DNA of 64,000 nucleotides, taken from assembly GCA_026770705.1 (NCBI GenBank), contig JANJGN010000036.1, positions 1,054,001 through 1,118,000 of the forward strand, written 5' to 3'. How positions within the stretch are numbered: position 1 is the stretch's first letter; each line of letters starts with the position of its first letter. The notes beneath the pieces are model-generated. The model was not told the DNA's origin, searched no databases, and worked only from the letters and a program-made list of their open reading frames with translations. Below are positions 1 to 64,000 of the stretch, piece by piece. A program made the translations under genes and the position numbers. The stretch comes from Isurus oxyrinchus (lineage: Eukaryota).

Positions 1-239
1 AACACTTCAATGCCGTTTATCCACACTATCACCATAACTCTTTACATTATTGTTAGTCATAAATCTATCAATCTGATGGTATTTTGCTGCTTTAAATATA
101 CTTTACAAATGTGAACTGTTGTTACCCTGACCCAACAAACTCTCAAAGAATGGGTCCACTGAATGCATACAGATTGAACTGAATCTATGCTGACCATCAA
201 TTGTCATCATGGCAGGAACGGAATTATTTATTTAAAAAC

Positions 240-1200
240 TAAAGATCCCTTTGCTCTTCCCAGTCGAATGCTGCGGGGATTGTGTACGGTTTAGATGCAG
301 AGAAGCACATCCTGCATTATAAGCAATAAAACAAAGCTAAGAAATGTAAAGATATGTAGTGATTTATGCTCTGTATGCAGTGTCACATGAAGCTCTCCCA
401 CAGCACTTACCGCATGCGTTAACTGCAGAGTTTAGTTCCTTGCACACGATCACCTCAAAGCATCCCAATTAGATACAGCACTGTTAAAACACAAAGAGTC
501 TGCTCTACGCTCTCTTATCAAACACTAAATATTAAAATGTACAATGCAGGTTAGATGCATATTAATCATTCTTCGACAGTCTAAGACCATAAAAGTTAGC
601 ATAAATACGGATTAAAATGCCCCATAAAATTTCATAACATCCATGCTCCAAGCAAGGGTACAATTCCGATGAAAGCTCCATTTACACCGTTCCGCCAAAT
701 TCTGCATGAACAGGAGAAGCACAGTTTAAATACAGAGTAAATCTCCCTCTATAAATTGTTCCACAAAACACTCCTAAAGAAAGTTCAACCGTGTTTAGAT
801 AGAGTGTAAAGCTGCCTCTACACTGCTCCAGAAAGCAAGCCATGGAAATTACAGCAAGGTATAGACACAACTCCGACACAGAGTTACAGCCGTCCCTTGA
901 AATACTGACAGGAATGGTAAAGAACTGGATCGGTACAGAGTAATGCTCCTTCAGTAGTCGATGAGCATTTTAAGGGCAAGCAAAGCATGGCATGGATACT
1001 GTGTAAACATCACATTTAAATGTCACAGCATCAAATCAAGGACAGGTGTAGCTTGGATATATCCCGATTACAATTGCTTCAGTCCTGCCTCATTACATTC
1101 AGCGCATGTAAAGCAGCATAACCATAGAGTAATATTGCTTCCTTTACACTATCTCCACAACATCTTTAGGGCAGGTACAGTACCGGGCAGGCACAGAATA
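240..1200. repeat. Highly degenerate tandem array of a ~65-70 bp unit (consensus-like GGTTAGATACAGAGTAAAGCTCCCTCTACACTG...AAACACTCCCAGG)
   Basis: Recurring cores: ggtttagatgcagagaagc (~288), tttaaatacagagtaaatctccctcta (~725), tttagatagagtgtaaagctgcctctacactg (~794), ggtacagagtaatgctc (~932), catagagtaatattgct (~1123). Resembles a common shark dispersed minisatellite. Confidence 0.65.
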
Positions 1201-3479
1201 ATGAAATAGTGGAAAGTAATGTTGGAGTTAGTTATGCCCCATCTGTTTTAATTTGGATCGAATTGGAATTGGGGAACAGCCTCGGAAAATAAAACAGTGT
1301 TGAAAAGTAAATTAACCCCATTACAACCGCCATTTACAACCAGAAGTGGAGAGTAAGGGAATTTTTCTTTTATGAAAATGCTGCCTGAAAGGGCGGAGGA
1401 AGGAAATTCAATAGGAGTTTTCAAAAGAGGAATTTGATAAATATCGAAAGGTAACATTTACAGGGCTATGGGGAAAGAGTAAGGGGGGAGTGGGACAAAT
1501 TGGATCTATCTTTGAAGGAGCTAGCACAGGCACCGTGGGCCGAATAACTCAGTTATTCGTCATTTCTGGTTTTATTCTTTTTGTCACCGCTGTCTAGCCT
1601 CTGACTTAAGGCAGAGAGACAGAGATAATTCCACCCCCACCCATCCCCTCACACCCCGCTTCGCAAGCCAACTCTGTAGTGAGCACTTCCCCACCCACAC
1701 CCCACCACCCCCCGCCCCCCTTTCCGCCCACTACACCCCATCGCTGGGGAATATCAAGCAGAGAAATCCTCCATCAAACTATTTCTAATATGGTTACCCA
1801 ATGTCGCTAAGTGCATTTCTGGGCGTTCGGGAATGTCCTGTATTTGTTCAGTGAGTTCTTAAATACTTGCTATTGCTCCTGACTCAAATATCATCGCCAC
1901 AATAATCGAAAATGGGTCGAAAATAATTATGAGCAGTAATAGGAAACTTACCGTCTCCCATTGGATAACACAGCGTGGGGGAGGTGGGGTGATCTATTCA
2001 GCCTAATGCGCCTGTGCTGGTGCATCGAAAGTGTAATCCAAGTCATCCCACTGCCTTCTGCTCTTTCCCATATAGCCCTACATGCTGTCACTTTCAAGTA
2101 TTTAACCAATTTCACATCTTGAAGGTTCCTGTTGAAGCTGCTTCCACCGACCTTTCAGGCAGCACCTTCCAGATCACACAACCCGTTGTGCACAAAAATC
2201 AATTCTCCTCATCTCCCCGCCTCTGGTTCTGTTCCCTATTCCCTTGAATCTGTGTCTATCGGGTTTCTGAACATCCTGTTCAATGGAAAGAGTTGCTGCT
2301 TCTCAGCTAACTCTGTGTCCCCTTTGCCAGGCAGTCGATGTCAGCTTGACTCACTCCCCGACCTCCACCGCCCGCCCTTCGCTGTGACCTGAGGGAGAGC
2401 TCCACCTGTCATTTTAAACTTCACCTTCCCCCTAGGCTGGATAATGCACAGAGGGACAAGGTCTTGGGTGAGGAGGGCGGGGTTTGGTGGGAGGGGTTGG
2501 GTTGTTGGGGATGGGGGGTTGACTGTGCAGGAACTCAGTCTGTTGATTTTGTTCCCATTGCCCGTTGGACTGCCTGTACAATGAGACGTGCAGTTCACCT
2601 CTCAACTCAACTCCCCTCAAGAGCAATTGGTCTCAAGATCAAGACGAGGACCTTCAGCCAGTCGAAACTGTTTCCCCATTCAATGAGATCGTGGCTCACC
2701 TGCATCTTAAATCCATCTACCCGCTTTGCTTTCATAATCCTTAATCCCCATAGATGGGAAAAATCTATCAATCCTAGTTTTAACATTTCGACTTGACCCC
2801 CAGCCTAGGCAGCTCTTTCGGTGAAGATTGGCCTTTTTCTACACCCCATTGTGTGAGGAAGTGCATCCTGATACGACGCCTGCCTCCAATTCTAACCCTA
2901 ACACAGGGCCCTGTGGGGTTCAGTCATTGAGTGAATTCACTAAATTAATTTAAACACCTCAATTGACTCACCTCTTAATCTCCTATAAACCAGGAATACT
3001 AATTCATTCGAAAGAAGCAGTCCTCATAATTCAACCTTTAAATCTTCGGTAACTTTGTTGTGAAACTGCACTGAAAATATCTAGACTCGGTGAGAATCTC
3101 GCCCCAGCTCCATAAAACTACCCCTTTAACATTCAAACTGACTCCTTTCTCCAGAAGCAAACAGGATGTTAGTTTCAAGTATAGATGAAATAAAACCCTG
3201 CAATGTTTAATATTTAAAATGTAAACAGAAACTGCTGGAAATGCTTGGTATGTGGGTCTTTGTTTATTCCTGGGGCAGGCAGGTAAAGTTCATGTTCAGG
3301 GGTCTCATCTGCCTCTGAAGTGGCCATCAACTAATCTTCCAGCCATATAGATGCTGACGGATTTTCCCTCTCTTTCCAGAATTTCCTGTTTTTTAAATTT
3401 TACCCGAAATAATTTTTCTCCAGTTCATAGAGATATTTTAAATAGGTTTCAGGAATAGAGGGACCTGGGGGATTATGGG

Positions 3480-4150
3480 CACTAATCTTTGACAGTGACA
3501 AGAGAGGTCGAGAAAACTGTTTGAAAAAGGGATATAAGACTCTCGGCTTTAATAATGAGGCAGAGAGTACAGAAACACGGATGCATAGTCCAACATGGCT
3601 GACTCTGCCTCAGCTGGATGATTGAGTCCAAATGGGCCCAGCAATTTTGGTTGCATGTCCAGGGCCTTCAAGAGGGTGTGGAGGGACACTTACCCAGAAC
3701 GGGTCAAGGGATGAAAGGTTCTGGTTCATGTGCAGAGACTGGAGAATCTGGGATTGTTCTCCACAGAGCGGAGAAGGTTATGGGAGAGATTTAATCGACG
3801 CCTTCAAAATCAGCAAGGGGGTATGGATCGATTAAATAAGGAGAAACTGTTTCCACTGGGCAGTAGGGTCGGTACCCAGAGGGGACACAGATTGAAGAGA
3901 ATCTAGAAAAGAGCCAGAGGGGGAGATGTGGAGAATGTTTTTTTTAACACGAGTTGTTGTGACCTGGAAGGCGCAGCCTGAAAGGGTGGTGGAAACAGAT
4001 TCAATAGGAAATTTCAAAAATGGGAATTGGAGAAATACTTGAAGGGGAGACATTTCACCGCTCTGGGGGATGGGTGATTGTGGTACTAATTGCATAGATA
4101 ATTCATATGGCCTCCTTCTATGTTCGATCAGTCTATCATTCTATGATTTC
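3480..4150 (+). mobile_element. Degenerate CR1-type LINE 3' fragment
   Basis: Decayed end-of-RT sequence (ggagatttaatcgacgccttcaaaatc...gagaaactgtttccactgg...gcctgaaagggtggtggaaacagattc) and a ttctatga-type tail; similar pieces at ~1330-1550, ~2000-2300, ~5700-6020. Confidence 0.7.
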
Positions 4151-4558
4151 TATAGAATATTTAATTTCATTGGGAATTCCCAAAGTGTTTGAAACCCATT
4201 GTGGAATGCAACAATTTGAAAAATGTAGGCAAATTAATTGAAAGATTAGCTGGGGAATTATGGAAATAAAAAATAATTGAAACTCGTCAATTAGACAGTA
4301 ATTTATTTTAACGTGGATGTGGTTTGTGAGGGACTTTTCACATACAATCTGATTACAGGTCAGAGTGTCCTATATATTCATGAATCCCCCATCACCCCCC
4401 CGCCCCCACCGCCCCCTCTCTCCTCCTTTCCCTCACACACACACACACAGAATCACATACAGACTCGTCAAGGTGTTCCATATTTTAATGAGTTTTCTCT
4501 CCCCCTTCCCCCTCCCCCCCCCCCCCCCCCCCCCACACACACACACATACACAAACAG

Positions 4559-4869
4559 GTAGTGAGGATCGAAGCTCCCTCCCACCTCGGAAGAAATGGA
4601 CTCAGGATTGGCCACTGTGTCCTGCCTGGTGAGTGGCCTTATGCCAGGTTTCGTGCGAGCCCTCTGGAGTGTGAGGGGTAAACATGGAGAGAATAGAGTG
4701 AGGACGAGTCCTGCTTCCTGGACAGCGATCAAACTTAAAGCCTGAACAGTTACCTGGGAGTGCCGACCACTACCTGGAAGGAGGGCTCCAATTATTCCTG
4801 CGGTGTCAGCCACACTCCCTGCACTCACCCCTTATCAAAATGATCAGCCCAAGTGGTGGCTCGCTCTGA
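4559..4869 (+). pseudogene. Immunoglobulin light-chain constant-region pseudo-exon, cartilaginous-fish type I (NS5 / sigma-cart)-like
   Basis: Acceptor cag at 4556-4558. Stitched across frameshifts: GSEDR..LPP/SEEMDSGLATVSCLVSGLMPGFVRALWSVRGKHGENRVRTSPA/LDSDQT*SLNSYLGVPTTTWKEGSNYSCGVSH/SLHSPLIKMISPSGGSL* (TGA 4867-4869). C1-set Cys/Trp/Cys spacing; closely resembles nurse shark NS5 C as I recall it (SEDRKPSVLLLPPSSEEIDSGWATLSCLVS..PGFVRVLW...DSDQSYSLSSYL.VP...W..GS.Y.C.V.H.SLSSPLLKTIS). Several frameshifts, one stop, terminal Cys lost. Confidence 0.85.
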
Positions 4870-5627
4870 GAGACTGGTAGTCGGCCTTACAGTTTGACTA
4901 CTTGAAGATATTTCATGCAAAGGCACAGTTTATTCAACGCGTGAAAAATACACAGTTTTTGCAATGTTATCGCTGTAGCAATGTCAGATTTTGGCGAGGA
5001 ACACGAATGTCAAATGAAAGCAGAAGCGAACGAAATTATTTTCTGACCTTGTGCCTCGGAATTTCCCGTGGAATTGTTCCCAGTATCCTATGTGCCAACT
5101 TCCGCTATGTGCACAATCCCCTCCTTTCAGACACTGACCATGGTGTGTTTGTGAACTTATATCACACAGCTTGTAATAAACACCAAGTGCTGTTATGAAA
5201 CTAAATTGGCCGATCATTATTCAGCACTGATAGGAATGTGGGGAGGATTGACAATGAATAATTTACAGTTCAGATAACAAAACATAGAATTACGTAAAAT
5301 GACAGAACAAAAACAGAATTGCGTACAGTAACAGCACAGAAAGATGTACCTATACCAGTCTCATCAACAACTTCCTGCGGGAATGAGTTCCACATTCTGC
5401 ACACTCTCTGAGTAAAGAAGCTTCTCCTGAATTGCCAGTTAGATTTTTTCTGTAACTATCTTAAAATATGTTCAATAATTTTCAAATCCTGCATAAGTAA
5501 AGCCTTATTAAACTATTTCTTAATTTTAAAGCCCTCAGTCAGGTCACCCTTCAATCATCTATTAATTTTAGAGGAAACTGCTACAGCCTGTTCACTCTTT
5601 CCTGAGTGAACTTCTGGCTCACGGACA

Positions 5628-5670
5628 ATGAGCTTCCTTGGTGTCTGTGCATTGTCCTCTCTCTTCCAGG
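5628..5670 (+). pseudogene. A0: orphan leader exon of an A-type receptor gene (rest of the gene deleted)
   Basis: ATGAGCTTCCTTGGTGTCTGTGCATTGTCCTCTCTCTTCCAGG = MSFLGVCALSSLFQ, close to the A1 leader (MSFLAVYALSHLFQ). Donor destroyed (aggaga vs gtgaga). Followed by sequence like A1 intron 1, then directly by A-type 3' flank. Confidence 0.8.
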
Positions 5671-6029
5671 AGGAGATATCCTGACAGGTTCTGATGAAGT
5701 GGAGGAGAGTTTGGTAAGCTCAACCACTGGCAGGAGGGTCGGTAATCAGAGGGACACAGACTGGTGATAATCGGCAAAAGAACCAGAAGGAGAGTTGAGG
5801 ATTTATGTTTAAAACAGCGAATTATTGTGACCAGGAAAGCGCTGCCTGAAAGGACGCTGGATGCAGATTCAATAGGGACTTTCAAATAGGAATTGGGTAA
5901 ATTTTTGAAGTGGAAAAATACAAGGATATGGGGGAAGGATTAGGGCAGAGATTGAGGACTAATTGGTTAGAACATTCAAAGAGCCAGCAGAGCCAAATGG
6001 ACTCCTCCTCTTAACGGTGCAATTTCAAT

Positions 6030-7300
6030 TCAGCCTCTGCACGTTTCAACTTCATTCTATTGGTGTCTTTAATTGCCTTCTGCCCCTTTATACAGTATAG
6101 GAGCAAGGCGTAATTCAAATAATCTTTGCAACGTATCTGTACCGAGTTACCAATATATTGAAGCACATTTGAAAACAAATGTTAACTTTGTAACTCAATT
6201 TTGTTTGATGGTTTAGACCAGAGGCTACTCAAGGTGTCTCTTATGCTAACTTACAAATGCATTTCCAGAGTGAATGTGTGCGGGTTAGAAATGGAGTTAA
6301 GGGCTGAGAGGACCGGTCAGTCCCTAGCTGGAGATTTTGGCTGCATCAATATGAAAGCTGCAGTGCAAGTGGATCAAGAGTCTTCACTGGTTGTGTCTTG
6401 GAGCTGAAGATTTACACATACTCTTGAGAGAAATTTTGTTGCAATGCACCTGCCCTTTGGATATCACAGTTCAGTGGATTTTACAAACTAGAACCATAGA
6501 GTCATAGACACTTATAGAATATAAGGAGGGCATTCGGCCCGTCACGCCTGTACTGACTTTTCGAATGCACACTTTAGTCCCACTCCCCAGCAATCAGCGC
6601 AAGTCTCTGAGAATTAGTCATTTTGTAGCAAACCTCCAGTAAATGTTCATATCGAAGCTGCTTACAGCAGAAAGCGTCAGCTGTGATTGAAAGCGGTTTG
6701 CTGACTGTATTAAAACATTTCAAGCGTGAACACTATTTCCTTCTCACATGAGAGAAAGAGTCAAATCTGCGACTAAAATTTAGACGGTGTTTCGCTGAGT
6801 TGAAGTGAAATATTGCCAAGGCACCTTTAATTGCATAAACATTTAAAAACTGATCTGGAAACAGTCGGTGTGATGAGCTCTGGACAATTGTGTTAGTTAT
6901 TAAAATCTGATCGAATGGAGAACTTCTTGTTCCTAATGGATATAAATATTCCCAAATTAACATGGGCTCTTTCTCCTGTAAAACTACATTCTGCACCGAT
7001 ATTGTAAAGAGTATTTGGAGGCACTTGTTTCAAGATGTAGATAGAAAAGTTATTTCTGCTAAACACAACTCATCCATCCGGGAATTTTCTGTCCCTCTCA
7101 ACCATCAGGACAACAATTCTTTCATAAACAATTGCATGTGGGTTCCCAGACCCAATCCCTTCGAACCCAATTCGCTCTACCCAGAGAAACATTCAGAATG
7201 CTGGTCGTTCTGTGTCTGATAGGCCTGCTGACATCAGTCCTCAACCTAAGACTTCTCAATCCCACTGGAAACAGGACATTGGAGCAGAATGAGGCCATTC
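6030..7300 (+). repeat. Third copy of the A-type gene 3' flank
   Basis: Colinear similarity to 21320-21730 plus 23160-24000 and to 51330-52600 (e.g. ttaccaatatattgaagcacatttgaaaacaaatgttaac vs ttaccaacatattaaaacaggtttgaaaaccaatgttagc). Confidence 0.75.
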
Positions 7301-8039
7301 AGCCGCCCTAGCCTGTTTTGCAATTCAGGTGTGTCATGTGCGCATCGGTACCTGAACTCCACTTAACTGTCTTTATTCCAGATTCCTTAATCCCCTCACC
7401 CAAATAAAATGAAGCGACCACAGCCTTAATTGCTCTTTTAGGAAGACAGTTGAAGATTTCCACTCAGGTTTGTGTGAAGAAGTGCTTCCTGACATCAGCC
7501 CTGATGTGCCTCGCTTTAATTTGGAGGTTGATCCCCTTTGTTCTGGATGCCCCCACTGCCCTCCAACAGAGGAAAGAGTTTCCCTATATCCACCCTATCG
7601 AATCTTTTCTTAATCGTAAACACCCGGGTTCAATCACCCCTGAATCTCGTAAACTGGAAGAATGGAAGCTTCGCCTATCCAGCCTGTCCTCGTAATCTAA
7701 CTCTGTGAACCCAGGTATCGTCTTTGTGAATGGAAGTTTGTGCTATGTGAACCTATAAAGCAATCTGAATGCATGTTCATAAGAGCGCGAGAGTTCATTT
7801 AACTATACAGGAGAGTTCTTGGGCACTTTCTCTTAGATGGATCTTGAAATAATTTTTGCTTGGAACTGCCTTTGTTGCTCCCAAATCTGATTCTGTTGTA
7901 TTTGTTGATTGGAGTAACCAGAATGGGAATATTTGTGCTGGTGTGACTCTGATCGGTAACTCAGTCTAACCAAGTGGGTTGCAATCCTTTATCTCTTTAA
8001 CTAATTATATTGTAAATAGTTGTTTGGCAGTACAGAACT

Positions 8040-9065
8040 CAAGTATTGCTGAGAAAATGATACTTTTGAAAGGACGCTTGTCATTTCGAACTCATCCATG
8101 AAATTGGCAAGAAAATACCAATGTCAGCGGAAACCATCTATTTAAGGTGTACGAGAAAAAAAGCACTGATTGGTTTGCAGGTGGACCCTGTTTGATACAG
8201 GTGTTGCAATGGTGAATACACTAGTTGAGGGTGACCGGCAGCTAAGTGCCAAGCAGAGTATGTCATAAATATCAGCAATAGGTTAAACTAGCTGTTTCAC
8301 GTAGCTGCTATGCAGTAGCAACAAAAGTTTTATTCCCTTTTAACAGGATGTTGCGTCAAACCCAACAGCGTTCTGCCTATCAGATAAAAGACTGAGTGGT
8401 CTATGAATTCCAGTGTCAAAGTGATGCCAGGCATGTCCACCGTATGACCCAAAGCCGGGCCGATTGTATCCAATAGCCTGTTCCTTCCACTGCTCACAGT
8501 GGCAAGGTACGGACCATACCCAATCTGCCGATTCTTGCAAAATTCAAAACACGGTGTTGAAAATTAAAAGTTATCCCGTGATTGGACAACCAATGCTGAA
8601 GAATTCTCAGGGTACTACAAATTATGCTGACAACACTTTTAAGGTTGTCAATTGGGCTCAGAGTGGGGCACATTTATGTGCACTTGAATCTAAATATATT
8701 TGCACATAGGGCCTTATCTTTGCAGGCAGAAGTACTATGTGCACACGTTGTGTCTGTTTCAGCAAAAGAAAGTAAGTGTCAGCCATTCACTGGTTTATTC
8801 CTCAGGGCAATGTCTTAACCAATCAGAATCAAATGGCCCGGTAAAAATTTCAATCAGTGCTTGGCAGTTAACTGCCTGTCACCGTCAACCGTTGCATTCT
8901 CCAAGGCAAAGCCTCCACAAATCAGACCCCACTTGCCAATAAATCAACACTTACTTCTCAGGTGGTGTAATTGTTTTCTCCCTGACATTAGTATTCTCAT
9001 GCGAATTGTTCTGATGAGTGCAAGGTGAAAAGCTTCAGTAAATAAGTCCTTTTTTCGGGAATATG
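8040..9065 (+). mobile_element. Penelope-like retroelement 3' fragment with GIY-YIG endonuclease remnant and an inverted terminal-repeat copy at the 5' end
   Basis: 8340-8770 translates with stops/shifts to VVYEFQCQSDARHVHRMTQSRADCIQ*PVP...VIGQPMLKNSQGTTNYADNTFKVVNWAQSGAHLCALESKYI, a PLE GIY-YIG pattern. ~8040-8300 is a diverged reverse complement of ~8780-9060 (ggtgaccggcagctaagtgccaagc vs gcttggcagttaactgcctgtcacc). Confidence 0.8.
9006..9041 (+). ncRNA. Degenerate minimal hammerhead ribozyme motif in the PLE terminal repeat
   Basis: ttgtt CTGATGA g-tgcaagg-t GAAA agct TC agtaa: conserved core boxes, palindromic helix III, UC cleavage site. Helix I pairing is eroded. Confidence 0.55.
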
Positions 9066-9322
9066 CAGATATCTTGTTGCAAAGATGTGCAAACGTGGAA
9101 TTAGGAAATGCAAATATCTAGATGGAAAATATCTAAATTCTTTTTAGATTACATTCCACCTTCCTAATATTTTAAAGATGCAATGATAATTGGCTTATCA
9201 TGGCAATAAAGTAAAATCAATTTGTTCACATCAGACCCAGATATGAGGCGAGAGAATCCTTCCGTCATGGACAGATTTGCTCTAAAGTCATCTCTTCAGC
9301 CAAAACACACTGCACTCACCCT

Positions 9323-9465
9323 ATCAGTTTCTCCAGGCTAATTTGTTTTTAACTGAAGTTCCCCATCATTGGAACCTTCTCAACAATCTTGTCCGCACCC
9401 TCTCTATAGCTTTCACATCCTTCCCAAAGTGTGGTGGCCAGAAGGGTACACAATGCACCAGCTGA
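9323..9465. repeat. 143-bp near-identical direct copy of 10493-10635
   Basis: One mismatch in 143 nt; the second copy lies inside a decayed minus-strand CR1 fragment. Confidence 0.9.
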
Positions 9466-9894
9466 CATGTTGGTTGCAATTTTAACACAAACTACAACAC
9501 ACTGTATCAAAACAAAATGGAAACATCAGGAGTTTCCTGCATCACTGCTCATGTTTCTCTCCTGCTGTGCTCTAATTTTGCAAATGATTGCAGATTTAAA
9601 TAGAATTTAAAGAAAAGCTGGAAATCTGAATTAGAAACCGTTGGGAATCCTCAGTGGGGACTGAAGGAGATATTCATCCTGGAATATTAACCTATTATTT
9701 AAATTATCAGAGTGGGCAAGGGCCGAGGGACATGTTGTTATTCCAGTTAGAGTGCTCAGTGAAATTTGAAACAAAGTCAATTGCCCTAGATTGTGACCAG
9801 CTGTTCACGACGTGAAAAATCCAGTATGGGTTGCGTTGCAGCTTATCCGAAAAATGAACTATCTGTATATTATTCCAACAGCTCTATAATCTAA

Positions 9895-12800
9895 CCTCTT
9901 TTGCACCCTGATGTGTCGCTTCGCCTCTGTGACGGTGGTCACATGTGCATTAAAGGCTTAGCTATGAATTGAAACTTTGCACCAGTCTGGATAAGTGATA
10001 ATCAATCACAGACACTGAATGACAACTACGCTAATATTCCCGAATTCACTGAAGTTTCCCAAACATTGCATTAATTCCCCAACATGACAATGGATGGACA
10101 ATGAACACGAAACAACCACCTTCGCTTCCCTTTCCCCCACAGTGGCGATGCCTGACACAATATTGCCAATGTTAGAATCATCTGGTGGTTCTAGCACAGA
10201 AGCAGTCAATTCAGCATTTTGTGTCTGGGTTGGGCCTCTGAAAGAGGAACACATATAGTTCACCTTCTATGCAACGAACCCCCCCCCCCCCCCCGCCCCC
10301 AACCCTCCCCACCGTTTTTCCCGTGGCCCTACAAAAGATTTGTCTTTCTAACTTCTAACAATGATCAAATTTCCTCATTCCAGACCCTTCCACCAATGGC
10401 AACAGTTTCCCTATCCACTGTTTCCATACCGTTCTTGATTTTGAATAACTAATAAATCTCCTGTCAACCTTCCCTTCTCCCAGGAATACAGCATCAGTTT
10501 CTCCAGGCTAATTTGTTTTTAACTGAAGTTCCTCATCATTGGAACCTTCTCAACAATCTTGTCCGCACCCTCTCTATAGCTTTCACATCCTTCCCAAAGT
10601 GTGGTGGCCAGAAGGGTACACAATGCACCAGCTGAGGTCGAACTGAAACTTTATATGGAGGTTTATTTGAATTTTGTGCCTTTGTACTCTATGTCCGTTT
10701 TATAAAATGCCTGAAACACCTACGCTTTACTACTTACACTGTGAACCTATTCCGTTACCTAAATGATTTGAACACATATACAACCTGCTGACTCTGTTCC
10801 TGCAACTCTTTTACAATTGTATTCTTTGTTTAATATTGTCTCTCCTCGTTCTTCAAAACAAAATGTATAATTTCACACTTCTGAGCATTAAATCTAACTT
10901 GCCAGGTGACAGCCCATTCCAGCAACCTGTCTGTGTCCCCAGGAAGTCTATCGCTCTGCTCCTCAGGGTCACAAAACATTCAAGTTTTGTGTAAACAGCT
11001 AATGTTGAAATTGCAGTTGTGACACCAATGCCAAGGCTATTAATATCCACCAGGATAAATCCGGGTCCTAAAATCCGAGCCCTCAGGAACTCCAGCCTAT
11101 ACTTTTCCTCCAGTCTCAATAGTTGGCCTCTTATATTGGACCAACAGGCCGGAGATTGACTTCAGAATATCTCGATGGAAATGCACTTATTATTCTCTTG
11201 AATTTCCCTAATGTACTGTTTAATGTGCTAAAAATATTTAGTGCAACTGACCCATTGTCATTCATTCCACGCCTGTCTTTGCCCACTCTCTCTCTCTCTT
11301 TCTCAAACTACCCAGGATTCGAACAAAAATATCAAGCTCGTGTTAGTTCTTGCAAATCCTGGCTCAGGCGCCAAAATAGCTGATAAGAAAGTTGCCCTGG
11401 GGTTTTAGAAGCAATCTTGATAGATCATGGATTTTCTCAGCTTATATCATTGGAATCAGTGTTGGGGTTGAATTGGATTGTAGACACTGGCAGATGTACA
11501 GAGGGTGCTCAGGATAAAGTTTTCCTCTGGCGCAGTTGCTCACTTTTCATTGTGGGATCTCTTGCCTTGTTCTTCTGAAAGGAGACTCAGTAATTAGCTA
11601 CTCAAAACTGCAGAAGGGAATCACATTGGACAACCAATTATGAAAATGTCCCTGATAAATATTGATCCTCTCCTGATCTGCCGCTTTTATGGGTCCAAAT
11701 GAAAATGAAGATCAACTGTAGAAGTAGGATCGCCGCCACCATTCTGACAACATTAAGGGTCGGAATGCACTATTCCTACAGAGACAAAACAATTAGAAAC
11801 TGCTGATCGATCAAATCAGTATTTCCCGGAATAGTATCATGAGAAACGTGACCCAGTTAAAAGCTAGTGTCTCAAACAGCCAGTGCGACAGATAGCGGCG
11901 TGTGGACGCACAGAATGAAATATATGAAGCAATGTTTTTCGAATTGAGATGAACTGGCCGACAACACTGTCAAGATAGTTCCAAAATTATACTGTATCTG
12001 TATGAAAACATTTTACCGATGTCTACATGGAAACTGAACTATAGATTAATAGACTGAACCAATCGACAAGGCGGCAGTTCGGTCCATAGTGTGTGTGGCA
12101 GCTGTTGGTGCTATTAAAACTCAACATGTTTCCCCGTTTGGTTCTCTGCTTCTGGAAGCAGTTTCTCCGTATTTACTCAATCAAAATAATTCATGATTTC
12201 GAACTTCAGTGCGAATGTTTCTGCTAACCTTCTTTGCTCCAAGGACAACAATCCCAGATTCTCCAGCTTCTCCACATTAAGTGATATCCCTCATCCCGGG
12301 TCCCTTTTCTGGTGAATGTCCTCTGCACCCTCTCTACGGCCCTCACATCTTTCCTTAATATGGCGTCCAGAATTGGACACAATACTCCAGCTGGTGTCGG
12401 ACTGGGGATTTATGAAGTGCAATTTTCTCTCCTATTTGCTTCCACCTTTACTGAAGCCGCGATCTCCCTCTGCTTTTTATCCGCCACCTCAACTTGTCCT
12501 GCCACCTTCAGAGATTAACATCCATGCGCTATCTGCCTGATGAGTGTTCAACTCGGTCAATTCCATATTAACCCAATTTCACTGCTGCTTCAGCACACGA
12601 AGTTAATGTTAAATCCGACTGCTGATATCACCAGTCAATATGACTTAAACTGAATTTTACCAGGAAAATGCAGATTAATAAGGGAGATTCAGGGAAATGA
12701 GGAAGGTGACGGTGTAATTGAGCGAGAGCCACGTCCCTGCAGACCCATCGCTTTTCCCAACAATCTCACCTCTTCACTGCTTTCTGCTCATGAACCCATT

Positions 12801-13943
12801 CTGTGTGGAGATAATCTCAAACCTGTTCCGCATCCATTGCCTTAAAGACTGGAGGAAACAGATTAAATAATAACTTCTCTGAGGGAAACCGGATTATTAT
12901 ATGGATTTTGATGAACGGGATCCTGTTACATGATTATTGGAAAAAGGTGAGATTCATTGAATACCCTCTTTCTCTGCTGTATCACTCTATGATATTAAGA
13001 TGTCAGACAGGAACTTAAGGCGAGCCCAAGAACGTGTTTGTAAGACAAAGTCTCCCTCTCGGACAGAGGAAATCTTTAATTCGGTACAAATTATTAAATG
13101 CACTTTATACATAAATGGTTTACACACATAAACACGTACGTACATAAGTATATATAAAACATATATATTTTATATAGATAGGCAAATGCACACGCACATA
13201 TATAAACATGCGCGCACACACACACATACACCGATATACACGCACACACTCACGGGCACCCACACGCACTCTCTCTCTCACACAAACACATGACCACAAA
13301 CTGACAAATATCTTTATATGTGTCCATTGTTATCAGTTGTCCCGTGAACGTGCTTTAATTAGGAGACAGATTCTTAGCATCGAGTGAATTCCTGCAACTG
13401 ATCCTATGAATTAAAAACCTTCACTGAACAGATCACCAACTCATCTGTCCCTGTCTCTGCTACTTTGGCCCTTAGTCCAATATTTGTTTGGAGACCCCAG
13501 ATGAACGATACAAGTAGAGGGGCCACCGGTTCTCCTGGTTGCAATCAGCACCATGGCGTGACATCTGATGCTCTAGGTTCCATCCGCCTCCCTCGTACCG
13601 GGATTCTGTAAGTGGAGAGATTATAGTTAGATTGTCATTGGTTATTGAGGGATTGGAAGCACTGTCTTGAAAGACATAGAGTAATTTAAGAACAGTGACA
13701 TCATTACCTTTAATTATTCTCAGATTAAGTCTCTCATTTGATTTTCTTCGCCTGAAAAGAGGGACAAGTAAAGAAACTCATAGGATCAGGTGAAATGCCT
13801 TCACCTGTTCACTGGGTAACATTTTAAACTTAGTTAACCATGATTCTGGCAGATTGCAGTTTACCATTCTCATCCGTCTCTTATTCACCACAAACCCGCA
13901 GCACTTGGAAAACAAGTGTCTAATGCAGAGATCCCTTGGACAG
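9895..13943 (-). pseudogene. B1: pseudogene of the B-type V-C1-TM receptor
   Basis: Colinear with B2. Leader 13943-13889 has ATG->CTG and an in-frame TAG. V exon and 5' half of C1 deleted (junction ~13600). C1 remnant ~13445-13600 reads PGTREADGT*SIRCH...STCIVHLGSPNKYWTK. TM remnant ~11673-11775 has donor GT->GA. 31-nt cytoplasmic exon 11544-11574; further remnants at ~11250-11300 and ~9895-9942. Confidence 0.88.
10330..11150 (-). mobile_element. Degenerate CR1-type LINE fragment inside a B1 intron
   Basis: Reverse-strand RT C-terminal decay products (ccgcaccctctctatagctttcacatccttcc, caagttttgtgtaaacagctaat); absent from the corresponding B2 intron. Confidence 0.65.
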
Positions 13944-16080
13944 CTGGACGCGGTGATTTCACACTGTTTTCTCTCTCACCAGTTTGCTACCTCAGGCGGA
14001 GTTGCCGCAGACTGACCTGAGCTCAGTCCCAGTCAGTAACTCCACATTCAGATCCGGTGGAAATATGACAAGCTGTGCTGCTGAAAGTATTAAACTATTT
14101 TGGGTGAGGTGTCCTGGTGAGTGCCACATGCATTAGACATACTGTCGTCACCGTCTGTGTGTCATAGCTGTCAAGTGGTAAAATGCCACTCAAGTTGTCG
14201 CTGGAGGGTGCGGGGTTGGTGGAGGTGGTGGGGCCTGGGTCACAGAAAACTAATTGTATGGATGGGTTCTATATATTGTAGTTAAAGATTACTGAATTCT
14301 GGGCATGTGAGAGCCGTTGGCAAGGCAAGCATGTATTAACCATCCCTGGTTGACTCTTGAGGTGTTGGCGGTGAGCCACCATCTTGAACTGTTGCAGTCC
14401 ATGTGGTGTAGGTGCACCCACAGTGCTGCTAGTCAGGGAGTTACAGGTTTTTGACCCAGTGACAGTGAAGGAACCGCTGTTCTTATCAAGAATGCTTTAT
14501 GGCTGGGAGGGCAACTTGTGCTTGGTGGTGTTCCCAAGTATTTGCTGTCATAATACCTGAAGTTTGTTGGCGTCGCAGATTTGGAATGTGAACACCAAGA
14601 ATTCAGAGTGTTATATCATCGTACTCAGTATAATCAATTTTGTAAACAGTTGTACAAGATTCATGATAAAATCTGGTCAAGACAGAGACTGGAATATATT
14701 GGGTAAAATGTATGTGGACTGGTTTGAATTTTAATTACGAGTATCTCATTCTCTATATCACAAATTACGCAGAGATCTGGACTGGGATTCTAATGAATCA
14801 AGCCGGTCATTCACTGCAATTATCGAGAATCTAAATGAATTCAGTTCCACTCCTTCCGTGCATTGTCCACCTTTCTGTAAAGTCTGATTGAAAAGGTTTT
14901 CGACTGACTTATTCTATAATATAAAACGCCATTTGTGATTGACCGGAATTCAGTTTTCTGAGTTCATTGCCGTATTCTATTTACCAATGATTTATTGATT
15001 GACCCCCTGAAGAGATTTTCAAACAAGCATACATATTGCACTTTGCATTGTGCTCTAAGTGCGTTCACAGTAGTTCAATGGAAAATTAACTGCACAGCTA
15101 ATTTTCCATTGAACTTTGAAATAGCTGTTAAGCTCCTTTGATGTTACAGTTTACACATTTACATAGAATTTTCAGCATAGAAACAAGCTATTTGACCCGA
15201 CTGCTCGTGCTTGCGTTTTTGTTCTGCACGAGCCTCCTCCCTCCCCTTCTTCATCTCAGCATATCCTTGCATTCCCTTCTTCCGCATGTGCTTACCCAGC
15301 TTGCCACTTAAATGCAAATCTGCAAGTGCCTCATCCATTCCCTGTGGGAGTGGGTTCAACATTGTCCCCAACGCCCCAGGAAAGAATATTCTCCTGAATC
15401 CCAGACTGGATTCAACTAATATTAATGGCCCGACATTATAGAGGACCATAGAAATACAGGGCTAGGCCATTGGGCCTTTCGAGCCTGCTACACTATTCAA
15501 TCAGGTCATGGCGGATCTGGTAGTGGTCTTGACTCCACTTTCCTGTTGCCGCCCTTAGGCCTTGGCTTCCTTGCCAAACAAATAACTGTGCAACACGGGG
15601 CTTTGAATACATTCAAAGACTCAGCCGGCACTACATTCCACAGACCAGCTACCCATTGGGTGAATAACAATTCGTCATCTTTTTCTTAAAATGGAGACCT
15701 TTATGTTTGAATTCTACGGGATTCCCGATTGGATTTATTGAAGGCCAATATTGTTGAACACATGCAGAAGTAGAATCATCTTTCTTCAGACTGCCAAAAT
15801 AAACCACTTCACAATTTTTGAAGCATCGACTTAGTTACCCTTCAGTCTTCCCCTTTTTTTAGATTAAAGAGCTCCAGCCGGTTCATTCTTTCCAGATTTT
15901 TATAAGCTCTCAGTTCCTATATCATTCTTGTGAAACATTAACCGTACCCTTTCCAGTGCATCTGTATGCTTTCTAGAATATGCAGAGTTGTGTCCTGCAC
16001 TCCAGCTGTGGTCTAACTAATGTGAGAACAAAGCTGGTGTATTTTGTAAATCAGATGATAAGTGCGTGACAGCACTTGGA

Positions 16081-16110
16081 CCTGTAATAAACAGGAAAAC
16101 CGCAGAGAGC
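16081..16110 (+). promoter_or_regulatory. Candidate A1 promoter element: ETS core (CAGGAA) abutting a RUNX site (AACCGCA)
   Basis: ctgtaataaacaggaaaaccgca about 180 nt upstream of the A1 ATG. Related ctgta(a)aacaggaa motifs lie about 190 nt upstream of the C1 and C2 leaders (~27345, ~55130) and at ~42097. Confidence 0.5.
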
Positions 16111-16275
16111 TGCCTAACTCGGCAACATGTTTCAACCCCTATGGTGTATCTATGCATAAACCCAGAATGCCATTCAGGCTGCATATTTCATACCTCCTTC
16201 AGACCGAAAGGAGAGCAAGTTCTCAGTGAGATTCGGATCGGGGGCTCAGAGAATGACCATCTAAAGTCACGGGCA

Positions 16276-19200
16276 ATGAGCTTCCTTGCTGTGTATGCAT
16301 TGTCCCATCTCTTCCAGGGTGAGATATCTTAACATGTTCACATAGAGTGGAGCAGAGTTGGGATGGTGTAAATAAGGAGAAATTGTTTCCAATAGCAGGA
16401 GACCCGGCAACCAGAGGGACACAGATTGAAGAGAACCGGCAAAAGGACCAGAGGGGTTGGGAGAATGGGGACGAGAATATTTTTTCTTTACCCAATAATT
16501 GCTGTGATCTGGAAGGCTCTGCCTGAAAAGGTGATAGAAGCACATTCAACAGGAAATTTCAAAAGGGAAATTAGATGAGTACTCGATAGGGACACATTTG
16601 CAGGGATATGCGGGATGGCGGGGGGTGGTGGGGGTGTGGGGCTGTGGGGGTGGTGGAGGGGTGTAGTTGATGGGGGGGGGTGCAGAATGCGCGATAGCTG
16701 GATAGATCCCTCAAAGTGCCAGCATTCTGAAGGGCCGAATGGCCGCCGCATGTGCTGCACAGATCTATGAGATGCAATTCAGTTATCAGGTTCAATGCAA
16801 AAATCGAGCGAATATAATCAACAACTTGGGAACTGCATCGGTCAGGAACAATGAATGGAATTAATGGGAAACGTAACGTTCCCTGGAATAGGAGAGGTGA
16901 GTGGCTAGATCGACATTATTGGCGATTGAGAAGAGGACAGAGGTTCAAGTGTATTATTAGAGCGATTTATGATATCTGGAACAAAATAAAAAGCCCAAAT
17001 CTAACAAAGAAGAACAGGAAACGAAGGGAGGATGAGACAAGAAATATAAGAGTTCGAAAATTTAGATTTAAAGCAGTTCTTTTAAGTTATTAACTTCACA
17101 AAGTTCCCATTTGTGTATCCCAGTGTTTATCCCAGATTTACTGGTGATTGGACTCGGACTGTGCCTTGGAATGACAGGAATAGAACGGCGCAAACAACCA
17201 ATTGCGTGCGATTTTTTGATATGAACTATATATATTTTTAATGACCGTGCCTCCTCCCTATCGGGGTGTATTCGTCGGAGGCTAGCTTCGGGAGAGAGGC
17301 TGTGCGGGTGCGGGGTGGCGGATTGCACCCTAATCTGAGGTAACTTGTTTATTTCTGTCTTGCTCAGTTATTATGTCTCAACCCGTCTTGTCCCAGTCTC
17401 CACCGGTTCAGATACTCCCTGCGGGGAGTCGTGCTAAACTGAGCTGCCTCGTGGAGAGCTCAGTGGTTGGCTTCGTCTTGTGGTACAGACAATCGGAGAG
17501 AAACAACATGAAGCTGGTTTACACAGCGAGCAAGTACCTCCCCGCAGAGGGGAGGTTTTCCAGCAAGGCTGGTTGCAAAGTGAATAATTGTTCACTGCTC
17601 ATTGTGGATTCCCGGAGAGAAGATTCTGGAATATATTACTGTGCAATCCGTAATTTCACAAATATGGCCCGAATATTTGGAAATGGCTCCCAGTTAGTGA
17701 TTACAGGTAAATTTCATCATTATTCCATCGAATTGGGTATTTCTACAGCAATTAAAAGTATGTGGTTTGAACTCATAATGGTGTTTCTCTTTCATTTGCC
17801 AAATTTAGAGGGCTCCCCCACCATATTACTCCTCGCCCCGCCAGAGAATGAGATTCCCTCCATGGAAAGTGTCCCGTTGTTATGTTTGATCAGAGGATGG
17901 TCCCCCGATTCCTATTCCGTCCGCTGGAATGTTTCTGGACGGGATTCCGAGGGACAGACCGATTCTGGGACAATTGAGACTGACGGGACCTACACCATCA
18001 GGAGTTACACCAGCCTCTCGGCGGAATCTTGGAGAATTGGCGTTCTCTGTACTTGCACCATTCAAATCAACTCCAGTGAAAATCTTCTCAGTGCAAGTCT
18101 CTCATCTCAGAGAGGTAGCGATTAACAGTGACCGTTTAACAATTTATTTACTGCTGATGGCAGGTGTTGCCAATTTTGTAAATTAGAATTGTTCATTTTT
18201 CCGTGTGTGCCCATGTCGCATCATTTTATCATCGATCTATCATATATCTCTCCATCTTTCAGAGTTAAGCTTTCTGAAATTCTAACTCCATTTGTTCTCT
18301 CTACCTCAGAGGTCTATGGACGCTCTGTCACTGAGAAAGATTTTTGTGCACTAAGGGAATAAGGGATGTGGACAGGGCAGGAAAGTGCATTTAATCTGCA
18401 AGATTAACCATGGTCTTATTGAATGGCGGATCTCTTTGAGGCGCCGAATCATCTCCAGCTCCTATTTCCTGTGTTCTTGTGTCTGTCTAAGCATGGATCC
18501 ATGCTAATGGATCATTTGTCAGTGTGCAAAACTGAAAGGCGTGATTACATTCCCAGTGTACTACTTTGTCTCACCATTCCTGTGTTCAATTATCTATTCA
18601 TATCTCTAACTACTTAACATTCACAATATTCCTGTCTGTCTTAGTTAAGCAGTGAGATATAAAATATCTTCTCTATCCGTGTGTCTATCTGTTTATCTAT
18701 CTATCCATCTCTCTTGCTTCCTATGAAACAATCCATTCCTGTCCTAGTACAATTTAAGATAACTGCGTTATATATTTTTGTGCCTGACTCTCTCTCTCTC
18801 TGAAACCCTCTCATTACCGCTCCCCCTCTCTGTCTCTCCATGTCCCTCTCACTGTTCGCCTCATCACTTTCTCTCTCGCTCTCTGTCTTTATCTATTGAA
18901 AAATGTATTCATTTCTCTATCTATCTCACTCTACCTCTGTTTATCATGTCTATTTCTATAGTAGTTAAATGGTGCGTTATAAGAAATCTGGGACATTCAT
19001 CTATCTTCCCACCTGTCGATCTCTCTCCATCTCTCACCCTCTTTCTGTCTCTCTCTCTGTCTCTTTCGCTCTCTCTTTATCCCTTCTCATCCAGTTAAAA
19101 ATGTTCTATGTTTTATGCTCCATCTGTCACACACTCTTCTTTCTATCTCTAACTATCATGTCTTCATTCATTTCTCCGTCCATCTCTTTGTTCTGCTTCT

Positions 19201-21107
19201 CCCTCCTCTCCTTATCTCCATCTCCCATTTCTTCCTTTCTCCCCCACTCTTTCCAACTCTCCCCCTCCCTCTATCCCTCCCTCCCCATCTCTCCCAGACC
19301 CCAATTCCCGCTCCATCGAACTCTCACTCTCTCCCGTAGCCACCATCACTTCCTCTTTCTCCCCAACTTTCCCTCTCTCCCTTGCTCCCTCTCTGCACAT
19401 CTCTCCCTCTTCTCCTCTCTCCCCACCTCTCCCTCGCTCCCCCATTTTCTCTTTTCGCCCTCTGTCTCCCCAATCTCTCCTTCTATCCATATCTCTGCTC
19501 TCTCCATCTCTACTCCGTAAGTGATCTGCTCTCTGTATCACATTCTGCCCATCTCTCCCTTGCTTAACATTTATTTGCTATTAAAACAGTGCTCTATCTA
19601 CGTCTCCCTGTTATTCTCCCTCTATCTCTCTTTAGTTATCTCTCTTTGTTTGTCCTATTTAAATAGTGTTCCATAAGATCGCTGATCTCTCTCTCGCTTT
19701 CTCTCTCTTTATTTCAGCCTTAATAAACGTGAATTTATCTGTTTGTTTGTCACTCGCTCTCAGTATCCGATTCAAATAGCATTTTAGAGATCTCTTCTCA
19801 TTCTCCCTTTCTGTCTCTCTCTTTCTATCTACAGATATCTACCCTGTTTAAATAGAGCTTTATAAGATCTCTGCTGTCCCTTGCCATAGTCTCTCTATCT
19901 TTGTCTCTATCGCTTCTCTCTTTCAATCTCGTTCTACTTCTGTCCTATTTCAATATTGTTCTGTAAGGTCTCTGCTCCATTTCCAGATAATGAAAGATAT
20001 AAAAATCTATTCACGTCTCCAGGTGAAATCAGGCATCTAATTTGTGATTATTTTCCCCATATGTTTAATTAATTCTGCAAACTTCCTTTTAAAGTAAAGG
20101 GTTTATTTTTTTGCAGATTCTCCACTGTTTACCACCTGCAGCTTCCTGCTTTCCGCGGGTTTGCTGGCGACGGCGCTTCTCCTTGTGGGGGTAATCATTG
20201 TGGCCGGGAGAAGGAGTTGCCAGACCCGGCAGACAGGTAGGGATTTTTGGGAGATGCTGTAACTTCGCGGCGCTCTCAATACATTCATTTATCAATGGGT
20301 TATTGACACTTTCAGCCTTTTCGGATTGAAATGTCCTCATGCTCAGTTCAAATTTTACTTTCTAACAGGAAAAATGAAGAGTAATGAGGAAATGAAAGAT
20401 TGCAGAGAACAACGAGAGAATAAAGAGGTAAAAGAATTGAATTGTTGCCTTAAGCCTGGATACATTTCACAAAATGTTAGTCCTAGGTTTAAATTTCATA
20501 GTTATTGTGATCAATCTAGATAACTTTGCGTCATTGGTAGTACAGGATGGCAGAAAAAAAGCTTCAATTCTTCTCGTGGGGAAGATTAAGGGGTAATTTA
20601 ATCGAGAGTTTTAAAATGATAAAATCATATGATCGTGTCTGTAGAAATAAGCTCTTTGCCCTGGTGGCGCGGTTCTGGTGTTTGTGTGCGGGTTGAGTAG
20701 TAGGTGTTGGCGGGATGGAGTCCAGGACAAGGGTGCAGGACTTTAAAATTATCGGGATGTCATTCAGGGGTGATGTCAGGGTGCACTTTGTCCCACAAAG
20801 GTGAGTGGAAATCTGGAGCTCTCTCTCCTCAAAAGTTGTTGAGGCTGCGGGATCAATTGGAAATGCCAAATCTTAGATTGATAGAATTTTGTTGGGTACG
20901 GGGGTTAAGGATTATGGAACCAAGGTGGAAGTTATGGATGGAAGTTATGATACAGAACCGCCATGTTCTAATTGAATAGAGTGGAGGGGCTGAATGGTCT
21001 CCTGCTATCCCGATGATGATGGTGTTCGTTACATTAATAGATTCGTTTTTTTTTCCCCACAGACGCTTTATGCCCGCTTAGCCTTCAATCAGGATCCCAC
21101 ACTTTGA
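16276..21107 (+). CDS. A1: intact non-rearranging VJ-C1-TM immunoglobulin-superfamily receptor (TCR/IgL-like) with a cytoplasmic TxYxxL motif, ~303 aa
   Basis: Exons: leader 16276-16318 (MSFLAVYALSHLFQ), VJ 17368-17706, C1 17809-18114, TM 20117-20236 (DSPLFTTCSFLLSAGLLATALLLVGVIIVAGRRSCQTRQT), cytoplasmic 20369-20427 (GKMKSNEEMKDCREQRENKE), terminal 21063-21107 (TLYARLAFNQDPTL*). All introns GT-AG, phases 1,1,1,1,0, no stops. Confidence 0.88.
17368..17706 (+). CDS. A1 exon 2: germline-joined V-J Ig domain
   Basis: QPVLSQSP...AKLSC...LWYRQ...GRFS...EDSGIYYCAIRNFTNMARIFGNGSQLVIT: B- and F-strand Cys, WYRQ, DxGxYYC and FGxG all in one exon, no RSS. Confidence 0.93.
17809..18114 (+). CDS. A1 exon 3: C1-set Ig domain
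   Basis: EGSPTILLLAPP...VPLLCLIRGWSPDSYSVRWNVSG...DGTYTIRSYTSLSAESWRIGVLCTCTIQ; acceptor 17807-17808, donor 18115-18116. Confidence 0.92.
18780..19960. repeat. Long CT-rich low-complexity tract in the A1 C1-TM intron
   Basis: Imperfect (CT)n/(TCTA)n; a counterpart occupies the same intron of A2 (~49070-50030). Confidence 0.85.
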
Positions 21108-21729
21108 TTGGAGAGCAAGGAGGGAGAGAGAACTCACAGTCCTCCTCCCGAACACGACGTGTTGCAGACATTTTCCACCTTGGACGGGAAATTCCGAAAA
21201 TCCAACCGATGTAAATTCAGGCATATTCTTGGCGCAATTTACGATGTCGCCAAAAGTGGCAACAGAATAATCTCATAATGCCGGCTATTCTAACCATGAA
21301 ATATCGCCTGCAGTTCCACTCAAGCACTCCAGCTTTCTGTGATTTGGAATTGGCGTTTACTAATGCACTCTGCATCTTTATTCAGTATGTCAGCAAGATA
21401 TTATTCAAACAGGATTTACAATGTATCTTGCTCGCGTTACCAACATATTAAAACAGGTTTGAAAACCAATGTTAGCTGTGTGATAACAGTTTTTTGGATC
21501 ATTCAGAGCAGATGCACCCAGGGTATCTCTAAGGTCAATGTAGAAATACATTTTTAGAGCAAATTTTAGCAGGTTAGAAACAGGGTTAAGTACAACAAGT
21601 ACTGGATGGGAGTTTAGGCTGCAGCGTTAGTGGACCCCAAGCCTTCACTGGTTGTGTCCTGGTTTGAACATTGTTGTATGTACTCTTGAAATAGGATTGT
21701 TGACAACCCATCCACCTTTTTGTTAATAC

Positions 21730-23156
21730 TGCACTATATAAAAAGGAAAGTAGAGAGAAAACAAGGATTTATAGACCAGTCAGCTTAACGTCGGTAGTGG
21801 GCAAAATTCTAGCGTCCATTATAGAAGCTTTAATAGCTGAGCACGTAGAAAACAGTGTCAGAATCTGACAGAGTCAGCAGGGGTTTATGAAAGGGAAATC
21901 CTGCTTGACAAATCTACTGGAATTTGTCGAGAATGAAACTGGTAGATTTAATGAGGGGGAGCCAGTGGATGTGGTTTCCTTGGACTTCCAGACGGCTTTC
22001 GACAAAGTCCCACATGAGAGATTAGCTTGTAAAATTAAAGCACATGGGATTGGGGGTCATGTGTTGGGATGGATAGAAAACTGGTTGGCAGGCAGGAAAC
22101 AAAGAGTAGGTAGGAACGGGCTTTTTTCCGAATGGCAGGCAGTGAATAGTGGGGTACCGCAGGGATCGGCGCTGGGACCCCAGCTGTTCACAACTCATAC
22201 TAATCCTTTAGATAAGGGAGCTGAATATGATATTTCCAGATTTACAGGTGACACAAAGCTGGCTGGGAGAATGAGCTGTGCGAAGGATACAAAGATGCTT
22301 CAGGTTGATTTGGACAAGCTGAGCGAGTGGGCAAATCCATGGCAGATGTAAAGTACTGTGGATAAATGTGAGGTTATCCACATTGGTAGAAAAAACAGGA
22401 ACCCATGTTATTTCCTGAATGGCTATAAATTGAGAGAAGGGAATGTGCAAGGAGAATTTGGTGTCCTCACACACCAGTCATTGAATGTAAGCATGCAGGT
22501 GCAGCAGGCGGTGAAGAAGGCAAATGGTATGTTTGCCGTCATAGCAAAAGGATTCGAGTGCAAGGGCAGGGACGTCTAGCTGCAAGGGCCTCGATGAAAC
22601 CACACGTGGAATATTGTGAGCAGTTTTGGTCTCCTTAACTGAGGAAGGCTTTTCTTGCTATAGATGGAATGCTGCAAAGGTTAACCAGACTGATTCCTGG
22701 GATGGTGGGACTGACGTATGAGGAGAGATAGGATTATATTTCCTGGAGTTCAGAAGAATGAGGGGGGATCTCATAGAATCCTATAAAATTTTAACAGGGC
22801 TAGACAGGGTAGATGCAGGAAGGGTGTTCCAGATGGCGGGTGAGTCCAGAATCAGGGGTCATAGGTTGAGCATACGGGCTATACCATATAGGGTTGAGAT
22901 GAAGAGAAATTTCTTCAGCCAGAGAATGGTGAGCCTGTGGAAGTCGCTCCCACGCAAAGTAGCTGAGGCCAAAAAATTGTATGTTTTCAAGAAGGAGTTA
23001 GATATAGCTCTTGGGGTTAAAAGGATGTCAAAGGTTATGGGGAGAAAGTCGGAGAAGGCTATTGAGTTGGATGATCAGCCATGATCATAATGAATGGCTG
23101 AACAGTCTCGAAGGGCTCAGTGGCCTACTCCTGCTGCTTTTTACTATGTTTCTATG
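21730..23156 (+). mobile_element. 5'-truncated CR1 LINE (reverse transcriptase), decayed
   Basis: ORFs 21887-22351 (KSCLTNLLEF...LDFQTAFDKVPH...SGVPQGSALGP), 22358-22579, 22758-23084; tatgtttctatg tail; candidate target duplication TAATAC (21724-21729 / 23157-23162); absent from the paralogous flanks at ~6460 and ~51740. Confidence 0.92.
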
Positions 23157-24308
23157 TAATACAATTTAGTGCATTTTAGCGACCAAAGTCACTGGGTCAA
23201 AGGCACTTAAAACACAGGAGGAGGCTATTCGGCCCGTCACGCCGGTGCTGGCTTTTTGAATGTGCACTTTAGTACCACACCTCAGCTGTCTCTTTATGAC
23301 CCTATGAATTAGTCCCTTGTAACACACCGCCCGTTAAATGTTAGTCTCTTTCCTAAATACAGCACATCCCATTGGCTGTGATTGAAAGTGGCTTGCTGGC
23401 GATGTTAACAATTCACAAACATTGGCTGCTCACATTAGATTATCGGTCCAACGTGTGAGTAAATATGATGTTTAACTGAGATGTTGTAATCTATTTCCAT
23501 GACATTTTTCATCTTAACAGTATTAAAAATCTGCTCTGGATACAGTTGGTGCGCTGATTACTAGATATTTTTGTTGATGATTAAACTCTGGCCTGCAGAA
23601 AATATTGTAACTCCTATTCGTAGCAGATAGGAACATTTCTAAATTAACACAAACGTTGTTTTGTTGTCAAGACTCATTCTGCATAGACATTTTCAGAGTA
23701 TTTCCGGACACTTATCACAAGATGCAAATGGAAAAGCTCAACCTGCTAATCACAGTTCATCTGTCCGGCAAGGTTTTGTCATCTTCAACCTGCAGCAAAA
23801 TAACTTTTTCCTTAAAAATACCAGGGTTCTTTGCAAGCGTTTCCCTATTCTTCCCATCCAGAGAACCATTCCTGGCGCTGATAACTCTGTGTCTGATCGG
23901 CGTCCAGGCATCAATCTTCATAATATCTTGACCTATTAATCCCAGGGGCACATTGGAGCCATTCAGTCTCTCTGGTTGGACCTGGCATTCTATCTGTTCA
24001 TGGCTGAAGTTAGAAAATTGAGGTAGTTTAAGTACGTTCTGTGTGTATTTGTGTTTTTTAAGTATAATGTAGATATTTAAATTTAGTTTAATTTATATAT
24101 TTTTTCTATTTGTTGATTTATATGTGAATCGTGGGATCTAGTTACATTTTTGAATAGAGTTAGCAGGTCTAAGGCACTGTTTTTATACTTCCGTTTCCAA
24201 TCTGTTTTATGACACTTCAAGATAAGGTAAAACAATTGAAAGAGTAGAACAAACGGTGCAGCTGCCTAGCAATAGGCGTCCAGTAAGGGAGGCTATCGCA
24301 CACATGCA

Positions 24309-24309
<1 letters not shown>

Positions 24310-24348
<39 letters not shown>

Positions 24349-24395
24349 CACACACACTCGCAGAGAGACTCAGAGAGAGAGAGAGCGAGAGAGAA
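24310..24395. repeat. (CA)n-(GA)n microsatellite
   Basis: Direct reading; paralogous tract at ~52905-52955. Confidence 0.9.
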
Positions 24396-25109
24396 AGCAG
24401 ATGTTTGACTTCACTTGAAAGCAACTGCCAGAGAGAGATTAGAGAGCCGAGCTTCAGATAGCATGGCCCAAACTGAAGTTGCAGCCAGGAATCCGGATAA
24501 GCAATCTATGAGAAGGGGCTGCAGAGAGCAGATTTCCCAGAAGAACCGAAAGCTCCCAACCCCAAGAGCTGAGACAGAAACGTTACAAATTCCAAAGAAG
24601 GCGTTTTAGTCAAATGAAGGACAGGAACCTGAAGTGGAATTGATTGTATATGTGGATATGCTCATTTTAACGTGCAAATCTATCAGGACAGTCACAGCAA
24701 GGAAGCTTGGTTCACGTTGCATCTAAACCTCAGCTCTTCACGTGCAAAAACGGGCAGTTGCCAGTGAGGGAGAAACAGCATCAGACGCCAAGTCTGCTGG
24801 CCCCGAAGAAGGTGGTTAATGAACTGAATCATACAATTCGCATCCAAGTTTGAGCAGTTTTGACAGGAAATAGTTAATGAGTCCTTCGGAGACAGAATTA
24901 AAAAGGTTTGAATTTATAATTACGGGTTCAAATACATTAATGACGGAGTGGGTGGGTGTTTAGCTCATTATCACATTCTGAGACAGTTCACTGGTATAAG
25001 CTATTCTTCAAAATAAATCGGACAGAAGGCCTTATAACTGTGTTGCTAAAGTATTGCCTTAAATTTTAGTCATGGGTTATTTGGCGTGAGAATCTGATTG
25101 CCAATATTC

Positions 25110-26480
25110 CATATTCTAAGATAAGTGGTGGGGAAACAAATAGAAACGACCCCGGGGGAGAGAATTACTCTACGCTTGGAGATGCAGGGATTAATCAAGG
25201 ATAGTCAGCATGGATTTGTTAAGGGGAGGCCACGTCTGACCAATTTGATTGATTGTACAAAGAAATCACCAGGCTTGTAGATGAGGGCAATGCATTTGAC
25301 ATATTCTATTTGGACTTAAGAAAGGCTTTCAATAACGTGCTACATGGGATACTGATGACGAAGTGAAAACCCCATGGTATTCAAGGCAATTTGGCAGACC
25401 GGATCCAGAATCGGCTGAGTGGCAGGAAGCAGAGGGTGATGGTCAAAGGATGCTTTAGTGACTGGTGCCTGTGTCCAGTGGGTTTCCACAGGGATCGGTC
25501 TTGTGTCCTTTGCTCTTTGTGGTACATGTAAATGATTTAGACTTGAATGTAGCAAGGCTGTTCAGTAAGTTTGCGGATGACACAAAATTTGGTGGGACGA
25601 TAAATAGTGAGGAGGATCGCCTTTGATTACAAGAGGAAATAGACAAATCGGCTGATGAGTGGCAAATGGAATTTAAGTCGGATAACTGTGAGGTAATGCA
25701 CTAGGGCAGGGCAAAAAAGGCACAGGAATACACGATAAATGGTAGAACCCTGGGAAATACCGAGGATCAGAGGGACCTTGGTGTGCATGTCCACCGGGCC
25801 CTTAATGTTGTGGTACAGGTAGTTAAGGTGGTTAAGAAGTCGTATGAAACACTTCACTTTATTAGCCGAGGCATAAGATATAAGGTCAGGGAGGTTCTGC
25901 TGGAGCTGTATAAAACTTTGGCTGAGGCCACAGCTAAAGTATTGCACGCAGTCCTGGAATCCGCATTATAGGAAGGATGTGATTGCACTGTAGAGAGTGG
26001 AGAAGAAATGCACCAGTCTGGAGAGTTTTAATGATGAGAGGGGATTAGATAGGCAGAGTTTATTTTCCTTGCAGCAGAGGAGATTGAGGGGGACATGGTT
26101 GAACTGTATGAAATTATGAGGGTGATAGATACGGTAGACAGGAAGCAGCTATTCCCCTTGATGGAGAGATCAATAACCAGGGGGCATAGATTTAAGGTGA
26201 GAGGCAGGATGTTTAGGGGGTATGTGAGGAAGAACTTTTTCACCCAGAGGGTGGTGTGAATGTGGGACTCACTGCCTGAAAGGGTGTAGAGGCAGAAAAC
26301 CTCATATCACTTAAAAAGTATTTGAGTGTGCACATCAGATGCCATGGCATACTAGGCTATCGGCCTATTGTGGTAAAATAGGATTACAATAGTTTGGCAC
26401 TTGTTTGACCAGCGCAGACTCTATCGGCCGTAGGACCTTTCTCTGTGCTATCTACCCTTATGAATCTATGACTCTATGAG
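25110..26480 (+). mobile_element. 5'-truncated CR1 LINE, decayed
   Basis: agtcagcatggatttgttaagggg..., agtaagtttgcggatgacacaaaa (SKFADDTK), ctatgaatctatgactctatga tail; absent at the paralogous site ~54240. Confidence 0.9.
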
Positions 26481-27699
26481 TCCACCCATGATGAATACCT
26501 GGATGATTCAGGGTATCACAAACTGTGGGTTAATGGGCAGCAGGTTGAATGGTTTGCGTCGGGTCAAGAAATTGTTGGCCCAGGTTTCGAGGTTATACCT
26601 ACCAGGAAAGACTCAATAGGCTGGGGCTCAGTCCCATAGAAAAGTAAAGGCTGAAGGGGTGACCTGATACATGTTTTAAGTTATGAGCATATTCGATATG
26701 GTAGAACTAAAGAAGGTGTTCCCACTTGTGGCAGATAGATCAGAACTAGGAGCCTTCAATATAAGATAGTCACCAATAAATCCAATCAGGAATTGAGGAT
26801 AAACATTTTTACATATCTGATGCGAAGAATGTGGAATTCTCTGCCACAGGCTGTGGTCGGGGTGAATCGCAGCAATGCATTTAAGGGGTAATCAGGATAA
26901 ACACACGAGTTGTAAGGGATAGCGGATATGTTGATGCAGTGGAATGACAAGGAATGGGAGGAAGTTCCAGTGGAACAGACAGAGAGCAGATGGCCCATGC
27001 TCCACTGATCCACAGGTGAATTTCTGACACAAAAAGGGGGGCGGGAAGGCAGGTTCTGGGTGAACCAGTTATTAAAATTTTAGCGTCATATTCTAGTTTA
27101 CTTTTTTTTTGAAACCAGAAAAAACATAATGTTGCCTCGGGGAATTAAGCAGAACACTCGGAACAAGGGACATTTCCACTCTGCCCACGCAAACGTCACA
27201 AGCAGTCGTTTTGTTGAATTCAGTACCATTGCCTTTTGTCTCGAGCTTGAACCAGCCTGGACACTGCACCGCCTGTGACGCGTGTTTACCACGATCTGTA
27301 GCGTATTGCCCTTTGCGAGCATAGCCGTGTGTGGTCTCCTAAACTGTAAACAGGAAACCCTGAGCTAAAATTTAAAGAACGCTGATTTTTCCATTGAGCT
27401 ATTTTTAAACATTGCACCCAATTAAAGCAGCATGTGCATTTGCATCACATCGCCCGAGTTCGGGTCCGAGAACAGAGACATCCGAGCGAAGAGGCCGAGT
27501 AAATCGCAAAGGAACCGGCCCGGGATCGGAGACCATTTGTTTCTTAATGTCCTGTGCATTGGTTTCCAGGTTGCAGCGTTCTTCACTCCTCATTCAGGAT
27601 GGTTTAAGACCACTGAGATAGTCAGCCTAGTAGACAATTATCCCCATGGCTATATTCTATAATATTAGCTTCATGTTGTTGGACTGAGTTATGTCCACC

Positions 27700-28020
27700 T
27701 GCTCAAAACTGATCATATCACCATTCTGCAATCTATCTCAAAAGATGTTCAAAGGATATCCTTTCCCTGCATCTTGCGGTTGCAAAGTCTCCCAGGGCCA
27801 CTATTAGCAGAGAAACGGAGTGGTGGGGAAGGGGCGGCGCAGTTCCCACCTGTGCCCCTGGGGCCAATTTTTATCCCCGAAACAGAATCATTGAAAGCAC
27901 GTCCTGGGTCATAGTCACTTTGTTGCTTCTGCGTCTTGTTACGCTCCATTAAGGCTGCCGCATTTCCTACGTAACATCAGAGACTGCATTTAAAAAAATG
28001 GCTTTCATTTTCACTGATGC
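27700..28020 (+). mobile_element. Deu-domain SINE (SacSINE1-like) fragment in C1 intron 1
   Basis: cccctggggccaatttttatccc...ggctgccgcatttcctacgtaacatcagagactgcat; orthologous copy in C2 at ~55530-55825. Confidence 0.6.
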
Positions 28021-30082
28021 GCCTCTTCTTCCCTATTGCTCATGTTATTGGTTCAAATTTAACCCTCAGCGTTTGACTCCATTAACACGTATTAACCAGT
28101 GGGTGGTCTATTTATATTTTACTGTAGTAGCCGATTCGCCTGAGCGAACATTTTCTCCCTCCCTGCCATAGCAGAATCCATAGTATTTATTATGTACCGC
28201 AGTTATGTATGTACCTCTCAGGCATGTATTACTGTGCAGCTAAAAAGCTCTGTAGGGTGTATTTACGTTTGAAAATGGTTCAAAATTTTTTGTCACTGGT
28301 ATAAATGATGATGTTTTTACAATTGCATTATCAATAACCAGGAAGTTATGGCCAATAGCCATCGAATCTCAAAGCTCGATCCCATCACGTTGTCCAATAA
28401 TCGACCTTTGAACTCCGCCTCCGGCTGATATTCTCTCGATGAGAGTGGACCTTTAGGTTTGTTTGGGGAAGTGCGTGGACCCAGATTCCTTTGCCGCCCA
28501 CTGGAAAGTTTCGGACGGGGTGCCCAGGGACAGAGCAATTCCATGATAATCGAGCCGGACGGGACCTACCCCATCAGGAGTTACATAATCCTCTGGGCGG
28601 AAACTTGGAGCAGCGGCGATCTCCGTCCTTGCGTGTCTCCAAACAACGCAAGTGAAAATCTTCCAAGTGAAAGTACCTTATCTCAAGAAGGTAACTGTTA
28701 ACAGTTTGCTCGTGCATTTAATGTGCGGCCTATTATTTTGTCATATCTCTTTGCACATCTGAGCTTCCCCCTTCAATGTGTTCACGTATCATTTTCAGAG
28801 CCCTTATCCCGCTCTCATGTATCTCAGAATTTCAGAGTTTATCTTTCAGAATTCTTAGTCCATCTGTCTAGTAAGGATAAAATCCCAATTTTCTGTTTAC
28901 CACTTTCCCTCTCGATTCCTATACGACATTATGTGAATCCCATAGGGCAGATCTTCCAGCACTGAGACAGTGCACTCTCCTATTTGGCTCGCTGCTGCTG
29001 TTTCTGCTTCAGAAGAACCTCCTCCCACTCCTCTTCACCTCAGCTCATCACCATGTCCTTCTGCTGCTTCCTCCCTCATGTTCTTATACAGCGTCAACCA
29101 TTAATCCATATCTGCAATTCACCTCAACCGCTGCGTGTGGGAATGTGTTCCACATTGTTCCTGATTAAAGAGTTTCCTCCTGAATTCTCGACTGGATTTA
29201 TTAGTGAATGTGTGACATTGATGGTTTCTAGTTCTGGTCTCCTCAACAAGTGCCAATACCTTTTCTACTTCTGCACGAAAGTCCCTTTTATAATCTTAAA
29301 GATATTGATTAGGTTACCCGACAGACTCCTCTTTTCTCGAAAAAAAGATGACAGCCTGTTCAAACTTTCCTGATTTTCATAACCTCTCATTTCTGGTAAC
29401 ATTCCAGTAAACCCCATCTTTTTCGCTCCGTTCCCTGTGCCTGCATATTCTTTTTATGATATGCAGACCAGGATAATTCAATGGACTCAATGTACAGTCT
29501 AACTAATTTCTAATATACTTTAATGTCGCCTTTTTTCTTTTCATTGCTGGCCCTGGCTTTTATCATCTTATTAACCTCTGTTATTTTTTTCAATGATTTT
29601 TGTCTCGTGCCTCTGAACTCTCTGCTCTTCTGTCCGATTTCAACAGTTATGTTCCATTGATTGTGTAGCCCAAACGCTGTCATATGTCTAACCCGGGCCC
29701 CAACTATTCTTCTTCCTAGATAAATGGTCTCTATATAACGTTTCATCCAAGACAAAGTAAAGGAATCCGTTGGATGACTATAAGCAGGTTAGTCTTTCAT
29801 GCATGGCGGACAAACGTTGAGCAGTTAATTGCTATACATGAAATTTGTGAGTATTTCATAATAGATGGGTTCGTTAAGGGCATTCAGCACCGACCTGTGA
29901 ATGTGTAGTCATGCTTAACACATTCAATAGGGACTGGCCTTTCAAGAATTATCCGAGTGGATAGTTAAATAGAATGCAGTTCATGGGGTTCCACGAGGTC
30001 TTCATGTATTTGTGCTTTATAAATTTATCTAAGTATCCCTCACTCGCACTGGGTCTTCTTTATAACTACCCACGTATTTATG

Positions 30083-30166
<84 letters not shown>
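30083..30166. repeat. (TATC)n microsatellite, ~21 units
   Basis: Perfect tetranucleotide run. Confidence 0.97.
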
Positions 30167-32438
30167 GCTCTATCCAAATACATATCTGTCCATCTATTCT
30201 ATCCATCCGTCTCCCTCTATCATTCTCTCACACGCTGCCTTTGTGACTGTCTTCCTCTATCTAGCCATCCATATAGTTTCAAATTTCCAAATTTGCTTCG
30301 CTTGCCTAATAAATGTCGATTTAAAAAAAATGTGCTTGATGAAGTTGGTGACAGTGACAAGACTGACATTGTTTACCCTTCCCGAGCCGCCATGCGTAGT
30401 GTGTGCTGGAAGTCATTGAATGTTAAGCAAGGGACAAACGGCGCGGGTTTCAGTATTTTTCTGAAATACAATGAGATTCTTCAATTCTTGCTCCCTACCA
30501 CTTGCAGTTCCAATTTTCAGAGATTTCGTCCGAGGCGGGCTTTCTCCTTCAGGGGATGGTTCTTGTGCCCGGGAGAAGGGGTTGCTGGAACCGGCAGTCA
30601 GGGAGAGATTATCAGGAGAAGCTGTAACTCCGCTGCGCTCTCAATGCATCCATTAATCAGTGGGTTTGTGGCAGTTTCAGCTGTTTGCATATGAATTGAT
30701 GTCATTTCAGCTAAGTTTAAATTTCAATTTCTAATAGGCAACATGAACAGTGATGCTGAAATGACATATTCCAGAGCAACGACACAAGAAAATGCGGTTA
30801 CTATGGATGGAATTGTTTCCTAACATGTGCAGATACATTTCACTGCATTTTAATCGAAGTTTTAAAGTCCATTGTTAATGACATATGGATCTAGGCGATT
30901 TTGCATCGTACATATTGCAAGATAACACTGTTTACACGTGATACAACATTATGAAATTACATGAAAAATATAGATAGGTGTTCAATTAAATATATCAAAA
31001 TTGAGATTGATAAGCTTTCGCTGGGTAAAGGGGATTAACCGTTAGGGAACGTAGGAGAGGAGATGGGGTTAAGATACAGATCAGAAAAGACGTTATTGTA
31101 AGACAGAACATGCTCGAAGGGCTGAATGGACTCCTGATGATGGTAAGCTCACTATAACCATTTGTGTTTTCTCTTACAGACTGTTTTTGCTCGGCTGGCG
31201 TTGAATGCGGATCCCACAGTCTGATTGCAAACGATATTGAGAACTCAAGTTCTGCTTCTGGGCTATGAAGTGTAGTGGAAAATTTCCTCTCTTGTGATCT
31301 TATTGGAGGAACGCCTAGAGGTGTGACCCTTTCCAAGAGACAGCCATGGCAAATTATGTTCATGGCTGAATTATTATTTATTAATAAAAATGAGCAATGT
31401 AGCATGCCGACTAGTCACCTACTGCTGAGTCCTCAATTCTGAAAGAACAGGTCCTTTTTCAAGCCCAAATTGACTCTCTGGAGTTTTAGCTTTGGGCTCA
31501 GTATCAATATGTTTCTACTGTCCTGTGGCAGTGTTTTTATGTTCATTCTGCATCTTTGTGTAGCGCTTGAGCAGGAAAGAGCGCATTAGTGTCCAAGTTA
31601 GCAATCCATTAAACACGTTTTGAAATGCAAACACTGTTTGGGACTTCAGGCTGTTTGGCCCCTCAGTGCAGTTGTGCTCAGTGAATCTGCAATAGCAGGG
31701 TACAGGATATCTTTATAGGACATATGTTTGCAGGTTAAACGTGGGACCATTTCAACGAGAATGATACCAGAGCTAAGAGGTTATGATGCCGGGGAAGATT
31801 GAACAGTCGGGGCCTCTTTTCTCCCCAAAAAAGAAGACTAAGTGGTGACCTGATGAAGATATTTCAAATTATGAAACGATTTGATACGTGGAAGCAGAGA
31901 GAGAATGCTACCAGTTGCAGGCAGAGCTACAGCAAAGGCCATGAACATTAGATATTTGCTAATAATTCCATTGGGGAATTCAGGAATAATTGCTTTCCCA
32001 GGAGAAAGGGGAGAATACAGAACTCACCACCACAGTGTGCGGTCGAGGGAATATCAGAGATGCAATTAATGGGGAAGCTGGACAACTTCGTCATGAATAA
32101 AGACATAGGAGGACATATTGATGGGGTGAGGGTGTTGGAGGAGGGTCGTCTGAAGCACAAACACCAGCAGAGAGCAGAGCGGCTGAATAGCTTGTTTCTG
32201 CTCCTGAAATGATTTTGAATTTTGTAAAGCAGAACACATAAGCAGTGACTGAAAGCTCTTTGTTTGGAAAAAGTTTGCATCATTAACACAATTCCTTCTT
32301 CACACTAAAATAAGTAACTAAATGTGAAAGTGGGATTCAGCGGACCGAGGTGATCTGATATTTTTGTGTTACACCTTCAAGATTATAAATATTAAAAATT
32401 AAGGTTTGAAACCACTGCTTTTAAGCAGTGTTACATGG

Positions 32439-33620
32439 AATCACAGAATCACACAGTGCAGAAGAGGCCCTTTGGCCCAAGGAGTCTGCACTGAAACGTG
32501 AGAAACACCTGACCTACCTAAGTAATCCCATTTTACAGCACTTGGCCCATAGTCTTGAATGTTATGACTTGCCAAGTTCTCATCCGTGCACTTCTTAAAT
32601 GATGTGAGGCAACCAACCTCTACTGCCATCCCAGGAAACGCATTCCAGACCGTCAGCACCCTCCTATTAAAAACGTTTTACCTCACATGGCCCATAAACT
32701 GCTTGCCCCTCACCTCGAAGTTATGTCCCCTCGTGACTGACCCGTCCAATAAGGGGAAAAACTGCTCCCTATCCAAGCCATCCATGCTCCTCATAAATTT
32801 GTTCACCTCGATCAGGCCGCCCCTCAGTCTTCTGAGCTCCAGCGAAAACAACCCAAGTCTAACTAACCTCTCATCATAACTTAAATGTTTCATTCCGGAC
32901 AACATCCTGGTGAATCTCCTCTGCAACCCCTCCAGTGCAATCACATCTTTCCTATAATGTGGTGACCAGAACTGCATACAGTACTCCAGCTGTGGCCTCA
33001 ACAAGGTTCTGTACAACTCCAACATGATCTCCTGACTTTTGTAATCTATGCCTCGATTGATAAAGGCAAGTGTCCCATGTGCATTTTTAACCAACCTATT
33101 AACATGCCCCTCCGCCTTCAGAGATCTATGGACACACATGCCAAGGTCCCTTTATTCCTCAAGACTTCTTAATGTCATGCAGTTCATTGAATGCTTCCAT
33201 GTCAAATTACTCCTTCCATAGGGTTAAATTCCATCTATCACTTATCTGCCCATTTGACCATCCCGTCTATATCTTCCTGTAGCCCAAGACACTCAACCTC
33301 ACTGTTAGCTACCCGGCCAATCTTTGTACCATCCGCAAACGTACTAATCATACTCCCCATATTATCACCTATGTCGTTCCTATAAATGACGAACAATAGG
33401 GAACCCTTTACAGATCCCTGTGGTACGTGACTGGATGCTGGATTCCAGTCACAAAAACATCCTTCTCTCATCATCGTCTGTCTCCCATAATTTAGCCAAT
33501 TTTTAATTCACCTAATGAAATTACCCTGTATCCCATGAGATTTGCCTTCTTTATAACTCTCATGTGGGGCCTTGTCAAAGGCTTTGCTGAAATCCATATA
33601 AACTACATGAACTGCTCTAC
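32439..33620 (-). mobile_element. 5'-truncated CR1 LINE, relatively young
   Basis: Minus ORFs 33238-33474 (VPQGS...FADGTKIG), 32678-33139 (LYRTLLRPQLEYCMQFWSP), 32441-32659; empty site visible in the duplicate at ~62119-62135 (ggaatc|aatgttattcactg). Confidence 0.92.
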
Positions 33621-35401
33621 ACTTACGACTTCAACTAATGTTATTCACTGATCAAGTGAAATCCCACAGCCGTATTTTTCTTACTGATCAGATTTTTTTT
33701 TTCAATTTTGAAAACGAGGGAAAACCTTTATGATTCTTGTATCAAGAAAAAGAAAATCTTACCACACAACATAAAAAATATACAGCTAAAGCAGTCTTAC
33801 AAGGTATTCCTCCAAAGAAGAAACATTTTCAGGGTTCACGAGTAAACTATTTGGCAATAGCTCTTTTATGGAGTTTTAACTGAAAAAATCCAGCAATCTT
33901 ACCCAAGGAAAAAATTGCTGCTGCTTTAGTAAAATATACGACACTCCCTCCCACTCTCTTCCAGTCTGCTCTGGAAATCCGAAGGGAGTTCGGATACAGA
34001 CTTCCTCCTGAAAGCAAAAACTTTTCCCGTTTGATATCGGATGGCAGCTTCAAATTCTAATTTTTCTTCAGCACAAAGATGGACTCAGGACATCTCCTCC
34101 ACAGAGCCACCTCAACTCAACTACGCATTTCCGTTGCATATCTTCCCCTGCTCCCTTTCATCCTGGCCTCCATTGACCTAAGCACCTCTTTGAACTCAAT
34201 TTTTCCAACACGTGAAAATCCTTCATGTCTTCCTATTGCCTCAACTTTCGGCCAATTATCAATAAATAACCTCCCCTTGTTTAGTTATGAAATATTTGTA
34301 AGTGGTAAAAGTTCTTAAAGTTCATTTGAAATTTAGCAGCTTAAAAGACAAGTTCTTACCTATCACCTAATGCAATTTAAAAAGCCCATCACATTTTCTT
34401 ATACTCGTAACGTCACCATAACCTCTCGTTAAAATGATTGCATCCAGCACAGTTATCTTTCATCTCAGTTCTCACAGACAAGCTGTCTTTACTATCTTCC
34501 CCGGTTTAATTACCAATGAACACACAAACACAACCTTCTTTATAGAATACCACGATGTTCCCAAAATATATAAAAGCAGCATCCACCTTCACGTACAAAA
34601 CTCCACCCATTCATCTTGTTTCCCTTTCACTCATTACACCTACACTGCAAAAGGTATGGGATACCAACGTCAGCAGCGTTCTGAGGGAGAGAGATCCAGA
34701 TTTTAACTCCATCTTCCACAGTAACTCTTGCACCAAAACAAACTACACTCAAGGTAAATCTCTGACTCAAGGTAAATCTCTGACATGTAGATTCAAATGT
34801 GAACACAAATGAAAATACGCTGTGTAAAAGTGAAATGGAATCATCACAAGTTTCCTTAATCACTGCCCGTGTCCCTCTCCTGCTTTGTCCTGATTCAGTA
34901 AATGATAGAACACAACACAACAGAAAGACACCCACCAGTAACAGCATCTCAATCCAGGACTGATATAGACAACTCAGGAGAAATTGCAGTTTTACCAAGG
35001 TGACATTTAATCATAATTTAATTATTAATTAATACAAACATCTGGTGCATCGTTATAATCGAAGAATAATTTATTATATTTACATACTGACATTTGCCAA
35101 GAAATGAACACCCTGTCAGCAAATGGTTTTGCTGAATCAGCACTAACTGTCCAGATAAACTAAGGAAAGTTCTGAGTATTCGTTCAATGTTTCCTTCAAA
35201 CTTGAGTTACATGATAACGGTGGGATATCCTTAACAATACTCAAAACAACTTCTACATTTAGAAAATTGAGCCAGCCTTTGTAGCTCTGAGCAGTGAACG
35301 CTCAGTGTCTCTTTGTCTCCAGGTTTATATCCACTAGGCTGTGGGTTATTTGGCAATTCCTGTCACCTCCATAATGCGTCAGAGAGAAACAGACGGGATT
35401 C

Positions 35402-38400
35402 TCATCTGCGACCCCCTTTCTTTTTTGACCTTTTCTCCAATGCAGCCAAGTCCAGTGAGGCGTAGAGAGGTCCGCCTTGAGTCTGGGAGACATTTTAAAC
35501 ATCAACAACGAAAAGTCTTTTAACGATAGGTAAGATTGCCCACTCCCGCAACTGCATTTTATAGAATCATTGGCTGATACAGCGCAGAAAGAAGTAATTC
35601 CACCGATTGTTTAAGTGCTAGCCCTAAGAAAGAGCTGTGCAATTAGTCCCATTGTACTCTTCACTGTCCCCATATCGCTGCCACTATTTTCACTTTCCAC
35701 TATTTTTGTATTACCTTTTTGAAAGTTGCTACTGAATCGGTTCCTGTTGCCCGCTTTCTCAATTTGAGGAAAGTTTTGCTGCATTATAAACTACAAGAAA
35801 CATCTGAATTGAAGTTTTCTAACATCGCTGCAGAATTCGCAAAGAAACTGGAAATAACCGAAGTTTAATCAGAAAACTGGGTGATGAGTGTATTGATTTG
35901 ATTGAATTCCTTTGTTGTTAATTGGCCAACCCGATTATTGTGTTTCGCCATGTGTCATCTATACAATTATGTAGAGTCCACTAAACTGATCACATTTAGA
36001 AGAATGACACAAACAGAATCAAAAGCTTTGTGTTTTTGTCGCGCCTTTCACGAACTGAAGAAGCCCCAGAACATTCAGATCCACCTCTTTGAAGTATAGT
36101 CTCTGTTCTTGATGCAATGAGGCAGTGAATTTACGTATAGTAAGTACCGATAAACAGCAATGAATTAATGACTTGGATAATTTATTTTTAAGGTGCGGGT
36201 TGAGAGATAAATTATGAAACGGGAAACCAGAGAGAAGACCCCACCCACCGCACCCACCATCCCCCATGGCCCCAACACCATTCATCTTGCAATAATGGCA
36301 GTACCATCTTTCATGTCGACCAGAGCGGTCTAGCAGGTCCTCGGTTTAACGATTCATTTGAATTAGACACCTCAGGGAATGCAGCACTCGCTCCGGACGT
36401 TCAGTCTAGACCTTCTNNNNNNNNNNNNNNNNNNNNNNNNNNNNNNNNNNNNNNNNNNNNNNNNNNNNNNNNNNNNNNNNNNNNNNNNNNNNNNNNNNNN
36501 NNNNNNNNNNNNNNNNNNNNNNNNNNNNNNNNNNNNNNNNNNNNNNNNNNNNNNNNNNNNNNNNNNNNNNNNNNNNNNNNNNNNNNNNNNNNNNNNNNNN
36601 NNNNNNNNNNNNNNNNNNNNNNNNNNNNNNNNNNNTTGCAGTGAACTTACAGCAGAAGCAGATTTAGCCTACGTTTGGCCTGACCTTCATTCTAATTCCA
36701 TTTGCTAATGTGTTTACTAAATTGGTTGGGTCGGAGGAGGGGCAAAGTTGTTAAACGAGGGAAGGGGATTAGACTCACTGTAGAGATTAAAGAAAATAGC
36801 ACAAATCTAAAATATGCACTGCTGGAAATACGCCATTAAATTTGATGGAGACATTCCACCTGGAAAATGGCCCTATCCTTTCTGTTGTCAGATGGGGAAA
36901 GGGATTGGGGAATATTTTCTGATTCCAGTTCGAGGGACGAGTGGGATTATATACAAATTCAGATGCTCTAGACTATGACCTGCCTTGTGATAAATGCGTG
37001 AAATATTTAGGATGGGAAGCCTTGCACCGTATCCCCCCAAAAATTGTATGCTATTGCAACAATTTCAAAGCAACTTACTTGTACTGCATCCTGACACGGC
37101 CACGATCCATCTCTTTGATGGTGGTCATCTGTGTTATTAATGGTTGAGATAGGAATTGAAATGTTATCCCAGACTGGCTTATTCATAATTATTACAGATA
37201 CGTCATTCGCCGAAGATATGCCGAAGCACCAATGACTCCAGTAAGCCTCTTTGTGACCAGGCCCCGAGTCCGTAGAATGTGCCCCAAAACGCGAAAGTTC
37301 CCTCAAAACTTCAGTGGTGTGAAAATCGCCAATGGATGGACAATCACTCTCCACCCACATTGCCTGGCATATATTGTCTTTCTGGCATATTACTGCAACT
37401 ATTAACAACCAGGAATTGGCATTTTATATGGAAACCAGAGACAGCAGAGTGGTTGAGAATATTATTGATGGCGGGAAATGCTCTTCTGTATCTTTCCAAT
37501 TCCAAGGACTTGACATTTAATCTGTGCCAAAATTTCGATGCAACTTACCCGTTTGTCGCTCATTGTGACCTTCTCTTTGTCTTCTCTCCCTCAAGCTGAA
37601 GCTGGATGTGAACAGAATTATCAAACACGTGTTATATTTTATGAATACTGGCGCAGGTGCCAGAAATAGGCGAGAAGAGAATGTCAAGTGGTCTTAGAAT
37701 CAATCTTAAATGCTCACGGAAAATGGCAGCATATATCATTGGAATCAGTGTTGGGGTTGAACTGGGCTAGGTCCAGTGATAAATATAGAACGTGGGTTCA
37801 GGGTGAACTTTTGAAATGTTCAGTTACTCACGTTTCATTGTGGGATCTTTTGCAAGGCTCTCCTGAAAGCAGAAAGTAAATTATCAATTTAAAACTGGAA
37901 GGGAATCATTTGAGACAATCATTTATTAAAATATCACTGAAGATTATTAATCCTCACCTGATCTGCCGCTTTTACGAATCCAAATTGAAATGAGGACCAG
38001 GAGCAGAACCAGTATCACCAGGACAGTTATGATAACAGGAAGGGCCAGCATGCACCATCCTACAGAGACAAAACACTTAGAAACTGCTACTCGATGAAAT
38101 CAACCTATTCTGGTACTGTCTGATGGGAAACGTGCCCCAAAATTATGCCCAGAAGCAGTCCATTTGTATCATCGTGCTAGTGCATGCTCTTTGAGAGCGG
38201 AACCTAATTAGTGATATTCTCCCTGCCCTTTCTCCCATACGCCTGAAAGTGTCTTTCCATTAGTTATTTATCCAATTTCCCTTTTAAACGTTCCTTTTGA
38301 ATCTGCTTCCAACGCCGTCTCAGGAGGCGCTCTCCAGGCACCATTCACTGAGTTAAAAGAGAATTTCCCTCATCTCCCCTGCTAGTTCCTTTGCGATTAT

Positions 38401-40189
38401 CTTCAATCTGTGTCCCTCTGGTTACTGACCCTCCTGCCAGTGGAAACCGTTTCTCCATGTTTATCCTGTCGAAAAATCTCATGATTTTGAACACCTCGCT
38501 TAAGTCTCCCCCTCATCCCTTTCTGCTCTATGGAGAACACTACCAGATTCTACAGTCTCTCCACATTTACTGAAGTCCCTCATCCCTGGTCCTATTCTGG
38601 TGAATCTTCTGTACCCTCCCCAAAGCATTTGTCCCTGTTTTCTGCTTATAAATTGCATGCAGTGTGAACTGACCTCAATTTCATTCCAACATCCACTGCC
38701 TAAACAGTGGGGCGGATGTAGATTCGGCATTAACTTTTGGAAGAGAAATCAGATTTTAACTTGAAGAGGAAAATGTGGAAGTGTTGTGTAGAAACGGTAG
38801 ATCCAATGGGATAACGCTTACAAAGAGGTAGCACTGGCACAATGGGCAGAAGTCGCTCTTTGCTCATCTATCGTTCTAGGATTCGACGATGTGACCGAGA
38901 AATATAAGGCAAGTCGGGAAATTGTTTACAAGGGAAAGTCTACACATGGGGCTAAGGTAACACTAACTTATTTTTTATCAAATTTAGAATATATATATTT
39001 ATAGCTTGCTTTACAGTTGCAGCTCCCAACAATAAATCAATTTCTCCAATTGACTCTAAAGTCGCATAAAAGCCTCCATTGAACACATCGCCTGCTCACC
39101 TCCCTCTGACTCTGCTGCTTTGGAGAACGGAAAACTCTTTGTCCAATATTTGCGTGGAGACCCCAATTGAACAATACAGGTACAGAGACCGCCGCTTCTC
39201 CAGGTTTCCCTCGACACCACGACGTGACTTCTGATACTGTAGGTCCCATCCGCCTCCATTGTACCGGGATCGCTCGGCCCCTCAGTGACCACGCCGGAAA
39301 TATTCCAGATAATAACAATCTGGTTGGAAGAAACTCCACTGACCAAACACACTAAGGGGACGGTTTCCCTCAAATGCAGCTCACCCGGCGGGACAAACAC
39401 CAGCACAGCCGTCTTGTTGGTGGAACTGTCTGGACAGAGATTGGGAGATATCTACGATTCGTTTGCTCCAAATGATAATTATGTGCATGATCTCAATTAA
39501 TTTCACTTGCTCTCTTACCTCCAACCAGTAGTCTTGGTCCATTTTGGAGCGGCGCATTGCTATCCCTATGAGCACTGTAATAGGAACCCGAGTCATTCAC
39601 CTGGAGATTGCGAATTTCCAGAATCAATTGAAGTTTGTTGTGGCCTTCTTTGGAAATAAACTTACAATTGGCCCCCTGACAGGACTGGGTGTCGATTAGT
39701 ATCGGGGCTTCATCCACACGTTGTTTGTACCAGAAATAACTAGAGACCAATTCCACTTCGTAAAAGTAACGAGAGGTTAATTCCACCGTCTTTCCGACTT
39801 CAGCTGTCATTATGAAGGGGATCGGAGACAGAGAGAGCTCGGATTCTGTAACAAGATAGATTATTGTTACATCACTATCACTTATTGGGAGATTGTAAGC
39901 AGCCGCTATGAAGGACTTCGCCTGTAATATTAAAGTAGTCACATCATTGCCTTTAATTATTGGTGTTTAGATTAATTCTGCAATTTGAATCCTTCGCTTT
40001 CTCGGAGGGAAGACTAAATAAAATCACAGGATCAGGTAAAATCGCTGTACCTAGCCACTAGGTCGTATTTTCAGCTTAGTAAACATTGATTTTGGCTGAT
40101 TTCGCTTTAACTTTCTCACCCTCCTCTTACTCACCATAAAGCTGCAGCATTTGGAAAATGAATATCAGAGATAAAGATCCCTTCGACAT
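35402..40189 (-). CDS. B2: open-frame non-rearranging V(J)-C1-TM immunoglobulin-superfamily receptor with a terminal LYASL motif, ~342 aa
   Basis: Exons (minus): leader 40189-40135 (MSKGSLSLIFIFQMLQLY), V 39845-39519, C1 39429-39100, TM 38059-37958 (GWCMLALPVIITVLVILVLLLVLISIWIRKSGRS), cytoplasmic 37862-37832, 37601-37549, 37128-37079, terminal 35482-35402 (TQGGPLYASLDLAALEKRSKKKGGRR*). All GT-AG, phases 1,1,1,1,2,1,0, total 1029 nt, no stops. An assembly gap lies in the last intron. Confidence 0.8.
36417..36635. other. Assembly gap (N run)
   Basis: 219 N. Confidence 1.
39100..39429 (-). CDS. B2 exon 3: C1-set Ig domain
   Basis: DSSTNKTAVLVFVPP...VPLVCLVSGVSSNQIVIIWNISG...EADGTYSIRSHVVVSRETWRSGGLCTCIVQ; clearly homologous to the A1 C1 domain. 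Confidence 0.92.
39519..39845 (-). CDS. B2 exon 2: V-set Ig domain with a J-like end, canonical Cys absent
   Basis: AEVGKTVELTS...YFWYKQRVDEAPILI...LILEIRNLQVNDSGSYYSAHRDSNAPLQNGPRLLVG. Confidence 0.88.
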
Positions 40190-40239
40190 CTTGATGCGCT
40201 GAATTCTCCCTATTTTCACACTCAGACGATTGTTTGTGC

Positions 40240-40430
40240 AGGCGGAGTGGCCTCAGACTGACCTGAGCTCAGTCCCAGTGAGTTGCTCCCCTCTTAGATG
40301 CGGTGGAAACTATGACGAGTTATGCTATGGAAAGTATGACACCATTTTGGGTGTGGTGTCGTGGTGAATGTCACATGCGTTTGACTTACTGTGGTCTCCG
40401 CCTGTGCGTCACAGTTGCCAAGTGGCAGCA
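40240..40430 (-). promoter_or_regulatory. Candidate B2 promoter with three RUNX consensus sites and E-boxes
   Basis: TGCGGT 40299-40304, TGTGGT 40352-40357 and 40390-40395; CACATG, CAGTTG, CAAGTG nearby; block conserved upstream of B1 (~13990-14190). Confidence 0.55.
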
Positions 40431-40979
40431 TGTCTGTTAAGAACTTTACTGCGTTTTTGTTTAGAGTGGGTGACAGGATATTACTTGTATAGATGTATGT
40501 TCAATATTGCAGTTAAGGATTAATTGGATTTAACCACCCCCCCATTGTTATTGAGAAGGTGGCGGTGACCCAGTTTTAAAATCCTCCGTCAAATCGCTTC
40601 TCAGTCTTGTCTTTAGAGTAAAGAAACCTAGCCTAATCAGTTATTCCTGTTAGCTATAACTTTTCAGCTCTGGTAGTAGCCTTGTAAATCTGTCTTCCAC
40701 CGCCTGAGTGCATCAATATTGCTTTTGTAAAGTTGAGTCCAGGAATGTGCACATTTTGTCCAAGTGTGGCCTGAATAAGTTTCTATCGACGAACTTGTCT
40801 TCTTTGCTTTTCACTTATGTTCCTCTGCCAATAAGCCCTGTACTGATTTGCATTTTTCCTGTTAAGATCACAGGCAATTGTGTCAAAGAAAACTTCCAAT
40901 ATAATGACTCACAGGGCGAATGAACCATTCGTTTATTCCGCGTCAGAAGCAGCCCAGAACCTGAGGGCAAGATAAGAGC

Positions 40980-41140
40980 AAAATTCTGCGGATGTTGGAA
41001 ATCTGAAATAAAAACAGAAAATGCTGACAAATTTCAGCAGGAAACTCTGAAGAAGAGCCGTAAGAACCCAAAAGTTAAATCTCCTTCTGTCCCAGACTTG
41101 CGGAGTTTTCCTAACATTTTTTATTTTTATTTCAGAACCT
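40980..41140. mobile_element. Short inverted-repeat element, probably Penelope-derived
   Basis: tctgaaataaaaacagaaaatgctg ... aacattttttatttttatttcaga terminal inversion around ctgaagaag...cccaaaagtt (eroded hammerhead-like core). Confidence 0.45.
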
Positions 41141-42439
41141 GCGGCCTTTGTTTCCAGGGTTTCCATTTAGATCCTGAACGGGGATCACACTCCCTCATTC
41201 TGCTGTTGAGTTAGCGGCTTCACTGTAATTATTCCGGGCAGAACCGGCTCACCCAACCCAGCAGCTATAACAGTGGACACGGTTTTTAAAAAGAGCAGCT
41301 TTTCCGAAAGAGCCGCGTTAGGGTTAAAAGGAAACTAATTCTCAGAGGGAAATTCGCAGAAGCCGGACACAGAGATTCTCCGGGAATCTGTAATGAGAAA
41401 ATTCTTTCCGTTAGCGAGACTGAGGGGCAGTGGGTGCAAGGCTTATAAGAACCTGATATAAATAGAAATTTACTTTATCTTTTGCTGAAGGCAAGAGTCC
41501 GCTAAGTTATTTGAAACCGCTCATGGGATGTGAGGGTCGTAAGCTAGAACAGTGTTTATTGCCCATCCCCAATTGCCCCTTGAGAAGATGGTGAGCCACT
41601 TTCTTGAAAAGCTGCACTCCCTGTGGTACAGAGACACCCACAGTGCTCAGGCAGGGTGTTCCAGGATTTTGACCCAGGGACAGTGAAGGAACGGAGATAA
41701 AACTCCGAGTCAGGCTACTGCTTGTCTTGGGGGGTAATTGGAGTTGATGGTGCTCAGACGCCCTCTGTGCCCTTGTCTTTTAGGCGGTGTCAGCCTTGGC
41801 GATTGTTTGCAGCGCTGCCTGTGTATAGATAGTGCAAACTGCAATCTCTCTGAGCCTCTGATGGAGCGAATGCATCGTTTGTGAATAATATTCGGGTTCA
41901 ATTATTTTTTTTTAATACCGAGCATTGCAGAAAAACAGTGACCCAGTGTCAGGTCGATGTGGACACTGTAAATTAGGCGAATGTACACCAGCCTGTTTCC
42001 TGTTCAGCTGAATCTACCCTGGACGACAAAGCCTCTCCTATCTGTGGATTGACCTTGAGTCAAATGCAGGCGATTCTGTATATGAAGTGCCTCAACTGTA
42101 AAAACAGGAAGAAAACCGAGAGCTTCTGGATCAAGTATAATTTTCCATTTCAAGCGAAAAGCGGCCAGAGACTCGGCCAGCGATTTACGTCAATCGATGT
42201 ACTTTTCACAGCCCCCGAATGGGTTGTGAGCGAGCCATCTTTCTGAGACTCGCAGCAAACAGCCGCGGCCACAGCCAATGCGCCTCTTTGCCGCCCGGCC
42301 TCGCTCTCTGCGGCAACGTTTACTTACTCGCTTCTTTGCTATTCAAGGTCAAGCCTTTCTGCAGAACAGTTCAGACACTCAGTGAGGAACAACACTGTCT
42401 GCTCATTTCAGAACCCATTCATTCTACCAGATCAGTGAC

Positions 42440-43015
42440 GTTAAGATGAATGTTTCTCCCAGTTCACATCAAGTTTCCGCCCATCAGTATTCTCCTGAAG
42501 ATTCCTTGGCATGGATCCCTGTGTTGACTTGTAGAGAATGTGCAGCGCTGGTTTGTTACTTTTACTAGATAATTGGCTCAAGTTTGCCATGAGGGAGTCC
42601 CATAAAATAATCATTTGACCCAGCAGCATTTATTAAGTAATTTGTCTCCGTTGGCGTGGGTGCATTTTGATCCTTTACCACAACTGTCACCATTATCTAG
42701 GGCCAACTCTTCGTCCTCATTCGTATTTGGATTCATTAAAGCGGCAGCTCTGGTGATTATTGATGTTTAACAGGGACTGCTCAATAAGCGTGTGCTAATA
42801 TGCTCGCTTTTAAATACTGATTTCAGTTTCTCGTTTCAGAAACCCGAATGAATATATGCCAAAAGGAACAGCGTCAACCATTTTGTCAAATTTATCGCTA
42901 ACAATCTCGCTGTATTCATCACTGTGTCAAACCAGTTCAACCGAAACGCGCATTGCAATTGTATAGATATTATAATATTTTCCAAGTTCTTTTCAGATTG
43001 ATTCTGAGACCCATG
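42440..43015 (+). pseudogene. B3: inverted remnant of a B-type gene (pre-TM intron, TM exon, following introns)
   Basis: ~42652-42752 gtcctcattcgtatttggattcattaaagcggcagctctg|gtga matches the B2 TM exon end gtcctcatttcaatttggattcgtaaaagcggcagatcag|gtga; the flanks match reverse complements of 11780-11970 and 37690-37780. Confidence 0.75.
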
Positions 43016-44959
43016 AACATTTCCCATCTAAATATTTATTTCAAGCGACCAAAGACGAAAAGATCATCAGCAACAAGAGTGGAGTAGGTCCTCGATCCTG
43101 CTCCACCATTGAAGAAGATCTTGGCTAATCTGGTTGTAGCCACAAGTGCACTTTCCTGCACATAACTCAAGACTTCCTTGTCAATCAAAAATCTGCCCAA
43201 CTCAGCCTTAAACATATTGAATGGCGAAGCCTCCAGTGCTCTCTGGGGAAGGGAATTCCAAAAAATCTAACGACCAACCCGAGAGAAGAAGCTCCTCCAC
43301 ATCCCCGTCTTAAAAGGGAAATCACATATTGTGAAACTTTGCCCCTATTTCGAAATACCTCCACGAGTCGAAGAACACTCTCAGCAGCTAACCGATGACA
43401 CCCCCTCAGTATCTTAATTGTTTCAATAAGTTCACCTCTCATTCTTATATTTACAACCAGAATTGCGCGTTTGATATTTTTATCTGTATGTAGTTTGTGT
43501 TTGTAAGGAATATTTCTCCCGGTTAACAGAGGGCATTATGAGTCTATCATGATTATGTTCATTTGCACACCAAGCGGTACTACCGCTCTAATTGGAAACT
43601 CACTGTAACCAACAAAAGAAACTTTCGTTACGGCTTCGGAGGTAATGTTTTCGTCAGATTCGTTAGCCAAGAATGGATTTTGTTCTATTGAAAACGCCGC
43701 TAATAAGAAGGCGGGAGAGAATATATATCTCAAATGGATTCTAGCAGCTTTCCAAGGAGATCCACTGATGTTGAAGGCACTAATTTAACTTTCAGTGTGA
43801 GGCATCGGAAATTCTCAACCAACAACCAAATTATCTTAATTTAGAATGGTTAAGAGAGTAAAAGTTACTCTGGGTGGAGACAGAAGCAATTCCCTCATGC
43901 GGGTTGAGTTTGTGTACGTGTGTGTTGGGTGTGAGGTTGGGATGGGGGTGGAGGTTGCGGTCCTGACCAAGGGGTTATTGCCTTCAAATTATAAGCAGGC
44001 TGCCCAGGGGTGATGTCCGGAAACAATTCGTCCCCAAGAAATGGCTGAAATGGTTTAGTTGTTGTGCGTTACTGAAAACACGTTGACCCTAAGGGCTCAG
44101 GCACGTGATGACATCTGCAATTGTTGGGTAATAGATGATTAACACAGATTGTGTTAAAAAATCTCACCCTCCACAGGCCCCTTCACCGTGAGCTCTGTCC
44201 CTCCAAAGTATACTATCGTAATCACTCTATCTCTCTCTCTCTCTCTCTGTCACACACTCGCAGGCAGGCATTCATCATTCGGAGCCTCACTCATATGCAC
44301 AGGCATGTTCTCATCTATGAGTGAATTACTCACTCTTGCAGTGACACGGGGCATAGTGACCCTCTCTATATGCTTCAAGAATCAGCGTATCTGCTTCTCC
44401 ATGTTAGGTTGTTGCACAAGCGCATGCATTTATGCACTGACCCAGAACCAGTTCAGAAAGGAGAGAAAGGAGTTAAAGCAATCAGTGAAAAACCTGAAGA
44501 GCCTCTTTTGCTTATTATGCCGATTTCATTTAAATAAAATGAACTGAGAAGACATCACGACAGGATGGCGATCACGTGCACCGAGAGAGATGGGCGGGGG
44601 GTGGGGAGGGTTGTGGGTGGGGCCAGAGTTCGACAAAGAGCAGGGACTGCTCTCTGGAACAGGCAAGAGGTGACGCCGGGAGGACCGGAGAGGGAGGAGG
44701 CCTTAAAGAGAGTTAGAGCGGCCACCTGTGGACAGGACGTAAAACTGCACCATCCACCGTCTCTGTGACAGGGTCCGTGCTGAAGAATTTTAAACTCTCA
44801 TGGAATTAGTATTCTCTTGTTGAAATAATGGGCACCCCTTTGGAGGCCTGCTAGCAATTCCGGACTCCTTCAATTGCTGGAAAATCCCATCTTTCTTCAC
44901 TATTAATCTTCCTCGTTATGTGGCCTCACACGTTTGTGTTTATGCAAAAACGCTTTGCT

Positions 44960-45410
44960 TTTAAAAATAAAGACAGACTTGTATTTCTGTACGACATTCC
45001 ACACACTCGCGTCACCCCATGGCGATTTAAGGTTAATTAAGGACGTTTTTGAAAAGCCGTCTCCTTTGAAATATAGGAGCCGCAGCAGCCAATTCGCGCA
45101 CAGTAAGCTCCAACAACCAGCAATGAGATAATGAACAGATTTGATTGAGAGGTAAACATTGGCCCCTGAGCACAGTGGAGGACGTCACCCCCGGATACTC
45201 TTCTTCCAATGGAGGCTGTGGGATCTTTTTAATTTACCTGAGATGGCTGACTGGCCCTCGATTTAACATCTCGTCCAAGAGACAGCACCTCAGACAATGC
45301 CGGTCTCTCTCAGAACTGACAATGGGGGATCAGCCTCTGGACTGGGACATGAAACCCCAAGTTTCTGATGGAGTGGTGAGGGCGCAATGCTCTGAGCCAT
45401 AAGTCACATC
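44960..45410 (-). mobile_element. Deu-domain SINE (SacSINE1-like)
   Basis: agacttgtatttctgtacg...gcagcagccaattcgcgcacag...gggatcttttaatttacctgag...tttaacatctcgtccaagagacagcacctcagacaatgc. Confidence 0.7.
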
Positions 45411-47959
45411 TGCTCTGGAATATGTGGGTCAGGGTTTATCAGTTTAAATTGGTGATAACCCAGAACATTTGGATGCCCCTAAAGTCAATTTCCAGGAGTG
45501 ATGTTGAGTTTGATTGATAGGGAATTCTGGGAAAGTACTGATCAATTTCCTGCTCTTTGTTGAAGGTGAGAAAGAATGAAAATTGAGAGAGTGTATAAGA
45601 GTGGAATGCATCATTCATGCCACATACAAAATATCTTCCAAAGTTAAAATGTCTTAATTTCAAAATATTTATTCATAGGATATGGGCATCGCTGACAAGC
45701 AAGCATTTGTTTCCCATTCCCAGTTCTACTTCAGAAGCCGCTTTCTTGAGCCATGACAACCCCTGTGGTGAAGTTGGTCCACAAATCCATTAGATCAAGA
45801 ATTCCAGGATTTTTACCGATAGACAAAGGAGGGAATATGTGTTGTTGTTGTGCAACTTACAGATCGTGGTGCCCCCTGCTGCCCGTGTCATTTGAGGTGG
45901 TAGAGGTTGCAGGTTTGGAATGTGTTGTCAAAAGGGGTCTTGGCGAGTCGCTCATCTCGTGGATGCTACACACTGCAGTCACTGTGCGTTTTTACTGGTG
46001 AAGTTGAATATTTGAGTTTTTGGATGTGATGTTGCTCAAGCAGACTCGCCCAAGGACAGCCTGGGTGCCAAACCCACATCCTCGAGAAAGATTGAAATAA
46101 GCAACATTGACATAACTGACCATCAGAAAACACACATTTTCCCATCAGAAAACACACATTTTCTGTCTGATGGGCGACAAATTAAATTGAGCTTATTTTA
46201 CACTCTCTGAATGTTCAAATGATCATCAACTTCACTCCTGCAGAGAACTGATCGAAACAATGAATGGCTGGATAACTAACCTCCCGTTAACTGGGTACCA
46301 TATGAAGTGGGGAAATAGGAAGATTTAATCTCCCGTTTGGACTGAGTTAACTGTCCTCAGTGGAGGTCAGAAAATCTAATCAGTTCGTTAGGGGGTTGAA
46401 GTACCTCAGAGAGCCACATAATATTTTGAAAGACATTGAACAACACTGTACTTTATCGCAAAGTGGAATAGCCATGTTATGTACCTCAGATTTTTTTCTT
46501 AATAAAGTTGATGTTTTGGAAAACTAAAGTATTACTCAGTCTACTGCCCTTTGTCGCCCTATGGAACGGTAGTTGGTGTTTACCTCAATGTGCATCCCAT
46601 AGGCCACAGAGCCATGAATCCCGGAAAAGATATTGACAGAACACCCTGCACCACTTACCACAGTTGCTTCACAAAAGCACATTGCAGCAGTTAATCTACC
46701 CTGGTTTCCATTTTATCAGAGAACGATCCTTTTTGTTCATTGCTTTGCTTCCCACATCCTGTGTGATACTTGTAGAGTGTGTAACATTTTCGAGCTCTGA
46801 TCTAGGCTCATTGACCTGAAGCATTAATCAGTGACATTCATGGAAAGGCATGGAGTTAGTGAGTTTCCTGTTAGGCAAAGTATTGTCTTGTAAATATCAG
46901 CAGCAATTATGTATCTAGTGGATAACATAGAGTACTGGAAGACAGTAATTTGGTTTGCTTCTTCTGCAATGTCAGATTTTAAGGGCCGTGTAATGCGCTT
47001 TTATGAATTTTCATGAATGAAGTATGTTTAGGAAAAAATAAAGACTTGTCTGAAAATATCTCAGCCCTGACAAAGCCTCATGTCCCCCGGCTCCCAAAGT
47101 TTGCAAAACGATTTGAAGTTTTACACCGGGTTTTGCTTATGGGTTTTGAGTTCATTGAAACATTGCCAACTTCTCTAAATCCTCGCTGGAGAAACGTACC
47201 AGGTTTACTCCAATTGAAAGGGTCAGTTAATGAAAAACTGGCAGTTTGGCCGCAGCCTGGCCGCTGAAGTTTTGAAATTGCAACGCAAATGCGTTGGGTT
47301 CTTTTGCAAATCCTGTCTCCTCCACAATTCATCAGAGAGAATCCATCCAGATTCTCATCTACCAACCGCCTCCGTTTTTGATCTCTTTTTTAACGCAGCA
47401 GGAAGGCGGAGAGAGGTCTTCCCAGAGACTTGGTAATATATTAAAGATTAATATTAAAGATTGGTAAATCACAGGTCAGATTATCCCTCCAAAACTTATC
47501 AAAGTCGTTCCAGTTTTTTTTTCTCTGTGAGCCCCGTTAAGCAATGCTCACTTCTATCTTCAGGCTGAACATGTGGCTGCGTTGATGTTGCCACCATTTG
47601 ACTTTGATTACATTTAACTCCTCCCTCTTGGTGAATACCTGAAGATTTCCCTCTGCTTGTGCAGTAGCGTCGATCGGCCAGAGGAGGGTGGAATTGTACC
47701 ATTTTCACCACAAGTTCGAATAACAGGTTTTCGGAGTGGATGAATTGGCCCTTATTAATTAATTCAGTCACCCAGAGACAAAAGATCACACTTTGAAACC
47801 ATCCTTGCTTCTTCTGACATCACATTAGATATTTTACTCTCAACGCAAAATAAGTTCCGGAACTGATATTTCACGTTGTTGTCCCTGGAATTATTTCTCT
47901 CCTTACGTGTTTATCTCAGCTTCTTTAGAGCGTTAATGTTGAAAGCAACAGCTGCGCCA

Positions 47960-48164
47960 ATAACACACACACAGCGAAGCACACACACACACGCAGACCA
48001 ACACAGACACATACGCATAGACACAATAACACACACACAAAAATAGCGCCCCCCCCCAAACACACACACAGACATACTCACAGACACAGCGAAACACGTG
48101 CAGACACAGACGCACACAGCGACACAAACAAACACCGACATATACAGACACACACACAGCGATA

Positions 48165-48204
<40 letters not shown>

Positions 48205-48245
48205 CATTCAAACCGCGACAAAAATAGACATGCACACACACAGCG
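47960..48245. repeat. Imperfect (CA)n tract
   Basis: Direct reading. Confidence 0.9.
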
Positions 48246-48380
48246 CAGAGATGCGCATGAACTCTCATAATCTGTGTGTTCTGTTTCCCGATTGTCCAGC
48301 CAATGGGAATTGCTTCTCTGATTCACACTGTTTAGAATCGTACAATGTTTACGGCACGGACAGCGGCCACTCGGCCCACC

Positions 48381-51128
48381 GTGGACGGGACCTATACCAT
48401 CAGGAATTACACTAGCTTCGTGGCAGAAACATGGAGCAGCGGCGCTCTCTGTACTTGCGCCGTTCAAATCAACTCCATTGAATATATTCTCATGAAAGTG
48501 TCTCATCGCAGAGAGGTAGCTATTAAAAGTGACCATTCACCCATCGATTTAATGCTGATTGGAGTCTTTGTCGATGTTGTAAATCAGAATTGCCTGTGTT
48601 TCCGTGTGTGTCCATGGGTCATAATTTTATCATTGACCTATCATAGACCTGTCAATCTTTCAGAGTTTAGCTTTCTGAAACTTTTACTCCATCTGTTCTC
48701 TCTGCCCCGGAGAGCTATCGGATGTTCAGTCACTGAGGAAGATTTTTGTACACAAAGGGATGTGGACAGTTCGGGAATGTAAAGTTGCTTTACAAGATTA
48801 GCTATGGTCTTACTGAACCTGCTTCGAGGGACCGAAGGTTCTCGTGCCCCTTTTTATTGAGTTCCTGTGTCTATGTAGCAATATTGACATGGTTGTATGC
48901 CACTTGATAGTTTGCCAGTTTATAAAATTGAAAGGCGTGGTGACATTCCCAGTGTACCTCTTTGTCTCATCATGCCTCTATACGATTATAGATTCATCTC
49001 TCTATCACTTTGTCATGTACAAAATTCCTGTCGGTCTCACTTGAACAGTGAGGTACAAGATATTTTCTACATCTGTCTGCCTATCTGTTTATCTGTCTCT
49101 CCATCTCCCTCTCTCTGTCTTTCTGGGTCTGTCTTTCTCTTCTCTCTCTCTCTTTCTCTATACATCAATCTATTGCTACCCTAGAACATTTTAATATATT
49201 TGCCCCATCTGTCTGTCTTTCTGAGTCTCTGTCTCTCATCCTCTCTCTGACTTCCTCCCTCTCTCCTGCGACTCTCTTTCTCTGTCTCTGTCTGCCACTC
49301 TCTTTGTGTTAGTCTGTCACTTTCGATCTGCCTCATTCTCTGTCTCCATTGATTTATTTATTGATCTCTGTATATATCTACCTTTCTCTCTCTCTGATTA
49401 ACTTATCTTTTTTACTGTGGTTAAATGGTGCTGTATATGACACCAATTCCATTTATCTATCTACTAATCTCTCTCTCGCTCTCTCCATAACTCTCTTTTT
49501 CTCTCTCTTTCTCTGTCTCCCTCTTCCTCGCAGCCTCTCATTCTTGCTCCCTGCCTCTCTCTGTCTTTGTATCTCGTTCTCTCTTGCCATCCTATTCTCT
49601 CCCATTTAAACAGTTCTGTAAAATCTGTCAGCTCTTTCTATTACAGTACTTTCATCTCACTCTCTCTCTCCATCTATCTGTCTACACAACCCTCTATCCT
49701 GCTCTCTCTGTACCCCAGCTCCCTCTATTTCAATCCAGTTTGAACAATGTGCTCTCTCTCCTTCTTTGTCTGCCTCTTTCTCTCTTCCATTATGTATCTC
49801 TCCAACTAACGATTTCTCTATGTCTTTCATTTACAGTTAATCTGTTTGGTATCATATACCTGTTTTCTCGATCAGTCTCTCCACCTCCCTCTATCTTACT
49901 AGTTATGCAGTGTTTGAACAGTGGTCTCTGCCATCTCATGCTATCCATCTCTCCATCTCTCTCTCACTCTATTTCTCCTTCTTATTTGTTTCTATTTCTA
50001 CTTGTGCCCTGTTTCAACATTGCTCTGTAAGATGTCTGCTCTATTTTAGGTTCATGAAGCATGCAAAAAAAAAGTCTATATCTGTTTTCAGGTGAAATAA
50101 GATATTTAATTGGTAATATTTATCTTATTCAATTAATTCCACAATAATTTTTAAATGGGAATTTTATGTATTTTTGCATATTCTCTGCTCCCGACCACCT
50201 GCAATTTCCCACTTTCCAGGAGTTTTTCAGCGGTGGCGCTTCTCCTTCTGGGGATGATCCTTGTGACCAGGAGAAGCAGCTGCAGGAACCGGCAGACAGG
50301 TAGCCATCGTTGGAGACGCTGTAACTCCGCGGTGCTCTCAATCCATCTATTTATCAATAGGTTATTTACACTTTCAGCCGGTTCACTGTGAAATGTAGCC
50401 ATTTATGCTCCGTTCAATTTCTACTTTCTAACAGGAAGCATGAACATTGATGAGGAACTGACTGATTCCAGAGAACAATGAAGGAATAAAGAGGTAAAAT
50501 ACTGGAAATTCTTGTTGCCACTGCGCGTGAATGCTTCTCACTCATTTTTAATCCAAGGTTTATATTTCATAGCTATTGTTATGTAAGTCTGGAAAATGTT
50601 GCATAGTGAGAACAACAGGATAGCAAAAACAAGTGTTCAATTCCTCGAGTGCAAAAGATTAAGAGGTGATCTAACCGAGGGCTAAAGGATACGATAGCGT
50701 TAATGGAGAGAAACTATTTCCTATGGGGAGGCTGGGCGGATGGAATCCAGAATAAGAGGCAGAAAGTTGACATTAGAACAGCTCGTTCAGGGCTGATATC
50801 AGGAAGCGCTTCTACGCTCAAAACCGAGTGGAAATCTGGAACTCTCTGCCCGGAGAAGCTGTTGAGATTGCCAGATCAATTGGAAATGTCAAAACTGAGA
50901 TTGGTAGATTGTTGTTGCATAAGGGGCTTAAGGATTATGGAACCAGGTTGGGTACATGGGAGTTATGATACAGATACTCCATGATGTAATTGAACAGACT
51001 GGAAGGGCTGAATGACCTCCTCCTATCCCTATGATGGTGGTGTTTGTTGTAGTAAGAGTTTATGTCTTTATTTTCCCCCACAGACACTTTATGCCCACTT
51101 GGCCTTCAGGGAGGATTCCACACTCTGA
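48381..51128 (+). pseudogene. A2: 5'-truncated pseudogene of the A-type receptor
   Basis: C1 3' half 48381-48515 (VDGTYTIRNYTSFVAETWSSGALCTCAVQINS); TM exon 50180-50299 with acceptor AG->AT; cytoplasmic exon 50435-50493 with premature TGA; terminal exon 51084-51128 TLYAHLAFREDSTL*. V and 5' C1 missing; a LINE-tail fragment abuts the break. Confidence 0.9.
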
Positions 51129-54100
51129 TTGGAGAAGAAAGGTGGAGAGAGCTCACAGTCTGCTTCCTGATTATGACGTGTTATAGAAAGTTTCCCCTGT
51201 TGAGCAGGAACTTCCGAAAACCCTGCTGGCGCAACTTCAGGTGCATTGTCGTCGAAATTTTGTGATTTTACCCAAAGCGGAAACTGAATTATTCAATAAT
51301 GTGCACTATTTTAACAAATTAATATCACTTTCAGTTTAACTCCAGCATCTTCGGATTCTGTTATCTGGTGTTAGTGCTTTTATTGCATTCTGCATCTTTA
51401 TTCACTTTTTCAGCAAGATATTATTCAACAATGCACCTATACTCGAGTTCCTATATAGTGAACCAGATTTGATAACCCATGACAGCTCTGTTAGTCTTTT
51501 TTTTGTTCATTCAGACCAGATGACCTCAGGTTAAATCTGAGTCTAATTTACAAAGGCATTCATAGAGCGAATGTAAGCAGGATAGAAGTAGGGTTAAGGA
51601 CCGACAGGCACTGGAAGGAGATTTAGGCTGCATTGATATGAAAGCTTCAGTGTTAGTGGACCTTCAATTGTTGTGCTGTGGGAGGGAACAGTGTTACATT
51701 TACTCTTGAAAGAAGATTATTGATAAACTATCCCTTCTTTTTAAAATATATTTGAATGGATTATACCGCAAAAACCTCTGGTTGGAAGACACTTAAAGAA
51801 CAAGAGGATGCCATTCAGCCCATCATGCCTGTGACAGCTGTTTGAATGTGCACTTTCGCCTCACACCCCAGCTATGTTCTCATGACCCTATAAATTAGTC
51901 CTCTTGTAGCACACCGCCCATTTAATGTTACCATTTATCCTGCTTACAACAGATCTAATCGGCTGTGGTTGAAAGCAGCTTCCTGGCGATGTTAATAATT
52001 CAGAATCAAACACAATTCGCTGCACGCATTGGAAGGTCAGTCAAATGCGTGAGTAAATTTAAGGTGATGTTTCCCTGAGATTATGTAATCTATTTGCATT
52101 TCATCTTTCATTTCATCAATTTTAAATTGTTGGTCAGCAAACCATTGGTGTGCTGATTACTGGGCATTTTGTTGGTGATTAAACTCTGAGCTGCAGGACG
52201 TCTAACAATCCCTGTTCGTAGCTGGTGTATTTTAACAATGGATTAATCTGTTGTCAACACACATTCTGCACTAATATTTCAGGAGTTTTTCGAGACACTT
52301 GTTAGAAGATGCAGATGGAAAACTTCATTCTGCTAAGCACAGTTTTGCCACCGGCAAGGTTCTGTCCTCCCTAACCTGCAGGGCTAAATCTATTTCTTAA
52401 ATAAAATAAAAAAAACAGGGGACTCACAAACGCCTCCTTATTGCCCTCACAAGAGAACCATTTACAGATCTGTTTACTCTGCGTGTCAGCGACCTCCAGA
52501 TATCAGTCCTCTTAACATGTTGACCTATTAACCTTGCAGGCACATTGGAACCAGTCAGTTCCTCTGGTTGGATTTGGCATTCGATCTGATCATAGCTGAT
52601 GTTAGGAACTTGAGGTAGATTAATCACGTTATATGTGAGTTTCCGTTTGTCAAGTCAAAGGTACACATTTAAGTTTAAGTTTAATTAAAATTATTTTCTA
52701 TTTATCGATTAAAATGTTGAACTTGGAACCTAGATTCATTTTTGAGCGGAGATCGCAGGCCTAAAGCTCCTTAGATGCTTGCATTCCTTATGTAATTTAT
52801 GACTCTTGAAGAAAAGGTAAAACAAAAGTAAGAGTAGAAAAACAGGTGCTGTAGCCGAGCAATGGGGGTCCAGAGAGTGAGGCTCCCTCACACATACCTA
52901 AACAGACACACACACACACACACACACATACACAGATTGAGAGAGGGAGAGACAGAAAAAGCAATAGTTTGAGTTATTTTGAATGCCTCTGTCAAAGAGT
53001 CACTGGATAGCAGAGGGACAGAGAGCAACACCCAAACTGAGTGTGGATCTAAGACTCTTGATTACCAGTCTACTGGGAGAAGGGAGTACAGAGAGCAGAT
53101 TTAAAAAAAAAGAACAGATAGGCCCAAAGGGCAAGGAGTGAGATTGAAATGGAAGAATGCCCCAAGAAGATGTTCTAGTCAAATGAAGCTCAGGGAAGTG
53201 AAAAGGCTGCTGCAAAGTGAAGCTAAGAGTGGGGAGCTGTAGAAGACTTCAAACTTCAAGCTCAACGGGAGAAATGTGCAGGAAGCAGATTTAATGCAGG
53301 ATAGGCTTGAGGGGAACACGAAGGTCCAAGGAGACATTGGATGGTGTGTAATTCTTACTTTGTGCATATGAATCAGTGGCACATTGGTGGCGACTGATTC
53401 AGTAAAAGAGAGTGTGTGAAACCAACCTTGATGTACATAGTGATCCTGGGGTGAGAAACATGGGAAGGTGAGTCGAAATCCTGGAGGTGGACCCTTTCGA
53501 AAGGCATTTGAGAGAAAGCATCGGTTTGGGAGAAGATTCGAAAGAGAGAGAGTTGAGATTGGAAACCCTCTTTGGAAAGATGGAAATCAGTGAAACGGGT
53601 TGTCTCACGGTGTGAAAAGCATATTGTGCGGCCATGGCGGGTGGTGGGGGGTGGGGGGTGGGTTGGGGGCTTCTTGACGGTGGGAACCGATGAGGCATTG
53701 AAAGCACCTCTGTGCAGTGTGGGCCACGCGGTGGTGGAATTGATTGGATATTTGCAAATGCTCATTTTACCACGCAAAGCTACCTGAGGATTCACAGGAA
53801 GGAAGCTCTGCTGACGCTGTTTCTAAACCTCAGTTCCTCACTTGTAAAAAAGGGCAGCTGGCAGTGAGGGAGAAACACAACCAGGCACTTGCTCTGCTGC
53901 CACCGCAGAAGGTGGTTGATGAACGGAATGAATCACTTCACATCCAAGTTTGAGTATTCTTAAAGTGAATCATTAAACTGATCTAAGACTATTTGACAGG
54001 AAATATTCAATGAGTCCTTCAGAGAGCAAATTAAACTGTCTTGAAATATATAATAATGGATTCAAATATTTTAATGATGGAGTGTGGATATTAGCTGATG

Positions 54101-55319
54101 ATCACACTCTGGCACTGTTCACTGTTATAATTTATCCTTCAAAATAAACCACATAGAAAATATTATAAATGTGTTGCCCAGAAGGCTGCCTTAAATTTTA
54201 ATCGTGGGTTATTCTGCGACTGAATTTGTTTTACCGATTTTGCACCCATGTTGGATTCGTGGATGATTCAGGATATCACAAAATGTGGGCTACTGGACAC
54301 CAGATTGGAAGGTTTGCATCGAGTCACGAATTTGCTGGCCACGGTTTCCGAGCTAAAGCTATAAGGAATAATTGAACAAGCCGGGGCTCTTTCCTGTAGA
54401 AAAGAGGAAGCTGAGGGGGTGACCACATAGAGCCCTTTAAAATAATGAACATATTCGATGTGACAGCCTTAAAGAAGATATTCGCACTTGTGGGAGTGAT
54501 ACCAGAACTAGGGACCATCAAGATAAGATAGTCACCAGTAAATCCAATTTTGATTGGAGGACGGCCCTCTTAATTCATACAGTGTGGAGAATGTGGAACT
54601 CGTCCCCACAGAGATTGATCAAGGTGAATCACAGAGTTGGATTGAAGGGTGAATGAGGAAAAACACACGCGTGAGAAAGTACTTGAAGATTAGGTTGATG
54701 GGGCGAGAGGAAGATGGAGTGGGAGGAGGGTAGTGTGAAGCAGAAACACCAGCATGGAGCAGATGGTCCATAGTTCGCTGACCCGCAGGAGTATTCTTGA
54801 CATGAAGGAACAGGCGGGAAGACAGACTCTGGGTAAAACAATGACTGAAATATTCACGGCATACTCTAGTCTTCTTCAATCCGGTGTGTTTTTGTTGAAT
54901 ACAAAATAAATTAATGTTGTCTCGGTGAATTAAATAGGTCCCTTGGAATGAGGACCAGTTCCCTTCTGCCCACGCGAATGTCATGAGCAGTACTGCTGTT
55001 GAATTCAGCACCACTGCCTTTTGTCTCCACTTTGCACCTGCCTGGACTGCGCACCACCAGTGACGTGTGTTTACCACGACATGAAGCATGTTGCCTTTTG
55101 CAGGCAGAGCAGTGTGTGGTCTCCTAACCTGTAAACAGGAAAGCCACAGCTAAAATTTGCACCACGCCGATTTTTCCAGTGTGCTATTTTTAACCGTTGC
55201 ACGTAATTTTCGCAAAATATGCACTTTCAGCACGTCTTCCAAGCCCGGAGCCGAGAACAGAGACACCCGAGCAATGGGATGGTGAAAATCTCACAGCAAG
55301 AGTCCCGGGATCGGAGACC

Positions 55320-57804
55320 GAGAGCTTCCTAATGCCGTGTGCGTTGATGCATCTGTTCCCAGGATTGTGCCTTATTCACTCCATATTCAGGATGGCTTAA
55401 GGCTACTGAGATGGTCAGCCAAGAGGAAAATTATCCCCATACCTAGATTGTAGTATATATCTTTCAAATGAATGAACTGAATCGTGTCCACTTGATCGAA
55501 GTCGATGACGTATCAACATTTGACAACCTATCAGATTAGATGTTAAACTGAGACCCTCAGTCTGTCCCTTTGCGGTTGCAAAGGGTCCGAGGGCCAATAT
55601 GTGCAGAGGACCCGAGAGGTGAGTGGAGTTAGGCGGCAGAGTTCCCCCCTGTCTCCCTTGGGCCAATATTTATCCCTCAAACAACATCAGTGAAAACGTG
55701 ATGTGGGCCATAATGACGTTGTTATTTGTGGGTTTTGCTGTGCGCAGTTACAGCTGCCGCGTCTCCTCCATGACAACAGAGAGTAGTTTCAAATAAAAGT
55801 ATTTCATTGTCCCTGAAGCACGTCCTTCCCTGTTACTGTTGTTATTGTTTCAATTCAACCTAAACTTTTGACCCCGTGCGCATTTATGAATGAGTGGACG
55901 GTATATTCTATTTTTAACGGTTGTAGACGATTCTTCATTGGAAACATTTTCTCTCTCCCTGCCATGGCAGAACCCATAGTATTGATCCTCTATCTCTCAG
56001 TTACTGCATCTCAGGCAGCTTTGTCCCAGGCTCCCGCAGTTCAGATTCTCTCGCTTGGAAGTATCTTCAAGGTGCACTGTAACAAGTCACTGTAACATGG
56101 GGCTGGAGTTGAGGGCGGGGCGGGGGTGTTGGGGGAGGGAGGCGGGGGGCGTGTGTGGGGCTTGTCTACTGGTGTAAACGGAGCCAACGGGCGCATCTGC
56201 AACAGGTTTTGCCCCGTGAAAAAATCGAACCCTTCTACCGAGAGATTTTCGGGAGAAGTTAAGGACAATTTGACTCTCTATTCTCGGATCATTGCGGGTT
56301 TGCAGGCCAGTGATTCGGGCATGTATCACTTTGTAACTGAAAAATTTAGTGGGATGCTGTTTACGTTTGGAAAAGGTTGCAAATTGCTCATCAGGGGTAA
56401 AAATTACGAGAATTTTGCCCATTGTGCCTTCAATAATCAGAGAGTTATGGCCAATAGTGAATGAACCTTAATGCCCTATCGAACCGCCTTCTCCAATAAC
56501 CGACCTACAAAATCCTCCACCCGCTGAGATTCCTATCATTGGAAGGGACTCTTTGGTGTGGTTGGTGAAGGGCCTGCACCCTGATCCCTTTGTCGCCCGC
56601 TGGAATTTTTTTCGGGCGAGAAATGAAGGGGCAGAGCGATGCCAGGGCAATCGAGCTGGACGGGACCTCCAAAAACAAGAGTTAAATAAATTTTTGGGCG
56701 GAAACTTGAAGCAGCAGTGCCCTCTCTACTTGCCAGTTCAAAAAAACTCTAGTGAAAAATCTTCCAACTGAAACTGTTTCATCTCAGAAAAGTAGATATT
56801 AACAGTTAACTTGTGTATTTAATGTGCAGCCTATTTGTTAGCAATATCTCTTTTTACATTAAAACTCCCTTTTTCTATGCGCCCATCTATCATTTCCTGA
56901 CCCCTAACGTCACTCTCATATAGTTCATGATTTCAGTGCTTAGCTTTGTGAATTTTTAAGTGTTTCTGTATCGTTGGTTAAAAAGCATATTGAATGAGAT
57001 AAGCTATTTTGACATGTCAATGATTAAAGAAAATGACAAATTTTTGTTTACTAATTTCTCTCTCGATTCCCATATGTTATTATCTGTATTCCTCAGAGCT
57101 TGCAGCACAGAAGCAGGGCATTCGGCCCTTGGGCTCTGTGTTGATGTTTCTGCTCCACACGAACCTCCCCCGACCTCTCATTATCTCACCCCATCAATAT
57201 ATCATCCTGTTCCCTTATTCATTATGTGTTTATCCAGCGTCTCGTTTAAACGTGTCTCAGCTATTGACTTTCAGCTATTTCAATAACGCTATTTCAACTC
57301 AGTTTAAATTTCACTTTCTAACGGGCAACATTAGCAGTGATGCGGAACTGATAGATTGCAGAGCAAGGACACAAGTAAATACGATAACAATGAATTGAAT
57401 TGTTTCCTAGCATGTGTAGATACATTTCACTGAATTTTAATCAAAGTTTTAACATTCATAGTTTCTGTCATATGAGTGCAGGACATTTTGCATAGTGCAT
57501 ACTGTTTGATAACACTGTTTACATGTCCTATAACACTGCGATGTCAGATGCAATTTATTGACTGGAATTCAACTGCTAATTGATATTGGCCACTTTTTAT
57601 TGGGTAACAGGGATTTAGTGTTATAGAAGGAAGGCACGGGGATGGGGTTAAGGTACAGATCAGAAATGTTCTTATTGAAAGGCAGAACAGGCTCGAAGGG
57701 CTGAATGGCCTCCTGATGATGTTGTGGCTCACGATAATTATTTGTGTTTCCTCTTGCAGAATAATTTTCCTCGACTGGTTATTAATGCGGATTGCACATT
57801 CTGA
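55320..57804 (+). pseudogene. C2: pseudogene of the subtype-C VJ-C1 receptor
   Basis: Leader remnant 55320-55362 (ATG and donor lost); VJ exon 56001-56396 (QAALSQAPAVQIL...VHC...*...ERFSG...SDSGMYHFVTEKFSGMLFTFGKGCKLLIR) with stop, G-rich insert and frameshift; C1 ~56483-56791 decayed; TM exon absent; cytoplasmic remnant ~57325-57383; terminal exon 57760-57804 NNFPRLVINADCTF*. Confidence 0.88.
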
Positions 57805-58744
57805 TTGCAAACGATATCGAGAGCTCATCTTCTGCTTCCAGACTATGACACGTGGTGGAAAGATTTCTCTGGTGTGTCCTTATTGGATGAAAGCCTGGAG
57901 GCGTGACCCCTTCCAAGAGACAGCCACCTCAATTCCAGTTCCCTGCTGAATGCGTATTTATCAGTAATGGCGAGCAATACAGTCTGCCGTTTTGAGGTGT
58001 ACTAAAAAGTCTTCAGGGCTGACCAAACAGGATCCATTTCAAGTGCCAGTTATCATCCAGAAATTTTAAAATTCTGTTCAGTCTTGATATGTTTCTAATT
58101 TCTTGTGATATTGCTTTTAACACCATTGTGCATCTTTGTGTAGTGCTTGAGCTGGAAAGTGAGTATCAGTGTCCAAGTTAGCAAACAATTAAACACGTTT
58201 TGAAACCCAAGCATTGCATTTGGGAATTCAGGCTCTTTGATCCCTTAGTGCAGAAGTGCTCAGTGAATCTGCAATGGCAGGTTACAGGACATCTTTATAG
58301 ACCAGATGTGTGCGGTTTAAAAGTGGAGCCTATTCAACAAGAACAAGACCTGAACTGAGAGGTTATGATATCAGGGAAGATTGAACAGGCTGGGCCGCAT
58401 TTCTCCACAAAATAGAAGACTGGGAGTCGTGGTGGGGTGGGGGGTGGGGTGCGGGGGGAGGGGGGTGGTGGGGGGTGGATGCTGAAGATACTTAAAATTA
58501 TAGAGCGATTCGATGTGTGTAGATGTAGAAAGAACGTTTCCACTTGCAGGCAGAGATGAAGTAAATGCCATGAATATAGGACTTCCAATAATATTTCCAG
58601 TGGGGAACTCAGGGTTACTTACTTTTCGAGGAGAAAGAGGAGAAACCATAGGGAGTGCTTGGCATGAAGATTTGAAATGTATATAAGGGTGAAGCTAAAT
58701 AAATACATGACCAATAAAGGAATTGGAGGACATGTTATAAAGGC

Positions 58745-61700
58745 ATAGCGTCATAGATATCTACAGGCCAGAAAAAGGGCCTTCAGCCCATCGAGTCTGC
58801 ACTGCTCAAACAAGTAGCTAACAATTCTAATCCCATTTTCCATCACTAGGCCCATAGCCTTGAAGGCCATGTCATCTCAAGTGCACAGCCAAATACTTCT
58901 TAAATGTTATGAGGTTACTGCCTCTACCACGCTTTGAGGCAGTGAATTCCAGATTTCCAGCACCCTCTGGAATAAATTCTTCCTCACATCACCTCTAAAC
59001 CACCTGCTCCTTAACTTTAATCTGTGCCACCTGGTTATTGATCCATCCATCAAGGGGAAAAGTTCCTTCCTGTCTACCCTATCTATACTCCTTATAATTT
59101 TATACACGTCAATCATGTCCCACCTTAATCTTCTCTGCTCCAGGGAAATTGACCACAGTCTATCCAATCTCTCCTCCTAACTAAAACTCTCCAGCCCAGG
59201 CAACATCCTGGTAAACCTCCTCTGCACTCTCGCTCGTGTAATCATATCCTTCCTATAATGTGGATTCTAGAACTGCAGGCAATTCTCTGGCCGTGGACAA
59301 GCCAACGTGTTATACAGTTCCAGCATAACCTCCCTGCTCTTATACTCTATGCCTTGACTAATAAAGGCAAGTATCCCATATGCCTTCTTAACCACCTTAC
59401 CTACCTTTTCCACTACCTTAAGGGACCGGTGGACATGCAAGCCACGGTCTTTCTCATCCTCAGTACTTCCCAGTGCCCTACTATTGATCATGCATTCCCA
59501 TGCCTTGTTTGTCCTGCCAAAGTGCATCACCTCACACTTATCTGGATTAAATTCAATTGCTATTGATCAGCCCATCTGACCAGCCCATCTATGTCCTCCT
59601 GTAATTGAAGGCTATTCTCCTCACTTTTTACAACCCCACCAATTTCCGTGTCAGCCGCTAACTTACTGATCAACCATCCTACATTCCAGTCTAAATCCTT
59701 TATATATTCCAGAAACAGCAAAGGGCCCATCACCGATCCCTATGGTACTCTAATGGATACACTCATCCAGTCACAAGAAATACCCCTCGACCACCACCCT
59801 CTGCCAATTCTGGAACCAATTTTACAAATTGTATTGGATCCCATGGGCTCTTAAATTTGTTATTAGACTCCCATGCGGGACCTGATCAAAAACCTTGCTG
59901 AAGGACAAGTAGACTACTTCAAATGGATTGCACTCATCTGCACCACTGCTCAGCTCTTCGAGAAATTCAATTAAATTCGTCAGACATGGCCTCCCCTGAA
60001 GAAAACCATTATGATGGTCATTGATTAATCCCTGCTTCTCCAAATGTAGATTAATTCTGTCCCTGAGATTTGCTTCCAATAGCTTCCACATCACTGAGGT
60101 TAGACTGACTGGCCTGTAGTTCTCTAGCACACCTCTTCCACCCTTCTTGAATAATGATATCACATTGCCTGTCCTTCAATCCTCTGGCATCACTCTTGTG
60201 GCCTGAGAGGTCCTGAAAATTATTACCAGCACCCCTGCTATCTCGTTTCTTGCCTCACTCAACAGCCTGGCGTACATTTCATCCGGGCCTGGAGACTTAT
60301 CTACTTTTAAGGCTCCCAAGCCACTTAGAGCCTCCTTCCTTTATTTGCTATTTTAAAGAGTGATGACACAGCCTTTCTGCCGGGTTTCCATACCCACTTC
60401 GTCTCTCTCGCTTGTGAACACCGACACAAAATATTCATTTAGGGCCCGAGCTATGTCTTCCGGCTCCACACACAATTTACGACTATGGTCCTTAATGGGC
60501 CCTGCTCTTTCCCTAGTTATCATATTATACTTAATGTACTTGTAAAATTAGTTTGGATTTTCCTTTATTTTACCTGCCAATGTTCGTTCAAGCCCCGTTT
60601 TTGGTCTTCTAATTTCGTTTTTTGTTCTCCCCTACACATTCTATGAAGCTCTAGGACATCCGCTGTTTTGGTGTATACTATATGCTTCCCCTTTTTCTTT
60701 TTACACAATCCTGTATATCCCTCGACATCCCGGGTTCCATGGATTAGTTGATCCCCCCTTTGTCTTTACTGGAATATGTTGGCCCTGTACTCTCCCTATT
60801 TCCTTCTTGAATGAGTCCCACTTCTTTGACGCAGATTTACCTAAAAGTAGCTGCTCCCAGTCCACTCTGGCCAAAACATATCTGATCTTATTAAAATCGG
60901 CTCCCCCCAATTTAGAAATCTGATTTCTGGTCCATCCTTGTCCTTTTCCAGAATAACACCGAATCTAATGGAGTTATGGTCACTATCAGAAAAATGCTCC
61001 CCCACTGATACCTCTACCAATCCCTGTTTTCATTCCCTAAAGTTAAGCACAGTATCCTCCCCTCTCTTGTTAGACCTTATACGTACCGTCTTAGAAATTT
61101 CTCTGGGATGCATTTAAGGAATTTCACTCCCTTTAAACCTATCACACTATGACTCATCCAGTTCATGTTGAGGAAGATGAAATCCCCCACTATCGTTAGC
61201 CTATTATTTTTACACTTGTCTGAAATTTGCCTACCTATCTGATCTTCTATTTCTGTTTGATTGTTTGGGGGGCTATAGTTCACTCCCAGCAATGTGATTG
61301 CTCCTTTCGTTGTTTTTTCTTTAGTTCTGCCCTCATGGCTTCGTTTGAGCAGCCTTCTAAGCTGTCATCCCTTTTTACTGCTGTAATTGATTCCTTGATC
61401 ATAGTTGCAATGCCTTCTCCTCTTTTAACTGTTTCCCTGTCTCGCCTGAAGATCTTGTATCCTGGAGTATTGATCTACCAATCCTGCCTCTTTGTCATCC
61501 ATGTCTCGGTGACAGCAATGGCATCATACTTCCATGTCTTAATTTCTGCCCTGAACTCATCTGCCTTATTTGTCAAACTCCTTGCATTAAAACAAACAGC
61601 ATCTAACCTTGCTAAACACCACGGTGCCTTTACTGGCCTATAATTCCTATGCCTTTCAGACTCATCTGCTCTGTCTTCTAATTGTGCCTGCTGACCACCC

Positions 61701-61785
61701 TCTCAGTATCCCATTCTCCTGAAAGTTAGTTTAAACCCTTCCCAACAGCACTATCGAAGCACCCCAGAAGGATGTTCGTCCCATT
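58745..61785 (-). mobile_element. CR1 LINE ORF2 remnant (APE endonuclease and RT), ~3 kb
   Basis: Minus ORFs 61077-61292 (LGVNYSPPN...IVGDF), 60701-60910, 59822-60163 (NYRPVSLTSV...CLTNLIEF), 59267-59530, 58907-59167; absent at the paralogous site ~32110. Confidence 0.93.
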
Positions 61786-62959
61786 CCGGGGTGTGATGGA
61801 GAGGGTGTGTGAGGAGGCTCCTGTAAGCAGAAAGTCGAGCATAGAGCTGAGGGACTGAATGGCCTGTGACTGCTCTGGAAATAATTTGGAATATTGCAAA
61901 GCAGAAAGCATGAGCAGTGACTGAAAGTGGTTTGTTGGTGATGTGAATACTGTGCATCAATAACACAATTTGTTCTTCACAGTGAAGGAACCAGTTAAAT
62001 ATGAAAGAAGAATTCAAAGGAAGTTTCACAGAGGTGACCTGATAACTCTCTGTTGACCTCCACTAGGCCAAATACATCGGCCGGGGGCCATTGCTTTTTA
62101 AGATACCTGTTACGATTGGAATCAATGTTATTCACTGAGCAAGCCAAATCTCAGACGGAAGGATGTCTTACTGATCTTTTTTGCCTTGCATTTTGAAAAC
62201 GAAGGAAAACAATTGGTCCCAGTAGCACCGAATCCCAGTAACACTTTTACATTTCTAAACTTAAATGGTTTATGGCTAAGAATGAAAAAAATGCTACCAC
62301 ACAAGCATGGTTGAAACAGTCTTGCAATATATTCCCGCAAAAAGCCCATAAAACAAACCAGTAAACTGCTTGGCAACAGCTCCCTTACAGATCTTTAACC
62401 ATAAAAATCCAATAATATTGCACGAGGCAAAAAAACTGCTGCTACCAAAGTCAATACAACACACTAATTAGCACTCTCTTCCACTCTGCGGTGGAAATCC
62501 GAGGTTCAGAAACACAGTCTCTCCTGAAAACAAAGACCACTCTCTCTATAAATCGGATGGCTGCTTCAAATTTACATTTCTCTCCCAGCACAGAGCTGGT
62601 ATAAGGACATCTCCACCACACAGTCATCTCAGCTCAAATAAATAACCTTCCATAAATAACGTTTTTTTTTCCCACTTTCATCATGGACTGCATTATCGTA
62701 AGCAACTGTTAGAACTCAACAGTTCCAAAATATACAAATTTCATACGTCTTCCTATTGTCTCCACTTTCGGGTGAAATAAAATTTAATAAGATTCCCTTG
62801 TTTACTTATGAAATCTTTTTAAGGTGTACAAGTCTGTCAAACTCCCTTTGAAATTTAGGAGCTAAGAGAAAGCCTTATATATAAGCTAATAGAATTTAAG
62901 CACCAAACTTACTATTTTGTAATTCCAAATTCACCATAGGCTTTCAGTACAAATGCAAT

Positions 62960-63117
62960 NNNNNNNNNNNNNNNNNNNNNNNNNNNNNNNNNNNNNNNNN
63001 NNNNNNNNNNNNNNNNNNNNNNNNNNNNNNNNNNNNNNNNNNNNNNNNNNNNNNNNNNNNNNNNNNNNNNNNNNNNNNNNNNNNNNNNNNNNNNNNNNNN
63101 NNNNNNNNNNNNNNNNN
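62960..63117. other. Assembly gap (N run)
   Basis: 158 N. Confidence 1.
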
Positions 63118-63953
63118 CACCACCATAATCCCTAAAATATATAACAGCAACGCCCATCTTCACATACTGACCTCCAGACATTCACCTTGTTCCCATACCC
63201 CTTAATACATTTAGACAACACAATGAAATGGATACCAGCTTCAACAGCTTACTGTGGGGGAGTGATCCAGATTTGCACTGCACCTTCCACAGAACCACTT
63301 GCTCCAAAACGCACTACAATCACAATAAAGCTCAGACATGTGACTTTAAGATTAAATACTAACCAAGAGACACTGTGTAAAAGTGAAGTGGAACCAGCAC
63401 AATGTTCTTTCATCGCTGTCCCTCTCCTCCTGTGTTCCCGTTCAAAAAATGATGAAACATATCAGATCTCAGGCAAAGCATCTCAATCCAGGAATGATGT
63501 TGTCAGCTCAACAGAAATTGCAGGTTTATCCAGATGAAATTCAATTATAATTGAACTATTAATCAGCACAAACATTTGGTGCATCGTTCTACTTGAATAT
63601 TAATTTATTTTGTTTACATACAGACATTTATCAAGAAATGTACATCCTGCTAGTAACTTGGTTTACAGGATCAGCAGAAAAGATCCAAGGAAACTAGGGA
63701 AATTCTTTCCTCAGTGTTTCTTTTAACCTTGCGTTTAATGAGAAGAATGGAATATCCTTAACAACAATCAAAACATCTTTAAGATTCAACGAAATGAGAC
63801 ATTCTTTGAAAGTTCTGGCGCGTGCATGGGGAAAGTTTAATTGTTTGATGGAAGTCACCTTAGCTGCATGTTTATTTCCATAAAGCTGTAAGCTCTTTGG
63901 CTAATGCAGGCCCCTCCTGATAGTTGATCAGAAAGAAACCTTCCCGATTCTCA

Positions 63954-64000
63954 TCAGCGGCGCGTCTTCTTTTTTAATCTTTTGTCCAAGGCAGCCAAGT
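63954..64000 (-). CDS. B4: end of the terminal exon of a further B-type gene lying beyond the window
   Basis: Reverse strand reads (D)LAALDKRLKKKTRR*, same frame and stop position as B2 DLAALEKRSKKKGGRR* with one codon fewer. Confidence 0.7.
   Translation of the reverse strand, partial: LAALDKRLKKKTRR

Follow-up and report, generated by a model that had tools for sequence, protein, structure and literature searches.

The Isurus oxyrinchus locus analyzed here raises the question of what kind of receptor is encoded by genes that have the domain order of T cell receptor (TCR) chains and no gene rearrangement. A sequence-only reading had proposed that two gene types, A and B, form the co-regulated chains of an invariant heterodimeric receptor. 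Our follow-up of the window (the whole 64,000-nt stretch of DNA) favors, with good confidence, the account that this DNA belongs to a large tandem birth-and-death family of non-rearranging immunoglobulin superfamily (IgSF) receptors in cartilaginous fish, comprising the lineages A and B.

A tandem array of two receptor gene types

The stretch is an array of two related immune-receptor gene types, A and B, present as tandem copies without gene rearrangement. Self-alignment revealed a repeat unit of ~26–28 kb with the order B(−)/A-I(+)/A-II(+). The units are 72–78% identical, by which the tandem array is an old duplication, and the majority of copies are dead, in agreement with the birth-and-death evolution suggested earlier. 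Of the two gene models previously regarded as intact, A1 is indeed intact as well as transcribed, while for B2 the open reading frame stands but both canonical cysteines of the V domain are changed to serine; all other copies in the window are dead (Table 1). The previous count of six pseudogenes or remnants plus the tip of a further gene was reduced to four in the same range (psiB1, psiA2, psiA3 and psiA4), with the tip retained. A start codon had been placed at 13943 in B1, a position that reads CTG and is followed seven codons on by the stop TAG. Among the other dead copies, psiA3 is devoid of leader and V, and the last exon of psiA2 reads QTVFARL, with Tyr changed to Phe.

A1 (+ strand, 16276–21107) comprises six exons encoding 303 aa. 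Its exon phases all fit, no exon contains a stop, and all canonical residues and splice sites are kept. B2 (− strand, 40189–35402) comprises eight open exons encoding 342 aa, likewise with fitting phases, no stop in any exon and canonical splice sites. Its reading frame is independent of the assembly gap in the last intron because all orthologue-predicted exons were found outside the gap. In the B2 V domain, codons TCT and AGT encode serine at the two canonical positions, each of which retains cysteine in 68 of 70 family V domains, and an extra C′–C″ Cys pair (SCQGANCKF) is preserved. Judged from these residues, B2 is intact only as an open reading frame, with a V domain predicted to lack its disulfide.

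Table 1 Features of the A/B gene array, with positions counted from the first letter of the window
Feature	Position	Strand	Details
A-type remnants left of the cluster range	4578–5681	+	C1 remnant with stop, 4578–4810; leader-like exon, 5628–5681
psiB1	11543–13943	−	V exon and first half of C1 deleted; C1 remnant with stop, 13465–13605; TM remnant, 11653–11769
A1 exon 1, first part of split leader MSFLAVYALSHLFQ	16276–16318	+	Matches orthologue leaders; donor G/GTGAG; covered by X1 contig
A1 exon 2, leader end and V domain with fused J-like strand (YYCA...FGNGSQLVIT)	17368–17706	+	Pfam V-set 1.4e-14; no RSS
A1 exon 3, C1-set domain	17809–18114	+	Pfam C1-set 7e-9
A1 exon 4, stalk with Cys (SPLFTTC), uncharged TM, RRSCQTRQT	20117–20236	+	X1 record 7 splices to exons 5 and 6
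A1 exon 5, cytoplasmic KMKSNEEMKDCREQRENKE	20369–20427	+	Takes up the 61 letters left unplaced in X1 record 7
A1 exon 6, TLYARLAFNQDPTL then stop; ITIM/ITSM-like tyrosine	21063–21107	+	Covered by X1 record 7
psiA2	28218–31221	+	V remnant; C1 with stops, 28412–28686; decayed TM, 30493–30621
B2 exon 8, TQGGPLYASLDLAALEKRSKKKGGRR then stop	35402–35482	−	Putative for this copy (assembly gap intervenes)
Assembly gap	36417–36635		Inside last intron of B2, between exons 7 and 8
B2 exon 7, cytoplasmic DDHHQRDGSWPCQDAVQ, diverged from orthologues	37079–37128	−	Similarity score 29 vs control maximum 26, weak; splice sites canonical, phase fits
B2 exon 6, cytoplasmic FSLRERRQREGHNERQT	37549–37601	−	
B2 exon 5, cytoplasmic EPCKRSHNE	37832–37862	−	
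B2 exon 4, Cys (GWC) and uncharged TM	37958–38059	−	
B2 exon 3, C1-set domain	39100–39429	−	Pfam C1-set 3e-9; 83% identity with Carcharodon P0079
B2 exon 2, V domain; canonical Cys to Ser (VELTSRY, YYSAH); G strand LQNGPRLLVG	39519–39845	−	Pfam V-set 2e-5
B2 exon 1, leader MSKGSLSLIFIFQMLQLY	40135–40189	−	
psiA3, A1 paralogue	48360–51125	+	Second half of C1, TM, cytoplasmic exon with stop, last exon TLYAHL
psiA4, psiA2 paralogue	55323–57374	+	Leader-like exon; V and C1 carry stops and an insertion
Assembly gap	62960–63117		Non-coding DNA, collinear with paralogous unit
Third B-type gene, end of last exon LAALDKRLKKKTRR then stop	63954–64000	−	Collinear with B2 3′ flank

Architecture of the A and B chains

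Pfam searches identified a V-set and a C1-set domain in both A1 and B2, with the V domain and its J-like G strand encoded by a single open exon, and no heptamer or nonamer of a recombination signal sequence (RSS) was found in or near the V exons of the two genes. V-set, C1-set, Cys and transmembrane (TM) segment follow one another in this order, and the earlier description of non-rearranging chains with the domain order of a TCR chain therefore applies. In A1, B2 and every full-length orthologue, the V and TM exons are separated by just one C1 exon. The short V–C1 intron that had been noticed measures 102 nt in A1, where it is in frame and stop-free, and 89 nt in B2. The TM segments of A1 (FLLSAGLLATALLLVGVIIVAG) and B2 (MLALPVIITVLVILVLLLVLISIW) contain zero charged residues, a membrane-proximal cysteine is present in both chains (within TTC in A1), and the last exons carry TLYARL in A1 and PLYASL in B2, matching the uncharged TM and tyrosine-containing YxxL tail of the original description. 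Family-wide, the single conserved tail motif is LYAxL in the last exon. In the window, A has Thr and B has Pro at position −2 of this motif, which is ITIM-like but not a strict ITIM; tails from rays and chimaera contain the canonical form, I/V/SxYxSL.

A and B can be aligned end to end, including the LYAxL tail and the stalk cysteine, which occupies the same alignment column in both, at 34% overall identity. Between A1 and B2, identity is 41% in C1 and 29% in V, bearing out the proposed combination of homologous C1 and dissimilar V domains. In the tandem-family account, each gene encodes a chain with a split leader, followed by a V domain whose J strand is built in, a single C1-set domain, a stalk cysteine and an uncharged TM, and ending in a short tail with one ITIM-like tyrosine; once phosphorylated, this tail may recruit SHP-type phosphatases and transmit an inhibitory signal.

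Spliced A1 transcripts

RNA evidence consists of contigs from one run, X1, and pertains to A1-type RNA only. These contigs agree with the A1 leader-to-V and V-to-C1 boundaries and join the TM, cytoplasmic and last exons. Record 1 ends at the acceptor following exon 1, two contigs lie on exon 2 (17367–17528 and 17534–17698, with 0 and 1 differences) and another begins at 17807, the acceptor of exon 3. Contigs and A1 differ at 0–5 positions per exon, and no X1 depth was present over the unique parts of A1 introns. The junctions predicted from the sequence were, thus, recovered in spliced RNA, and at least one family copy, A1, is transcribed.

Distribution among cartilaginous fish

We found A in sharks and sawfish, namely Cetorhinus, Carcharodon, Mustelus, two Scyliorhinus species, Heterodontus and Pristis. 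B occurs in all A-bearing taxa and additionally in Orectolobiformes, Heptranchias, rays, skates, Narcine and the chimaera Callorhinchus. Automatic names in public records are inconsistent (‘Ig lambda-1 light chain-like’, ‘Ig heavy chain Mem5-like’). On our account, dozens of shark and ray gene models that carry such labels (‘Ig light chain-like’ or ‘Ig heavy chain Mem5-like’) do not encode immunoglobulins.

Possible pairing of A and B

One interpretation holds that A and B are obligate chains of a single invariant, disulfide-linked, TCR-like heterodimer expressed from a shared divergent promoter. Within the repeat unit the two types are arranged head to head and, in each of Cetorhinus, Heterodontus, Mustelus and Carcharodon, they are found on contigs of equal length that are presumably one and the same; their stalk cysteines are at matching positions. 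A complex model of the Cetorhinus A:B pair also fits, with Fab-like V:V and C1:C1 contacts, two stalk cysteines (237 and 240) that touch, a partner pLDDT of at least 76 and agreement between runs in 78% or more of the contacts. The model scored 0.67 compared to 0.06 for the best control. Among solved complexes, 51 of 78 attain this mark, as do 2 of 108 mismatched pairs; the test cannot separate hetero- from homodimers or a true partner from a close cousin, and antibody likeness may suffice to pass it. For the heterodimer claimed earlier, this result counts weakly in favor.

Gene arrangement argues against the obligate pair. Within the window, both head-to-head pairs carry one dead partner: the intact A1 faces the dead B1, and B2 faces psiA3, which has lost its 5′ half. 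The suggested co-regulation from a shared promoter is not supported by these pairs. A1 and B2 converge, tail to tail, across a 14-kb interval that contains psiA2. Searches returned no A match in Orectolobiformes, most rays or chimaera, where B is present, and in Scyliorhinus canicula the A match and the B matches are on separate contigs. Both chains have the same inhibitory-type tail and no TM charge, so neither resembles the other's signalling partner. The designation ‘invariant’ had to be dropped, as within-species paralogues differ by 14–30% on average in V. We, therefore, regard the obligate invariant heterodimer as conceivable and, overall, rather unlikely. In the tandem-family account that we prefer, the ectodomains may dimerize as those of Fab or TCR do, with V-to-V and C1-to-C1 contacts and the stalk cysteine fixing the dimer, which would be A:B, a homodimer or both.

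Relationship to bony-vertebrate proteins

The sole non-shark full-length matches, with the same architecture, were from salmonids (P0118 and P0122), lizards (P0045 and P0059), a turtle (P0013) and a goose (P0121). Judged from their architecture, these proteins are probably PRARP, which is not known to have been described outside bony vertebrates. PRARP is said to have a non-rearranging VJ in one exon, a V-C1 ectodomain, a TM and an ITIM tail; it reportedly exists as a linked gene pair, forms monomers and disulfide-linked homo- or heterodimers and has reportedly been proposed as a relic of an antigen-receptor precursor. The C1 domain of the matched goose protein is degenerate, as is reportedly that of bird PRARP.

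In the V-domain tree, the sauropsid proteins joined B (94/90) and the salmonid proteins joined A (95/78), and AU tests rejected neither an A+B clade (p 0.24) nor a single clade for the whole family (p 0.38). Family-profile scores were 130–188 bits for PDB antibodies versus 120 for salmonid, 132 for turtle and 66 for goose proteins, so that antibodies reach or exceed the level of these proteins and the profile does not set them apart from Ig. The lizard tail GLCYAQLDLARRTEDRKKRK is similar to the shark B tail GPLYASLDLAALEKRSKKK, a likeness that may be convergent because YAxL tails are common among ITIM receptors. By the architecture reported for PRARP and by weakly supported trees, the A/B family resembles PRARP of bony vertebrates and could represent the chondrichthyan counterpart of such PRARP-type VJ-C1-TM-ITIM genes. 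If PRARP-type identity across cartilaginous fish with two old lineages is confirmed, the family would date back to the last shared ancestor of jawed vertebrates and would also offer an expressed shark gene pair for studying V:V pairing, ligand and signalling.

Relics of the receptor that was split by the RAG transposon are sought mainly among non-rearranging VJ-C1 genes, and UrIg, UrIg2 and PRARP have each been discussed as such (PMC12227049, PMC10751288). A farther-reaching version would place the A/B split before the divergence of cartilaginous and bony fish, with B as the sauropsid PRARP type and A as the salmonid type, and the head-to-head pair as a surviving, never-rearranging receptor that pairs V-to-V like Fab or TCR, a living model of the heterodimer entered by the RAG transposon. 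We consider this joint reading speculative and doubtful.

Alternative identities

The best solved-structure matches of the A and B chains were Ig or TCR throughout, with the V domain closest to V-lambda, V-kappa or V-alpha and C1 closest to IgG CH3; no SIRP chain was among these best matches. Membership in the SIRP family would account for the V domain with J-like strand, C1-set domain, TM and ITIM tail, and in an Atlas feature search a SIRP-alpha cluster ranked, at 0.96, after three V-C1 clusters (~290 aa) with 0.96–0.98. However, A and B have one C1 instead of two and one tail tyrosine motif instead of four, which, with the structure matches, renders SIRP membership improbable.

Alternatively, the local cluster could be a decaying, functionless remnant in which A1 and B2 are young pseudogenes, a scenario compatible with at least five dead copies, old duplicates and a B2 without either canonical V cysteine. 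Despite this duplication age, A1 keeps its canonical residues, splice sites and 303 open codons; it also yields closely matching spliced transcripts, and A1 and B2 have terminal branches little longer than those of their orthologues, leaving decay a very remote prospect.

Sharks possess germline-joined Ig genes, but an ordinary germline-joined Ig light-chain or TCR identity, for which the V and C1 similarities would speak, is almost certainly wrong, contradicted by TM and ITIM-like tail exons spliced onto C1 in RNA contigs and all full-length orthologues, by V exons without nearby RSS, by a TM without charged residues for CD3 assembly and by a V–C1 intron of only ~100 nt.

Comparison with known receptor systems

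A and B share with TCR chains the order leader-V-J-C1-connecting Cys-TM and, in the model, Fab/TCR-like A:B pairing. They differ in having no rearrangement, RSS or charged TM, in carrying their own inhibitory-type tail in place of CD3 and, according to sequence searches, in a C1 nearer to IgG CH3 than to the TCR C domain. SIRPs are similar in their V with J-like strand, C1-set, TM, ITIM tail and multigene organization but are set apart by architecture, with two C1 domains, several tail tyrosines and activating members with charged TM, none of which occur in the window. NITRs of bony fish are likewise a germline-encoded, diversified multigene family with J-like motifs in V and ITIM tails; they consist of V, or V plus an I-type domain, and, unlike A and B, have no C1-set domain.

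With UrIg and UrIg2, the A/B genes have in common a non-rearranging VJ exon, a split leader, C1-type domains, occurrence in cartilaginous fish and, for UrIg2, a TM (PMC12227049), and both UrIg types are discussed as pre-RAG receptor relics (PMC12227049). UrIg and UrIg2 are single-copy genes of the MHC or antigen-receptor complex with many C domains, nine in nurse shark UrIg2 (PMC12227049; Flajnik et al. 2023), and UrIg2 homodimerizes with an atypical V:V contact (PMC12227049). A and B are multicopy, with an ITIM-like tail and one C1, compared to the at least three C domains that follow VJ in UrIg and UrIg2.

PRARP is approached by A1 and B2 in the single V-J exon without rearrangement signals and in the V-C1 ectodomain, TM and ITIM-like tail (with Thr or Pro at position −2 in the window), and by A and B as two linked paralogous types alternating in the repeat unit. 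The A/B family differs from PRARP in its presence in sharks, rays and chimaera and in its large tandem arrays with many pseudogenes.

Two stop-free receptor genes

The A and B genes constitute a real family of non-rearranging VJ-C1-TM receptors with an inhibitory-type tail that is at least partly expressed (A1-type); the family is old in cartilaginous fish, tandem-expanded and mostly decayed in this window. V-set and C1-set pieces were located by tblastn and domain HMMs in all six frames of the window, and further exons were placed using orthologous proteins, after which splice sites and phases were checked. Among the sites found, only A1 and B2 were stop-free, and both were confirmed by Pfam (A1, V-set 1.4e-14 and C1-set 7e-9; B2, V-set 2e-5 and C1-set 3e-9). 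Protein searches used single exons or the in-frame V-intron-C1 ORF of A1 (17373-18122) as queries, while trees were built with the A1 and B2 exon translations set side by side. The window is shark DNA; its best protein matches were gene models produced by automatic annotation in Cetorhinus, Carcharodon, Mustelus, Heterodontus and Scyliorhinus.

Coding pieces, gene models and tandem units in the window (units assigned by self-alignment)
Feature	Position	Strand	Unit	Basis
A-type C1 remnant	4578-4810	+		tblastn + domain HMMs
A-type leader-like exon	5628-5681	+		
psiB1, half C1	13465-13605	-	1	tblastn + domain HMMs
A1, V + C1, stop-free	17376-18110	+	1	tblastn + domain HMMs
A1, 6 exons	16276-16318, 17368-17706, 17809-18114, 20117-20236, 20369-20427, 21063-21107	+	1	orthologues, splice sites, phase
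psiA2, V remnant + C1	28218-28686	+	1	tblastn + domain HMMs
B2, V + C1, stop-free	39131-39843	-	2	tblastn + domain HMMs
B2, 8 exons	40189-40135, 39845-39519, 39429-39100, 38059-37958, 37862-37832, 37601-37549, 37128-37079, 35482-35402	-	2	orthologues, splice sites, phase
psiA3, half C1	48360-48497	+	2	tblastn + domain HMMs
psiA4, V + C1	56009-56787	+	2	tblastn + domain HMMs
B3, tip only	63954-64000	-	3	

A1 encodes 303 aa comprising a split leader, V, C1, the stalk SPLFTTC, an uncharged TM and a tail ending in TLYARLAFNQDPTL, with the J-like strand FGNGSQLVIT in the V exon itself. B2 (342 aa) has the same domain order, with a Cys at GWC directly before the TM and a last exon reading TQGGPLYASLDLAALEKRSKKKGGRR. 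The V-C1 intron measures 102 nt in A1 and 89 nt in B2. RSS-mediated rearrangement of either gene was rejected, as no RSS heptamer was found in or near their V exons. The V-C1 intron of A1 (17707-17808) is stop-free and in frame, making 17334-18122 a single 263-codon ORF; its retention would insert 34 residues between V and C1 and keep the frame.

An assembly gap (36417-36635) lies between exons 7 and 8 of B2. All exons predicted from orthologues lie outside it, ordered and in phase, so that it alters intron length only, and a break in the B2 coding sequence was rejected; exon 8, beyond the gap, is a putative member of the same gene copy. A second gap (62960-63117) falls in non-coding DNA, where the flanking blocks are collinear with the paralogous unit.

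The sequence-only reading had called both genes intact. Both are indeed stop-free with Pfam-supported V and C1 domains, but the V domain of B2 carries Ser codons (TCT and AGT) at both canonical Cys positions. Each of these cysteines is kept in 68 of 70 aligned family V domains, and B2 is the only one missing both; its tree branch is of ordinary length. The B2 V domain may thus be a working, disulfide-less V or belong to a young pseudogene.

Array layout and decay

Self-alignment (72-78% identity) revealed a tandem unit of ~26-28 kb with the order B(-), A-I(+), A-II(+). This repeated order identifies the head-to-head B/A arrangement as the ancestral layout, in line with the divergent pairs initially proposed, although each pair in the window has one dead partner: intact A1 lies opposite dead B1, and B2 opposite psiA3, which lacks the leader, V and half of C1. 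The start codon assigned to B1 at 13943 is actually CTG, followed by TAG seven codons on, and alignment to B2 showed that the V exon and half of the C1 exon have been deleted.

The six pseudogenes or remnants previously counted between 9895 and 64000 become four plus the tip of another gene. That tip was recognized correctly: it reads LAALDKRLKKKTRR followed by a stop, and belongs to the end of the last exon of a B-type gene. Two further fragments lie to the left, one a stop-containing remnant of an A-type C1 and the other a leader-like exon of A type (MSFLGVCALSSLFQ), so the array extends beyond 9895.

The block 25156-26445 recurs inverted in the second unit copy (60063-58769, 76% identity). 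The third intron of A1 contains a long C/T-rich low-complexity stretch (18200-20000; GC skew -0.42, AT skew -0.33) that yields many spurious Ser/Leu/Pro ORFs, and comparable skew occurs at 48000-50000 in psiA3, the paralogue of A1. Very high summed contig depth was seen in all four sequencing runs at 16367-16533, 18371-18537 and 20709-20875, which look like dispersed short repeats in A1 introns and flanks; 16369-16618 resembles 3833-4073, with more copies at 5724-5914 and 38265-38566. Directly downstream of A1, a 154-codon ORF (21887-22351, +) containing …SLDFQTAFDKVPH… looks, by eye, like a LINE reverse-transcriptase fragment.

Transcription of A1

RNA evidence covers the A1 region and comes from run X1, which is labelled probable RNA. 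Its depth is zero across the unique parts of the A1 introns. One contig breaks off right at the acceptor of the V exon (17367), with 0 differences in 162 nt, another begins at the C1 acceptor (17807), and a third joins 20115-20232 to 21061-21200 through 61 unplaced letters, which correspond to the last 4 nt of exon 4 and exon 5 minus 2 letters common with the acceptor. These boundaries fit the predicted junctions; A1-type mRNA with these junctions therefore exists, given X1 as probable RNA. In runs X2, X3 and X5 (‘organism B’), both exons and introns of A1 are covered across 16200-21200, mostly at 90-95% identity, presumably reflecting DNA of a related species or diverged paralogues.

The family in cartilaginous fish

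A-type proteins (~303 aa, tail ETLYARLAFNEDPTL) were found in Cetorhinus, Carcharodon, Mustelus, two Scyliorhinus species, Heterodontus and the sawfish Pristis. B-type proteins (~340 aa, tail GGPLYASLDLAALEKRSKKK) occur in the A-bearing sharks, in Stegostoma, Hemiscyllium, Rhincodon, Chiloscyllium and Heptranchias, and also in Mobula, Hypanus, Hemitrygon, Amblyraja, Rhinoraja, Narcine and Callorhinchus; those from rays and chimaera carry a canonical ITIM, I/V/SxYxSL, as their tail motif. Word-limited searches returned no A-type match in orectolobiform sharks, most rays or chimaera, a lead rather than proof. Public models of both types bear inconsistent automatic names or are listed as uncharacterized or hypothetical, and six of them (P0001, P0011, P0101, P0114, P0072 and P0074) are neighbour-copy fusions or have spurious N-terminal extensions, examples of faulty models being a 524-aa protein from Cetorhinus and a 548-aa protein from S. 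canicula. Public annotation of these shark receptor clusters is unreliable. A text search of the literature found no account of a shark A/B receptor family.

A and B align over their full length, including the stalk Cys and LYAxL tail, with 34% overall identity. As noted from the sequence, their C1 domains are homologous and their V domains very different (41% versus 29% identity in the window). Within species, paralogues share on average 70-86% identity in V and 74-90% in C1; this divergence indicates a diversified family and speaks against the invariant receptor suggested earlier.

Pairing of A and B

A complex of the Cetorhinus A (P0002, residues 18-237) and B (P0080, 19-240) ectodomains was modelled. 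It scored 0.67 (best control, 0.06). Of 78 solved complexes, 51 reach this mark, as do 2 of 108 mismatched pairs, although a pass can come from likeness to solved antibody or TCR pairs, and close relatives of the true partner pass as well. Contact agreement between runs was at least 78% and partner pLDDT at least 76; the predicted contacts are Fab-like, V:V and C1:C1, with both stalk cysteines in contact. The modelling supports a predicted V:V/C1:C1 dimerisation, not specifically A:B above A:A or B:B. For the co-regulated, invariant and obligate A:B heterodimer envisaged earlier, the backing comes down to this one permissive in-silico test.

Relation to known families

An ordinary germline-joined IgL or TCR gene is ruled out by the spliced-on TM and tail exons, missing RSS and uncharged TM. 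UrIg and UrIg2, with their many C domains (PMC12227049), are thus not of the same kind. SIRP does not fit in its number of C1 domains and of tail tyrosines.

Outside chondrichthyans, all six full-length matches share the order L-VJ-C1-Cys-TM-ITIM, model defects apart. These salmonid, lizard, turtle and goose proteins, which we take to be PRARPs, comprise P0118 and P0122 from salmonids (tail VQYATLD), P0045 from the lizard Sceloporus (tail GLCYAQLDLARRTEDRKKRK), P0059 from the lizard Podarcis (a model without TM and tail), P0013 from the turtle Lepidochelys (a partial model, apparently two merged gene copies) and P0121 from the goose Anser (degenerate C1). The V-domain tree placed B with sauropsid proteins (94/90) and A with salmonid proteins (95/78). 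This grouping is weakened by the V+C1 tree, which left deep nodes without resolution, by AU tests, under which an A+B clade (p 0.24) and one clade of the whole family (p 0.38) both stood unrejected, and by the family profile, which did not separate PDB antibodies (130-188 bits) from the presumed PRARPs (66-132 bits). BLAST scores likewise failed to set the bony-vertebrate look-alikes apart from a sole TCR-beta chain. Homology of architecture between A/B and these look-alikes is clear. PRARP, as reported by Fu et al. 2019 (a study cited by PMC10751288), is the nearest architecture, and the A/B family is best classed, by architecture, as a PRARP-type family of chondrichthyans.

Follow-up and report, generated by a model that had tools for sequence, protein, structure and literature searches.

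Genes and relics of the window

The window (the whole stretch of 64,000 nt analysed here) carries genes of two types, A and B, which are non-rearranging and have the layout leader-VJ-C1-TM-tyrosine-motif tail. A1 (16276..21107, plus strand) is open through six exons separated by GT-AG introns: leader (16276-16318), VJ (17368-17706), C1 (17809-18114), TM (20117-20236) and two tail exons (20369-20427 and 21063-21107), the tail ending in TLYARL. Its VJ is a single exon of 339 nt, and Pfam recognises both a V-set and a C1-set domain. The D-E loop of the V domain carries a derived CxxxxC motif. The nearest named sequences are basking shark proteins, which match A1 at 61-65% over V-C.

The gene paired with A1, B1, lies on the minus strand and is dead. 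Its leader exon (13889..13943) has CTG in place of ATG and an in-frame TAG. The remnant that follows (13430..13605) consists of the V acceptor and 5 nt, fused to C1 from its middle onwards; a deletion of about 575 nt at a shared ATCC has removed V and half of C1. The TM and first tail exons (11252..11775) are also broken, by a GA donor after TM and by a frameshift. The same deletion junction is present in all eight V-less B copies of the array that retain a C1 remnant, and the death of B1 is an old deletion inherited by these eight copies. One of the copies with this type of junction, at 708k, still has an ATG, which shows that the deletion preceded the loss of the start codon. A preliminary description of this DNA, made from the sequence alone, had called A1 intact and B1 dead (no ATG, stops, V deleted), and both statements agree with the present annotation.

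B2 (35402..40189, minus strand) is open, as had also been described, and comprises eight exons: leader (40135-40189), VJ (39519-39845), C1 (39100-39429), TM (37958-38059) and four tail exons (37832-37862, 37549-37601, 37079-37128 and 35402-35482). The tail contains PLYASL and the protein ends in GGRR. The VJ is again a single exon, of 327 nt. Pfam recognises the C1-set domain of B2, the V-set score being 23.6 bits, under the 26-bit cut-off. Serine occupies both canonical cysteine positions of the V domain, a replacement that the preliminary description had overlooked. Both cysteines are present in the 13 homologues aligned with B2, and the two sister copies of B2 also lack both. Basking shark proteins are again the nearest named sequences (70-78% over the B2 V domain).

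B2 has no facing A gene; the position expected for it is occupied by an inverted B-type TM fragment (42683..42764, plus strand). The A-less region upstream of B2 is common to many solo B genes (65-85% identity), so that the loss of the facing A must be old. B2 thus belongs with the solo B genes, a long-established class that lacks a facing A. Between B2 and the next A-type gene, A2, lies what remains of another B gene, its last exon (47350..47451, minus strand). A copy of this unit lies at 700-760k; there the sister of B2 is followed by an A gene that is open.

A2 (48384..51128, plus strand), which starts 8 kb from the B2 leader, is dead, as previously stated (V lost, acceptor mutated, stop). 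Neither leader nor V is present and C1 is halved; what is left is the 3' part of C1, a TM exon with an AT acceptor (50180), a first tail exon with TGA, and a last exon with TLYAHL. The gene is cut inside C1 by a junction (47978..48383) made up of a CA repeat and filler. Positions 1-47,977 of the window are 93-95% like C36:1196-1240k (C36 being the contig that holds the window), and positions 48,384-64,000 are 91-94% like C36:962-978k, which suggests that the junction joins two units of different ancestry. The clade of A2 comprises three sisters (at 962k, 992k and 1130k); all four members are leaderless and have the AT acceptor, and each of the three sisters faces a dead B. Since the 962k homologue retains V, it is the junction that removed the V of A2. 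The lesions common to the clade, together with the dead B genes facing the sisters, indicate that A2 and its own B had both died by the time A2 met B2. Judged by these comparisons, A2 adjoins B2 by way of the junction and is not its cassette partner. A joint cassette of B2 and A2, as a duplicate of B1 and A1, is contradicted by the junction of units of different ancestry and by the B-type TM fragment and B last exon that intervene.

Further relics had been overlooked: (i) the gene labelled C1, a dead A-type gene (28190..31224, plus strand) with a V fragment, a broken C1 exon, TM and tail, (ii) the gene labelled C2, also a dead A-type (56001..57374, plus strand), with a stop and an insertion in V and a frameshifted C1 exon, and (iii) B3, which lacks V and C1 and whose last exon (63946..64000, minus strand) is inside the window, the gene extending beyond it. 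The longest collinear homology within the window links 17.9-35.4 kb with 48.4-64 kb, i.e. A1-C1-B2 with A2-C2-B3. In this register both genes were kept in the first copy and both were lost in the second.

The array and selection on its open genes

Searches of the shark's own genome with the A and B domains placed the window within an array of about 3.5 Mb, extending from about 0.58 to 4.11 Mb on contig C36; these bounds are lower bounds, the best 150 candidates having been scored per search. The annotated DNA amounts to 1,958,158 bases of C36 (578-1285 kb contiguously, plus regions around matches). Template annotation of these 1.96 Mb identified 220 copies that retain a V exon, a C1 exon or both, approximately 215 of them outside the window. 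We define a gene as open when its reading frame is intact through leader-V-C1-TM. By this definition, 35 of 55 main A genes, 26 of 99 B genes and, in a divergent A subfamily (D), 10 of 13 members are open, against none of 53 leaderless A-type relics; this gives 71 open copies of A, D and B. A2 is counted among the 53 relics, and B remnants without V or C1 (e.g. B3) fall outside the 99. All counts come from one genome, and those of pseudogenes are lower bounds. Several gene pairs in the array differ by only 0-2 coding changes, and there are near-identical blocks, e.g. 2.05-2.34 Mb and 2.98-3.27 Mb.

Every main A gene (55/55) is arranged head-to-head with a B gene or B remnant. The J motif FGxG is present in 35/35 open A genes and is degenerate (LQNG type) in 26/26 open B genes. 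A stalk cysteine is found in 35/35 and 25/26, respectively, and a tail motif of the YxxL/V/I type in 29/35 and 20/26. The TM, delimited by a rough window, lacks charged residues in 26/35 open A and 24/26 open B genes.

Transcript contigs were taken from public runs guessed to be RNA, in which depth and absence are uninformative; no run listed with matches is registered as RNA. A 179-nt contig joins the end of a B C1 exon to a TM exon and has four differences from B2. The nearest paralogues differ from B2 over this stretch by 8 and 15, and all others by at least 25. The spliced contig is therefore closer to B2 than any paralogue is, and comes from the B2 subclade. In a second run, a contig links an A-type TM exon to two exons of the tail, spliced where GT-AG sites were predicted; with 13 differences in 229 it is not assignable to A1. 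A contig of a third run covers 148 nt of the A1 V exon with seven differences. The runs may derive from a related species, whose DNA runs contain only 0.35-0.37 of the words of B2.

Selection was estimated with disjoint close pairs from an initial annotation of 55 A and 82 B rows, and branch values were derived from pairwise counts and three-point subtraction, not from a codon model. The dN/dS of close open pairs is 0.59 for both A (13 pairs) and B (9 pairs), against 0.91 for dead A (4 pairs) and 0.93 for dead B (19 pairs), the pooled difference being significant (p 0.004). Purifying selection acts on the open genes but not on the dead ones. Five of six CDR-like loops have dN/dS of 0.86-2.65, compared with 0.44-0.53 for the framework (pairs not independent).

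A1 compared with its sisters gives dN/dS of 0.46 (p 0.015) and 0.54 (p 0.006), and its own branch carries 6.5 synonymous and 14.5 non-synonymous changes (0.70). Neutral evolution of B2, which the preliminary description had considered, does not agree with the values obtained against its two sisters (0.42, p 0.03; 0.58, p 0.03); its own branch carries about three synonymous and two non-synonymous changes. Under neutrality, the probability that the frame would have survived since the older split is 0.03 for B2 and 0.001 for A1 (0.19 and 0.11, respectively, since the recent split). It is thus unlikely that B2 is a neutral pseudogene-in-waiting over leader-V-C1-TM, though its V domain alone (0.80 and 1.16, few changes) could still fit neutrality.

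Both V domains, of A1 and of B2, are modelled as an Ig V fold. The model of the A1 V domain (pLDDT 87.5) has the V domain of TCR alpha as its best structural match (TM-score 0.86, 24% identity). For the complex we used basking-shark A and B ectodomains (P0002 and P0017), the nearest spliced stand-ins. The A-B model scored 0.65 against 0.01 for the best control, with at least 85% of contacts shared between runs and a partner pLDDT of at least 77, and both stalk cysteines (237 and 240) are among the predicted interface residues. The mark for this score is reached by 51/78 solved and 2/108 mismatched microbial pairs, and by 71/105 solved and 2/126 unrelated eukaryotic pairs; likeness to Fab or TCR alone can give such a pass, and the model holds no information on which A binds which B. 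The preliminary description had proposed, while allowing for chance, selection for obligate 1:1 partners. Pairing itself is predicted, with moderate support from the stalk cysteines, the A-B model and the non-neutral evolution of B2; selection for a 1:1 ratio through reciprocal loss did not hold up.

Survival of A and B genes across the array

That last claim was based on two cassettes, in each of which one gene appeared to have been kept. As a check, it had been proposed to count intact A and B genes over neighbouring cassettes. When each of the 55 main A genes is compared with the B gene or remnant that it faces, both are open in 4 cases, only A in 31, only B in 1 and neither in 19. The association is not negative (OR 2.45, p 0.64; one-sided p for negative association 0.91), in a comparison whose power is low, with only five open facing B genes. 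Adding A2 leaves the result unchanged, and collapsing by clade gives 3/13/1/16 (p 0.34). Local reciprocal loss is thus rejected: A2 was already dead beside its own dead B, and within cassettes the fates of A and B show no negative association. Co-retention of tail-to-tail neighbours as a general rule is rejected as well, the 32 pairs being distributed 4/13/5/10 (p 0.70) with no signal of co-retention (p 0.62-1.0). The same applies to a local balance of A and B along the array; open A genes are no nearer to open B genes than in 3000 shuffles (p 0.40), and bins are no better balanced (p 0.31).

We consider it probable that the pattern in the window is a by-product of birth-and-death in a mosaic, namely an array of about 3.5 Mb of two types of VJ-C1 genes with predicted TCR-like and probably inhibitory heterodimers. 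The ancestral unit, a head-to-head B/A couple followed by an A-type gene, has been amplified many times, and an old event created the solo B genes. Copies die and change places, and those that stay open remain constrained, with variable loops. A and B may be held together by a stalk disulfide and by contacts of V with V and of C1 with C1, and the tyrosine motifs of the tails, by analogy with ITIM/ITSM receptors, may recruit phosphatases and deliver an inhibitory signal. If partners are drawn from a pool that spans the array, no single neighbour would have to be kept, and the order seen in the window (A alive and B dead, then B alive and A dead) would be an accidental arrangement.

An account in which numbers are balanced over the whole array, the preliminary idea extended from two cassettes to the locus, is unlikely. 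It supposes that A and B form a 1:1 dimer, so that surplus B genes, originating from the solo class, are free or even pushed to die until the totals are about equal. Such a dimer is what was modelled, and the open copies of main A and B (35:26) do not depart significantly from 1:1 (p 0.31). Counted as lineages, the ratio of open A to open B is 24:17 when copies are grouped at 97% identity, and it reaches 17:17 at 93% (16 A and one D against 17 B); in a sister unit at 1208-1235k the A and the B were each killed by one stop, in V (n=1). However, a 1:1 ratio is rejected when the D subfamily is included (45:26, p 0.03) and for fully open genes (41:20, p 0.01); both canonical V cysteines are kept in only 19 of the 26 open B genes, and the lack of local balance and of a negative association within cassettes also argues against this account. 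Selection for uncoupling, which we regard as distinctly improbable, would operate differently: the head-to-head promoter region would fix particular A-B pairs, and killing of the facing B with retention of solo B genes would permit free combination and, in V exons that carry no RSS-like site, germline diversity without RAG. The loops with elevated dN/dS would fit this, as would the distribution of open genes, the B opposite an open A being dead in 31 of 35 cases and 21 of the 26 open B genes being solo; about a dozen different lesions account for the deaths of facing B genes. Open B genes are rarer among those facing an A (5/50) than among solo ones (21/49; p 2e-4, raw). Chance alone would not produce such a skew, which counts against the birth-and-death reading, as does the near 1:1 number of open lineages. 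The skew stays at p 0.002-0.07 after collapsing by identity, a procedure in which dead genes are split into extra clades, and is not significant (p 0.07-0.33) once the deaths are grouped into 11-18 events; moreover, four lineages have kept both facing genes. Neither the array-level skew nor the near 1:1 lineage count is separable here from shared ancestry.

The far-reaching form of this idea, i.e. a second, RAG-independent two-chain repertoire of sharks, made up of TCR-like inhibitory VJ-C1 receptors, in which selection broke the head-to-head couples and 35-45 A chains combine with about 26 B chains into some 900-1200 dimers, seems to us quite unlikely. If true, the free combination of A and B would show in present-day animals what combinatorial diversity could be like before V(D)J recombination. 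It is very unlikely that the assembly contains mis-joins or duplicated haplotypes that account for the 48-kb junction and for some of the near-identical blocks. The junction does sit in a CA repeat, and the closest gene pairs mentioned above would be expected of such an artefact, but each side of the junction is 5-9% off its best match in the annotated DNA, as distinct sequence would be, and our conclusions survive the collapsing of near-identical copies; a mis-join would equally mean that A2 is not the partner of B2. On the birth-and-death reading that we prefer, reciprocal loss under selection, as read from two cassettes, is an illusion of window size, and the locus itself matters more.

Relation to known VJ-C1 genes and receptor arrays

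PRARP is cited as a non-rearranging VJ gene, and the VJ-C1 class is named, in PMC10751288; in PMC11599192, PRARP is listed among joined-VJ genes. In PMC10751288 and PMC12227049, non-rearranging VJ-C1 genes are treated as candidates for the gene split by the RAG transposon. The shark A and B genes likewise have V and J in one exon, no RSS, one V-set and one C1-set domain, a TM, and a predicted ITIM/ITSM-like tail motif (TLYARL in A1, PLYASL in B2). The PRARP genes described by Fu in 2019 are reportedly two in chicken, with a joined VJ exon, C1, TM and a cytoplasmic tyrosine motif, and are said to form disulfide-linked homo- or heterodimers; in the same year Ohta et al. reportedly described VJC1 genes, which combine a non-rearranging VJ with C1. 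In contrast to the two chicken genes, the shark has about 220 copies over 3.5 Mb, 71 of them open and mostly apart from a facing partner. On their sequence features, A and B are likely members of the non-rearranging VJ-C1 class and PRARP-like; a named PRARP sequence was absent among the homologue matches.

Relatives with the A/B layout occur in rays, turtles, a caecilian and a sturgeon. In a tree of C1 domains, shark and ray B genes are grouped (91/97), as are the turtle and caecilian genes (91/81), the deeper forks being open. In databases these homologues are labelled only 'Ig light chain-like' or 'uncharacterized'; the NCBI 'Ig light chain-like' names are automatic labels.

Elasmobranchs also possess UrIg and UrIg2, which, like A and B, are non-rearranging and have a single-exon VJ and C1. 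As described, UrIg has three C1 domains and is secreted, UrIg2 has at least nine, and both form homodimers encoded by one gene each (PMC12227049). A and B differ from them in having one C1 exon and a tail with a tyrosine motif; the term ITIM is absent from the UrIg paper. An account of an array such as the present one was not found in the literature searched, which is weak evidence, as three key papers (Fu 2019, Ohta 2019, Flajnik 2023) lay outside the search. The supplement of PMC10751288 gave no match for PRARP, VJC1 or VJ-C1, and the literature search returned nothing pertinent on dosage balance in such arrays.

With TCR alpha and beta and the Ig light chains, A and B share the order V-C1-stalk cysteine-TM. 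They differ in having VJ as one exon without RSS, a mostly uncharged TM and a tyrosine motif in their own tail. A rearranging Ig or TCR locus is rejected for A and B, given the single VJ exons and the lack of RSS-like sites within the V exons of open genes. The locus appears to hold a paired, TCR-shaped version of VJ-C1 in about 70 open copies whose CDR-like loops vary, and it would allow direct tests of dosage balance and of combinatorial pairing.

KIR, Ly49, NITR and CHIR genes form tandem arrays that evolve by birth-and-death, with many pseudogenes, shuffling of units, inhibitory tails and variable loops. The shark locus resembles them in its array form, its pseudogenes, its shuffled units, its predicted inhibitory tails and its loops, but differs in having two chains that are likely to pair and a head-to-head ancestral unit.

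V-domain cysteines of the A1/B2 unit and of other B genes

The unit that comprises A1, an A gene open through leader, V, C1 and TM (window 16276-21107, + strand), and its adjoining open B gene, B2 (window 35402-40189, - strand), is triplicated, with sister copies located at C36:712k/734k and C36:1212k/1234k (C36 denotes the same contig in whole-contig coordinates). In this unit, the A chain has acquired a CxxxxC pair within the V D-E loop (window 17573-17590 in A1), which is present in 2 of the 35 open A genes; the third, dead copy of A1 carries a stop at the first CxxxxC position of this loop. Both canonical V cysteines are gone from the neighbouring B gene (B2 V, window 39519-39845), a loss seen in 2 of the 26 open B genes. 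The gain in the A chain and the loss in the adjacent B chain possibly reflect a co-evolved, specialised pair; their occurrence side by side is possibly also a coincidence.

Array-wide, at least one canonical V cysteine is absent from 7/26 open B genes, belonging to several lineages. All 26 retain a CxxxxC that is specific to the family and lies in the C'-D region of the B V domain; it may render the canonical V disulfide dispensable.

The V-C1 intron of A1 (window 17707-17808; 102 nt) is in frame and devoid of stops, and therefore V and C1 constitute a single open frame of 263 codons. Frames of 257-263 codons also occur in many A paralogues.

Facing pairs with frameshifted tails, the D subfamily and possible recent duplications

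In two facing pairs (G000:C36 2315-2324k and 3238-3247k) both A and B retain V-C1-TM and have frameshifted tails; a dimer of such chains would be without inhibitory motifs. The divergent A subfamily D (C36, 1.69-3.72 Mb, e.g. 1925293-1930432) shares 36-40% V identity with A1. Ten of its 13 copies are open, the tail tyrosine is gone in several (TLDARL), and no copy has a facing B gene.

Long blocks of C36 at about 2.05-2.34, 2.98-3.27 and 3.72-3.88 Mb contain genes 0-5 coding changes apart, and represent either segmental duplications of very recent origin or duplicated haplotypes. Within the window, a 143-nt direct repeat (9323-9465 and 10493-10635; 99% identity) is far younger than the duplications around it.

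Orphan and light-chain-like elements

An orphan A-type leader exon (window 5628-5670, + strand) lies at a LINE-like fragment, and no V was found behind it. The window also contains a frameshifted Ig light-chain-like constant exon (4558-4870, + strand), accompanied by a J-like remnant and a 12-spacer RSS-like site (near 2499-2560). This exon has 15 similar copies, every one on the same contig (0.70-3.69 Mb). Ig light-chain-like pieces appear to be scattered through the non-rearranging array.
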